64,000 bases of DNA from Eledone cirrhosa. Taxonomy: Eukaryota. A program made the translations under genes and the position numbers. Below are positions 1 to 64,000 of this stretch, piece by piece; positions within the stretch are counted from its first letter, which is position 1, and each line of letters opens with the position of its first letter. The stretch is taken from positions 26,598,001-26,662,000 of the forward strand of contig OZ024758.1 in assembly GCA_964016885.1 (NCBI GenBank), read 5' to 3'. Under the pieces are notes generated by a model. The model did not search any database, was not told the origin of the DNA, and was given only the letters and a program-made list of their open reading frames with translations.

Positions 1-228
1 ACCCAGTATTTCTTCTTCTTGTTCCACTTATTCCTGAGAGGGTCTTGGAGGCAAAGTCTTCAAACACTCCTTCCAGCGGCTCCTGTCAGAAGCAACCGTC
101 TCCAATTGATCTGACCAGCCAAGCTCATGGATGTTATCCAACCATGTTGCTTCGGGTCTACCCCTGGGTTTCCTGCCACATGGTTTCACACCGTAAAATC
201 TGTCCACTGATTCTTTCCTGAGACATTC
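1..228 (-). mobile_element. RTE-clade LINE 3' fragment; related copies at 29115-29365 (+), 58655-59110 (+) and more degenerate 37680-38060 (+)
   Basis: Mutually similar segments encoding a degenerate ...GRP..RWLDNI... C-terminus, followed by a shared tail. Confidence 0.6.
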
Positions 229-498
229 TAACCCCAGTATTTAACTGGTAATTTAAATGGATGAAAAACAAAGTTGACCTCTGGGATTTGAACTCGGAAC
301 AAGGAAAGTCATAACTAAACAGCACAAAGTATTTTGTCCAAAACTCTGTTGACACTGCCAATCCTCAGTTTTCATGAAGTCTTAATAATTGTTTCTACTT
401 TTGGCACAAGGCCAACAATTACCCAGAACATTACTGGTACTTTATTTTATCGACCCTGTAAGGATGAAAGGCAAATTCTGATTTAGACACAGGGGCAA

Positions 499-529
<31 letters not shown>

Positions 530-971
530 GTGAGTGTCAATTAAATCAACCCCAGGGCATTACTGGTACTTTATTTTACCGACCCTGTAAGGATGAAAAG
601 CAAAGCTAACTTTGGTCGAATTCAAACTCAGAACTTAAAGGGCCTTAACTCTATGCCACGAAGCATGGTGTTTGACACTTTGCCAATACTGCCAATCCAC
701 TGCCCTTGAAGTCTTAATGATAATTTTGAAATAACTTTCCTCTTCACCTACTAAAACAAAATACTATTAGAGTTTTTTTATCTTATCTATCACTTACTTA
801 TTCCATCACCACTCTACTTGGCCTACTAGAGACAGTGATGTAGTCAATGAACCTACTAGAAATAGAAGGTAAATTTCCTACAAAGTATTTGGACTATATA
901 TCTGATCTGAGGATAAAACCCCTCTAATTAAGCTATGAAATAGCATTTTTTTTTTTATATATCCTAACGCC

Positions 972-1186
972 TTAACCCTTTAATGTTCAAACCGGCCAGA
1001 ATCTACCTCTTTCTGTTGAAACTGGCTGTAACTGGTCGCTCAAACTGATGTTAAGATATTGTTCTCAAAATAAATACTTTCAAAATCTCATAGATTTGAT
1101 ATTATGTGAGATAATTATGCGAGATAAAGCCTTTACTATGAAAATATAATAGTATATATAGTGTAATGTGAATATTAAAGGGTTAA
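972..1186. mobile_element. piggyBac-type MITE family A (~215-240 bp); other copies near 8663-8890, 9521-10277, 17591-18251, 24804-25020, 29421-29823, 34245-34656, 35651-36094, 44280-44485, 46026-46221, 47621-47896, 48085-48340, 48706-48985, 49066-49500, 59170-59360, 63787-64000
   Basis: TTAA target site, TIR CCCTTTAGCATTTA, and a shared internal sequence (ggtaaaggctttacctcacataat...gagaacaataccttaacatcagtatgag...gaacagaaagaggtgagagaattctggc). Confidence 0.85.
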
Positions 1187-1977
1187 TGAAATGTTACGTT
1201 ACACGAAGGACATTTAAAAAGTTTGTGGGAAAACAAAATGAAAATAAAATTATTTTATGTAAAAGTTTCATCTCTCCACATAAGCATCATCAACTAAAGG
1301 CATTTTGTAGGCAATGATATCTGCTATTTACATCGTCTTGATGGAACTCAGAGTCCTGAGAATTTAACCATGTCAAACTAATCGTTTTTACATCACTAAT
1401 GGTCTCAAATTGGGTACTTTTTAAGTTGAGGAAATAAGAAAAAATCAGAAGATGCTAATTCAGTACTGTAGGGTGGATGTCTAATAATTTCCCATCAAAA
1501 TTCCCTTAAGTTTCCCCATGTTTTATGAGAGGAATAAGCAGGGGCATTGTCATGGTGGAAAAGAATTCTCTAATAGAGTTTTCCAGGGTACTTTTCTGCT
1601 AAATTCTGGCTAATTTTCTCAAAACGCTTTGATAATAAGCAACTGTTACTATTTTTCTTCCTTCTAAGATGTTAACTAACAAAATGCCCTCAACATCCCA
1701 AAATACTGATGCTATAACCTTTCCTCTTGAATGGTTCATTCTTGCTTTGCCGAGACCCTTTCCGCCTTTGGGTAACCATTCCTTTGACTGAGCTTTGACT
1801 TCAGGACAGTAAAGCCATGTTTCATCTCCAGTCACAATTCACTTCAGAAAGCCTTCTGGATTTTGATCTCATTTGTTTAAAAGGTCTAAAGAATGCTCTG
1901 CTCTTGTTTATTGTTGATCTGGGTGCAACCGTCTTGGCACCCAGTGAGCAGAAAGATACTCAGCTTTAATTTGTCAC

Positions 1978-2603
1978 TTAACCCTTTAGCATTCCCATTA
2001 ATTTTCAAATGTCATGCATCTATTCACCAGTGGATTGGCAGTATCGGTAGAGGGTCGGACGCCATGCTTTGCAGCAAAGAGTTACGGCCCCTTATGGTCT
2101 GAGTTCAAATCCCGCCTAGGTTAACTTTGCCTTTCATCCTTACGGGATCGATAAAATAAAGTACCAGTAATACACTGGGATAATTGCTGGCCTTGTGCCA
2201 AAAGTAGAAACAATTATGTTGAGTTAATCATTTAATTGCTGGCCTTGTGCAAAAAGTAGAAACAATTATCTTTTGTTTCTTGTTCATTTTGAATGTCGTC
2301 GTGTGTAAAACCTTCAAAGTTGGTATCGCTACTTTCATAAGACATGTTGATACACAAAAAATCTGTTCTACTTTCAACGTTAAAAAAACACGTGTTGTTT
2401 CACTATGTTAAGTGTTAATATTTGCGGTAAGGGCCTAATCTCGCAGTAATCTCGAATTGACAAGATTTTGATGACAGTATTGTTTATTTTTAGAATAGAA
2501 TGATATTTTAGTGAGGGTTTTATTGGCCATTTTCGGCCAGATTGAACAAATGAGGGGAAATAATTGAGGCTGGTTTGGGGCGGTTTGAACACTAAAGGGT
2601 TAA
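1978..2603 (-). mobile_element. piggyBac deletion derivative inserted at TTAA in the mariner; itself carries a SINE (2027-2270)
   Basis: TTAA-CCCTTTAG...CTAAAGGG-TTAA ends. 2290-2600 is the reverse complement of a relative of 46222-46520. Excision rejoins the mariner frame (HTILSDKLKL). Confidence 0.8.
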
Positions 2604-2814
2604 AATTGTGTGAACTGAACCAATCAAGATGTCCAGAATGTGAGCTATTTTTTCTACTGTTAATTGTCGGTCTCCATAAATTAAATCTTGAACAGCATAA
2701 ACTTTTTTTTTTATTTACAAACTGGTTAATGGCCCGCTTGTCTGATCATCATCATCTTCAACTCAATCTCACCCATCTTTGAAATGAATTAACCATTTGT
2801 AAATTGCTGATGTT

Positions 2815-3024
2815 TTAACCCTTTAGTTACCAAATCGGCCGACACCGACTCTGCTTCTATAAAATACAACCATTCATTTTAAAGGTTTCTCATTTAAATT
2901 CAAATTTTCCAGCATAATTTACTATCTTAGTCATGAAATAATTAATAATTTTAGTAAATCCCTCAAAATTCTTCATTAATTATTTAAAATTAGAGTGTAT
3001 TTCATTAGGTCATGAAAGGGTTAA
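2815..3024. mobile_element. piggyBac-type MITE family B; copies near 10388-10500, 24730-25179, 25202-25841, 48588-49069
   Basis: TTAA-CCCTTT...AAAGGG-TTAA ends; shared internal tagtaaatcc/tctcaaaattcttcattaatt...gagtgtatttcattag. Confidence 0.7.
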
Positions 3025-3761
3025 GGGAAGTATTTCCATAAACATTTCTCAAAGCTTCAATGATATCCTGTTTCTTCCAAGTTTTACCATAAATTTGATG
3101 TTGGTTCCTGCTTCAGTTTTGACAGAAGACATGTTGCTTTAAAGGTTTTTAAAATGACATAAATTTCAATTTATTATTTCAAATAACTTCTGAATCACAC
3201 AGGTTAGAACATGTATATATATATATATATGTTTAAGTTGCTGCAAGCAAGTAGCAAAATATTTGCATAGTGATCCCATAAAAGACATTTTCCATGGATT
3301 TTTGGAACGCGCCCTCTCATATATTGTAATACTAGCTTATTATCATCATCATCACCATTGTTTTTCACACTGGTATGAATTGGATAGACAGGTTGGATGA
3401 CTGTTTTACTGATATGTGTGATATAGGTATGGTTTCTGTGACTAGATGTCTTTCCTAACATCAATCACTTTACTATACATACTGAGTGTATTTTATCATG
3501 ACACGAGTTCTACTACTTTACAGAGTAGATTAAGCGCATGTTATTGCAGTACCAGCACTACCAAGGAACAACAGTTTTTACATTTTTTTATATACTTGAA
3601 GCCATTTATAATTTCTTTGCTTATGACAACCTAGTGCTGGTGATATACACAATAAAAGCACCCAGTACATGTTGCAAAGTGGTTGGTGTTAGAAAGTTTG
3701 CCAAACAAAGGATTGGTAGGACCGTCCAGCTTGTGTCAAAAGACATGACAGCTTCTCCTTT

Positions 3762-4195
3762 CATCATCATTTCATTTTATGTTCACTTTCCCTGCTTGCA
3801 AGGGTGGGACGGGAACTGATTCTGGCTTGATTTCTACAGCTGGATGCCCTTCCTAACACCAACCTCATTTACAGTGAGTGCTTGGTGCTTTTTTTTCCGT
3901 GGCGCCTACACGTCCACTTTACAGTGTGGGCTGGGTGCTTTTTAGCCGTGGCACCCCCACGACCACTTTACAGTGAGTGCTGGGTGCTTTTTTTCGCCGT
4001 GGCACCCCCACGACCACTTTACAGTGGAATGATAGCGACCTCAGTCCCTATCATCTCATTTCTACAGCTGAGTAAATTGGAGCAATGTGAAATAAAATGT
4101 CTTGCTCAAGGAAACAACACATCATCTGGTCTGAGAATTGAACTCACAACGTTTCGATTGCAAGGCCAATGCTCTAACCACTAACCCATGTGCAC
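3762..4195 (-). mobile_element. tRNA-derived SINE group B with RTE-type 3' tail; copies at 13704-14050(-), 39945-40350(+), 40850-41185(-), 47150-47360(+), 50115-50590(+), 57121-57497(-), 58202-58555(-), 62683-62937(-), 62966-63355(+)
   Basis: Head tggcttagtggttagagc (A box) and gagttcaattc (B box). Central ccttgagcaagacactt...ccagtttactcagctg resembles Meta/V-type SINE domains. Tail ggttggtgttaggaagggcatccagctgtagaaa...ggacgtaaaa(tga)n is shared with RTE fragments. Confidence 0.85.
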
Positions 4196-4899
4196 TTGAT
4201 AAAATGTATGACCATATGTAAGCAGGATACAGACCAGTAATGGCTTGGTCTATGTAGACCCATCCAGTCCAACCCTTGCTAGCAAGGAAAGCAGACGTTA
4301 AGTGATGAGGATGATGATAATTCAACAAGTTAATGGGATGAACAGCAGGAGAGGTTCAAACACAATGGGGAGCAAGAGAAAAGGCAGTAAAAGTTATTGT
4401 TAGGACTGTTGGAGAAATTGAGTCTGACAATATGGCTGAAATATAATTTTCTACTTTTGGCACAAGGCCAGCAATTATCTCCAGTTTACATTACTGGTAC
4501 TTTATTTTCTCGACCCTGCAAGGATGAAAGGCAAGGTTAACCTTGGTAGGATTTGAACTCAGAACGCAAAGGGCCATGACTCTATGCTGCAAAGCATGGC
4601 GTCTGACGCTCTACGCTGCCAATCCACTGCTGAAATATGATGTGGTGTTTATATGCAGTGCAAGCTTACATTTCATTTTCTTGTACTTTTTCAATCAAGT
4701 ACAGATACCAAAAAAACCGGCATTACTTTCTCCCATAGAAAATTATACAACACAACAATATGCATTTTAAGGCCATTTCCCTTGCTTTAGCAGGGGTTAG
4801 TCATGCGAACCCCTTGACAAGCTTCTCCATTTTGCCCTATTGTCAGCACCCACCCCTCACCAAGCCCCCTATCTTTCTTCCTCCATTATCTTTGGCCAT

Positions 4900-5210
4900 G
4901 TCTTTCTTGGTATTGAAAAATAAATTGATAGAATCACATGAACAATCCTGTCAAGAAGCACTTAAATTGGATGAAAATCAATGTAAAACATGGCCGTTGA
5001 CCATTGAAAGAAGAAAAATAAGTCATAAAGAATGCACGGTGAAAATGCAACGAATGCTGAATGGACTGCAGAACAGGAAATTTGTCATATCACAAAGGAT
5101 TTTATTGATTGCCTGATTACTGAAATAAACTAGAAGATTTCCTCATGAGATTCAGATTCATAGTTCGGATTTCTACTAGATGTGTAAAATATTGCATGGA
5201 AGAGTCATTT
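4900..5210 (+). mobile_element. hAT transposase fossil, middle part
   Basis: Frameshifted pieces RRMHGENATNAE.TAEQEICHITKDFIDCLITEIN.RF resemble the region preceding the hAT dimerization domain; continues at 7925. Confidence 0.5.
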
Positions 5211-5361
5211 TAACCAATTAAAAACACAAAAGAATTGTTAGCTTTATTTTATATATATCATATATTTCCTAGTGAAACTGTTAGTGACCTGGTTGCAGAC
5301 AGTTAGGCAAACATTTTGACTCTAGGAAATAAATGATATATATCCTTGTAAAGTAACATAA

Positions 5362-7650
5362 AGTAACAAAAAGCTCCCAGTCCACACTATAAAGTGGTCA
5401 TGTTGGTGTCACAACAAAAAGCTCCCAGTCCACACTGTAAAGTGGTAATGCTGGTTCACAACAAAAAGCTCCCAGTCCACACTGTAAAATGGTCATGTTG
5501 GTGTCACAACTAAAAGCTCCCAGTCCACACTGTAAAGTGGTAATGTTGGTGTCACAACAAAAAGCTCCCAGTCCACACTGTAAAATGGTCATGTTGGTGT
5601 CACAACAAAAAGCTCCCAGTCCACACTGTAAAGTGGTAATGCTGGTTCACAACAAAAAGCTCCCAGTCCACACTGTAAAATGGTCATGTTGGTGTCACAA
5701 CTAAAAGCTCCCAGTCCACACTGTAAAGTGGTCATGTTGGTGTCACAACAAAAAGCTCCCAGTCCACACTGTAAAGTGGTAATGTTGGTGTCACAACAAA
5801 AAGCTCCCAGTCCACACTGTAAAATGGTCATGTTGGTGTCACAACAAAAAGCTCCCAGTCCACACTGTAAAGTGGTAATGTTGGTGTCACAACAAAAAGC
5901 TCCCAGTCCACACTGTAAATGAGGTAATGTTGGTGTCACAACAAAAAGCGCCCAGTCCACACTGTAAAGTGGTAATGTTGGTGTCACAACAAAAAGCTCC
6001 CAGTCCACACTGTAAAATGGTCATGTTGGTGTCACAACAAAAAGCTCCCAGTCCACACTGTAAAGTGGTCATGTTGGTGTCACAACAAAAAGCTCCCAGT
6101 CCACACTGTAAAGTGGTAATGTTGGTGTCACAACAAAAAGCTCCCAGTCCACACTGTAAATTGGTAATGTTGGTGTCACAACAAAAAGCTCCCAGTCCAC
6201 ACTGTAAAGTGGTAATGTTGGTGTCACAACAAAAAGCTCCCAGTCCACACTGTAAATTGGTAATGTTGGTGTCACAACAAAAAGCTCCCAGTCCACACTG
6301 TAAAGTGGTAATGTTGGTGTCACAACAAAAAGCTCCCAGTCCACACTGTAAAGTGGTAATGTTGGTGTCACAACAAAAAGCTCCCAGTCCACACTGTAAA
6401 ATGGTCATGTTGGTGTCACAACAAAAAGCTCCCAGTCCACACTGTAAAGTGGTAATGTTGGTGTCACAACAAAAAGCTCCCAGTCCACACTGTAAAGTGG
6501 TAATGTTGGTGTCACAACAAAAAGCTCCCAGTCCACACTGTAAATTGGTAATGTTGGTGTCACAACAAAAAGCTCCCAGTCCACACTGTAAAGTGGTAAT
6601 GTTGGTGTCACAACAAAAAGCTCCCAGTCCACACTATAAAGTGGTCATGTTGGTGTCACAACAAAAAGCACCCAGTCCACACTGTAAAGTGGTAATGTTG
6701 GTGTCACAACAAAAAGCTCCCAGTCCACACTGTAAAATGGTCATGTTGGTGTCACAACAAAAAGCTCCCAGTCCACACTGTAAAGTGGTAATGTTGGTGT
6801 CACAACAAAAAGCGCCCAGTCCACACTGTAAAGTGGTCATGTTGGTGTCACAACAAAAAGCACCCAGTCCACACTGTAAAGTGGTAATGTTGGTGTCACA
6901 ACAAAAAGCTCCCAGTCCACACTGTAAAGTGGTCATGTTGGTGTCACAACAAAAAGCTCCCAGTCCACACTGTAAATGAGGTAATATTGGTGTCACAACA
7001 AAAAGCGCCCAGTCCACACTGTAAAGTGGTAATGTTGGTGTCACAACAAAAAGCGCCCAGTCCACGCAATAAAGTGATCATGTTGGTGTCACAACAAAAA
7101 GCTCCCAGTCCACACTGTAAAGTGGTAATGTTGGTGTCTCAACAAAAAGCTTCCAGTCCACACTGTAAAATGGTCATGTTGGTGTCACAACAAAAAGCTC
7201 CCAGTCCACACTGTAAAATGGTCATGTTGGTGTCACAACAAAAATCTCCCAGTCCACACTGTAAAGTGGTAATGTTGGTGTCACAACAAAAAGCTCCCAG
7301 TCCACACTGTAAAATGGTCATGTTGGTGTCACAACAAAAAGCTCCCAGTCCACACTGTAAAATGGTCGTGTTGGTGTCACAACAAAAAGCACCCAGTCCA
7401 CACTGTAAAGTGGTAATGTTGGTGTCACAACAAAAAGCTCCCAGTCCACACTGTAAAATGGTCATGTTGGTGTCACAACAAAAAGCTCCCAGTCCACACT
7501 GTAAAATGGTCGTGTTGGTGTCACAACAAAAAGCACCCAGTCCACACTGTAAAGTGGTAATGTTGGTGTCACAACAAAAAGCGCCCAGTCCACGCAATAA
7601 AGTGATCATTTTGATGCTATAATAAAAAGCACCCAGTCCACACTGTAATT
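5362..7650 (+). repeat. 48-bp minisatellite (~47 units) derived from the RTE 3' UTR unit
   Basis: Unit caacaaaaagctcccagtccacactgtaaagtggtaatgttggtgtca; runs directly into an RTE-type tail ending in (gat)n at ~7803. Confidence 0.95.
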
Positions 7651-7924
7651 GTAGTTGGCATTAGGCATCCAGCCATAGAAATTAAGCCTGAAACAGTTCT
7701 GTATGAGCTAGACGTAGTCATCTGACCTGACTTGTCTCACAATGGGACAACTCATATGACTCGTGCTAGTATGGAAAAATGGACATTAAACAATGATGAT
7801 GATATATATAAAGTAAAGTTAAGAGTGTGTGTGTGTGTTTAAATAGCTAAACTTACTCTTCCATACAGTAATTGTTTTAGTTTCAACACACTTGTCAAGC
7901 AAATAGAATTCTGAAAGTGCTAAA

Positions 7925-8300
7925 ATATGGGAGATGTTCTGACTTAGCAAAGGGCTATGCAGATGATATTGGTGAACCAGAATTATTCAGGGAAATAATT
8001 AAAGACTGTAAAATGTTGAAGAACTGACCAATTTCCCTAAACCTGAATTGGCAACTGATTTACTAACATTTATGATTTCATATATTGAAGATACTCTAAC
8101 AATTCGAGTTTCTCTTGCTAGTTGTGAAAAGTCCTTCAGCAAGCTGAAATTAATTCATGCATACTTGAGAACCTCTGATTCAAGAATGACTTAGTAACTT
8201 GGCAATATTAAATATTGAAAAATATGTACTTAATATCTTAAATTTTCATAGTTTAGTTGATGCGTTTGTAGTAGCAAAGGCACGAAAAGTTCATGCATAA
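7925..8300 (+). mobile_element. hAT transposase fossil, C-terminal dimerization domain
   Basis: Reads VSLASCEKSFSKLKLIHAYLRTS...LSNLAILNIEK...LVDAFVVAKARKV, the hATC ERSFS motif. Confidence 0.8.
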
Positions 8301-9630
8301 TATAATATAATATATTATAATATAATGTAACTGTGGCCTAATGGTAAGGGTGTTGGGCTTATGATCATAACAATGTTCGATTCCTAGGTTGGGTTGTGTG
8401 TTGTTTTCTTGAACAAAACACTTTATTTTACGTTGCCCCTTATACTTAGCTGAAAATGAGTACCAGCAGAAGGTTGTGCTTTAACCCTGTGATGGACTGG
8501 CGTCCTGTCCAGGTAAACTCTCATATTCTCAGTTGCTTCACATCATGGAAACTGAATAAGCACCAGGCTTGAGACAGACTTTAGAACTATAAATATGAGA
8601 ATGCTACTGGTACAAGTTCTTGTTGAGTTTATGTGCACTAATAAAATTTCTTATTTGTAAACTTAACCCTTTAATGTTCAAACCGGCCAAGATTGGCCAG
8701 AATTCTCTACCTCTTTCTGTTGAAACTGGCTGTAACTGGCCACTCATACTGATGTTAAGGTATTGTTCTCAAAATAAATACTTTCAAAATCTTATAGATT
8801 CGATATTATGTGAGATAATTATGCGAGATAAAGCCTTTACCATGAAAATACAATAGTATATCTAGAGTAATGTGAATGCTAAAGGGTTAAGTGATGTTTA
8901 TCAATCTGTTTCATAATTCATGTACACCACAAGAGACACTGGCTTTTCATATAAAACTAGATATATAACCTGTTTATTCTGGTATACACTGGGTATGGCA
9001 TAGTTTCGTGACTCCTGAGGAAGTTATAGAGGCGTTGTATTGACATATGGCATTCCTAGGGCATTTTTAAACCTGGCGAGGACCTATCTCTTCTCCGGGC
9101 CTGAGTACGGCAGATTTCTTCCAGGGAAGGATAGAGAGTGAGAAAGAGATATAGGGGAAAAATCTACCCCAGTACTAGACTGGTACTTTTTTTATTGACC
9201 TCGAATGGATGAACAGCAAAGTTGACCTTGGTGGGATTTGAACTCAGAGAGCCGAAGCGACTACCGCCAACCATTCTGTCCAACATTCTAATGACTAGCA
9301 ATTTGCCACCTTTTTACACTTCGTCTATAACAAATGTATTCAGCAAAATTACTCTAGCATTGTAACTTTGAATAATACTGTAACATTATATATTAAAATG
9401 GTTTACAAATTATATAAATACACTCAGGAGGCTATTAGTTCAGGTTTACAGCTGTGATTTTATATTGTCATATTATTTCTGGAGTGTGCAATACAGTAAT
9501 TAATTTTTATGTTATTATCATTAACCCTTTAGCATTTACATTACTCTAGATTTACAATATTTTCATGGTAAAGGCTTTACCTCACATAATATCGAAGCTA
9601 TGAAGTTTTGATATTATTTATTTTGAGAAC

Positions 9631-10170
9631 AGGAGAGGCGGTTGCGCTGGTATGGACATGTGATGCGTATGAAGGATAACAACTGCATAAAAAGGTGCAG
9701 AGCACTAGAAGTCGATGGAAACCGCGGAGTGGGGAGACCCAAGATGACCTGGGATGAGGTAATAAAAGCCGACCTTACCCAATTACACCTCTCAAAGGCA
9801 ATGACACACGACCGTGACCTCTGGCGTCACGCAGTAATACAGAGTACCCGACCTCCCATGGGTACAAGCTGAAGCATATAGACAATATGCCCCCACACAC
9901 CCCACTGCAAGGTGGTCGTGGAGGTGCCACGGCAAAAAAAGCACCCAGCCCACACTGTAAAGTGGACGTGTAGGCGCCACGAAAAAGCACCCAGCACTCA
10001 CTGTAAATGAGGTTGGTGTTAGGAAGGGCATCCAGCTGTAGAAATCAAGCCAAATCAGTTCCTGTATGAGCAAAGCATGGTCAGCCAACCAGACACTGCC
10101 CACAACAGGACAACCCGTCTAACCCATGCTAGCGTGGAAGAACGGACGTAAAACGATGATGATGATGATG
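9631..10170 (+). mobile_element. RTE-clade LINE, 5'-truncated, inserted in a MITE; other 3' fragments at 15823-16160, 21921-22278, 31317-31853, 32380-32745, 51892-52360(-), 56970-57095(-), 60015-60420
   Basis: ORF end RRLRWYGHVMRM...GNRGVGRPKMTWDEVIKADL...HDRDLWR is typical of an RTE ORF2 C-terminus. 3' UTR ends in (GAT)n. Confidence 0.9.
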
Positions 10171-11327
10171 AACAATACCTTAACATCAGTATGAGTGACC
10201 AGTTACCGGTGGTTTGAACAGAAAGAGATGAGAGAATTCTGGTTGGATACGGCTGGTTTAAATGCTAAAGGGTTAAGTGAGTAATGAGTGACAAAACGAA
10301 CAATCAAAACATTTCAGAGGTGAATACACCAAAAGTGTATTTGCCCCCAGAGTATAGAGAACCCTTGCTAAACCACTGGTAGGACTTTAACCCTTCTATG
10401 ATCATATTTCTAAAGAAATACATCTTTTCAATTTATTAATGAAGAATTTTGACGGATTTACTAAAAATATTATTTAATTTCTAATATAGTAACTTAACAT
10501 ATGACTCTTAAATAGAATTATGTTAGGTTTTTATTCAAATAGGAATAATTTAAATGGGTGGTTTGGGGGTGGGTTGCTGTCCTAGGTCTCTTAGATTGAG
10601 GCTGTCTCTGGACACTACAAACTTTATTTATGTAGAATTTGAAGTTGGTGAAAATCAGCCAAATATTGACCCTGAACATATATATAGGCTGACCCCCTTT
10701 CTGCCATGGTTTTTTTGTGTGTTTCGCATTATTCCTTGGCTTATAGTCAAGTATATCCTGTAAATCTAAGATTTACAGGATAGGAGAGTAACAGCTGGAA
10801 ACATTTTGAATATTAGATTTGAAGCAGATCTCTGGTCAGAAGATAATTTATTCTTTTCCACCAGTCTTGGAGACCCTAAACCAGTAAATTGGTGATATCC
10901 CGCTTGTCCCTGATCAAGTCACTAAAAAGAACATAGTTTCCAATTGCTGTAAAACTTCCTAGTTTAAAAGAAAATTAAGTGTCAGATCCCATTTCACACA
11001 TGAACATTTGTCTCGTTTGATTCAATCAACTGTATAAAGACTATTTTCTGACAATTTATACAAAATAGTCAAATTTCTAAAACTATCAAAACCATGCTAG
11101 CATGTGAAGCAGAAATATAACAATAAAACAACATATGGTAAAACAATAGAAATTAGTAGAAAATATAAGGCATCTTTTCATTATGAGTATTTGAATATCA
11201 TAAAATCTCATTTCCAACCATTACCTATAAATATGAGGCGCTATGACTAGGCAGCAGATCATTATAATAAATAATTATACTCTATTCAGTTGAAGTCTCA
11301 TTGGAAATGTCCTGTTAAGAACATGAA

Positions 11328-13030
<1,703 letters not shown>

Positions 13031-14136
13031 ATTTATGCATAAAAAGAAAGACATTTCTTTTTTGATCAGATAAAGATTTCCATCTTGGTAAAAGTGAATC
13101 TCAATTATTCTTGCATACTAATTTCTTTTTCAAAGTTAGAATTTAACATCAATCTTGTCAAGAAAGCAACCAAACAGTTTTTATTGTCATTTTTATTAGT
13201 TTTAGAATAGTGGACATTCTGTTATTGTTTCCTATAAAGGAACCACATCAATGTAAATTGATTGATTGATTTTATTTCTGCTGTATCTATTATAAAGCAA
13301 ACAATTCTATGACTTCATGCTATATTGAGATCAGTTGGTTATTTTTTTTGTTTTTTTGTTTTTTTCAAAATGAAAGACATTTTTATTAATTTCTATCTTT
13401 CTCTCTTTTCCACTTCGAGTCTATTTTCTGAATTATTGTAATTCTCTCATATTCATTGATGAACGGAAATGTTTAGTTCCTGGAGAAGTAAGAAAGTTTG
13501 AGGCAATGGGAAGCTGAAGCTGTATGCTACAGCTTCATATCTCTCTCTCTCTCTCTGTATATATATATCATCGTCGTTTTAATGTACGCTTTCTCTGTTA
13601 GCAAGTGTTGGCTGGATATATATAGTATATATATATATATATATATATATGTTGCATTTCTTTAAAGTATAAATAAAACAGTCTCCAGTACAAACAATAT
13701 AGATCATCATCATCATCATCATTTCATTTTACGTCTGCTTTTCCCTGCTTGCAAGTGTGGGACGGAACTGATTCTGGCTTGATTTCTACAGCTGGATGCC
13801 CTTCCTAACACCAACCTCATTTTACAGTGAGTGCTGGGTGCTTTTTTGCCGTGGCACCTCCACGACCACTTTGCAGTGAAATAATAGGGACCCCAGTCCC
13901 TATCATCTCATTTCTACAGCTGAGTAAACTGGAACAATGTGAAATAAAGTGTCTTGCTCAAGGACACAACACATCACCCGGTCTGAGAATTGAACTCACA
14001 ACCTTTCGATTGCAAGCCCAATGCTCTAACCACTAAGCCATGTGCCTCCATGTATGCAAAAAGAAATAACAAAGCAAACAACTCAGTACAATGTAGAAAT
14101 ATGTTAGTTTGGCGCTTAATATAGTAGGAAAAGAGT

Positions 14137-14170
14137 ATTAACGTTTCTGACGCTAGTCCTTCGTCAGAAA
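14137..14170 (-). ncRNA. Minimal hammerhead motif, degenerate; same family as 32240
   Basis: Minus strand UUU CUGACGA A GGAC UAGC GUCA GAAA CG UU AA; one stem II mismatch. Confidence 0.5.
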
Positions 14171-14499
14171 ATAGAATGAGAAATTAAAGAAGAAATATAA
14201 AGATAGAGGAGAATAAGCAGTGGCAAAAACGGAAAAAAAATTCTTTGAGAAAAACCAGGTCTATTCAGGCCAGCCTCTCCCTTCCCATACACCTCCCTTG
14301 CTGTAAACATCCCACCCCTTTACCTATGTCCCCAATTCATAAGCACCCATCACACACTGTAAATGTACAAAACAAGCCAAAATCAGTTCCCTGTATAAAA
14401 ATCAAGGTTCTCTGACCTGATCCCTCACAAAGGGACTGCTTGTTCTACCCACACTAGTGTGGAAAATGGACATTAAACGATGATGATGTTATATGTATA

Positions 14500-14538
<39 letters not shown>

Positions 14539-14542
<4 letters not shown>

Positions 14543-15357
14543 GAGTTAAACAAGATTCAATGAGTATATCAGAGAATGAGTTTTACAATAGATTGGAAGC
14601 ACTCTACGGAAAAATAATTTTCCAGAGTTATTAATATTAAAATACAAATATTAACAAAATAGATGTTCTTTTGATCAATTACATTTTATTATACATATTT
14701 CGGAGGTACAACAGTACGTCCTCATCAGACAAAATATAATGATACATGACATACCATGAGATGTTAAATGGTTAAGATTTAATCAAGGTAGTGATTAACC
14801 CAAGAGAAAATTCAACATTTATACCCTAATAATGAGAAAATGTGAAAACGTAATAAATTCAATAGAGAATGTGTGAGTAAGAAAAAAGAAAACGTTGGTT
14901 AATGTGACAGTTATAGAGATTTTAAAATGTAAGATACTACAAGTTATGGTTGTCTAGGAAAACTTCTCATGAATTATAACAGTCCATGAGGGCCGCTGAG
15001 AGGGGATTTAGAGAGAGGGAAAGATAAAGGGGGTTAATATATGCAGAAAGATATTTTTTCCAAAAGCTAAATGGTTAAGTTTCAAAATATTTAATTTATG
15101 TTATTTTAGGGTGAAGAATCAAGATTTAAGGTTTTTTTTAAAAGTTGCTGGTTATTTATATTTATTAATTTTATGTTGAATTTTCTCTTGGGTTAATCAC
15201 TACCTTGATTAAATCTCAACCATTTAACATCTCAGGGTATGTCATGTATTATTATATTTTGTCTGATGAGGACGTACTGTTGTACCTCCGAAATATGTAT
15301 AATAAAATGTAATTGATCAAAAGAACATCTATTTTATTAATATTTGTATTTTAATAT
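14539..15357. mobile_element. Penelope-like fold-back unit in (TA)n; ~185-bp inverted arms 14634-14818 and 15173-15357
   Basis: Near-perfect reverse-complement arms, each with an HHR; (TA)n on both sides. Confidence 0.75.
15256..15308 (+). ncRNA. Type I minimal hammerhead; mirror copy at 14683-14735 (-)
   Basis: AUUUUGU CUGAUGA GGA-C-GUAC UGUU GUAC-C-UCC GAAA UAUGUA UA AUAAAAU: 7-bp stem I, intact core, near-palindromic stem III. Confidence 0.8.
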
Positions 15358-15622
15358 ATATATATATATATATATGTATTAGGTTATGCAAGAAATGCTT
15401 AATTATTCTTTATATATATATATATATATATGTAGATAAATCTACCAAGAGTTTACGGTAGTGTCCAATCCGTATGAAGAACTCAATGTATTCCGGATAT
15501 CATGGAAAGAAGAGATGTAATGAAAAATCACTTTCGGTGAAAGATAAACGGTATACAGAGTCAAGATAAAATATTAAACAAATAATGAATAAACAATTCC
15601 TTATATTAAACAAAAAAAGTTC

Positions 15623-15770
15623 ATTATTTAACGATCGTTTCTAGGATATATATGTGTTAGAATTGGCATGCATATTCAACAGATCTATGTACAAAATTAT
15701 ACAAAATTATACAAACTATCAAGATTAAATATACATACCAACACATATATACGCCGTCTTCAGAAATAAT
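15623..15770 (-). ncRNA. Type I hammerhead with long stem II insertion
   Basis: AUUAUUU CUGAAGA [..GUAUAUAUGUGUU ~85 nt AACACAUAUAUAU..] GAAA CGAUCG UU AAAUAAU: 7-bp stem I, palindromic stem III, GUU site. Confidence 0.75.
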
Positions 15771-15788
15771 GGGGGTAGTGGGACGGGG

Positions 15789-15824
<36 letters not shown>

Positions 15825-16571
15825 CCCCGTCCCACTACCCCCACCCCATCCACACTACCCCCTAAAATGTGAAATTATGTTGGTACCACAACATCCAGTC
15901 CGAAACAAATGAGGTCGTGTAGGTGTCACAACAAAAAAAACACACAGTCCACGCTGTAATGTGGTCGTGTAGGTAACACGGTAAAAACCTCCCAGTTCCA
16001 CACTGTAAATGTGGTTGGTGTTAGGAAGGGCATCCAGCCATAGAAAACCTGCCAGACAGTCCTGAGCAAGATGACCAATCTTACCTCAAGTGGGACTACT
16101 CCCGTCTAAACCCATGCTAGCGTGGAAGATAGACGTTAAACGATGATGATGATGATGATATATATACAAGTTATTCCAGGTTCAATCGGGGGTAACCACA
16201 GTAAGTAAGGTACTCAATACATAACTCTCACGAATGAAACAGTTCTAGTCCTGTAGAAGTTTATATATATATATAAAAAAAAAAATCGATCGACTTTCGT
16301 CAAATCGGACCGAGGGAACAATGTTTCTGTTGGTCTTTCCAGTTGCTAGTACTATCTATCGGTCGCAACTCCAGGTAGAAGGAGCAACGTGAAATAAAGT
16401 GTCTTGCTCAAGGACATAACGTATCGCCTGGTCCAGGAATCGAACTCACAACCTTACGATTGCGAATCCAATTCTCTAACCACTCAGCCACACGCCTTCA
16501 CTATATATATATATATATATTTTGTTTGAAGATCAGAAATTCTTTGGCATCTTTGAAGGGTTTCGGGAATA

Positions 16572-16848
16572 TGGTGATGGCTGTAGTGGAGGTGGTGGCG
16601 GTGGTGGTAGCGGTGGCTGTAGTGGTGGTGGTGGTAGCTGTAGTAGTGGTGGTGGTGGTGGTGGCTGTAGTGGTGGTGGTGGCTGTAGTGGTGGCGGTGG
16701 CTGTAGTGGTGGTAGTGGTGGCTGTAGTAGTGGTGGTGGCTGTGGTGGTGGTGGTGGTGGTGGCTGTGGTGGTGGTAGTGGTGGCTGTAGTGGTGGTGGC
16801 TGTAGTGGTGGTGGTGGTGGTGGTGGCTGTAGTGGTGATGGTGGTGTA
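16572..16848. repeat. (GTG)n-type trinucleotide repeat; (CAT/CAC)n tract at 17192-17425
   Basis: Direct inspection. Confidence 0.95.
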
Positions 16849-17608
16849 GCAACAGCATCCTTAACCTTTACTTCTAGTTAGCTTCTGTCACTCTTTACCT
16901 CCGTCTATCTCACCTCTCTCTCCATCTTTCACTATTATAAGCAGGGCCCACTTGCTGGCCACAGGTTAACCGACAATATAGAAGCTCTCTTGTTGACAGG
17001 CTGTATAAGGCGTCAGTAATTTATCTTCTCCTTCGCTGCTGAAGAGGAAGAAGGAATTTATCAATAATCTAAATTTGCAACTTGGTTCCAGTTCTCTGAA
17101 ATTGCTTCAAATACAATGTTTTTGTCTTTGAGAAAAGCATTGATATTACAAATATCTTTATTTTTCGCTTGTATGCTTCTATAAAGACTTGTCATCATCA
17201 TCATCATCATCACCATCATCATCATCTCTACCACCATCGTCATCACCACCACCTCCACCATCATCATTATACCATCATCTCCACCACCATCATCATCATC
17301 ACCATCATCACCATCATCATCTTCACCACCACCATCATCATCATCACCTCCACCACCATCATCTCCACCACCATCATACCACCACCACCATCACCACCAC
17401 CACCACCACCATCACCTTCACCACTATGAGGTGGATTAACAGTATCGGTGGAACATAGGACAGACAATATGCTTTGTATCGTAGAGTTACGGCCCTTTAC
17501 CTTCTGAGTTCAAATCCCACCAAAGTTAACTTTGCCTTTCATCTTTAAGGGGTCGATAAAATAAAACACCAGTAATGCACTGGGGTCGATTTAACCCTTT
17601 AGCATTTT

Positions 17609-18105
17609 TCATTACTCTATATTTACTATTGTATTTTCACGGTAAATGCTTTACCTTACATAATATCTTACATAACATTTACATTACTCTATATTTACTA
17701 TTGTATTTTCACGGTAAAGGCTTTACCTTACATAATATCTTACATAACATTTACATTACTCTATATTTACTATTGTATTTTCACGGTAAAGGCTTTACCT
17801 TACATAATCTCACATAACATTCACATTACTCTATATTTACTATTGTATTTTCACGGTAAAGGCTTTACCTTACATAATATCTCACATACCATTCACATTA
17901 CTCTATATTTACTATTGTATTTTCACGGTAAAGGCTTTACCTTACATAATAATCTCACATAACATTCACATTACTCTATATTTACTATTGTATTTTCACG
18001 GTAAAGGCTTTACCTTACATAATATCTCACATAACATTCACATTACTCTATATATACTGTTATATTTTCACAGTAAAGGCTTTACTTCACATAAATATCT
18101 CACAT
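17609..18105 (+). repeat. ~72-bp tandem repeat (7 units) amplified inside a family A MITE
   Basis: Unit attactctatatttactattgtattttcacggtaaaggctttaccttacataatatctcacataacattcac; the same unit is amplified at 63800-64000. Confidence 0.9.
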
Positions 18106-18944
18106 AATATCGAATCTATGAGATTTTAATATTATTCATTTTGAGAACAATACCTTAACATCAATATGGGCGGCTAGTTGCAGCCAGTTTGAACAGAAAG
18201 AGGTGAAAGAATTCTGGCTGGATATGGTCGGTTTAAATGCTAAAAGTTTAATCGACTTTCCCCTTCCTCTTCAAAGTAGAAACATTTTTTTTTTTATTAA
18301 AATTATATGAGGAGGAAATTGTAGTGATGGTGGAGGTGGTGAAGTTGTTGGTAGCGGTGGGGGTAATGTTGGTAGTAACAGCTGTAGTGGTCCTACTATT
18401 AGTGTGCTTGATGGGTAGTAGTGGGTGTGGTTGGGTGTTAGAAGAGGTGATAATTCATACCGAGCTGTGGAGATTTTGTTTGATGTGTATAAAACTTATT
18501 GATCATTTTATACATTTACTACTGACTATGTTAACTATGTGCTGGCATATCGATCTATTAGTTTGAACTATAGGAAGATAATATTGATCACTTGGTTTAT
18601 TGCTATCTTGACTGTGACCAAGTAATTATAATAAGTTTTTGATGTTTGAATCCCTCGATTGTGATTGAGAGTTGAATTGAACTCGTTATATTCTACCTGT
18701 TAGATCTTTCTAGGAAGTTCTTTGTTAGGTTTTTATTTTATATGTTACATTGCTTTCTGAGTTGTAAAACTTGCATTTCATCTTTCATCTGAGGAATTAA
18801 TGAAAAGTATGAATTTTCCATAGGAAATTAATTCTAGCTGTGTATACAATTCATTATTCCATTCACAGACTGCAAAGAACTTTTTAGAATGCATTGTGTT
18901 TCTGGAAGCTACTCTTTCTTTCAAAGTGGTTTTGCGGTTTTTTT

Positions 18945-19420
18945 TCTTCTCCCCCTCACTTCTCTTTCCCTTTCGCCTCTCCCCTCCATCGCTTTCCCTT
19001 TTGCCTCTCCCCTCCATCTCTCTCCCTTTTGCCTCTCTCCTCCATCTCTCTCCCTTTCGCCTCTCCCCTCCATCTCTTTCCCTTTTGCCTCTCCCCTCCA
19101 TCGCTTTCCCTTTTGCCTTCCCTTCCATCGCTTTCCCTTTTGCCTTCCCTTCCATCGCTTTCCCTTTTGTCTCTCCCCCTCCATCTCTTTCCCTTTTGCC
19201 TTCCCCTCCATCGCTTTCCCTTTTGTCTCTCCCCCTCCATCTCTTTCCCTTTTGCCTCTCCCCTCCATCGCTTTCCCTTTTGCCTCTCCCCTTCCATCGC
19301 TTTCCCTTTTGCCTCTCCCCTTCCATCTCTTTCCCTTTTGCCTCTCCCCTCCATCTCTTTCCCTTTTGCCTCTCCCCCTCCATCTCTTTCCCTTTCGCCT
19401 CTCCCTCCCTCCCTCCTCCA
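18945..19420. repeat. Pyrimidine-rich ~26-30-bp minisatellite
   Basis: Unit approximately tccatc(g/t)ctttcccttttgcctctcccc. Confidence 0.95.
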
Positions 19421-19844
19421 TACTGGTTACCTGGAGTGGTATTGCATGAACATCAACCAATACTGGATGTTTTTACCATTTTGAAAATTTTAGCTTCTTC
19501 ATACAATAGGTCTTAATTTACTCCATGCTGTTAGAGGCTGTACTTTTGTTTTTTAAATATCTGTATATGTTTTGGGGGAGGTTTTGTTTATTCTGGAGAA
19601 ATTTCATCAATTTAAAATTTAGAATATTTCATTAATGATCTTTATATGACTGAAGTAAAGTAAAAGATCTAAATTGTATTTATGTGGGTACAGGTTATGT
19701 ACATGCATGTATGCGTATATGTGTGTGTATGCATGCATGTGTGTGTGTGTGTGTACAGCTTATGTACATGTAGGTATGCGTATGTGTGTGTGTGTGTACA
19801 GGTTATGTAGATGCATGTATGTGTGTGTGAACAAGTTATATATA

Positions 19845-21082
19845 CAGGGTGCGAACGATATTTGATCGCAAGATTACTGTCTAGGAAAAAATAACACAGT
19901 AGTTTTTTTTTTAAGATATATTTATCAAACTTGGGTCAGTTTGTCTTCATGACTTGTTCTTTCGATCTCACTCGATAAACCCGCCATTGGCTTTAATGAC
20001 GGCCTCAAGGCGGCCTCGGAACCGGCTACAGGCCTTCATCACTGTCCCCCGACTTAGGCCCCTAAAGGCACTTGAGATCCTGGCCTTCAGATCGTCTTTC
20101 GTATTGTAGCTAGATCTGTTGGTGTCTCGTTCCACTGCGCCCCACACAAAGAAGTCAAGGGGGTTGCAGTCAGGCGAGCTGACAGCCAGGCTTGGGTCTT
20201 TCGACTGGTATGGCAGGGCGCTGAGTCTTGCTACCACACGTACGGCCTACCTGCAGCTACCTGGTCGATCCAGGGCTTTACTAGCTCGCTCAGAATGCGG
20301 ATGTAGCCATCGGTGTTCAGCTTGAGGCCCTCGGGGAAGAAGTGAGGTGGCATGACATCATCTTGACTGCTGACGACACCTAAGACCAATGTTGTCGCTG
20401 GAAACTTTGTCAAAATGACTCTGGGCACGTCTTTGGATGAGACAGCGAATCACCTATTGTCTGGGAGTTGATCTTCTGGTCTTGGCAGAAGTTTTTCTCG
20501 TCGGAGAAAAACCACAGCATGTCTAGCTTCAGTCGGTGTTTCAACTTGTTGATCAGTCGCTTTTCTTGCTTCAGTCGCTTTTCTTGCATCGCCTTTGACA
20601 GAAATTGTCCTTTTCTCATCTTGTATGAAATGTAGCGAATGTCTTCAAGTACCACCAGCCTAATAAGCTTTTCATCCACGCCTTTCTCCCTTGCAATGGC
20701 ACGCATCGACTTGCTAGGTTCATTGTTGATGATATCCTGAACTTCAGCGATGAACTCGGGCGTTCTGAAGGCGTCAGATCGTCGATCATGTGTTTTCCTC
20801 TCTGATGTTGCTTCGTAGTCGAATCTTGAATCTTCCAATTCCTTTCTGACCTTTCCCACCATTCTCCTGTTGACGCTGAGAAAGTCTCAAATTTCCTTAT
20901 TTGTCCTCCCAGCGCGGATTCCACAAATTTGGAGGTTCAAAATTATTCATAGTCAATTATTCTGAAAATAAATAATGGAAATATAGTCACTGCTTTTATG
21001 AAGACAAGAGTGACAACGGAAGTAAAAAAATTTGCATAAAATTAGCAGTTGAAAATTGCGAACAAATATCGTCCACACCCTG
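19845..21082 (-). mobile_element. Tc1/mariner transposon (DD37D/maT-like), frameshifted
   Basis: TA target sites; TIRs cagggtgcgaacgatatttgatcgcaa / ttgcgaacaaatatcgtccacaccctg. Pieces WFFSDEKNF, SPDCNPLDFFVWG and ACSRFRGRLEAVIKANGGFIE. Confidence 0.9.
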
Positions 21083-21116
21083 TATATGTGTGTGTACCTG
21101 TTATGTACATGCATGA

Positions 21117-21158
<42 letters not shown>

Positions 21159-21333
21159 TACTCTTTCACCTGTTCCAGCCATCCGGCTGAGGCCATTCTG
21201 GGGCACCGACCTGAAAAATATATAAACTTCTTCGGGGATTGAGCACTTTGCACTTTGTGTCGTTTAAAAATGACAGTTGTACCAATCAACCACCAAGGCA
21301 GTTATATGTGTGTGTGTATGTATGTACACACAC

Positions 21334-21436
21334 ACAGGCTGTCCCCCAAAAATGTATACACACTTTGATTACTTGTACAGGCAATATTTATTTTAATGCT
21401 GTTGAAGTGTGTATACATCTTTTTGGACACTGTGTA
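21334..21436. mobile_element. Tiny Tc1-type MITE
   Basis: Inverted termini caggctgtcccccaaaaatgtatacacactt / aagtgtgtatacatctttttggacactgtg. Confidence 0.55.
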
Positions 21437-21464
21437 TACATACACATATATATATATATATATA

Positions 21465-21670
21465 TTTATTAACGTTTAAGCAAAGAATCGCTGCTTTCAC
21501 CCATAACGAGATCTTCTGAAACTAGTTAGTTAGTTTCATAAGATCCCGTTAAGGGTGAAAGCAGCGATTCTTTGCTTAAACTTTAATCTATTATTTTGCT
21601 CTACGGTTCTTATATATTTGATATATATTTATCCTTATTGAGCCCTCTTTGGATTTTAGTCTTCAAATTT
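21465..21670. mobile_element. Penelope-like fold-back unit, arms 21474-21524 and 21531-21581; same family as 52888-53286
   Basis: Hairpin adjoining (TA)n; each arm has hammerhead topology with core CAGAAGA or CAUAAGA. Confidence 0.65.
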
Positions 21671-21675
21671 ATTAT

Positions 21676-21900
21676 TGGATTGGCAGTATCGGTAGAGGGT
21701 CGGACGCCATGCTTTGACGCATAGAGTTACGGCCCTTGCCATTCTGAGTTCAAATCGCGCCGAGGTTAACTTTGCCTTTCATCCTTACGGGGTCGATAAA
21801 ATAAAGTACCAGTAATATACTGGGTAATTGCTGGTCTTGTGCCAAAAGTAGAAACAATTATTATTATTATTTATTATTATTTATTATTATTACTATTTAT
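21676..21900 (+). mobile_element. tRNA-derived SINE group A with (ATT)n tail; over 20 full or partial copies, e.g. 225-705(-), 2027-2270, 4443-4630(-), 29470-29648, 30210-30318, 33070-33177(-), 34286-34476, 36460-36890(-), 43370-43767(-), 45368-45785(-), 48135-48313(-), 59430-59617
   Basis: Head ggattggcagtatcggtagagggtcggacgc...gagttcaaatccc. Central ccgaggttaactttgcctttcatccttacggggtcgataaaataaagtaccag resembles the Nin/Deu domain. Tail ggccttgtgccaaaagtagaaacaattatt. Confidence 0.85.
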
Positions 21901-22424
21901 TATTATTACTATATATATATAGGTGTCACGACAAAAAACACACAGTCCACGCTGTAAATGTGGCCGTGTAGGCAACACGGTAAAAACCTCCCAGCCCCAC
22001 ACTGTAACTGTGGTTGGTGTTAGGAAGGGCATCCAACTGTAGAAAACCCGCCAGACAGTCCACGCTGTAATGTGGCCGTGTAGGCAACACGGTAAAAACC
22101 TCCCAGCCCCACACTGTAAGTGTGGTTGGTGTTAGGAAGGGCATCCAACTGTAGAAAACCCGCCAGACAGTCCTATGCGAGCAAGACAACCACTCTTGCC
22201 TCAAGTGGGAAAACCCCCGTCCAAACCCATGCAAGCGTGGAACACGGACGCTAAACCTGATGATGATGATGATGATGATTTATATATATATATATTTATA
22301 TATATATATATAGTGTATATATATGTGTGTGTGTGTGTATATATATATAGTGTATATATATATGTGTGTGTGTATATATATATATGTGTGTATACATGTG
22401 TGTGTGTGTGTGTGTATATGTATA

Positions 22425-22457
<33 letters not shown>

Positions 22458-22859
22458 ATGTATGTGTGTGTATATATATATATATGTGTGTGTATATGTG
22501 TGTGTACGTATGTATGTAAATGTGCAGGAGTTGAATCAGTTTGCAAATTGTAATGGCTCATCAGATATTTTATGCCTGAATAAACATGTAACTATTTTTC
22601 TACTAAACTGACTAAGTTAAGTAATAAAATGCACTTTCCTTAAGTGCAGTGCAATATGTTATATCTGCTATATAATTTTGTTAGATCTACCATACTTACA
22701 GTCTGCACTCAGCAGTAGCTTCAGACAAAAGGCTGTCCATCTTCTCTCTAGTAGATGCTACTGTTGCAAGTTTAGAAATAGTTTCTTCTCCAAGACTGAA
22801 CTCTATGGCTCTCTAGAATTAATGTGCTTCATATGCTCATATTATTGTAATTATTTTAA

Positions 22860-23410
22860 GGCGGTGGATTGGCAGTATCGGTAGAGGGTCTGACGTCATG
22901 CTATGGCAGTGGATTGGCAGTATCGGTAGAGGGTCTGACGCCATGCTATGGCAGTGGATTGGCAGTATCGGTAGAGGGTCTGACGCCATGCTATGGCAGT
23001 GGATTGGCAGTATCGGTAGAGGGTCTGACGCCATGCTATGGCAGTGGATTGGCAGTATCGGTAGAGGGTCTGACGCCATGCTATGGCAGTGGATTGGCAG
23101 TATCGGTAGAGGGTCTGACGCCATGCTATGGCAGTGGATTGGCAGTATCGGTAGAGGGTCTGACGCCATGCTATGGCAGTGGATTGGCAGTATCGGTAGA
23201 GGGTCTGACGCCATGCTATGGCAGTGGATTGGCAGTATCGGTAGAGGGTCTGACGCCATGCTTTGCAGCACAGTTACGTCCCTTTACGAACTGAGTTCAA
23301 ATCCCGCCGAGGTTAACTTTGCCTTTCATCCTTACAGGGTTGATAAAATAAAGTACCAGTAATGTACTGGTTAATTGCTGGCCTTGTGCCAAAAGTAGAA
23401 ACAATTATTG
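22860..23410 (+). repeat. SINE A whose 45-bp 5' head is repeated 9 times
   Basis: Unit ggcagtggattggcagtatcggtagagggtctgacgccatgctat; the last unit continues into a full SINE body. Confidence 0.92.
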
Positions 23411-23504
23411 TAATTATTAGCAGAAATACCTCCCTCCAGGTGGCGTTTTCTGCTAGTGTAAGTTTGTGCGTGTACATGTGTTTTGTAATGCGTTTATCAA
23501 TGTA

Positions 23505-24135
23505 TACATCATCATCGTTATCATCATCATCATCATAATCGTCGTTTGATGTCCATTTTTCCATGCTAGCATGGGTTAGATGAGTTGTCTCCTTGTGAAA
23601 CAAGTCAGATCAGGTGACCATGTCTTGCTCATATAGAATGGTTTGTGGCTTAGTTTCTCCAGCTTGACGCCCTTCCTAATGCCAACCACATTTACAGTGT
23701 GGACTGGGTGCTTTTTATTGCGGCACCAAAACAACTAACTGACAGTTTGGACTTAATACTTTTTCCTTGTGTCATCTATACGACCACTTTACAGTGTGGG
23801 CTGGGTGCTTTTTCCATGACACCTACACGAATGACCACTTTATAATGTGGACTGGGTGCTTTTTTGACATGTCACCAACTCAACCACTACAGTGTGGGCC
23901 AGGTGCTTTTTGTCATGTCACCAACATAACCACAATACAGTGTGGACTAGGCACTTTTTGTCATGTCACTAACACGACCACTTTACAGTGTGAGCTAGGC
24001 ACTTTTTGTCATGTCACCAACACAACCACTTTACGGCGTGGACTGGACGCTTTATGTCATGTCACCAACATAGCCACTTTACAATATGGACCAGTTGCTT
24101 TTTGTTGTGGCACCAAGATGACTACTTTTTGTGAC
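23505..24135 (-). repeat. RTE-type tail with an old, degenerate 48-bp array (~9 units)
   Basis: Repeated cactttacagtgtggactgggtgctttttgtcatgtcaccaac variants next to a (CAT)n tail. Confidence 0.8.
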
Positions 24136-25332
24136 AACTTCATTGTGGGATATGGCATAGCATGTTAGTGAACATGGTAGGAGCTCCAACTGGAATGTGT
24201 TAGCTGTATTTTTGCGTATAAAGTTAGCTGTTGCTTAGAGTTGGTGTATTTACAGGCTTTTGGAAATGAACCCAGCTTTCATGATAGAGTGTTTGCTATC
24301 TGAAGAATGTATAGTTATCAAGAAATCATCATCATCAGGTCGAGCTTGCTCGGCTTTCTACGACACGTTTCCTCCATCTATCTCTGTCTCTCATAGCGTT
24401 TGCCAGTTCTTCTGCAGTGCATCCAGTATCGTCCTCAAGTTGCTTGATGTATGTTATCAAGAAAGGTTATCAACAATTATAAGGTTTAATATCTAATGAG
24501 TGTGGTGGTTTAAACTGCGTGACTGACGATGCAGTGTAGAAAGTTTGCTTTTTTGACGTGTGTAAAATCTGTGAGATTAAGTTGTTAAGATTCCACTGCA
24601 GGATATTTTAAGTGAGAATATTTGTGCCTAATGGGAAGTGATGTGGTTTCTTGAGAATGTGGCCTGTATATGGAAGATGAGAAATGAGGGTAGATTATAG
24701 TCAGCTGCATGCTAGTTTATGTCTGTTCATTAACCCTTTTGGCACCAATCCACCCAAATCTGGCCCTATGAAACAAAACCACCCCAATTTAAAGAGTTCC
24801 TCTTTAACTCTTTAGCATTTATATTACTTAATATATACTGTTATATTTGTACAGTAAAGGGTTTATCTTACATAATTATCTCACATAATATCGAATCTAT
24901 GAAATTTTGATATTATTTATTTTGAGAACAATACTTTAACATCAGTATGAGCAGCCAGTTTGTACAGAAAGAGATGAAAGAATTCTAGCTGGATATGGCC
25001 AGTGTAAATGCTAAAAAGTGATGTCAAAATTTTCCAAGATAATTTTATATAAGAACCATATGTTAAGTTAATCTCTTAGTAATAAATTAATTTATAATTT
25101 TAGTAAATCTCTCAAAATTCCTCATTAATTAATTGATCTAGAGTGTATTTCATTAGAGATGTGGTAATGAAAGGGTTAAGAGATGATGGTCAGTAAGTAG
25201 GTTAACTCTTTTGGTAACAACTTGACCAAAACCAGCCCCGAGTCTATGAAACAAAACCATTCATTTTAAATAAAAATCTTCCAATATAATTTTATATAAG
25301 AAGCATATGTTAAGTAACTTATCTTAGTAACA

Positions 25333-25743
25333 TTTTTTTACGCTTAGAGTTGCTGAAGCATGGAACAAACTGCCTGCGTCAATTGTTAGCTGCCGAGACA
25401 CTGCATCCTTTAAGACACTCATGCTTCCCGAAATACGCCAAAACTACACCTGATGTACCCCTTCCATACACATGCACACGTGTGTATCATGACTCGTGCA
25501 CTGTTCATTTTACTGATGTTTGTGCATTGCCCTATGTACTGTACATGCACTTTTTTGATGAGTTGTAGTGCACCTGGGCACTGTACACAATATTTCATTA
25601 TTGTTATTGTTATTATATCATGACTCGTACACTGTTCATTTTCCTGGCATTTGTACATTATTCTATGTACTATACATGCACCTTTGATGAGTTGTAGTGC
25701 ACCTGAGCACTGTACACAATAATTTCATTATTATTATTATTAT
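25333..25743 (+). mobile_element. CR1/L2-type LINE 3' fragment inside a family B MITE; related piece at 38250-38405(-)
   Basis: FFTLRVAEAWNKLPASIVSCRDTASFK C-terminal motif, duplicated 3' UTR segment, (ATT)n tail. Confidence 0.75.
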
Positions 25744-25978
25744 AATGAAATAATTAATAATTTTAGTAAATGCCTTAAATAATTCATTAATTAATTGAAA
25801 TAGAATGTATTTCATTAGAAATATGGTGGCCAAAGGGTTAAAGTAGAAGATAGTTGGAATAGATGTAAGTGAAACAGGGAGTACACTTCTTTTCTGTTAC
25901 TGGTTTAGATGAAGTGTGTTAGTGCGAAGAGGTTGTATCATTTGCATGTCAAAAATGTACTTTCTCCTTTTCATGCTG

Positions 25979-28480
25979 GTGCACCCAGCTCATCCTGTAA
26001 GGTGGTTGTGTTGGTGACACAACAAAAAGCACCCAGCTCATCTTGTAAGGTGGCTGTGTTGGTGACACAACAAAAAGCACCCAGCTCATCTTGTAAGGTG
26101 GTTGTGTTGGTGACACAACAAAAAGCACCCAGCTCATCTTGTAAGGTGGTTGTGTTGGTGACACAACAAAAAGCACCCAGCTCATCTTGTAAGGTGGCTG
26201 TGTTGGTGACACAACAAAAAGCACCCAGCTCATCTTGTAAGGTGGTTGTGTTGGTGACACAACAAAAAGCACCCAGCTCATCTTGTAAGGTGGCTGTGTT
26301 GGTGACACAACAAAAAGCACCCAGCTCATCTTGTAAGGTGGTTGTGTTGGTGACACAACAAAAAGCACCCAGCTCATCTTGTAAGGTGGTTGTGTTGGTG
26401 ACACAACAAAAAGCACCCAGCTCATCTTGTAAGGTGGTTGTGTTGGTGACACAACAAAAAGCACCCAGCTCATCTTGTAAGGTGGCTGTGTTGGTGACAC
26501 AACAAAAAGCACCCAGCTCATCTTGTAAGGTGGTTGTGTTGGTGACACAACAAAAAGCACCCAGCTCATCTTGTAAGGTGGCTGTGTTGGTGACACAACA
26601 AAAAGCACCCAGCTCATCTTGTAAGGTGGTTGTGTTGGTGACACAACAAAAAGCACCCAGCTCATCCTGTAAGGTGGTTGTGTTGGTGACACAACAAAAA
26701 GCACCCAGCTCATCCTGTAAGGTGGTTGTGTTGGTGACACAACAAAAAGCACCCAGCTCATCTTGTAAGGTGGCTGTGTTGGTGACACAACAAAAAGCAC
26801 CCAGCTCATCCTGTAAGGTGGTTGTGTTGGTGACACAACAAAAAGCACCCAGCTCATCTTGTAAGGTGGCTGTGTTGGTGACACAACAAAAAGCACCCAG
26901 CTCATCCTGTAAGGTGGTTGTGTTGGTGACACAACAAAAAGCACCCAGCTCATCTTGTAAGGTGGCTGTGTTGGTGACACAACAAAAAGCACCCAGCTCA
27001 TCTTGTAAGGTGGTTGTGTTGGTGACACAACAAAAAGCACCCAGCTCATCCTGTAAGATGGTTGTGTTGGTGACACAACAAAAAGCACCCAACTCATCTT
27101 GTAAGGTGGTTGTGTTGGTGACACAACAAAAAGCACCCAGCTCATCTTGTAAGGTGGTTGTGTTGGTGACACAACAAAAAGCACCCAGCTCATCTTGTAA
27201 GGTGGTTGTGTTGGTGACACAACAAAAAGCACCCAGCTCATCTTGTAAGGTGGCTGTGTTGGTGACACAACAAAAAGCACCCAGCTCATCTTGTAAGGTG
27301 GTTGTGTTGGTGACACAACAAAAAGCACCCAGCTCATCTTGTAAGGTGGTTGTGTTGGTGACACAACAAAAAGCACCCAGCTCATCCTGTAAGGTGGTTG
27401 TGTTGGTGACACAACAAAAAGCACCCAGCTCATCCTGTAAGGTGGTTGTGTTGGTGACACAACAAAAAGCACCCAGCTCATCTTGTAAGGTGGTTGTGTT
27501 GGTGACACAACAAAAAGCACCCAGCTCATCTTGTAAGGTGGTTGTGTTGGTGACACAACAAAAAGCACCCAGCTCATCTTGTAAGGTGGTTGTGTTGGTG
27601 ACACAACAAAAAGCACCCAGCTCATCTTGTAAGGTGGCTGTGTTGGTGACACAACAAAAAGCACCCAACTCATCTTGTAAGGTGGTTGTGTTGGTGACAC
27701 AACAAAAAGCACCCAGCTCATCTTGTAAGGTGGTTGTGTTGGTGACACAACAAAAAGCACCCAGCTCATCTTGTAAGGTGGTTGTGTTGGTGACACAACA
27801 AAAAGCACCCAGCTCATCTTGTAAGGTGGCTGTGTTGGTGACACAACAAAAAGCACCCAGCTCATCTTGTAAGGTGGTTGTGTTGGTGACACAACAAAAA
27901 GCACCCAGCTCATCTTGTAAGGTGGTTGTGTTGGTGACACAACAAAAAGCACCCAGCTCATCCTGTAAGGTGGTTGTGTTGGTGACACAACAAAAAGCAC
28001 CCAGCTCATCCTGTAAGGTGGTTGTGTTGGTGACACAACAAAAAGCACCCAGCTCATCTTGTAAGGTGGTTGTGTTGGTGACACAACAAAAAGCACCCAG
28101 CTCATCTTGTAAGGTGGTTGTGTTGGTGACACAACAAAAAGCACCCAGCTCATCTTGTAAGGTGGTTGTGTTGGTGACACAACAAAAAGCACCCAGCTCA
28201 TCCTGTAAGGTGGCTGTGTTGGTGACACAACAAAAAGCACCCAGCTCATCTTGTAAGGTGGTTGTGTTGGTGACACAACAAAAAGCACCCAGCTCATCTT
28301 GTAAGGTGGTTGTGTTGGTGACACAACAAAAATCACACAGCACACTCTGTAAGGTAATTGTATTGGTGACCCAACAAAATGCACCCTGTCTACCCTGTAA
28401 CGTGGTCGTGTTGGTGACAAAGCAAAAAGCACCCTGTCTGCTCTGTAAGGTGATCATATTGGTGACATGATGAAAAAGTA
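25979..28480 (+). repeat. 48-bp minisatellite (~52 units), second variant of the RTE 3' UTR unit
   Basis: Unit caacaaaaagcacccagctcatcttgtaaggtggttgtgttggtgaca; highly homogeneous, degenerating at the 3' edge. Confidence 0.96.
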
Positions 28481-28887
28481 CCTAGTCCAACCTGTCAGCT
28501 GGTCGTTCATAGGCTGACTAAGATACTCTCATGGAATGACCAAATAAGATTTTTTTTTTTAACATAGTCCCTGGAAAGAAACAATGCAGTTATTAACAAT
28601 AGGAGTTGAAATTAATACATGCAAGATTTCACTGCTTTAGCATCACTCTTTCTTAGCCTATGGATTTTTCAACTGATCCTCGTATTTATTTGACTAACAA
28701 CTTATACAGATTCTTTTATATGTAATATTTCCCTCAAGTCAGTGAATTGTCAGAGTTGCTAAGGTGTTAGATTTTTTTTTAAATGCATCGGTATTTGTTC
28801 AGGTTCAAATCCCACCAAGGTCAACTTTGCCTTTCATCCTTTCAAGGTCAATAAATAAAGTACCAGTCAAGTACTGTAGTCAATTGC

Positions 28888-28925
<38 letters not shown>

Positions 28926-29978
28926 AAGACATCGACTCTTTGTTACAACCTGGACAGGGACGGATCTCTGCCAGGTTTAAGATGTCCAAGACATGCCGCC
29001 ATGTATCAAGCTGGCACCTCTATAGCTCCAACAATCTTTACCTTTAAGTGTTTCCCTCACACACACACATACACAGAATGAAGTGTGTGTGTGGGGGTGG
29101 GGTCACAGTTCCGATACTATGGACATGTGGTTAGAATGTCTCGGGGGAAAAAATTGCTGGACAGATTTTACGGGCAAAACCAACTGGCAGGACACCCGGT
29201 GGGTAGACCCCAAGGAAGATGGTTGGATAACATCCATGAGCTTGGCTGATCTTGTTTAGGGATCCTGCTGGATCAGTTGGAGGCAGTTGCTTCTGACAGG
29301 ACCCACTGGAGGGAGTGTTTGAAGACTTTGCCCCCACAACTTTCTCAGGAAGAAGTAGAGTAGGATGGGGGGTCTGCATTATTTCCTTTTGTTTTTGAAG
29401 TTGCATAATAAAAATGTATGATTAACCCTTTACCATTTACATTACTTTATATTTACTATTATATTTTCTTGGCAGTATCAATAAAGGGTCGGACGCCATG
29501 CTTTCCAGCATAGTTACGTCCCTTTACGATCTGAGTTCAAATCCCGCCGAGGTTGACTTTGCCTTTCATCCTTACGGGGTCGATAAAATAAAGTACCAGT
29601 AACGCACTGGGTATTTGCTGGCCTTGTGCCTAAAGTAGAAACAATTATATTTTCATGGTAAAGGCTTTACCTCACACAATTATTTCACATAATATTGAGT
29701 CTATGAGATTTTGATATTTATTTTGAGAACAATACCTTGACATCAGTATGAGTGACTGGTTATGACCAGTTTCAACAGAAAGAAGTGAAAGAATTATGGC
29801 CAGTTTAAATGCTCATGGGTTAAATACCGCCCTCACACACATACACATAATGAAATGAGGTGATTTTTTGGGGGTCGGGGAGAGGTGTGGGGCTACATTA
29901 TTTCCTTTTCTTTTTGAAGTTGCATAATAAAAGTATGTTTAATAAAATTATTAATAACATTTTTTATATATTTTCAAG

Positions 29979-30114
29979 GGATCTTTAAAAAGAACATTGC
30001 AAGGACATGGGCACTGGGTAAATACAATGGCTCTCAGCACTGATTATGTGATGCGTACTTCTGCATTTGACCCCAGAAATGCAGATGTTGTTTACAAAGA
30101 TATCACAGAATCAG
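29979..30114 (+). CDS. NLE1: Notchless protein homolog 1 (WD40 60S assembly factor, Rsa4 ortholog), internal exon
   Basis: Translates GSLKRTLQGHGHWVNTMALSTDYVMRTSAFDPRNADVVYKDITES, matching the recalled human NLE1 segment GVLCRTLQGHGHWVNTMALSTDYALRTGAFEP. Acceptor ttttcaag ends at 29978; donor CAG|gtatat follows 30114 (phase 1). Confidence 0.93.
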
Positions 30115-30458
30115 GTATATTTCTTTTAGTTTCTTCATTTCTTTTATTTTTTTCAAATTATTTATTTTTAAATATTTTATTATAAGTGAGTCATACTAGA
30201 AATCATTAATCCCGCCGAGGTTAACTTTGCCTTTCATCCTTACGGGGTCGATAAAATAAAGTACCAGTAATGTACTGGGGTAATTGCTGGTCTTGTGCCA
30301 AAAGTAGAAACAATTATAAGTGAGTATTGAAATTTGTTTTAAAGCAATGTGGGATATGAAAACTGTGAGGTTTGAAAGCCACTCTACAAATGCAGTTGTG
30401 GTGAAAATATCCAGGTAATAAAATCAAGGGGCGGGGGGACAAGTAATTCTTTGATATA

Positions 30459-30493
30459 ACCCTGATGAAAGACAGAATGTCTGAAATATAGGT
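30459..30493 (+). ncRNA. Minimal hammerhead motif in the loop of an imperfect inverted repeat (30356-30428 / 30520-30583)
   Basis: ACC CUGAUGA A AGACA GAA UGUCU GAAA UA UA GGU. Confidence 0.65.
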
Positions 30494-31940
30494 GCAATAA
30501 ATTGAAAGGTAACATCATCTCTGGTTTTTCTACCTGGATATTTTCACCTCAACTGCCATGGCAGTTTAAACTTCAGTTTTCATTTGATTATAATTTAGTT
30601 GAAATGACCATGTATTGTAGAAAAACTGGTTGGATGATGAAAAATGATGATGTTTTTTGGTTTTTTTTGGTTTGTTTTTTCTATTCTGATTTCTCTTTGA
30701 TCAGTGGTTCCAATATTATTGTCTTTAGATTGGTGGAACGCCATTATAGTAGATTCTAAGGATTAAAATGTCAAACTGACTATCAAATCTCTTGTTTTAT
30801 GAGAAACCCTTTGTTTACTTCAAGCTGTGTTTCTTAGTGCTGGTTCACTAGTGATGTACCATATATGACGGTTTATAAGTCACATGGGCTTATAAGGCGT
30901 ACCTTTATTTGGGCGGCCATTTTAAAATAAATAAATAAATGGGTTTAAACTACAAACGTCGGGTGAAGGTATAAAGTTTGTACATCGTATTTGTTGATTA
31001 TCATTCTACGTCGTAATTCTAGTTGTAATATTCTAGTTGTAATACATTTTTAGAACAAAAGGAAGTGTAAAAATTCCACCATCCATGACCTTATAAGGTA
31101 CAGGGGGATTTTCTGGGACATTTATTTTTAAAAAGAAAGCCATCAAAGACAGGAACAAACGCTGTTAACTTTAGCAATAACATGGCCATTCACACTCACA
31201 TCTCAATTCTAGATATGTTAAAATTTCTGATTTTCTAATGTGCATATAGTGAGAGGGGAGACATCATTCTAGTGCATTGTTTCTTAACATTTATATATAT
31301 ATATATATATATATATGGTAGCCACGGAGTAGGCAGACCCAGAAAAACCTGGGACGACTTGATAAATTCCGACCTCACACACTTACATCTCTCCAAGACA
31401 ATGTCACTGGACCGAGATTTTTGGCGCTACACAGTCATACAGAAGACACGCCTTGCCTAAGTACAAAGTGAAACCTACAGTCAGTAGGCATCTCTAACAA
31501 AATACACCCACCCCCCCGTCCCACTACTCCCACCCCATCCACACCACCCCCTTAAATGTGAAGTTATGTTGGTACCACAACATCCAGTCCGAAACAAATG
31601 AGGTCGTGTAGGTGTCACGACAAAAAAAACACACAGTCCACGCTGTAATGTGGCCGTGTAGGTAACACGGTAAACACCTCCCAGTCCACACTGTAAATGT
31701 GGTTGGTGTTAGGAAGGGCATCCAGCCGTAGAAAACCCACCAGACAGTCCTATGCGAGCAAGACAACCACTCTTGTCTCAAGTGGGAAAACTCCCGTCCA
31801 AACCCATGCAAGCGTGGAAGATGGACGTTAAACGATGATGATGATGATGATGATATATGTATTAGAAGATATTCCAGGGATAACTTGAACCGTTAAATAT
31901 ATCATCCTTGGTCATGTCAAATATTTATAAAACATTTTGT

Positions 31941-32000
31941 ATTTTATCTGATGAAAGCATACCAAAATTTTTGGTACCCTTGAAATATATATAACAGAAT
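31941..32000 (+). ncRNA. Hammerhead motif; same family as 39589
   Basis: AUUUUAU CUGAUGA AAG CA UACCAAAA UUUUUGGUA CC CUU GAAA UAUAUA UA ACAGAAU. Downstream sequence matches 39652-39690 and ends in (TA)n. Confidence 0.7.
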
Positions 32001-32239
32001 AAATATGGTTTTATAAATATAGTTTCCATTTATTTAATATCATTGTATATATATATATGTATGTATGTATATATATATATGTATATATATATATGTATGT
32101 ATATATATATATATGTATGTATATGTATATATATATTTTCCAAGAGATGTCAACATGAATGGACCTGTTATTTTTATCTAAAGACATTTTTTCCAATTCC
32201 AACCTGCCCGTCCCCTCAATCTATTTTATTCTCATTCTT

Positions 32240-32275
32240 TCTTCTGATGAAGGACTAGTGTCCGAAACGTTAAGA
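32240..32275 (+). ncRNA. Minimal hammerhead motif; degenerate relative at 53698-53735
   Basis: UCUU CUGAUGA A GGAC UAGU GUCC GAAA CG UU AAGA: 4-bp stems I and II, loopless palindromic stem III. Confidence 0.75.
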
Positions 32276-34792
32276 CCCTCTTCCAGCTATTTCAAGCGTT
32301 AATGTAATATATTCCTTCCATATACTGTACTGATTGTGTTGTTATTTCTGTTTACCTTTTACATACATAGTAAAACCTACTACAGCCAGTAGGCATCTCT
32401 AACAAAATACCCCCCCCCCCCCCCCCCCCCCATCCACACCACCCCGTTCTATGTAAAGTTATGTTGGTGCCGCGCCATCCAGGCCGAAACAAATGAGATC
32501 GTGTAGGTGTCACGACAAAAAAACACACAGTCCACACTGTAATGTGGCCGTGTAGGCAACACGGTAAAAACCTCCCAGTCCCACACTGTAAATGTGGTTG
32601 GTGTTAGGAAGGGCATCCAACTGTAGAAAATCTGCCAGACAGTCCTATGCAAGCAAGACAATCACTCTTGCCTCAAGTGGGACTACCCCCGTCCAAACCC
32701 ATGCAAGCGTGGAACACAGATGTTAAACGTTGATGATGATGATGATACATATATATTTCCTTCCCTTTATAAGTTCACCATCCTTAAATAAGACCTCTCA
32801 CATACACACACCTATATACATACATATATATATATACAAATGGTTAGAAAAATTGCTTTTGTATATAAAATAGTTTATTGCACAATCCCAACCACCTCAT
32901 GGCAGTACACTGTGAAGTGGTTGGCGTTAAAAAGAGTATTCAGCTGTAGAAATCAAGCAAGAATGGAACCTGTGAGACACAATCATCTAACTTGTATAGC
33001 TAGAGAACATGATAACCTGTCTAATTCATATAAGCATGGAAAATAGGCATAAAAAAAAAATAAGGATATATAATTGTTTCTACTTTAGGCACAATGACAG
33101 CAATTACTCAGTGCATTACTGGTACTTTATTTTATCGACCCCGTAAGGATGAAAGGCAAAGTCAACCTCGGCGGGATATAATTTAATATTATCGTCTTTA
33201 AATTCAAATTTAAAGAAAATAAATCTAGCAAAACTGTGCAAATAATAAAGAATTTTTTTTAATCATAAAAACAAAATTTTTCTTCTGAAATCCTCAAATT
33301 TTTCCCTAGAATTCTGAAGTTTCTCCCTGAGAGGAAATTTCCCTCAGTTTAACAATTACAGCTCTAGTGCAAATGATCTTTTCTTTTTTCATGTGTTTAG
33401 ACAAGATGTCTATGATACAGAATTATGGTGTTTGAAAGAAAAGTAAAGAAATATATTTGATAAAAAAGTAAAATAAGTAATTGATTGGTAATTGAAGTGT
33501 TTCTTTTTATCAATTCCAGGAAAAGTCACTTTCTGTGTTATTTAAACTTCAAATTCAGAAGCCACTAGACACTAGGCTTTAAAAAAATGGTGCAAATGCT
33601 ATCTCTCTTCTGTAGATAAATTTCTACGATTCTGTCACAACACATAAAGAAAGGGCAGTAGCTTGACTACCTCATACTACTCCTTTCTCTTTACACCTGC
33701 TGCTTGCATGTCTGTAAAAGGAACAAAGGAGATTGTGAGTGTATGTGTGTGTTTACGTAAATGTATGTATGTGTGTGTGTTTGTGAATGTATGTGTGTGT
33801 TTGTATGAATGATTGTCTGAGAGTGTGTATGTTTGTAAGTGTGTCCGTGTTTGCAAGTTTATATTTATATACTCATACATATAAATGTATGCATATGCAC
33901 ACACATGCACACATATGCGTCAGCGTGTTGAACAAAATTCTAGTACTACAAATTTCTCTAACATCAAGATTTAAGTCTATAAATTCTTTCCTGTTTTTAT
34001 CAAGTATATTTTATAGAAGTCATTAGGTGTTAAAGTTATACAGCATTGAATTAAACATTGATTAGGGGATACATTTGCTGAACTGTAATGTAAAACAGAC
34101 CTGCTGCAAAAATAGGCTAATACTCCAATCGATTCATACTTTTTCCAGTAATAACCCATTTTAGAAATATATAAATCCTATTTTTCCCCAGTCACATGTA
34201 ACTGTCCCTGGTTTTATGATAGAAAGTTGTTTATTTTAAAATGTTTAACCCTTTAGCATTTACATTACTCTATATTTTCTGTTGTAGGCGGTGGATTGGC
34301 AATATCGGTAGAGGGTCGGACGCCATGCTTTGACGTATAGAGTTACGTCCTTTGCCATTCTGAGTTCAAATCCCGCCAAGGTTAACTTTGCCTTTCATCC
34401 TTATGGTGTCGATAAAATAAAGTACCAGTAATGTACTGGGTAATTGCTGGCCTTGTGCCAAAAGTAGAAACAATTACTCTATATTTACTGTTATATTTTT
34501 GCAGAAAGGGCTTTATCTCACATGTTGTATCTATGAGATTTTGATATTATTTATTTTGAGAACAATACCTAAACATCCGTATGAGTGGCTGGTTTGAACA
34601 GAAAGAGGTGAGAGAATTCTGGACGGATACAGCCAGTTTAAATGCTAAAGGGTTAAAATATTTTATTATTTTTCCTATTATTATTATTATTTTTAGGATA
34701 TTCCAAGTCATCCTATCCACCGTTAAATGTAAGTGAAATCTTAAAGAAGCATAATTTTCCTTTTCAATCATTGAATTCTTTTCTATTTCTAG

Positions 34793-34839
34793 CTGAAGAA
34801 CTCTCCAAAAAAGCATTAGAAAGATACAATGCTGTTAAG
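34793..34839 (+). CDS. NLE1: NLE1 next internal exon (47 nt)
   Basis: Polypyrimidine tract and ttctag acceptor. G|CT continues the frame to give AEELSKKALERYNAVK (human LQELKERALSRYNLVR). Donor AAG|gtaata. Confidence 0.88.
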
Positions 34840-37800
34840 GTAATATCATTTTATTTAATTTGTAACTTTAATGATGCTCGTCATTATCATGATTTACCAT
34901 CCATTTGAGCTACAGAACTCACCTATGGGTCAGAGACTGCACCTCACTTACAAACATTCCTGCACTTTATAGAGTGCACTGGTGCATTTCATTACGAGAC
35001 CAGCACTGGGGAGGTTGTCATGTCATAGACACAAATGAAAACAGTCCTCTCGACCCATTGTTTGGCAAGTTTTCCACAGCTGCATGCCCTTATTGTCACC
35101 AACCACATTATCAACATATCTATTTGTTATATTTCCCATATGTTTTATTTTAGGTGCTTTTCTGATTCGTATTTTCATGTACAATATTTGTCATGTATCC
35201 CTGTCAATTGAGTCAAAAGATCCCAACCTGTATTGTTTTTTCTGTCTTATATTTGTTGCATTTTTATCCTAAATAGCCATCTTTTTTTGAGGAGTTATTG
35301 GTGTACTGGGAAAGGTGGTACTGTCTTAGTAACCAAAACCATAAAAATATCAAGCTGACAGCTAATGAGTGGGAAACTTGTTCGTCAGCTCTGAGTTTTC
35401 GGTGTGCTTTGTTTGACCCTATGTTAGTTTTGGAACTCTATATATCACACATTAAATGATCATGATACACCTTATTTATTTTGGTATGCATAAATATATT
35501 TCTGTTCTCCAGTACATATGAAATAACAATTTAAACATATAAATATATATATAGCATGATGCCTACACATATTGCATGACAAAGCAAAGTTAATATTAAG
35601 GGTGATTGATTCACAGGATTGTTAGAGTTACAGTATTTAATTGCAGCCCCTTAACCCTTTAGCATTTACATTACTCTATATATACTATTGTAGTTTCACA
35701 GTAAACACTTTATCTTACATAACATGGAATCTATGAGATATTGATATTATTTATTTTGAGAACAATACCTTAAAATAAGTATGAGCAGCCAGTTACAGCC
35801 AGTTTGAACAGAAAGAGGTGAGAGAATTCTGGCCAGATATGGCTGGTTTAAATGCCAGATAGTCCTATATTAGCGAGACACGGTCACCCGACCAGCCTTG
35901 CCTCAAGCGGGACAACTCCTGTCTAACCCATGCTAGCGTGGAAAATGGATGTTAAACGATGATGATGATGATGATGATATATAGAGTAATGTAAATGTTA
36001 TGTGAGATATTATGTGAAATAATTATGTGAGGTAAAGCCTTTACCATGAAAATATAATAGTATATATAGAATAATGAAAATGCTAAAGGGTTAATATGTG
36101 TGGATTTGTGCCAATGGTAGAAATTAACAGTGCCCATTCATCATCATCATCGTCGTTGTCATCGTATGTCTATTTTCCATGCTTGCAGAGGTTAGATGAG
36201 TTATCATATACTGAGGTTTGACTGGTTAGGTGACCTCATCTTGCTCATATGTTCCATTTTTGGCTTGGTTTCTACAGCTAAGTGTCCTTCCTGATGTCAG
36301 CCACTTTACAGCATTTACTGGGAACATTTTATCGTGATTACAGCACTACCCACCTTACAAGCTGAACTGTGTGAATTTTGTCATGGCACCGGCACTACCA
36401 CCTTACAGGGCAGACAAGGGGCTTTTTGGAATGACACTGGCACAACTGGGTGCTTTTTATTATGCAATTTGGGGAGAGGGGAATGTCGATTAAATTGATC
36501 CAAGTGCATTACTGGTACTTTATTTTATCGACCCTGTAATGATTTATGATTTAGACACAAGTCCAGTAATTTGGGGTTGTGGGGAAAGCTGATTATATCG
36601 ATCCCAGTTCTTTGGTACTTTGTTATCAACCCCGTAAGGATGGAAGGCAAAGCTAAACCTCGGCAGGATTTGAACTCAGAATGTAAAGGGCCATAACTCT
36701 ATGCTACAAAACATGGTGTCCATTGCTCTACTGATACTGGCAATCCACCGCTGTTTAGAGAAATAATAATTGTTCTATTTTTGGCACAAGGCCAGCAATT
36801 ACTCAGTGTATTACTGGTACTTTATTTTATCGACTCCCGTAAGGATGAAAGGCAAAGTTAACCTTGGCGGGATTTGAACTCAGATCATAAGAGAAATAAT
36901 AATACAAAGAAATACTTTCAAGTTTATGTGTCTGTCTGTACATACATACATGAACACACAACCTTTACCTTCTATCTAATATATGCTACAACATAAAAGT
37001 ACAGGAGTATACCTGGCAAATTTATTTCAATGAGGTTGAAGTTTGCAAAAACACAATATCATTTTTACTAGAAGTAAAGGTTTCATAGAAAATAAAATGT
37101 TTATAGATGATTCTTACAATTTGATTCACATAAAGGTTTTCCTCTTAATTCAAAGTCACTGACCCGGAAAGAAAAAAAGCCTAGTTACATTCCAACACTG
37201 GAAGGAGAAGAAACTACTAGATTTATAGGAGTAGACTTCCAATGAAATCAAATGTGCTTTCAAACGTTTTCTTTTATACATTGTGTGTATCTGTCTCTGT
37301 ATTGAAAATTCAAAGGTGAACATTATATATATATATGTAGTTCACAGCTGAGAGAATAGAATACTCAATACCGAAGTAGAGTTTAAATATTCATTTTATT
37401 AAGGTTAAATAGTTAGTCTTGTTATGCTTGAGCTTTGCCTGTTTATCAGAATAAATAAGACTCTAGAGTAACAAGACTCACTATTTAGCCTTAATATAAT
37501 ATATATATGTATATATAAATTGGAGGCACATGGCTTAGTGGTTAGAGCATTGGCCTTGTAATCGAAAGGTTGTGAGTATATATAGATGTGTGAGTATATG
37601 ATGATGATCATCATCATTTACATGTCCATTTTTCTAGTCCACTACACTGCATGCTCCATTTGATGTGTAATATTAATGCCAGGTGTAGGATCAGTTGGCT
37701 GAAATTAACAGATGATATGGTGCTACTTAACTGGTTGGCTGGTGATCTCCGACATGCATCAGATAGGTTTGCTGCTAAGTGCTACACTGTGGAAAGGAAA

Positions 37801-39207
37801 ATCAGTGCAGTCTGCATGTGAATGGAGGAATACAGGTATCTCGAGACTGTTTTCACAAGTGATGGAGGCAGGAGAGTGAATTAAATGCAAGATTTGCTGG
37901 AGCTGGTACCATAATGCATCAGCTTCAACATTTAGTCATCAGAAGAAAGGAGGTAGACATAAAAACTAAACTCACTATTTTCGATTTGGTGTTCATGTTT
38001 ACACTTACCTATGGTCATGAATCTTGGGTAATGACCAAAACGAGGTCCTGTAGTAAAGCTACTATGAATATTTGAATTAACAAACCAAACCCATTTTAAG
38101 ATATTTTTTACTAAATCTTCACAGCATGTCAACAATTAAACAGATTGAAAATCCAATCTAGGATATTAGATCTTTCTTGCATGTCTTTCTTTCTATCTGC
38201 TTGATATGTTTGGTATAAATGGTAAAGTAACCAGAAAACAGGATTCACAGATAATAATGTGCTCAGGTGCACTACAACTCATCAAAGGTGCATGTATAGT
38301 ACATAGAATAATGTTCAAATGTCAGGAAAATGAACAGTGTATGAGTCTTGAAATACATGTGTGTGTGTGTGTGTGTATGGAGGGGGGGGGGGGCATCAGG
38401 TGCAGGTAATTTCGAAATTAGCTATAAATAGACAAAATTATTAGATAGGTTAAAGGGAGATAACTATCATAAAAATAATACCAAATGCAGGGAATATATA
38501 CCAAGTTAGTAATTCAAAGAAATCAAGTTCCTTAAAATTCAAATTAGTTAGCCTGGTCTATACCATTTTCTCAGAATGAATTTCACTTCATGTGGACAGT
38601 GAGTGAAGCAACCAAGGCGTGTATTTAAGCAGTGTTTCCATGAAGCCAGTTGTAAGAGTATATTCACTTATTCGAGTTATATAGCTGGCAAAATTTTGTC
38701 CCATTAATGTAAGGGGTAGAATTTTCTAATATACTCCATTGGGAAAAGGTGTGCCATTACTTTCAAGGCTCCATATGCATGCATTTTTAAAGAAATTTTC
38801 AATAAGACCTGTACAGCTTTTTCTTTCACACTTATTGGCTCAATGAAATATTTTGAAAGAGCATATATTAGAGTTGTTGCCATTGCACAATCACTCATAC
38901 ACACATACACATTCATATATATATACACACAGACACATATATATAGAAATATATATATATGTATATATAATGTCATTTTGACATATATAATATATATTAC
39001 AGTTACCATATTAAATATGACATTAAATATAGATTCAAGAAAATTTTTATTTGTGTAATTGCCAAATGTACTTAATAACCTCTTAGCATGTACACACATA
39101 CTCACACAAGCACTTGTCCAAAAGAATTGAGTGGGAAAATCAAAACCAAAATTTGAATCCTCCCCCTCCCCCCCCCCTCCCCCCCTCCCCCCCCCCCCCC
39201 CCCCCCC

Positions 39208-39246
<39 letters not shown>

Positions 39247-39249
<3 letters not shown>

Positions 39250-39693
39250 AAAGTTCTATTTAAATTGTTGGGATACAACAAGCAAATAGTTTTATAACTG
39301 ATATAAAACACTCGACAAGTATTTGGAGTAAATATACAATATTAACAAATGGAAACTATATTTATAAAACCATATTTATTTCATTATACATATTTCAAGG
39401 ATACCATGTTAAATTTATGGTATGCCTTCATCAGACAAAATACATATATACCAGTTTTATAAATAAACATTGACGTACCCTTTCAAAATGCAACCGTTAC
39501 TTTTGGAAGACATCAGGACTTCCAAAAGTAACGGTTTGCATTTTGAAAGGGTACGTCAATGTTTATTTATAAAACTGGTATATATTGTATTTTGTCTGAT
39601 GAAGGCATACCATAATTTAACATGGTATCCTTGAAATATGTATAATGAAATAAATATGGTTTTATAAATATAGTTTCCATTTGTTAATATCGT
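39247..39693. mobile_element. Penelope-like fold-back unit in (TA)n; arms ~39335-39509 and 39519-39693, 9-nt loop
   Basis: Near-perfect ~175-bp hairpin with an HHR in both arms. Confidence 0.75.
39589..39651 (+). ncRNA. Type I hammerhead; mirror copy at 39378-39441 (-)
   Basis: AUUUUGU CUGAUGA AGG-C-AUACCAU AAUUUAAC AUGGUAU CCUU GAAA UAUGUA UA AUGAAAU. Confidence 0.8.
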
Positions 39694-39717
39694 ATATATA
39701 TATATATATATATATGT

Positions 39718-39790
39718 GATGTGTTGGTGAAAATGGTAGCAGAGTGGTCCCGGATAACCAAAGATGTGGGTTCGACTCCCATGTACGTCA
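39718..39790 (+). pseudogene. tRNA-like sequence (pseudo-tRNA or SINE head)
   Basis: 73 nt; wobble-rich acceptor stem GATGTGT/GTACGTC, T arm GTGGG TTCGACT CCCAT, A-box-like TGGTGAAAATGG, 8-nt anticodon loop; T5 follows at ~39800. Confidence 0.5.
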
Positions 39791-40348
39791 ATACTCATCT
39801 TTTTCCATTTCTCTGAGGGTTCTTAACCCCACTATCAGGCTAAATAATTTCTTTAATTTCTTTAGTCAAAATACGGCGATAGCTTACATTTCTAATAATT
39901 TCAAACCCGCTTGCTGTTTCGAAAATATTCTTACTTGATATATATGGAGGCACATGGCTTAGTGGTTAGAGCATTGGCCTTGCAATCGAAAGGTTGTGAG
40001 TTCAATTCTACGACCGGGGCGATGTGTTGTTTCCTTGAGCAAGGCACTTTATTTCACATTGCTCCAGTTTACTCAGCTGTAGAAATGAGATGTAAAGTGG
40101 TCATGTAGGTACCACAATAAAACACACCCAGTCTACACTGTGTAAGTACTACAATAAAAAGCATCCAGTCCACATTGTTAAAGTGGACGTGTAGGCACCC
40201 ACGGCAAAAAAGCGCCCAGCACTCACTGTAAATGAGGTTGGTGTTAGGGAAGGGCATCCAGCTATAGAAATCAAGCCAGAATCAGTTCCCCGTCCCACCC
40301 TTGCAAGCAGGGAAAAGTGGACTTAAAACGAAATGATGATGATGATGA

Positions 40349-41640
40349 TTGAATGCATATAAAAACGAGAAAACTCATTGCTAGAACAGCCATTAAAACA
40401 GCTAAATGCTGTCAAAGACAGCGATGGGCAAAAATGCCTCAGAGGACAGTGACCAGCTACCAGGGGTCAAGAGAGAGACAATTCACAAGGTGGGTGACAG
40501 ATAGACGTAATATAGAAAAGATGAGTTTGGTGTGAGGTTAGCTTTGCCTTTCATCCTTCAAGGATCAATATATAGGAGGAAACGTGTGTGGGGGAGAGGG
40601 GAGACATTTCTGAACCATGGGGCACACCAGAGTTGATAGTGTCACTGACAAAGGAGTTTATTGGTAGAGAAGCTGCCAATCCAAAAGATGAGATTTGGTC
40701 TAAGACAATATGCAAGTGGCACACAGTTTTGAACTTAGGATGTAAAGAGCCAGGACAATGGCACCTTATCCGATGCCCTACCAATTCTACCAATCCACCA
40801 CCCTTCTTATATGGTAACAAACTTTTGGCTGTCACCTTTAGCAATCATTTCATCATTTCATTTTACGTCCGCTTTTTCCCTGCTTGCAAGGGTGGGACGG
40901 GAACTGATTCTGGCTTGATTTCTACAGCTGGATGCCCTTCCTAACACCAACCTCATTTACAGTGAGTGCTGGGTGCTTTTTTGCCGTGGCACCTCCACGA
41001 CCACTTTGCAGTGGAATGATAGGGATCCCAGTCCCTATCATCTCATTTCTACAGCTGAGTAAACTGGAGCAATGTAAAATAAAGTGTCTTGCTCAAGGAA
41101 ACAACACATCGCCCGGTCTGAGAATTGAACTCACAACCTTTCGATTGCAAGGCCAATGCTCTAACCACTAAGCCATGTGCCTCCAATGCTCATTACAATG
41201 CAGATCACATTCTTAACTCCCCAGTAAAGAGCTCCTCTCATCCTTAACTCCTCTGCACAGACATCATCCACTTGCATATTGTCTTAGACCAAATCTCATC
41301 TTTTGGATTGGCAGCTTCTCTACCAATAAACTCCTTTGTCAGTGACACTATCAACTCTGGTGTGCCCCATGGTTCAGAAATGTCTCTCCTCTCTCACACA
41401 ACACATTTCCTCCTATATATTGTTCCTTGAAGGATGAAAGGCAAAGCTAACCTCGCACCAAACTCATCTTTTCTATATTACGTCTATCTGTCAAACCACC
41501 TTGTGAATTGTCTCTCTCTTGAACCCTAGTAGCTGGTCCCTGTCCTCTGAGGCACTTTTGCCCATCGCTGTCTTTGACAGCATCTAGCTGTTTTAATGGC
41601 TGTTCTAGCAATGAGTTTTCTCATTTTTATATGCATTCAA
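40349..41640. repeat. ~370-bp inverted duplication (40349-40720 / 41268-41640) containing a decayed LINE RT segment
   Basis: Arms are reverse complements; they translate to ..ISSFGL..INSFVSD.INSGVPHGSEMSP, resembling the RT motif GVPQGSVLSP. Confidence 0.8.
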
Positions 41641-44600
41641 TATATATATATATATGTATATATATATTTTGAAAACCTGCCAGAAACAGTTCTATACGAG
41701 TGAGACACGGTCACCCGACCAGTCTTGCCTCAAGTGGGACAAACCCGTCCAACCCATTCTAGCGTGGAAGATGGACGTTAAACGATGGTGATGGTGATGA
41801 TTGTGTGTGTGTGAATGTGTGTGTATCAGTTTACTGTATTTATCTTCATATTGGTGCTATTTAAAACTAGCAATAATGTTTGTTATGTCCCACATAAACA
41901 AGCAATCCTACTACATAACTGTTTGACAATGCTGAATAATGTACATGCCTTAGTTGTAAAGTTTGGGTTGGCACCAGGAAGGGCATCGAGCCATAGAAAA
42001 ACTGCCTCAAAGAGTCCTTCCTTTCCAACACATGCTAGCATGGAAGAGCAGCCACACAAACACTGAATATGATGATGGTGATAAACTGAATAATTTTGAC
42101 GTTTGAAAGCTATATTTAATTCTAGCATTAACACATGGAATTCTTTTGTTAGATTAATATTGTTTAATCTTTCCTCTTGGCAATCATCTCTTTGTTTTCT
42201 ATTCGTGTTACTAGATATCAAAGCTACTTTGCATGTCTTTTGATATTGATAGACATGTTTTGCACTCGCATCTAGTTTCACAGAAATGTTTAATGCTGCT
42301 TTAATCAACACGCATGCACTGTTCACTTAAATACATGATATAAAAAACATTCTGCTTGATTCTGGGCTTAATAACAGTCACTTCAGTCTTGAATTTCATC
42401 AGGACAACAAAGAATGCTTTGTATTTTATGGCATAAAGGAAGTAAATGAAAATCAAACAAGAAAACAAATATAAAATAAATATTGACCATAAGAAATAGG
42501 AGTTCCAATTTTCTTTTTCTTTATTCTTATTTTTTTTTTTTTTTTTTTTTTGCTTTCTTTGAATACACTTTCCAAATGTTTTATAAACTGTAAACACAAC
42601 TTGTGTTTTCAAATCTGAAAAAAGGTAGTATTGCCCATAATATTTCCTAAATGAATAGATCTTGCATGGACTAAGTTATATTGGTGTTTAGCCCTAGGTC
42701 AGCTGTCATCTAACAGATTTAAGATTAAAATGTTCTAGCTATAACTATTGCATCTTTTTATGGGTATGTCGACTCCATTATCTAATGTCTCTTTTCCTTT
42801 CCCGTGTTAATTGAGGAAAATTTGGCTGCTAATTTTAGCAGGTTTGCAGCCCTGTAGATGCACAGTGATCATCTCATAGTGTTAGATATTGTGAGCTTGA
42901 TTACAGCGGAGTGTCATTGACAAAATATAAACTTTTAAACCTTCAGCAGGGATTTCAAGTTTTGCTGGTTCTGGTTCTGGTAATCTTCAACTCTGCCATT
43001 TTGAACTGCAGAAACATGAAGCACCAAACTAAATATTTTAAAAGAATCTGAAGAAATATCTTGTGCCATCTTCCCCACTCTGATTTCAATTAGTTTATAC
43101 CAATGTATACATTTGAGTGATGGCGTGTGGCTGAGTCGTTAGAGAATTGGATTCACAATCGTGAGGCTGTAACAGGAAATGCGTTATGTCCTTGAGCAAG
43201 ACACTTTATTTCACATTGCTCCTTCTGGATTTGTGACCGCTAGATAGTATTGAAAATACTACTGGAAACATCGTTTCCTTGGTCCGATTTGATGAGCTCC
43301 ACCCCACTCGTTAGCTAAATGAGGTCTGGGAACTTGTCAATCAACTTCATCATACATAGAAGACATCATAATAATTTCAACTATAGGCACAAGGCCAGCA
43401 ATTTGGGGAGAGGGGAAAGTCGATCAAATCAACCCCTTCATTTTATCGACGCTTTAAGGATGAAAGGCAAAGCTAACCTCGGCAGGATTTGAACTCAGAT
43501 CCTAAAGAGCCATAACCCTATGCTGCAAAGCATGGCGTCCGACCCTCTACCGGTACTGCCAATTCACCGCCATATACACATTGGACAATAATTGTTTCTA
43601 CTTTTGGCACAAGGCCAGCAATTACCCAGTGCATTACTGGTACTTTATTTTATTGACCCCGTAAGGATGAAAGGCAAAGTTAACCTCGGCGGGATTTGAA
43701 CTCAGATCGTAAAGGGACGTAACTATGCTGGAAAGCATGGCGTCCGACCCTCTACTGATACTGCAATATATAATAATTATATATAAATATATAAAAACAT
43801 ATATATATATATCATCATCATCATCATTGTTTAACATCCACTTTCCATGCTAGCATGGGTTAGACGGATTGTCCCATTTGAGACAAGTTGGGTCAGGTGA
43901 CCATGTCTTGCTCATATGGAACTGTTTCTGGCTAGATTTCTACAGCTGGATGCCCTTCCTAACACCAACCACATTTACAGTGTGGGCTGGGTGCTTATTG
44001 TCGTGACTCCTACACGATCACTTTACAGTGTGGGCTGGGTGCTTTTTGTCGTGACTCCTACACGATCACTTTACAGTGTGGGCTGGGTGCTTTTTGTCGT
44101 GACACTTACACAACCACCTTATATACCATATCCTTGTATGTCATAAGAAGCGACTAAAAGGGTTAATACCAGGAAGGGCTTCCAGCTGTAAAGTGTTGCC
44201 TCAAAAAATCCTATCCAATCTATGCCAACATAGAAAGGTCGATGTAAACACGTTGATGATGATGATAGTTGCTTATAAGTTAACCCTTTAGTATTTATAC
44301 TACTTTATATTTATTATTGTATTTCCGTGGTAAACACATAATATTGAATCTATGAGATTTTGATATTATTTATTTTGAGAACAATACTTTAACATCAGTA
44401 TGAGTGGCCGGTTGGGGCGAGTTTTAACAGAAAGAGGTGAGAGAATTCTGGCTGGATACGGCCAGTTGAAATGCAAAAGGGTTAAGTTATTTATTTCCTC
44501 CTGTGAATATACTTGGCTTTCTTTTTTGTCAAAGATTCCCATCATTATCCTACTGTAAGCATCTCTACTTTCATTTTTGTTTTTTAAGACAATAATTAGA

Positions 44601-44645
44601 ACTAAAACCAGTGCAATAGCTGCAGTAATAAGAAAAATTCCAATT

Positions 44646-45147
44646 TCACATTTTAGTAGTCAGATGATAGCAAATGATAGTTTATTCGTTGGAAATGCAC
44701 TTATTCACCCCATAGAGTTTATTCATTGGAAATGCACTTATTCACCCCATACAGGTTAATTTAACTAATGTCACTTTCTAGGAAGTCAAATACCAAATAA
44801 TAATTGTTTCTACTTTTGGCACAAGGCCAGCAATTATCCCAGTGTATTACTGGTACTTTATTTTATCGACGCTTTAAGGATGAAAGGCAAAGTTAACCTC
44901 GACGGGATTTGAACTCAGATCACGCCGAGGTTAACTTTGCCTTTCATCCTTACGGGGTCGATAAAATAAAGTACCAGTAATACACTGGGATAATTGCTGG
45001 CCTTGTGCCAAAAGTAGAAACAATTATTATTTGGTATTTGACTTCCTAGAAAGTGACATTAGTTAAATTAACCTCTATGGGGTGAATAAGTGCATTTCCA
45101 ACGAATAAACTATCATTTGCTATCATCTGAATACTAAAATGTGAAAT
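44646..45147. repeat. Fold-back of a SINE A 3' half plus unique flank (arms ~44646-44904 and 44923-45147)
   Basis: Reverse-complement identity extends ~120 bp beyond the SINE tail into non-repeat DNA. The left arm has a ~37-bp tandem duplication at 44685-44755. Confidence 0.9.
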
Positions 45148-46221
45148 AATAATGATGGTAGTAATTATGATGATGATAATGATTTCTAACATAGTCAGTC
45201 ACAAGGCTACAAATGTTGTGGGTGGGTATAAGTTGATTAAAGCAATTTCAGTGAGATTTGAACTCGGAACAAAATAAAGATTTAAGTGGAAAGTATTGTC
45301 CTGCACTTTACATTTTTTACCTCTCAATCACTATCGTCATCATTATGCTGATGATGATCATTGTAATAATAATAATTGTTTCTTCTTTAGGCACAAGGCC
45401 AGCAATTTTGGGGAGGGAGAAAGTCGATTAAATCAATTCCAGTGCATTACTGGTACTTTATTTTACCCACCCCATAAGTATGAAAGGCAAAGCTAACCTC
45501 GGCGGGATTAGAACTCAGAATGTAAAGGGTCATAACTTTATGCCACAAAACATATTGGCTGACGCTTTACCAAAACAGCCAATCTACTGTCCATAATAAT
45601 TATTTCTACTTTTGGCACAAGGCCAGCAATTACCCAGTGCATTACTGGTACTTTATTTTATCGACCCCGTAAGGATGAAAGGCAAAGTCAACCTCGGCGG
45701 GATTTGAACTCAGATCGTAAAGGGATGTAACTATGCTGGAAAGCATGGCGTCCGACCCTCTACTGATACTGCCAATCCACCGCCCATGATAATAATAATA
45801 TGTTGATAGATTTAATAGTATGAAGTTAAATGGCTGACTTAAGCTGAAAAAGACAATGTTTCTAAGAAAGTACACACATTGTTAGGAAAACAATATTAAA
45901 TAAGATTGATGATAACTAGGAAACTACACTACTTTAGTTACAGAAGGATGTTTATATTGCAGTACATGTACACTAATAAAAATATGTAGTTGTAATGATA
46001 AAAGAGAGAGAGAAATATTTCTAGCTTAACCCTTTAACATTTCAACTAGCCATATCCAGCCAAAATTCTCTCACATCTTTCTGTTCAATTTGGCCATAAC
46101 CTGCCGCTCGTACTGAAATAAATAATGTCAAAATCTCATAGATTTGATATTATGTGAAGTAAAGCATTTACCATGAAAATATAATAGTAAATATAGAGTA
46201 ATGTAAATACTAAAGGGTTAA

Positions 46222-47050
46222 CCCTTTAGTGTTCAAATTGCCCAAAATTATTTCACCTTCATTTGTTCAAACCGCCCGAAATCGCCCGATAACACCCACA
46301 CTAAAAAATCGTTCTAAAAATAAACAAACCATCATCAAAATCTCGTCAATTCGAGATTACTGAGAGATTAGGCCTTTACCGCGAAAATTAACACTTAATA
46401 AGTGTTTTTTTTACTTTGAAAGTACAAAAAATTTTGTATCAACATGGCTTATGAAAGTAGCGATACCGACTTTGAAGGTTTTACATACAACGACATTCAT
46501 AATAAACAAGAAACAAATGATAATATTAGTGATTTATCTTCAAATGAATCTGATGTTTATATTTCTGAAATTTCGTCCGACGATGATTGTTGTTTTGAAA
46601 GTGAAAACGAAGGAGGTCTCCAAGGCGCCATTGAAAATATTATAGCAACGTGGTTGAAAAATACCACACTAATATATGTTCCCGATTTTATTCAAAATAC
46701 TGATCCACAACACACATTAGCTCCCGATGTTAAAGCACTGGATTATTTCTTTTTGTTTTTACCACAAACTTTTTCGAAGTTCTGGCAGAAGAGATTAATC
46801 GATATGCCCAACAACAGATTTCAAATCGAGGAAAACTCGATCTGTTTGGCGACAGACAGATGCTGCGGAAATGCAAGCATTTTTTACCGTAAATATTATG
46901 TTCGGTATAAACCAATTTCCAAGACTGTAGAATTACTGGAACACTGATATAAGGTTTAGTGATCCTTATATATCAAGTATTATGCCGAAAACAACTTATT
47001 TAAAATTAAACCAGTATTTGCACCTGGTTGATACTTCAAATGCCCCTATT
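46222..47050 (+). mobile_element. piggyBac transposon fossil (PGBD4-like), 5' half
   Basis: TTAA-CCCTTTAG left end; acidic N-terminus MAYESSDTDFEGF, then ALDYFFLFL..FEVLAEEINRYAQ..EMQAFF..IMFGI..P..NYWNTD..P.ISSIM..YLHLVD across frameshifts. Confidence 0.85.
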
Positions 47051-49215
47051 AATTAATTTCACCTGCCCATAAAAGTCAAATTTGACCAAAAAAATCAGGT
47101 AAAATTATATAATTGTAAATTATTGATATTTAAACATCTACTGACAAAATTTACTCAGCTGTAAAAATGAGATGATAGGACTGGGTTCCCTATCATTCCA
47201 CTGCAAAGTGGTCGTGGAGGTGCCACGGCAAAATAGCATCCACCACTCACTGAAAATGAGGTTGGTGTTAGGAAGGACATCCAGCTGTAGAAATCAAGCC
47301 AGAATCAGTTCCCGTCCCACCCTTGCAAGCAGGGAAAAGCGGACGTAAAATGAAATGAAAAGGAAATGAATAAACGTTTGTTATTGAGTTACAATGGAGA
47401 TGTTAGCATTGGTAATTGGTGTTTGGCCTGGTTGGACTGTCCAATACTTAATGACAAATAATGACAACTTTGTTAAAAGTGTTAAAGGAACCTAGATTCT
47501 TGCTGTCAGTTGACACTTAATCCTGCTACACTTAGATCACGAAATGACAATTACATTGAGTTCACTGAATGCTGAATCAGTTGTCTTCCATTAAATTAAA
47601 ATGTAAATACTTTACTCACTTTAACTCTTTAGTATTTAAACTGGCTGCATCCGGCCAGAATTCTTTCACCTCTTTCTGTTCAAACTGGTTGTAACCAGCC
47701 GCTCAGACTGATGTTCAGGTATTGCTCTCAAAATAAATATCAAAATCTCGTAGATTCAATATTCATCAACATCATCATCATCGTTTAATGTCTATCTTCC
47801 ACGCTTGCATGGGTTTAGACGGATATTATGTAAAATAAAGCCTTTACCATGAAAAACAATAGTAAATATAGAGTAATGGAAATGCTAAAGGGTTAATATG
47901 ATAGTTTCTATAAAAAGAATTTCTAATGTACCAGGCAACAAATTTTGGATACGATCAATCTAGTCAAGCTCTGAAGTTGGTTGATGTTTTAGTTTATTAC
48001 CTGAGAAGGTTGAAAAGTAATGTCGGCCTTGGCATGATGTAGCTTAGCTTGTAAAGAGATGTAACTAAATGATACAAGATTCTATATTATGTAAGGTAAA
48101 GCCTTTACTGTGAAAATACATAGCTATATATAGAGTAATTGTTTCTACTTTAGGCACAAGGCCAGCAATTACCCAGTGCATTACTGGTACTTTATTTTAT
48201 CAACCCTGTAAGGATGAAAGGCAAAGTCAACCTCGGCGGGATTTGAACTCAGATCGTAAAGGGACGTAACTATGCTGGAAAGCATGGCGTCCGACCCTCT
48301 ACTGATACTGCCAAGAGTAATGTAAATGGTAAAGGGTTAACAAAGTGCCTGAAGGATTCTTCAGCTGTGTCAAAGACATGACATCTTCCCTAGTCCTAGT
48401 GCCATCTTAGAAGTCAGTAGCTCTAAGTAGTGACACAGTCTGTGAAGATCTGTCCAACTCTTTCTGGCAAAGAAAACAGATGTTAAATGATGATGATGAT
48501 GATGATGAAAGTAGGAAAATAACCATACCTTGATTCTTATTGAAGTTCTATCTTTTACTAAATGTTGTGAAATCTGGAAGACCTCTGTTAACCCTTTCAT
48601 GACTACATTTCTAATGAAATACACTCCATTTCAATTAATTCATTAATTAAGAATTTTGAGAGATTTACTCAAAATTATTAATTATTTCATTACAAAGATA
48701 GTAACTTATCCCTTTAGCATTTACATTATGCTATATATACTACTAGTTGGGGTACCCGGCTTCTCCTGGGAGAATAATTAAACATATCTCTTTTATATTA
48801 TATATAGATTATATTTTCACAGTAAAGGCTTTACTACTTTACACAATTATCTCACATAATATGGAATTTATGAGATTTTGATATTATTTAATTTGAGAAC
48901 AATACCTTAACATCAGTATGAACGGCCGGTTACTGCCGGTTTAAAAAGAAAGAGGTGAGAGAACTCTGGCCAGTTTAAATGCTATGTTGGAAGATTTTAA
49001 TTTAAAATGGGTAGTTTTATTTCATAAGACCAGAGCCAGTTTGGGCCAGGTTGATAACTAAAAAGTTAACTCTTTAGTATTTAAACTGACCGAATCCAGC
49101 CAGAATTTTCTCACCTCTTTCTGTTCAAACTGGCCACTTATACTGATGTTAAGGTATTGTATCAAAATCTCATAGAGTCAAAGCCTTTACCATGAAATTA
49201 CAACAGTATATATCA

Positions 49216-49459
49216 CCTTGATCGCCTTGACCAACCAGTCTGTCGGGCGTCCATTCGGCGGTGATGTTTTAGCCATAAGATAACGCCATCCCACTGGCTG
49301 GGCGGGCAGGCCGGTACTCATTTCTACAGCTGGGTAAACTGGAGCAACGTGAAATAAAGTGTCTTGCTCAAGGAAACAACACATCACCCGGTCCGAGAAT
49401 TGAACTCACAACCTTTCGATTGCAAGCCCAATGCTTTAACCACTAAGCCATGCGCCTTC
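49216..49459 (-). mobile_element. SINE B variant with an alternative GC-rich tail, inserted in a MITE
   Basis: SINE B head and central domain; flanking direct repeat acaacagtatatat at ~49200 and ~49459. Confidence 0.8.
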
Positions 49460-50066
49460 ACAACAGTATATATAGAGTAATGTAAATGCTAAAGGGTTAA
49501 ATTTTACTGTCTATAACTCTGTATTGTGTCTGTTAGAGCATGGTGGGTCTGTACTTAAATTCTTACATTTAGTTGAAAATAAAACAAAATGTCTATTGAA
49601 GTGCAGAAAATGTTACATAAAGAATACAGCTTAAATATACAACATGCTTAGCATTAGTATTAATTGAGTAAATCCAGTCATAGGACTTGGGTTGAGTGTA
49701 AAACGTGCTGCTATTGCTAATCCAGAACTGACTGTATCTTTTGATAACTGGTTTTTTTAGTAAACAGCAACTGTGTGTATGTACGTATGTGTGTGTGAGT
49801 GTGTGCATGTGTGCATATAGAAGTGTAAAATAAGTCAGTCAGTTAATACAATGTTCCACTCAGTTACAGACAGACTTTATTATCATTCATAGTTCTATTC
49901 ATAAAGCTTTGATCATTGTTGCATGTACATATACATAACGTCTGGCTCAGTCCACAACTAAATTGTACAAATTTCTTAAATAAATCTGTGATAAATATAA
50001 CTTTATATTGTGCGTGCATGTATGCCTATGTACATGTATGTATATATATTCCTGTGTGTACATATA

Positions 50067-50109
<43 letters not shown>

Positions 50110-50629
50110 GTCTGAAGACGCATGACTCTTAGTGGTTAAAGCATTGGGCTTGCAATCGAAAGGTTGTGAGTTCAATTCTCAGACCAGGTGATGTGTTGTT
50201 TCCTTGAGCAAGACACTTTATTTCACGTTGCTCCAGTTTACTCAGCTGTAGAAATGTGATGGTAGGGACTGGGGTCCATATCATTCCACTGCAAAGTGGT
50301 CAAAAAAGCACCCAACACTCACTGTAAAGTGAATGTGTAGGGGCCACAGAAAAAAAAGCACCCAGCACTCACTGTAAAGTGAACGTGTAGGGGCCACAGA
50401 AAAAAAAGCACCCACCACTCACTGTAAAAAATGAGGTTGGTGTTAGGAAGGGCATCCAGCTGTAGAAATCAAGCCAGAATCAGTTCCCGTATGAGCAAGA
50501 CAAGGTCAGCCGACCGGACACTGCCCACATCAGGACAACCCGGCTAACCCATGCTAGCGTGGAAGAATGGATGTAAAACGGTGATGATATAATATATATA
50601 TTTATTTATTTAATGTTTAATATAGAAAT

Positions 50630-50681
50630 GGCATCTACAGGACTAGAACTGTTTCATTCGAAGGAAATCATCAGGAATGCC
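50630..50681 (-). ncRNA. Type I hammerhead with all three helices
   Basis: GGCAUUC CUGAUGA U UUC CUUC GAA U GAAA CAG UUCUAGUC CUG UA GAUGCC; GUA site. A core-less relative lies at 16170-16260(+). Confidence 0.75.
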
Positions 50682-52372
50682 TTTGAATGCCTTACTTACT
50701 GTGGTAACCCCTGATTAAACCCAGGATACACACACATATATATATTTGTGTGTGTGTGTCATCATCATCACCATTTAATGTCCCTTCTCCTTGCTAGAAG
50801 GGTTGGATAATATATATCAACATCATCATCATTTAACATCTGTCTTCCCTGCTTCAGAAATTTAAATTTATACATAAATCCTGCACTGGTCTTTACACAT
50901 ACAGTCAGTCCTCAAATGAAGATACTGATCCTTCTGATGGGCTGGGGGCCTGCATCTTGCTTACATATGTTCCTACACAGTGCCAAGTGCATTTTATCAT
51001 GGCACCAGCATTTGGAGGCTTGTCCCTTTGAGAAAGAAGTCTTTTGTTGTCAGAAGAGGTATTAGCTCATTAAATGTCTTCCAACCTGTTCATACCGTGT
51101 CTACCCACCATTTTAGAGCTACCTGCCCTTCTGATAATTAGGAGAGGTAACAGAGGTAACAAAAGCTGGGAACAACTTCTAGGGAACCACCTTAGCTACC
51201 TGTCAATTGAGGGAGTGTGACCTGACCCATCTATGTGACTCCCACATTCCACTATCACTTCCTCTGCCCCCCCCCCTCCCTTATTCAGCGTTGAAGATGT
51301 GAGCTGACCCATTCATGTCCCACTTGCACTATCACTTACTAACTATTCTCGGGGGTGGGGGGGGTCACTGAACACACCACCGCCACATCACCGTTTACCC
51401 TTCCTCCCTTCACTATCAAGCCTTAGTAGCTATTATCACCACCGCTCCACTTCACCACCACCACCATCACCCTGACTCTATCCAGAATCAACTCCACCCA
51501 TCTCCCACTTTATCCAGCCCCCCCCCCCCAAAAAAAAAAATCCTGACATACCACCAATCATAACCCCTTATCATCACAACACCTTCTTCCCACACCCCAT
51601 GCTATCACAGGTCACCCCTGCCTTCTGCTTATCACCCTTGATATTTATGTTCCATTTATTTAGTAAACAGATCTTGCTACTAAGTGATTAGGCATGTAAA
51701 GTACCACAACTTAGTTAAAAACAAAAACAAAAAAACAAAAACAAAAAACAAATGAGGGCTGGCATCAGGAAATGTATCCAGGCATAGAATTTTGTCTCAA
51801 AATGTCTCATCCAAACTATGCCTCCATTGACTAAGTTGCACAGAATTGATGATGATGTGCTTATGTGTGTGTGTATATATATATATATATATCATCATCA
51901 TCATCATCGTTTAATGTCTATCTTCCACGCTAGCATGGGTTTAGACGGGAATTGTCCCATGTGAGGCAAGATTGGTTGTCTTGCTCGTATAGGACTATCT
52001 GGCGGGTTTTCTACAGCTGGATGCCCTTCCTAACACCAACCACATTTACAGTGTGGACTAGGTGGTTTTGACTGTGTTACCTACACGGCCACATTACAGC
52101 GTGGACTAGGTGTTTTTTTTTTGTCATGGCACCTACACGACCTCATTTATTTAGGACTGGATGTTGTGGTACCAACATAGCTTTACATCGAAAGGGGTGG
52201 TGTAGATGGCGATGGGGGTAGTGGGACGGGCTGTATTTTGGTTAAGAGGTGCCTACTGACTGTAGGTTTCGCTTTGTACTTAGGCAAAGCGTGTCTTCTG
52301 TATTACTGTGTAGCGCCAAAGATCTCGGTCCAGTGACAATGTCTAGGAGAGGTGTAAGTGTATATATATATA

Positions 52373-52888
52373 TACTAGCTGAATTACCTGCGCCTTGCTG
52401 CGTTTCACACATTTTCTTTGTAAGAAAATGATGATTGATTTTAAATCAGTGATATAATTTATGGAGATAAACTCTGCATTTCAATATTACTCAATGTAAA
52501 ATGTAATGCATGAAAAATTGGAAAACATTATTTTTGATAATATATCAAATCAAAATTACATTATTAAATCTTATTCTTATTTTGTTTCTCGTAAATAATT
52601 TTTTTCAAAATATCAATTCAAAACTTTTGTGAATAGGCATCATATCTTGTCATTTACCTATGGTTTAAATTTCATATAAATCAAAGGGAAACAATTTTCA
52701 GCAGTGGTTTTGTGCGTCCGGGGAACCCTTTCTTTAAAATGAAATATACTTATCCAAGTACCCTGGGCAATGTAGTTTCAGAATATATATGGTTATGGGG
52801 TAGGGGTGTCTATCTCCAAAACCATAGGAGTAGTTCATGAACAAACAAACAAACAAACAGACATGAATACAACTTTATATATATATAG
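52373..52888 (+). mobile_element. Helentron/HINE-like non-autonomous element; short relative at 48741-48808
   Basis: 5' tactagctg..cctgcg.. start, subterminal (aaac)n-agaca microsatellite, 3' ctttatatatatatag end. Confidence 0.5.
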
Positions 52889-53286
52889 AAATAATAATAA
52901 ATTTGAAGACTAAAATCCAAAGAGGACTCGATAAGGATAAATAATATCAAATATATAAGAACCCTAGAGCAAATATTTATTAAAATAACAGATTAAAGTT
53001 TAAGCAAAGAATTGCTGCTTTCACCCTTAACGGGATCTTCTGAAACTAACAAAGTCAATCTGTAAACACAGAAGTGGATATTTCAAAAAACGTTGCAACA
53101 TGTGTTTTGTGAAGGGAACGTTTCCACGAACCAAGGTATCGTCTTCCTGTCTTCCTCCGGTTGCAACGTTTTTTGAAATATCCACTTCTGCGTTTACATA
53201 TTGACTTTGTTAGTTTCAGAAGATCCCGTTAAGGGTGAAAGCAGTGATTCTTTGCTTAAACTTTAATCTGTTATTTTAATAAATAT
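52888..53286. mobile_element. Penelope-like fold-back unit in (TA)n; arms 52973-53099 and 53160-53286
   Basis: ~125-bp inverted arms with variant-core hammerhead topology at 52997-53047(-) and 53212-53262(+). Confidence 0.7.
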
Positions 53287-53820
53287 ATATATATATATAT
53301 ATATAATAACTAGGAATTGATCAACATATATATAAAGATGAAAAATCACAGGAGATAATTTCTACAAGCGTGTAACCACGCATGGCTAGTAGGTAACAAA
53401 TAAATAAAGTTAACTAGAACTTCAAAAATATATACCTTTTTAATGATTAATCTTCCCTGTATATATTTCACCAATTAATCAGATGGTAAGTCACAGAAAG
53501 TGGATATTATTGGATTATCAACAAGGAAGAATAATATCATATATATATATGTGTGTGTGTGTCTGAGCATATAGCTCCCCTTTTTTAACTTCATTTTTTT
53601 CAAATGTATATTCCGTTTAATTCCGTTTCTATTTATTTCGATTTCATGTTTTATTTCTATTTTTATTTTTCCCCTCCTTTCATGTTTTTCCTGCTAACTC
53701 TCCTGATGAAGGACTTACATCCGAAATGCCATAATCTCCCCCATTCTCACCAAGCGTGAAGCTAATAACACTATGTACCATTGACTCCTGCGTTTGTTTG
53801 TTTGTTTGTTTGTCATTTTG

Positions 53821-53856
<36 letters not shown>

Positions 53857-54070
53857 TAAGTATCGAGAGAGAGAAGAAGAGATAAGCGTTACATATATTT
53901 AGTTGCCAATAGCTTGTGCAAATGTGCTCAATACTTGTGCCTACAGGGTTAAATATTAGAAGCGTTAATATCTAGCAGGCGAGAATATAAGCAAGTGGAA
54001 TGAATACAAAGGAGTATATACCGTTAAAACATGTTTATATAAGAATGCACCTACATGTATTCATTCCACT

Positions 54071-54145
<75 letters not shown>

Positions 54146-54178
54146 CATGGACCAAAGTTCTGTTCCAACCATTTATTA

Positions 54179-54223
54179 GCTTACAATTGTTTCTTGCAAA
54201 CCGAGGTTTGGAGTCTTCGGAGC
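54179..54223 (-). ncRNA. Hammerhead motif with C at core position 4
   Basis: GCU CCGAAGA CUC CAAACC UC GGUUUG CAA GAAA CAAUUG UA AGC; the unit lies between (GA)n and (TA)n. Confidence 0.55.
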
Positions 54224-54711
54224 AATTTTTTCAATGAATGTTTACATACATGACCCCCTTTCCAACACAAGAGACATACAGAAACACATGTATATATCGA
54301 TGCACAGTGGGTTGACATCCATTATAATATATTAGCATGGCAATTTACATTCAAAGATTAAAGTCATATTAAAAGAAAACAAAATTAAAGTTAAAATACA
54401 ACATTGGCAGTTTACGAAGATAATGCAAGAGGATAGTTTGAAGTAGTTAGTGTATGTAATAGTTACACGTGGGGCATGCACGTGTGTCTTATATAAATAA
54501 GATTATAGTGCGGCAAGGTGTTATATGGAATACAAGCACTTTAAGCGGGCAATCAAGAGTATTATGGGGGTTGTATTGGTAAAGAATTTTTTATGTATGA
54601 TATAGAAGCTTGTGTGCAGAGAAATATTAAAAGTGAGAAGCAAAATAATGTTATGGTTTTCGTATACACCACCATTTTCACAATCCAGGAAATATATGTA
54701 TATATATATAT

Positions 54712-54955
54712 ATATTGGTTAAAGGAAAAGAAAATGCTGACAAATTGTTCCCAGTGAAAAATAGTTTAATTAGGAATAAGTAAAAATTAGTAATAAGTAT
54801 TGGTTAATATTCAGTTAGTATTCAACATGACCGCAATTCACTAATTTTTATTTATTCCTAATTAAACTATTTTTCACTGGGAACAATTTGTCAGCATTTT
54901 CTTTTCCTTTTACCAATATATCACAACTCGTGTGTTACACCTCTATTCTTTTAAA
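54712..54955. repeat. Fold-back unit between (TA)n tracts (arms ~54712-54790 and 54839-54920); no HHR seen
   Basis: Reverse-complement arms of ~80 bp. Confidence 0.75.
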
Positions 54956-54976
54956 TATATATATGTATATATATAT

Positions 54977-55340
54977 GTAGGAGGTGAGTTTTATTGTAGC
55001 ACAATAAAGCAATGCAAATATCGGATAAGTAGCACTCAACAGTTTATTGGACTGGAGTATATATAAGAAGAAATTAAAAGATGGTTAAAAAAGTTCCATG
55101 TATTTTATTATGCGTATTTCAAAAACAAATATCATCCAGGGACGATATTTGCATTCTCATCAGATAAAATGTTGTTTAGACACTACCTTGCTCACAAGTG
55201 TCTTTTTTAAGCTTCATATCATGTCTCCCTATTTTATCCGATGAGAACGCAAATATCGTCCCTGGATGATATTTGTTTTTGAAATGCGCATAAAATACAT
55301 GGAACTTTTTTAACCATTTTTGAATTTCTTCTTATATATA
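54977..55340. mobile_element. Penelope-like fold-back unit in (TA)n; arms 55060-55170 and 55231-55340
   Basis: HHR at 55102-55170(-): AUUUUAU CUGAUGA GAA-U-GCAAAUAUCGUCC CU GGAUGAUAUUUGU UUUU GAAA UACGCA UA AUAAAAU. The mirror copy at 55231-55296 has CCGAUGA and a 3-nt deletion. Confidence 0.75.
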
Positions 55341-55789
55341 TATATATATATATATATATCATCATCATCATCATTTTCCACGCTAGCATGGGTTAGACAG
55401 GTTGTCCCATTTGAGGCAAGTTGCGTTAAGAACGGTATCCAGCTGATGAAGCCAAGCCCAAATCACTCTGTATGAGCAAGACTGGTCACCTGACTTGACA
55501 TTGCTCGCAACAGGACAACTCGTCTAACCCATTCTAGCATGGAAAACTGGATGTTAAACAGTGATGATGATTATATATGTATGTGTGTGTATATATATAT
55601 GTATGTGTGTGTATATATATATATATATTAGAATTGGAGCTCTGAAATAGCAATATATATATGGATGTATATATAATGTATTTTGCAATACACTTTATGC
55701 TTAATTAAAAGCATTTTGAAGACCGTAAGCTATTGTTTTAAAGTAGTGACAAATTCACTCACTTTGATCTCAGCAAACAGGGGAGATAA

Positions 55790-55831
55790 GCCGACAAGAC
55801 TTGTTTCGCTTTGGTTGAAGCTTATCAAGGC
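55790..55831 (-). ncRNA. Hammerhead motif with U3-A8 core covariation
   Basis: GCC UUGAUAA GCUU CAACCA AAGC GAAACAAG U CUUGUC GGC; GUC site; lies between 34-bp direct repeats. Confidence 0.65.
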
Positions 55832-56395
55832 CAACTACCCCACCTGTTTACTGAGATCATTGATGTTATATTCTTATAGAAATCTAGTAAATAATCAGGA
55901 GCTGATTATGCAGAGCGGTTGTTGGTCAGGCAGAAATTAAAAATTAGAATTGGAGCTCTGAAATAGCAATATATATATTAGAAAGGGTGTTAGGAAGGGC
56001 ATCCAGCTGTAGAAATCAAGCCAAATCAGTTCCTGTATGAGCAAGGCATTGTCAGCCGACCAGACACTGCCCATAACAGGACAACCCGTCTAACCCATGC
56101 TAGCGTGGAAGAACGGACGTAAAACGGTGATGATGATGATAATCAAATTCTAAACTAACCAAATAAAAGTTCCATACCATTATTAGTTTCAACATGCACA
56201 CTTACCTGCTAAAAACATTACCTGTGGGTAAAAATATTGGAGGAACAAATTGTATTGGACCAGAAATGTAAGGAAACCTTGAAAAGTAATTTACACTCAT
56301 CTACTAGGCAATACCACCAACAACTTCATCATTAGTGGTACAGTAACATTTAATGTGTTTGACAAATGTTTATGGTGAAAATATATGAAGCCAAT

Positions 56396-56429
<34 letters not shown>

Positions 56430-56433
<4 letters not shown>

Positions 56434-56935
56434 TTAGGTTTGAGGTTCACCACTAGATAGAGCTGGTCAATTCCGTATGGTCAATCTTAATGTAATAATA
56501 TGGAGAGTACTCAACGTAAAGCAGTTCAACCGTCTTTGTTTTTGTAGTTGGTGGTGCTAGTACGGAGTTAAATATTATAATGAAATGACAGGAGGCTGGA
56601 CTTGTGTAAATCCTTGAAAGGTTTATTATACTATGATCATTTCAATGACCGAGTTCCGTATGAATCCGGTGATATCAGCAGGTATTCTAAATATAATAAG
56701 TGAATGCAATAGATAAAATCCATGGGGCTGAAAATCAAAGACCGGAGGACGACCGCCATCCAGCATCTTCCACCTTTGCCCATGGATTTTATCTATTGCA
56801 TTCACTTATAATATTTTGAATACCTGATGATATCACCGGATTCATACGGAACCCGGTCATTAAAATGATCATAGTATAATAAACTTTTCAAGGATTTACA
56901 CAAGTCCAGCCTCCTGTCATTTCATTATAATTATT
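56430..56935. mobile_element. Penelope-like fold-back unit in (TA)n; arms 56574-56727 and 56778-56931
   Basis: HHR consensus AUAC CUGAUGA UAUC ACCGG..CCGGU CAUU GAAA UGAUCA UA GUAU at 56628-56685(-) and 56820-56877(+). Confidence 0.75.
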
Positions 56936-59900
56936 ATATATAAATTTTAAAAAATTCACTGTACCTGCCATACTTTACAGTGTGGGCTGGGAGCTTTTTT
57001 GCCGTGGCACCTCCACGACCACCTTGCGGAGGGGGTGTGGGGGCATATTGTCTATATGCTTCAGCTTGTACCCATGGGAGGTCGGGTACTCTGTATTATG
57101 TTTTTAATTATTTTAGAAATATCATCATCATCATTTTACGTCCGCTTTTCCCTGTTTGCAAGGGTGGGACGGGAACTGATTCTGGCTTGATTTCTACAGC
57201 TGGATGCCCTTCCTAACACCAACCTCATTTACAGTGAGTGCTGGGTGCTTTTTTTTCCGTGGCGCCTACACGTCCACTTTACAGTGTGGGCTGGGTGCTT
57301 TTTTGCCGTGGCACCTACACGTCCACTTTACAGTGGAATGATAGGGACCCCAGTCCCTATCATCTCATTTCTACAGCTGAGTAAACTGGAGCAATGTGAA
57401 ATAAAGTGTCTTGCTCAAGTAAACAACACATCACCCAGTCTGAGAATTGAACACACAACCTTTCGATTGCAAGGCCAATGCTCTAACCACTAAGCCATCA
57501 TGTTGAAAAATAAGAAGTGTGTTAATAAATTATTGGATTTTAATCCGTCCTTTGGATAGAATTTCCTACTTAAAGCTTCTGCCTATGTGAAAACCATTTC
57601 CGTATCTCAATTAGCCATGAAGCCAGTAAGATTTCACTTTGCTGTATAGATTTCAGCATTCTGGACACATGTTCTGTACTTCAAATATTCCTTCTATTTT
57701 ATCCAATTATATATATTTTCATCTCTTTCATTTATAAAGTTGTTTAGTAAAGGTACCTTGTGGTTGATGCTTTGTTATCACATTCCCTTTATTTCTATGT
57801 ACATAACAAAGCGAGGCAGCAAATGTTCTAACAGAGTTGTTAAGACATTAGATAGAATACTTTGTGGTCTTCATCCCAGCCTTCTGTGTTCTGAGTTCAT
57901 ATTCCACGAAGATCAGTTCTCCCTTTCGTCTTTTTGAGGTTGATAAAAAAAAAATACCAGTCTAATACTGAGGTTGAGTCGTCCTCTATATCTCTTTTTT
58001 CACACTCTTATGATTATGTTCAAACCTGAAGAGTGATGGATTCTGCTAGGTCTTAAAAATGCCCAAGAAACACTGTATAACTCTGCTGCACCACTGTGAC
58101 TCCACAAGTTTTTTTACAGCTATATCTGTTTCCTATCAGCAATTACTTTACAGAATGTACTGGCTGTGTCTAACATATAGATGACCAACACTAGAGATGT
58201 TATCATCATCATCATCATCATCATCATTTCATTTTACGTCCACTTTTCCCTGCTTGCAAGGGTGGGACGGGAACTGATTCTGGCTTGATTTCTACAGCTG
58301 GATGCCCTTCCTAACACCAACCTCATTTACAGTGAGTGCTGGGTGCTTTTTTGCCGTGGCACCTCCACGACCACTTTGTAGTGAAATAATAGGGACCCCA
58401 GTCCCTATCATCTCATTTCTACAGCTGAGTAAACTGGAGCAATGTGAAATAAAGTGTCTTGCTCAAGGAAACAACACATCACCCGGTCTGAGAATTGAAC
58501 TCACAACCTTTCGATTGCAAGGCCAATGCTCTAACCACTAAGCCATGTGCCTCCATCATTATGTCCTTGTGAATACTAAAAAATCCTATCTACTCCCCCT
58601 ATTACCAACCACCTTACAGCATGTATTGGCTGCATTTTTCATGGCAGAATTTCAGCATTCAGTAATCAGAAGAAAGGAGGTAGGCATAAAAGCGAAACTC
58701 GCTATCTTCAATTCAGTATTCGTGCCAACCATTACCTATGGGTAATGACGAAAGAATACGATCGCGAATACAAGCAGTTGAAATGGGGTTCCTTCGAAGG
58801 ATAGAGTGCATAGCTCAGAGATCAGAGAATCACTCCAGGTAGAGCTGCTACTTCTCCGAATTAAGAGATCACAGCTCTGATACTACCACATGTAGTTAGA
58901 ATGTCTCAGGAATGAATCGCTGGACAGATTTTACAGGCAAAAACCAACCGGCAGGAGACCCAGGGGTAGACCCTAAGCAAGATGGTTGGATAACATCCAT
59001 GAGCTTGGCTGGTCATGCTTGGGGATCTAGCCGAATCAGTTGGAGATAGTTGCTTTTGTTCAGGATTCGCTGGAAGGAGTGTTTGAGGACTCTGCCTCCA
59101 TGACACTCTAAGCAATAAGTGGACAAAGAGAAGGAGGAACTTTTGAACATCCAAAGAGAACTGCTACTTTTAATTTAAACCGGCCATATCTGGCCAGAAT
59201 TCTCTTACCACTCTCTGTTCAAACTAGCCATAACAAACCCCTCATACTGATGTTAAGATATTGTTCTCAAAGTAGATATCACCAAAATCTCATCGGTTTA
59301 ATATTATGTGAAATAATGGTGAGGTAAAGTCTTTACTGTGAAAATACAATAGTATATGGTAGTCACTGAAAGACTGAATGATATAAAACAAAAATAACTT
59401 TTACAAACACATGGTTTTTTATTATTTTATTTGATTGGCAGTGTCGATAGAGGGTCAGACGCCATGCTTTGACGCATAGAGTTACAGCCCTTGCCATTCT
59501 GAGTTCAAATCCCGCCGAGGTTAACTTTGCTTTCATCCTTACGGGGTCGATAAAATAAAGTACCAGTAATGTACTGGTTAATTGCTGGCCTTGTGCCAAA
59601 AGTAGAAACAATTATTTTATTTGGAAATATAAGTAATAGATTTTTTTTCAGTATTGTGTGAAAAACAAGGGATGCTCTTATAACCTGCAAAAAAAAAAAA
59701 ATAAATAAAAATAAATAAAAACGAACAAGTTTTTCAGTGGCCACCCTGTATATATTGAGTAATGTAAATGTTAAAGGGTTTAATGAACATCATAGCAATC
59801 ACTTTTATATCTTGATAAGAGTAACCGTAATGTTCCTTTTTATTTTCTTCATATATTTTAAAAATCAGATAATTATTTTTAGGTGATACTGTGTAATTTA

Positions 59901-60378
59901 TTTTTCTTCTACTAATTACTTGTTCAGTAATTTCTGGTACCACCCACGAATAACTCTACTATCATTATCATCATCAACTTTTGGATTATTATAATTATAC
60001 TTGATACCAAATATACTCCCCAATCCACTACCCCTACCCTATCCTCCCACTCCCACCAACAGCACAATAAATGATATCAAGATCGTGTAGGTGTCACGAC
60101 AAAAAAACACACACAGTCCACGCTGTAATGTGGCCGTGTAGGTGTCACGACAAAAACACACACAGTCCACGCTGTAATGTGGCCGTGTAGGTAACACGGT
60201 AAAAAGTTCCCAGTTCCACACTGTAAATGTGGTTGGTGTTAGGAAGGGCATTCAGCTGTAGAAAACCTGCCAGATAGTCCTATATGAGCGAGACACGGTC
60301 ACCCGACCAGCCTTGCCTCAAGTGGGACAACTCCCGTCTAACCCATGCTAGCGTGGAAAATGGACGTTAAACGAAGAA

Positions 60379-60414
<36 letters not shown>

Positions 60415-61742
60415 AATGACTTGAATTCTTTGCTTTACGTGAGAAATAAAATTTCAACTTTGTTTGAGAATGAAGGAATGACTGTATCGTTGATTTTAGA
60501 AGCTAATCAGAGTTAAGTGATACATGTCGAAGGAATAAATCATTAGGAAATGAAGATTTTTAAATTAGCTAGAAACACGTCTGAATTACTTTCACATTTT
60601 CTTAACTCCTCAAACCATCAAGCTCCTTTAAAAGCTAAAAATGATTTTAATACTATTTCTTTATTTTTTTGGTTTTTCACTGTTTTGTCTAAGATTCATA
60701 CTTTCTTCTTATTTAATAGTTTTCTTTCCTTTTTTTATATTTATTATTTTGCCAAATATCTTACATAGTTTCTTCATTTCCATCTTGAATTTTCTTATCT
60801 AATGAGTTGTGCAGAAGTTTCCATCCATGTCTTCTGTTGCCCAGGGCAACTTTTTAGCCATATTGGCAATACAAGAGTTACAACTCGGTTGCCTTTTAAT
60901 TTAATTTTGCAGTTATATTTCTTTCAGTAGACTGGGAATTTGTGCTAATAATTCTGGCTCTAATGGGCAGTCACTCTACTTCGACTCCATTTTCATCCAA
61001 TCTAGTACCAATGTTTTGCTTCTGGCCAGCTTCTCTGATGCTATAGTTAGTTGTCGAAAAAAAAATGAAAAGAACAGAAAATGTAATGTTTGATCAAGGT
61101 ACTTAGGTTTCTGACAAAAAACCCTTTAGGCCAATTCTAATGTATAAGTTGTTGGGTTATTTTTTTTTTTTTTTTGCGCTCCTCATAGCTAACTTCCTAA
61201 AAAAATATATCTGTATTACCTTCTTTAAGACTGTGCAGTCTTTTACTCTTTCTTTCCTCTTATCATTTGTTTATATTTGAATAATCACACTTATAAACCC
61301 CCTCCCGTTCTCTGCCACTCCATGATTCCTCTATATATATATCTATTTTATCATTGCTAAGATACCCCCCCCCCCTCCATATTAACTCTTTAAGACTCAT
61401 ACTGTCCTCAACTCCTATGTTGTAACATCTTTAGTTTTTACTTCCTCACTAATCTGACTTGCATTGCCTCTAATGATTGCTACTTTTCACGGTTATTATC
61501 ATATCCTCAGTGGCACCTTTAATTATGTTCACTCTTCAGTCTACATCCCCTGTCCCCTGACATCCATTCTAGGAAATGTTGTTTCCCAGCCACATTCACT
61601 GCACAATCCTAATTTCTCTCAGCTCCTTAGATACATAACCAGTTTTATTCCAAAAACTCTCATTAGAATTGCCTCTAACCTTCTTCTGCTTCCTACACCG
61701 TGCCATGAAATGGCTTCTCTATCACTGGTGTGTTCTAATACT

Positions 61743-61743
<1 letters not shown>

Positions 61744-61831
<88 letters not shown>

Positions 61832-62025
61832 CTCTCTCTCTCTCTCTCTGTCGATCTATCTATTTGCCTCTTTGTCTCTTTCTTTCTGTCTACCAATATA
61901 CCTATCTCCCCTCTCTCTCTATTTATCTCACCCTCTTTCTCTCTCTCTCTCTCTCTCTACCACTCTCTCTCTCTCTCTCTATTTATCACACTCTCTCCCT
62001 CTTTCTCTACCCCCTCTTCTCTACC
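61744..62025. repeat. (CT)n microsatellite and derivatives
   Basis: Direct inspection. Confidence 0.95.
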
Positions 62026-62337
62026 ATTCACCAGCTGCCAACCTAACATACCCTCTACACACTTCTTCTATCATCCACTAAAGAATATACCTCCTCAAAT
62101 AACGAGGGAGGTAAGCTAACCTGGAGAGAAGCTACTTTAAATCAGAATTCTTACACTAAGAATCCTGAAGACTCTTCAGACTAATAAGCCAACTATTTCC
62201 TATAGTGCTGCTAGCATCATTAGTATTGGCTGTGGAAAACAATAAATATTCAAAGGTAAAAACAACATACCAAAACCTCTACAAAAAAGGGTTTCATCCA
62301 ATCAGTGTTAGCATGAAAACAAAATGTTGGGGTACAT

Positions 62338-63669
62338 CAGAGATTCTCAAACTTTTTTGCGCCACATAATACTCTCATCGCCCCAACCCCTATTTCTAGA
62401 GAGGCTTACATGCAAATTGTAAATAATATATACAGTATTTCCCAGCATTGAAGACATTACTTTTTTCCTAAAATTTCCTAAAATGTTTGGCACTAGTTGA
62501 TGTTATTATTAGCAGCGATTATTTCTTGACGTAATTTTGAACATGTTTTAATTAATCAGAGACATGTTAAGAATAATACATATTTCTTTTAACTGCGGAA
62601 GTGGCATGTTTCCATCTTCATTTCAGCAGTATTTCGAAGCTAAATTATTTCAGTTGTTGCATGACCATTTGGAATTTATATATCATCATCATCATCATCA
62701 TTTTACCGCTTTTCCCTGCTTGCAAGGGTGGGACAGGAACTGATTCTGGCTTGATTTCTACAGCTGGATGCCCTTCCTAACACCAACCTCATTTACAGTG
62801 AGTGCTGGGTGTTTTTTTGCCGTGGCACCTTCACGACCACTTTGTAGTGGAATAATAGAGACCCCAGTCCCTATCATCTCATTTCTACAGCTGAGTAAAC
62901 TGGAGCAATGTGAAATAAAGTGTGTTGCTCAAGGAAATATATATAAATATATTAATATATATAAATGGAGGCACATGGCTTAGTGGTTAGAGCATTGGGC
63001 TTGCAATAGAAAGGTTGTGAGTTCAATTCTCAGACCGGGTGATGTGTTGTTTCCTTGAGCAAGACACTTTATTTCACATTGCTCCAGTTTACTCAGCTGT
63101 AGAAATAGGATGATAGGACTGGGGTCGCTATCATTCCACTGCAAAGTGGTTGTGGAGGCGCCACGGCAAAAAAGCACCCAGCACTCACTGTAAAGTGGTC
63201 GTGGAGGTGCCACGGAAAAAAAAGCACCCAGCACTCACTGTAAATGTGGTTGGTGTTAGGAAGGGCATCCAGCTGTAGAAATCAAGCTAGAATCAGTGCC
63301 CGTCCCATCCTTGCAAGCAAGAAAAAAAAAAAGCGGACGTATAATGATGATGATGAAATATATACACACATACACATTCACCAGCTGCCAACCTAATTTC
63401 AAATTTTTGGTTGTCAAAATTAGGGTGTGTCCTCTAGGATGAAGTGTCTTCAGTGCCGGGAAATACAGTAATAAATAAAGTCATTAACTTATATATATTA
63501 AATAATATAATATATATGTATAAATAAACATATATTTTTCTATTTTACTATGTATCACTTGATATTTAATATACTATTATATTATCTCTACTGCCCCTTA
63601 GTCTCCAGCTCCCCCTGGTCCTTCTCAACGCCCCCAGGGAGGTGGTAGCACCCACTTTGAGAACCTCTG
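62338..63669. mobile_element. hAT/Charlie-like non-autonomous element with nested SINEs
   Basis: Termini cagagattctcaaac / ctttgagaacctctg; 8-bp flanks gggtacat / ctgtacat (6 of 8 identical). Confidence 0.55.
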
Positions 63670-64000
63670 CTGTACATGAACATATATTGGTTATCTTAGC
63701 AGTATCATTATCAACTGCCTACAAGGACAAAGGAAATGAAATTTTCAGAGGAAGGTGCAGAAATAGGAAGTTGATGGACAAAGTTATTAACCCTTTAGTA
63801 TTCACATAATATCTCACATACTATTGTATTTTCATGGTAAAGGCTTTACCTCACATAATATCTCACATAACATTTACATTACTCTATATATACTATTGTA
63901 TTTTCATGGTAAAGGCTTTACCTCACATAATATCTCACATAACATTTACATTACTCTATATATACTATTGTATTTTCATGGTAAAGGCTTTACCTCACAT

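What the first reader, a model, noticed from the sequence alone, without database searches (positions are those of the whole stretch)
14601..56568. Conserved bulged ACUC...GAGU stem-loop in the 3' tail of unrelated ribozyme units, marking where the inverted arm stops
Seen on +: ACTC-TA-cGGAAAA..TTTTCCa-GAGT (14601-14628), ACTC-AA-TGTAT..ATACA-GAGT (15481-15561), ACTC-AA-TAC cgaa GTA-GAGT (37363-37382), ACTC-GA-CAA gtat TTG-GAGT (39310-39329), ACTC-GA-TAAGG..CCCTA-GAGC (52926-52970), ACTC-AA-CAGT..ACTG-GAGT (55034-55058), ACTC-AA-CGTA..TACG-GAGT (56509-56568); opposite orientation GCTC-TACGG..CCTTA-TT-GAGC (21598-21643). On the ribozyme strand this reads RCUC-[variable helix]-U(U/C/A) bulge-GAGY. 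The upper helix differs in sequence between families yet pairs, and the +strand mismatches at 14601 and 52926 become G-U pairs on the ribozyme strand. It lies between the HHR and the (TA)n junction, and in fold-back units the second arm ends within ~0-15 nt of its base. Inference: a cis-acting RNA element (RT/endonuclease binding or priming signal) defining the PLE 'tail'. I do not know of a description of this motif.
Basis: partly seen in the sequence, partly recalled or inferred. Interest (0 to 1): 0.88.

Follow-up and report, generated by a model that had tools for sequence, protein, structure and literature searches.

The report
Twin hairpins mark retroelement copying starts
A small bulged hairpin occurs twice in front of the gene of one group of telomerase-related jumping genes, and the two ends of a mirror-image insertion nearly always stop a few bases before one hairpin each, so it likely tells the element's enzyme where to start copying, which would explain these elements' puzzling one-sided 'tail'.

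Summary
They are the first (hp1) of two copies of a motif, RCUC-Y..R-U(U/C/A)-GAGY. Both lie in the 5' leader of Hydra-clade Penelope-like elements (PLEs), between hammerhead and start codon. hp2 lies just beyond the tail end, so it appears only in tandem or full-length copies and not in this window.

In 654 kb of unselected genome, 70 of 80 (TA)n-joined ends stop within 11 nt before hp1 or hp2. Of 20 classifiable fold-backs, 19 use one of each. Among 50 non-redundant Hydra-type elements from other organisms, 44 carry at least one hairpin and 28 two; the in-ORF control is 0 of 50. Two other PLE types lack it.

Likely role: an RNA anchor setting the two reverse-transcription starts, the tail being the interval between them. 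This is untested. Nine literature searches found no description; the closest is an AC-rich stem-loop at an RT start of an anole Poseidon element. This scan noted the same twin hairpins seven times on other pieces of this genome.

The parts
14601..14628 (-). hp1 of Hydra-clade family F3
   Evidence: tandem copies L009/L019 continue to hp2 (98 nt further) and a Hydra-type ORF
14538..14633 (-). tail of the F3 insertion (hp1-to-hp2 interval), joined to (TA)n 14506-14537
14698..14728 (-). hammerhead core, long arm of F3
15173..15357 (+). inverted short arm of F3 (hammerhead 15263-15293), stops 5 nt before the hp1 position, then (TA)n
15481..15561 (-). hp1 (long interior) of family F9, the pLTR of a young family with an open 813-aa ORF; (TA)n 15411-15430; variant hammerhead core 15638-15682
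   Evidence: L300-L302: hp1, hp2 138-139 nt later, ATG
21598..21643 (+). hp1 of family F10, second copy; fold-back 21468-21587; 3' side runs into another repeat
37363..37382 (-). hp1 of a decayed copy (F51); short arm 37461-37506; clade not tied to an ORF here
39310..39329 (-). hp1 of family F2; hammerhead 39393-39434; fold-back 39329-39700; (TA)n 39218-39247 and 39693-39714
52926..52970 (-). hp1 of family F10; variant hammerhead core 53019-53042; fold-back 52973-53286
55034..55058 (-). hp1 of family F0; hammerhead 55117-55163; fold-back 55058-55340
56509..56568 (-). hp1 of F4, a ~2.6-kb tandem unit in which no PLE ORF was found, keeping hammerhead (56640-56681), hp1 and hp2; fold-back 56574-56931
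31948..32046 (+). solo short arm of an F2-type copy that ends in (TA)n where hp1 would begin
50620..50674 (-). solo short arm of family F5 ending in AT-rich sequence before hp1

Best explanation
The motif is the first of two conserved bulged hairpins in the 5' leader of Hydra-clade Penelope-like elements, and each hairpin likely acts as an RNA anchor that positions the element's reverse transcriptase to start copying a few bases upstream of it. Shown: the order hammerhead - hp1 - hp2 - start codon; inserted copies end mostly 2-6 nt before hp1 or hp2, at an AUA/UAU stretch that matches the (TA)n target; a fold-back insertion almost always has one end of each kind; the tail is the hp1-hp2 interval. 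Inferred: the GIY-YIG endonuclease cuts (TA)n on both strands; each 3' end anneals to the U/A stretch just 5' of a protein-bound hairpin and primes one cDNA; the cDNA begun at hp2 copies hp1 and the tail, the one begun at hp1 does not; the two 5'-truncated products are joined head to head. One protein dimer on one RNA is the simplest account of the one-of-each rule, but it is not shown.
For: Ends: 70 of 80 (TA)n-joined ends in unselected DNA lie -1 to 11 nt before hp1 (34) or hp2 (36). Contigs of run X1 show (TA)n loose ends 5 nt before hp1 and 3 nt before hp2 of family F1. In other organisms 12 of 19 scored ends lie 0-5 nt before a hairpin. hp2 was predicted from a published consensus, then found unasked in 4 run-on copies of F4 and in the leaders printed. 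For F1, F2 and F0 the closing strand, which the search did not ask for, formed a hairpin under 60 nt in 19/21, 19/19 and 15/20 loci. The hp2 pattern has 3,326 genome matches against 18 for the reversed control. Pairing rule: 19 hp1/hp2, 1 hp2/hp2, 0 hp1/hp1. Covariation with no pairing asked: 21, 23, 17 of 27 clusters pair above a 2-nt 3' bulge; closing pair 13 A-U, 13 G-C, 1 G-U; 69, 51, 47 of 86 in metagenome elements against 55, 35, 33 permuted. Two clusters show the basal double change GUUC/GAAC. Breadth: 44 of 50 outside elements; 3 of 6 published Hydra consensi from coral and sea cucumber match exactly. The pair is kept in a unit with no ORF and in families whose hammerhead core has drifted. 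Precedent: purified Poseidon protein extends both target strands from two internal RNA sites that bound the tail (PMC11167929).
Against: No binding, probing or priming data. Genomic ends cannot separate priming from cutting, since both predict TA at the junction. Strand is not resolved (7 G-U, 8 A-C). Free-RNA folding is mixed: in own-genome leaders the hp1 basal stem exceeds 0.75 probability in 4 of 9, and the 5' arm of hp1 can pair with the 3' arm of hp2; in outside leaders it is 18 of 26 (hp1) and 21 of 26 (hp2) above 0.5. Permutations ignore relatedness. In the anole element RT starts inside a stem-loop, not 5' of it. A third PLE type here has two 3' ends about 56 nt apart without this motif. 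10 of 80 ends fall elsewhere, and 7 more unselected fold-backs had an unclassified end. 6 of 50 outside leaders had no hairpin.
Confidence: 0.66

Rival explanations
1. The hairpins act in DNA: the endonuclease recognises the folded single-stranded cDNA (or extruded duplex) and cuts a longer intermediate a few bases beside each hairpin, resolving it into ends with and without tail.
For: Craig et al. [quoted passage not shown] Frangieh et al. report that the D. virilis endonuclease needed the tail for recognition and cleavage of plasmid DNA (the original paper was not read). The endonuclease prefers AT-rich sites, which lie just before each hairpin. No G-U excess.
Against: In vitro the two tail ends of the anole element are RT start sites on the RNA. 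The motif sits where ribozyme and leader RNA structure lie, and hp2 is absent from inserted fold-backs, so it must act before integration.
Confidence: 0.15
2. The hairpins direct RNA processing (cleavage or termination just 5' of each stem), making two RNA 3' ends that RT then copies from the very end, as LINEs do.
For: A fixed offset 5' of a stem in A/U-rich RNA fits nuclease cleavage (general knowledge). Frangieh et al. note RNA-seq read ends at the same sites.
Against: It needs two RNAs per fold-back and does not by itself give the 19:1:0 rule. Internal initiation on unprocessed RNA is what was seen in vitro for Poseidon.
Confidence: 0.12
3. The hairpins serve RNP assembly or translational control only; ends fall nearby because the adjacent A/U stretch offers microhomology to (TA)n.
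For: Every mapped end has TA microhomology, and hp2 lies 34-71 nt before the start codon.
Against: Leaders are A/U-rich throughout, yet ends cluster at two points whose spacing follows the hairpin spacing (78-144 nt by family). A unit with no ORF keeps both hairpins. The one-of-each rule is unexplained.
Confidence: 0.07

Closest known systems
Hydra clade of C-terminal EN+ Penelope-like elements (Craig et al. 2021, PMC8557442; read: passages, supplement parts 1, 2, 52, 53 and two supplement searches)
   Same: Single ORF with RW(K/R) and DKT motifs, C-terminal GIY-YIG, hammerhead in the pLTR, (TA)n targets, tandem and inverted copies with a one-sided tail.
   Different: The paper does not mention the hairpins ('hairpin' 0 hits in the main text) although its consensi contain them. 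Tails here are about 78-144 nt rather than 30-40. Several families have non-canonical hammerhead cores, and one has a 3' region over 4 kb.
PAc (Poseidon, Anolis) two internal RT start sites and AC-rich stem-loop (Frangieh et al. 2024, PMC11167929; read: parts 1-2 of 4 of the main text)
   Same: Two starts downstream of the hammerhead bound the tail; both target strands are cut and extended; a dimer is predicted; ribozyme cleavage is dispensable in vitro.
   Different: One element, region inside the ORF, start within a stem-loop, no conserved motif reported. Here a repeated, clade-wide, non-coding motif lies 3' of each end. The PAc sequence file could not be read, so likeness of its stem-loop to this motif is untested.
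Non-LTR retrozymes (Li et al. 2026 bioRxiv 10.64898/2026.07.22.740005; read: parts 1-2 of 5)
   Same: The F4 unit (56509) is a non-coding, hammerhead-bearing tandem unit related in layout to PLE pLTRs.
   Different: F4 is about 2.6 kb (their consensus range is 51-972 bp) and keeps both hairpins; no such signal appears in the parts read.
RT-anchoring RNA elements: R2 3' UTR, telomerase RNA template-flanking elements, hepatitis B epsilon (recalled, no call)
   Same: A structured RNA element binds RT and fixes where copying starts.
   Different: No sequence likeness tested or claimed; those act once per RNA, whereas this motif is doubled and each copy marks one end of an insertion.

Membership tests
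Hydra-clade PLE | N-terminal RWK-type motif | tested here: met
   RW followed by R/K/T in all 10 rows of alignment A1 that reach that column, covering F9, F10, F1, F0, F2
Hydra-clade PLE | DKG modified to DKT | tested here: met
   DKT in 12 of 13 covering rows, DKS in one
Hydra-clade PLE | C-terminal GIY-YIG-type endonuclease in a single ORF | tested here: met
   813-aa open frame in L300 ends with a Cys linker and YIG region; read by eye, since Pfam GIY-YIG did not hit it
Hydra-clade PLE | CCHH motif absent from the endonuclease | not tested
   no endonuclease alignment was made
Hydra-clade PLE | canonical hammerhead in pLTR | tested here: inconclusive
   canonical core in 3 of 8 window units, one mismatch in 3, none found in 2; family F1 has no canonical core
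Hydra-clade PLE | (TA)n insertion preference | tested here: met
   80 of 84 non-run-on ends in unselected DNA join (TA)n
Hydra-clade PLE | short element (<3 kb) | tested here: inconclusive
   F1 tandem period about 3.5 kb; F9 about 6.4-6.7 kb because of a microsatellite-rich 3' region
Hydra-clade PLE | phylogenetic placement with named Hydra references | tested here: inconclusive
   quick tree groups 8 own-genome and 27 metagenome RTs apart from two motif-less PLE types on very long branches; published reference proteins were not in the tree
Hydra-clade PLE (units 56509 and 37363) | link to a Hydra ORF | tested here: not met
   F4 has no PLE ORF in its 2.6-kb unit; F51 had no long copy; assigned by motif only
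Rfam RNA family | covariance-model match at the hairpins | tested here: not met
   none of the 150 listed window matches (E up to 1) is a credible family over the eight sites; the list was filled by AT-repeat noise and may be cut
RT start-site signal like that of PAc | cDNA starts at the site in vitro; protein binds the element | not testable with these tools
   only genomic ends available

The most novel reading that the evidence does not exclude
Hydra-clade PLEs integrate by coordinated double priming: a dimeric RT-endonuclease holds two like hairpins on one RNA, and each subunit primes one broken end of the (TA)n target just upstream of its own hairpin. A single event thus builds the inverted, one-tailed insertion. 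The hairpin would be a portable, ~20-nt internal start signal for a telomerase-related RT, conserved across animal phyla and used in trans by non-coding passengers.
Probability: 0.45. Interest if true: 0.86.

Novelty: new variant of a known kind. Interest (0 to 1): 0.74.

Why it matters
How PLEs, the sister group of telomerase, make their inverted ends and optional tail has been open for two decades; one in vitro study placed RT starts inside the RNA but gave no general signal. A short, doubled, clade-wide motif with a fixed offset to both ends, plus a one-of-each rule, turns the question into simple mutational tests. It also gives a rule for annotating element boundaries and for recognising non-coding passengers, and a candidate minimal signal for internal priming by an RT.

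Tried and rejected
Rfam scan of the window: only AT-repeat noise and one weak hammerhead hit. First guess of the Naiad clade: rejected, the endonuclease is C-terminal and RW/DKT motifs are present. Protein-coding constraint: rejected, the interior varies from a few to over 100 nt and both hairpins lie before the start codon. A general PLE feature: not supported; a Neptune-like family (L240-L269, L420, L422) and a third type (L270-L299, L421) lack it between hammerhead and ORF (the single hit in L270 belongs to a neighbouring F1 copy). In the Craig supplement, 4 of 8 hits to the 3' strand lay in the Hydra file; the other 4, in Naiad/Chlamys consensi, showed no matching 5' arm in the context shown. 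Link of F4 to the Neptune-like ORF in L402: rejected, it joins through a TA run and other copies lack it. Strand from G-U/A-C counts: uninformative. Sequencing runs: no RNA holder listed. Viral contigs: no relative. Pfam did not recognise the Hydra ORF. No covariance model or R-scape run was made; the variable interior aligns poorly, so anchored pair counts were used. Literature searches with no description of the motif; subscription papers, Repbase notes, figures and bioRxiv supplements were not seen and may bear on novelty. Earlier-finding search among relatives: nothing.
Full report
OBSERVATION. The window lies in a 3-Gb animal genome (G000:C19). All eight strings are present. On the hammerhead strand they read RCUC-Y-(variable helix)-R-U(U/C/A)-GAGY. 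Seven units have inverted arms whose outer end stops 0-14 nt from the hairpin base. The eight sites are seven families, since 52926 and 21598 are one. Five families searched by DNA gave 1,552-1,799 first-look candidates each. The strict motif occurs 10 times in the window against 2.85 in shuffles, maximum 8. In 654 kb of unselected DNA (window plus 59 stretches), a scan that knew nothing of the motif found 40 one-tailed fold-backs, 16 with the strict motif at the start of the tail and several more with decayed versions by eye.

WHAT CARRIES IT. Where a tail runs on instead of ending in (TA)n, it leads into a PLE ORF with the RW(K/R) and DKT motifs that Craig et al. 2021 give for the Hydra clade. 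This holds for the families at 14601, 15481, 39310, 52926/21598 and 55034. The family at 15481 has copies with an open 813-aa frame. The family at 56509 is a ~2.6-kb tandem unit in which no PLE ORF was found. The 37363 family could not be tied to an ORF. A Neptune-like family and a third PLE type lack the motif, as do five other hammerhead-like units in the window. The third type has two 3' ends about 56 nt apart, so tails can be made without this motif.

THE SECOND HAIRPIN. The published consensus Hydra-1_Ajap begins with two copies of the motif, which predicted a second hairpin just past the tail end. It is there: GCUC-C..G-U(U/A/C)-GAGC in the leaders of F3, F9, F10 and F35, and in 4 run-on copies of F4 found without asking for it (a fifth listed run-on joins another element). 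For F1, F2 and F0 the searches asked for the tail end plus RCTC (356, 65 and 281 matches). The unasked closing strand completed a hairpin under 60 nt in 19/21, 19/19 and 15/20 loci, with a Hydra ORF start after 14, 17 and 19 of them. The hp2 pattern matches 3,326 times in the genome against 18 for the reversed control. Of its first 30 loci, 21 lead into a Hydra ORF and 19 have hp1 upstream. No hp2 occurs in the window, as expected if copying starts before it.

ENDS. In unselected DNA, 80 (TA)n-joined ends of nine families fall 34 before hp1, 36 before hp2 (-1 to 11 nt, mostly 2-6) and 10 elsewhere; 4 ends were not TA-joined and 1 ran on. Offsets are upper bounds on the copied length because of TA microhomology, and some shift when the reference differs from the subfamily. 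Contigs of run X1, possibly the genome's own source, show TA loose ends 5 nt before hp1 (75 contigs) and 3 nt before hp2 (313) of F1, among the 8 rows shown of 200. Fold-backs with both ends classed: 19 hp1/hp2, 1 hp2/hp2, 0 hp1/hp1 in unselected DNA, with 7 more unclassified; tail-selected loci gave 72 mixed and 1 hp2/hp2. Independent choice would give about half mixed.

STRUCTURE. From 278 motif-blind fold-backs in 83 clusters, 27 had RCTC near the arm end and a later GAGY, with no pairing asked. Above a 2-nt 3' bulge 21, 23, 17 and 14 of 27 pair; other registers give 3-18; the closing pair is A-U 13, G-C 13, G-U 1. Two clusters show GUUC/GAAC. These permutations ignore relatedness. Folding of free RNA supports the stems in some leaders and favours cross-pairing in others.

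BREADTH. Hydra-type ORFs from genome and metagenome contigs (6 + 78 loci, 34-43% identity) fell into 67 clusters; 17 had too little leader. Of 50 scored, 44 have at least one hairpin and 28 two or more. Controls: 0 of 50 inside the ORF, about 2 of 50 in shuffles, 13 of 50 on the reverse strand, the motif being nearly self-complementary. Spacing is 55-72 nt in 27 of 28, hp2 lies 34-71 nt before the ORF, and ACUN follows 65 of 86 candidates. There, 12 of 19 scored ends lie 0-5 nt before a hairpin. Hosts of these contigs are unnamed; an animal origin is inferred. By eye, of six published Hydra consensi three match exactly (coral Hydra-2_Amil, sea cucumber Hydra-1 and -2_Ajap), the sea-louse one nearly, and two show no clear match.

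MECHANISM. Shown: layout, end positions, the one-of-each rule, covariation, and restriction to one clade among the three PLE types tested. Inferred (0.66): each hairpin binds the element's protein and sets an internal RT start just 5' of itself, primed by a cut (TA)n end; two such starts on the two target ends give an inverted insertion whose extra tail is the hp1-hp2 interval. This extends the in vitro result for the anole Poseidon element, where two internal starts bound the tail and both strands are extended (PMC11167929). Rivals: endonuclease resolution at DNA hairpins (0.15), RNA processing (0.12), an unrelated role plus microhomology (0.07). Strand could not be settled from sequence, and the dimer was not tested.

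NOVELTY. The elements are a known clade; tails and two start sites are known. The doubled motif, its fixed offset to both ends and the one-of-each rule were not found in nine searches or in the passages read of PMC8557442, PMC11167929, PMC4209133, PMC3846280 and the 2026 retrozyme preprint. Seven earlier notes of this scan on other pieces of the same genome reach the same twin-hairpin reading. I read them after recording my own result, and they are not independent evidence. Verdict: real, new variant of a known kind, interest 0.74.

Noticed in passing
L300-L302, L111, L210-L239; window 15431-15790: A very young Hydra-clade family (150 of 150 scored hits 99-100% identical, many 830-codon frames) has a microsatellite-rich 3' region over 4 kb and a non-canonical hammerhead core (CUGUUGA), yet keeps both hairpins.
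   Followed up: partly
L270-L299, L421: A third PLE type (hammerhead, TA targets) has two main 3' ends about 56 nt apart and a minor one near the hammerhead, without the RCUC motif; its tail begins with a T-rich tract that may pair with the tail end. It could use a different signal.
   Followed up: no
L373:1423-1522 (family F1) and other leaders: The 5' arm of hp1 can pair with the 3' arm of hp2, giving an alternative long-range fold that wins in free-energy folding for several families; a possible conformational switch.
   Followed up: partly
L400, L401, L403; window 56429-56931: F4 is a ~2.6-kb tandem unit with hammerhead, both hairpins, an internal ~236-nt duplication and only a 57-codon frame after hp2; a large retrozyme-like passenger.
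   Followed up: partly
window 14144-14167 (-), 32244-32267 (+), 53703-53726 (+), 30462-30486 (+), 55772-55842 (-): Hammerhead-like units lacking the motif; the first three look like one group with a short stem II.
   Followed up: no
window 54710-54921: A separate 212-nt palindrome with a short tail abuts the 55034 unit across a TA run; 11 related fold-backs clustered (C6) without the motif.
   Followed up: no
window 44643-45147: Near-perfect ~400-nt palindrome around a short repeat fragment, not hammerhead-bearing.
   Followed up: no
L423-L428: Six contigs filed in bacterial genome bins encode Hydra-type PLE proteins; probably animal DNA in the bins (inference).
   Followed up: no
window 5400-7700 and 25900-28480: Long 48-bp-period minisatellite arrays giving spurious long reading frames.
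   Followed up: no
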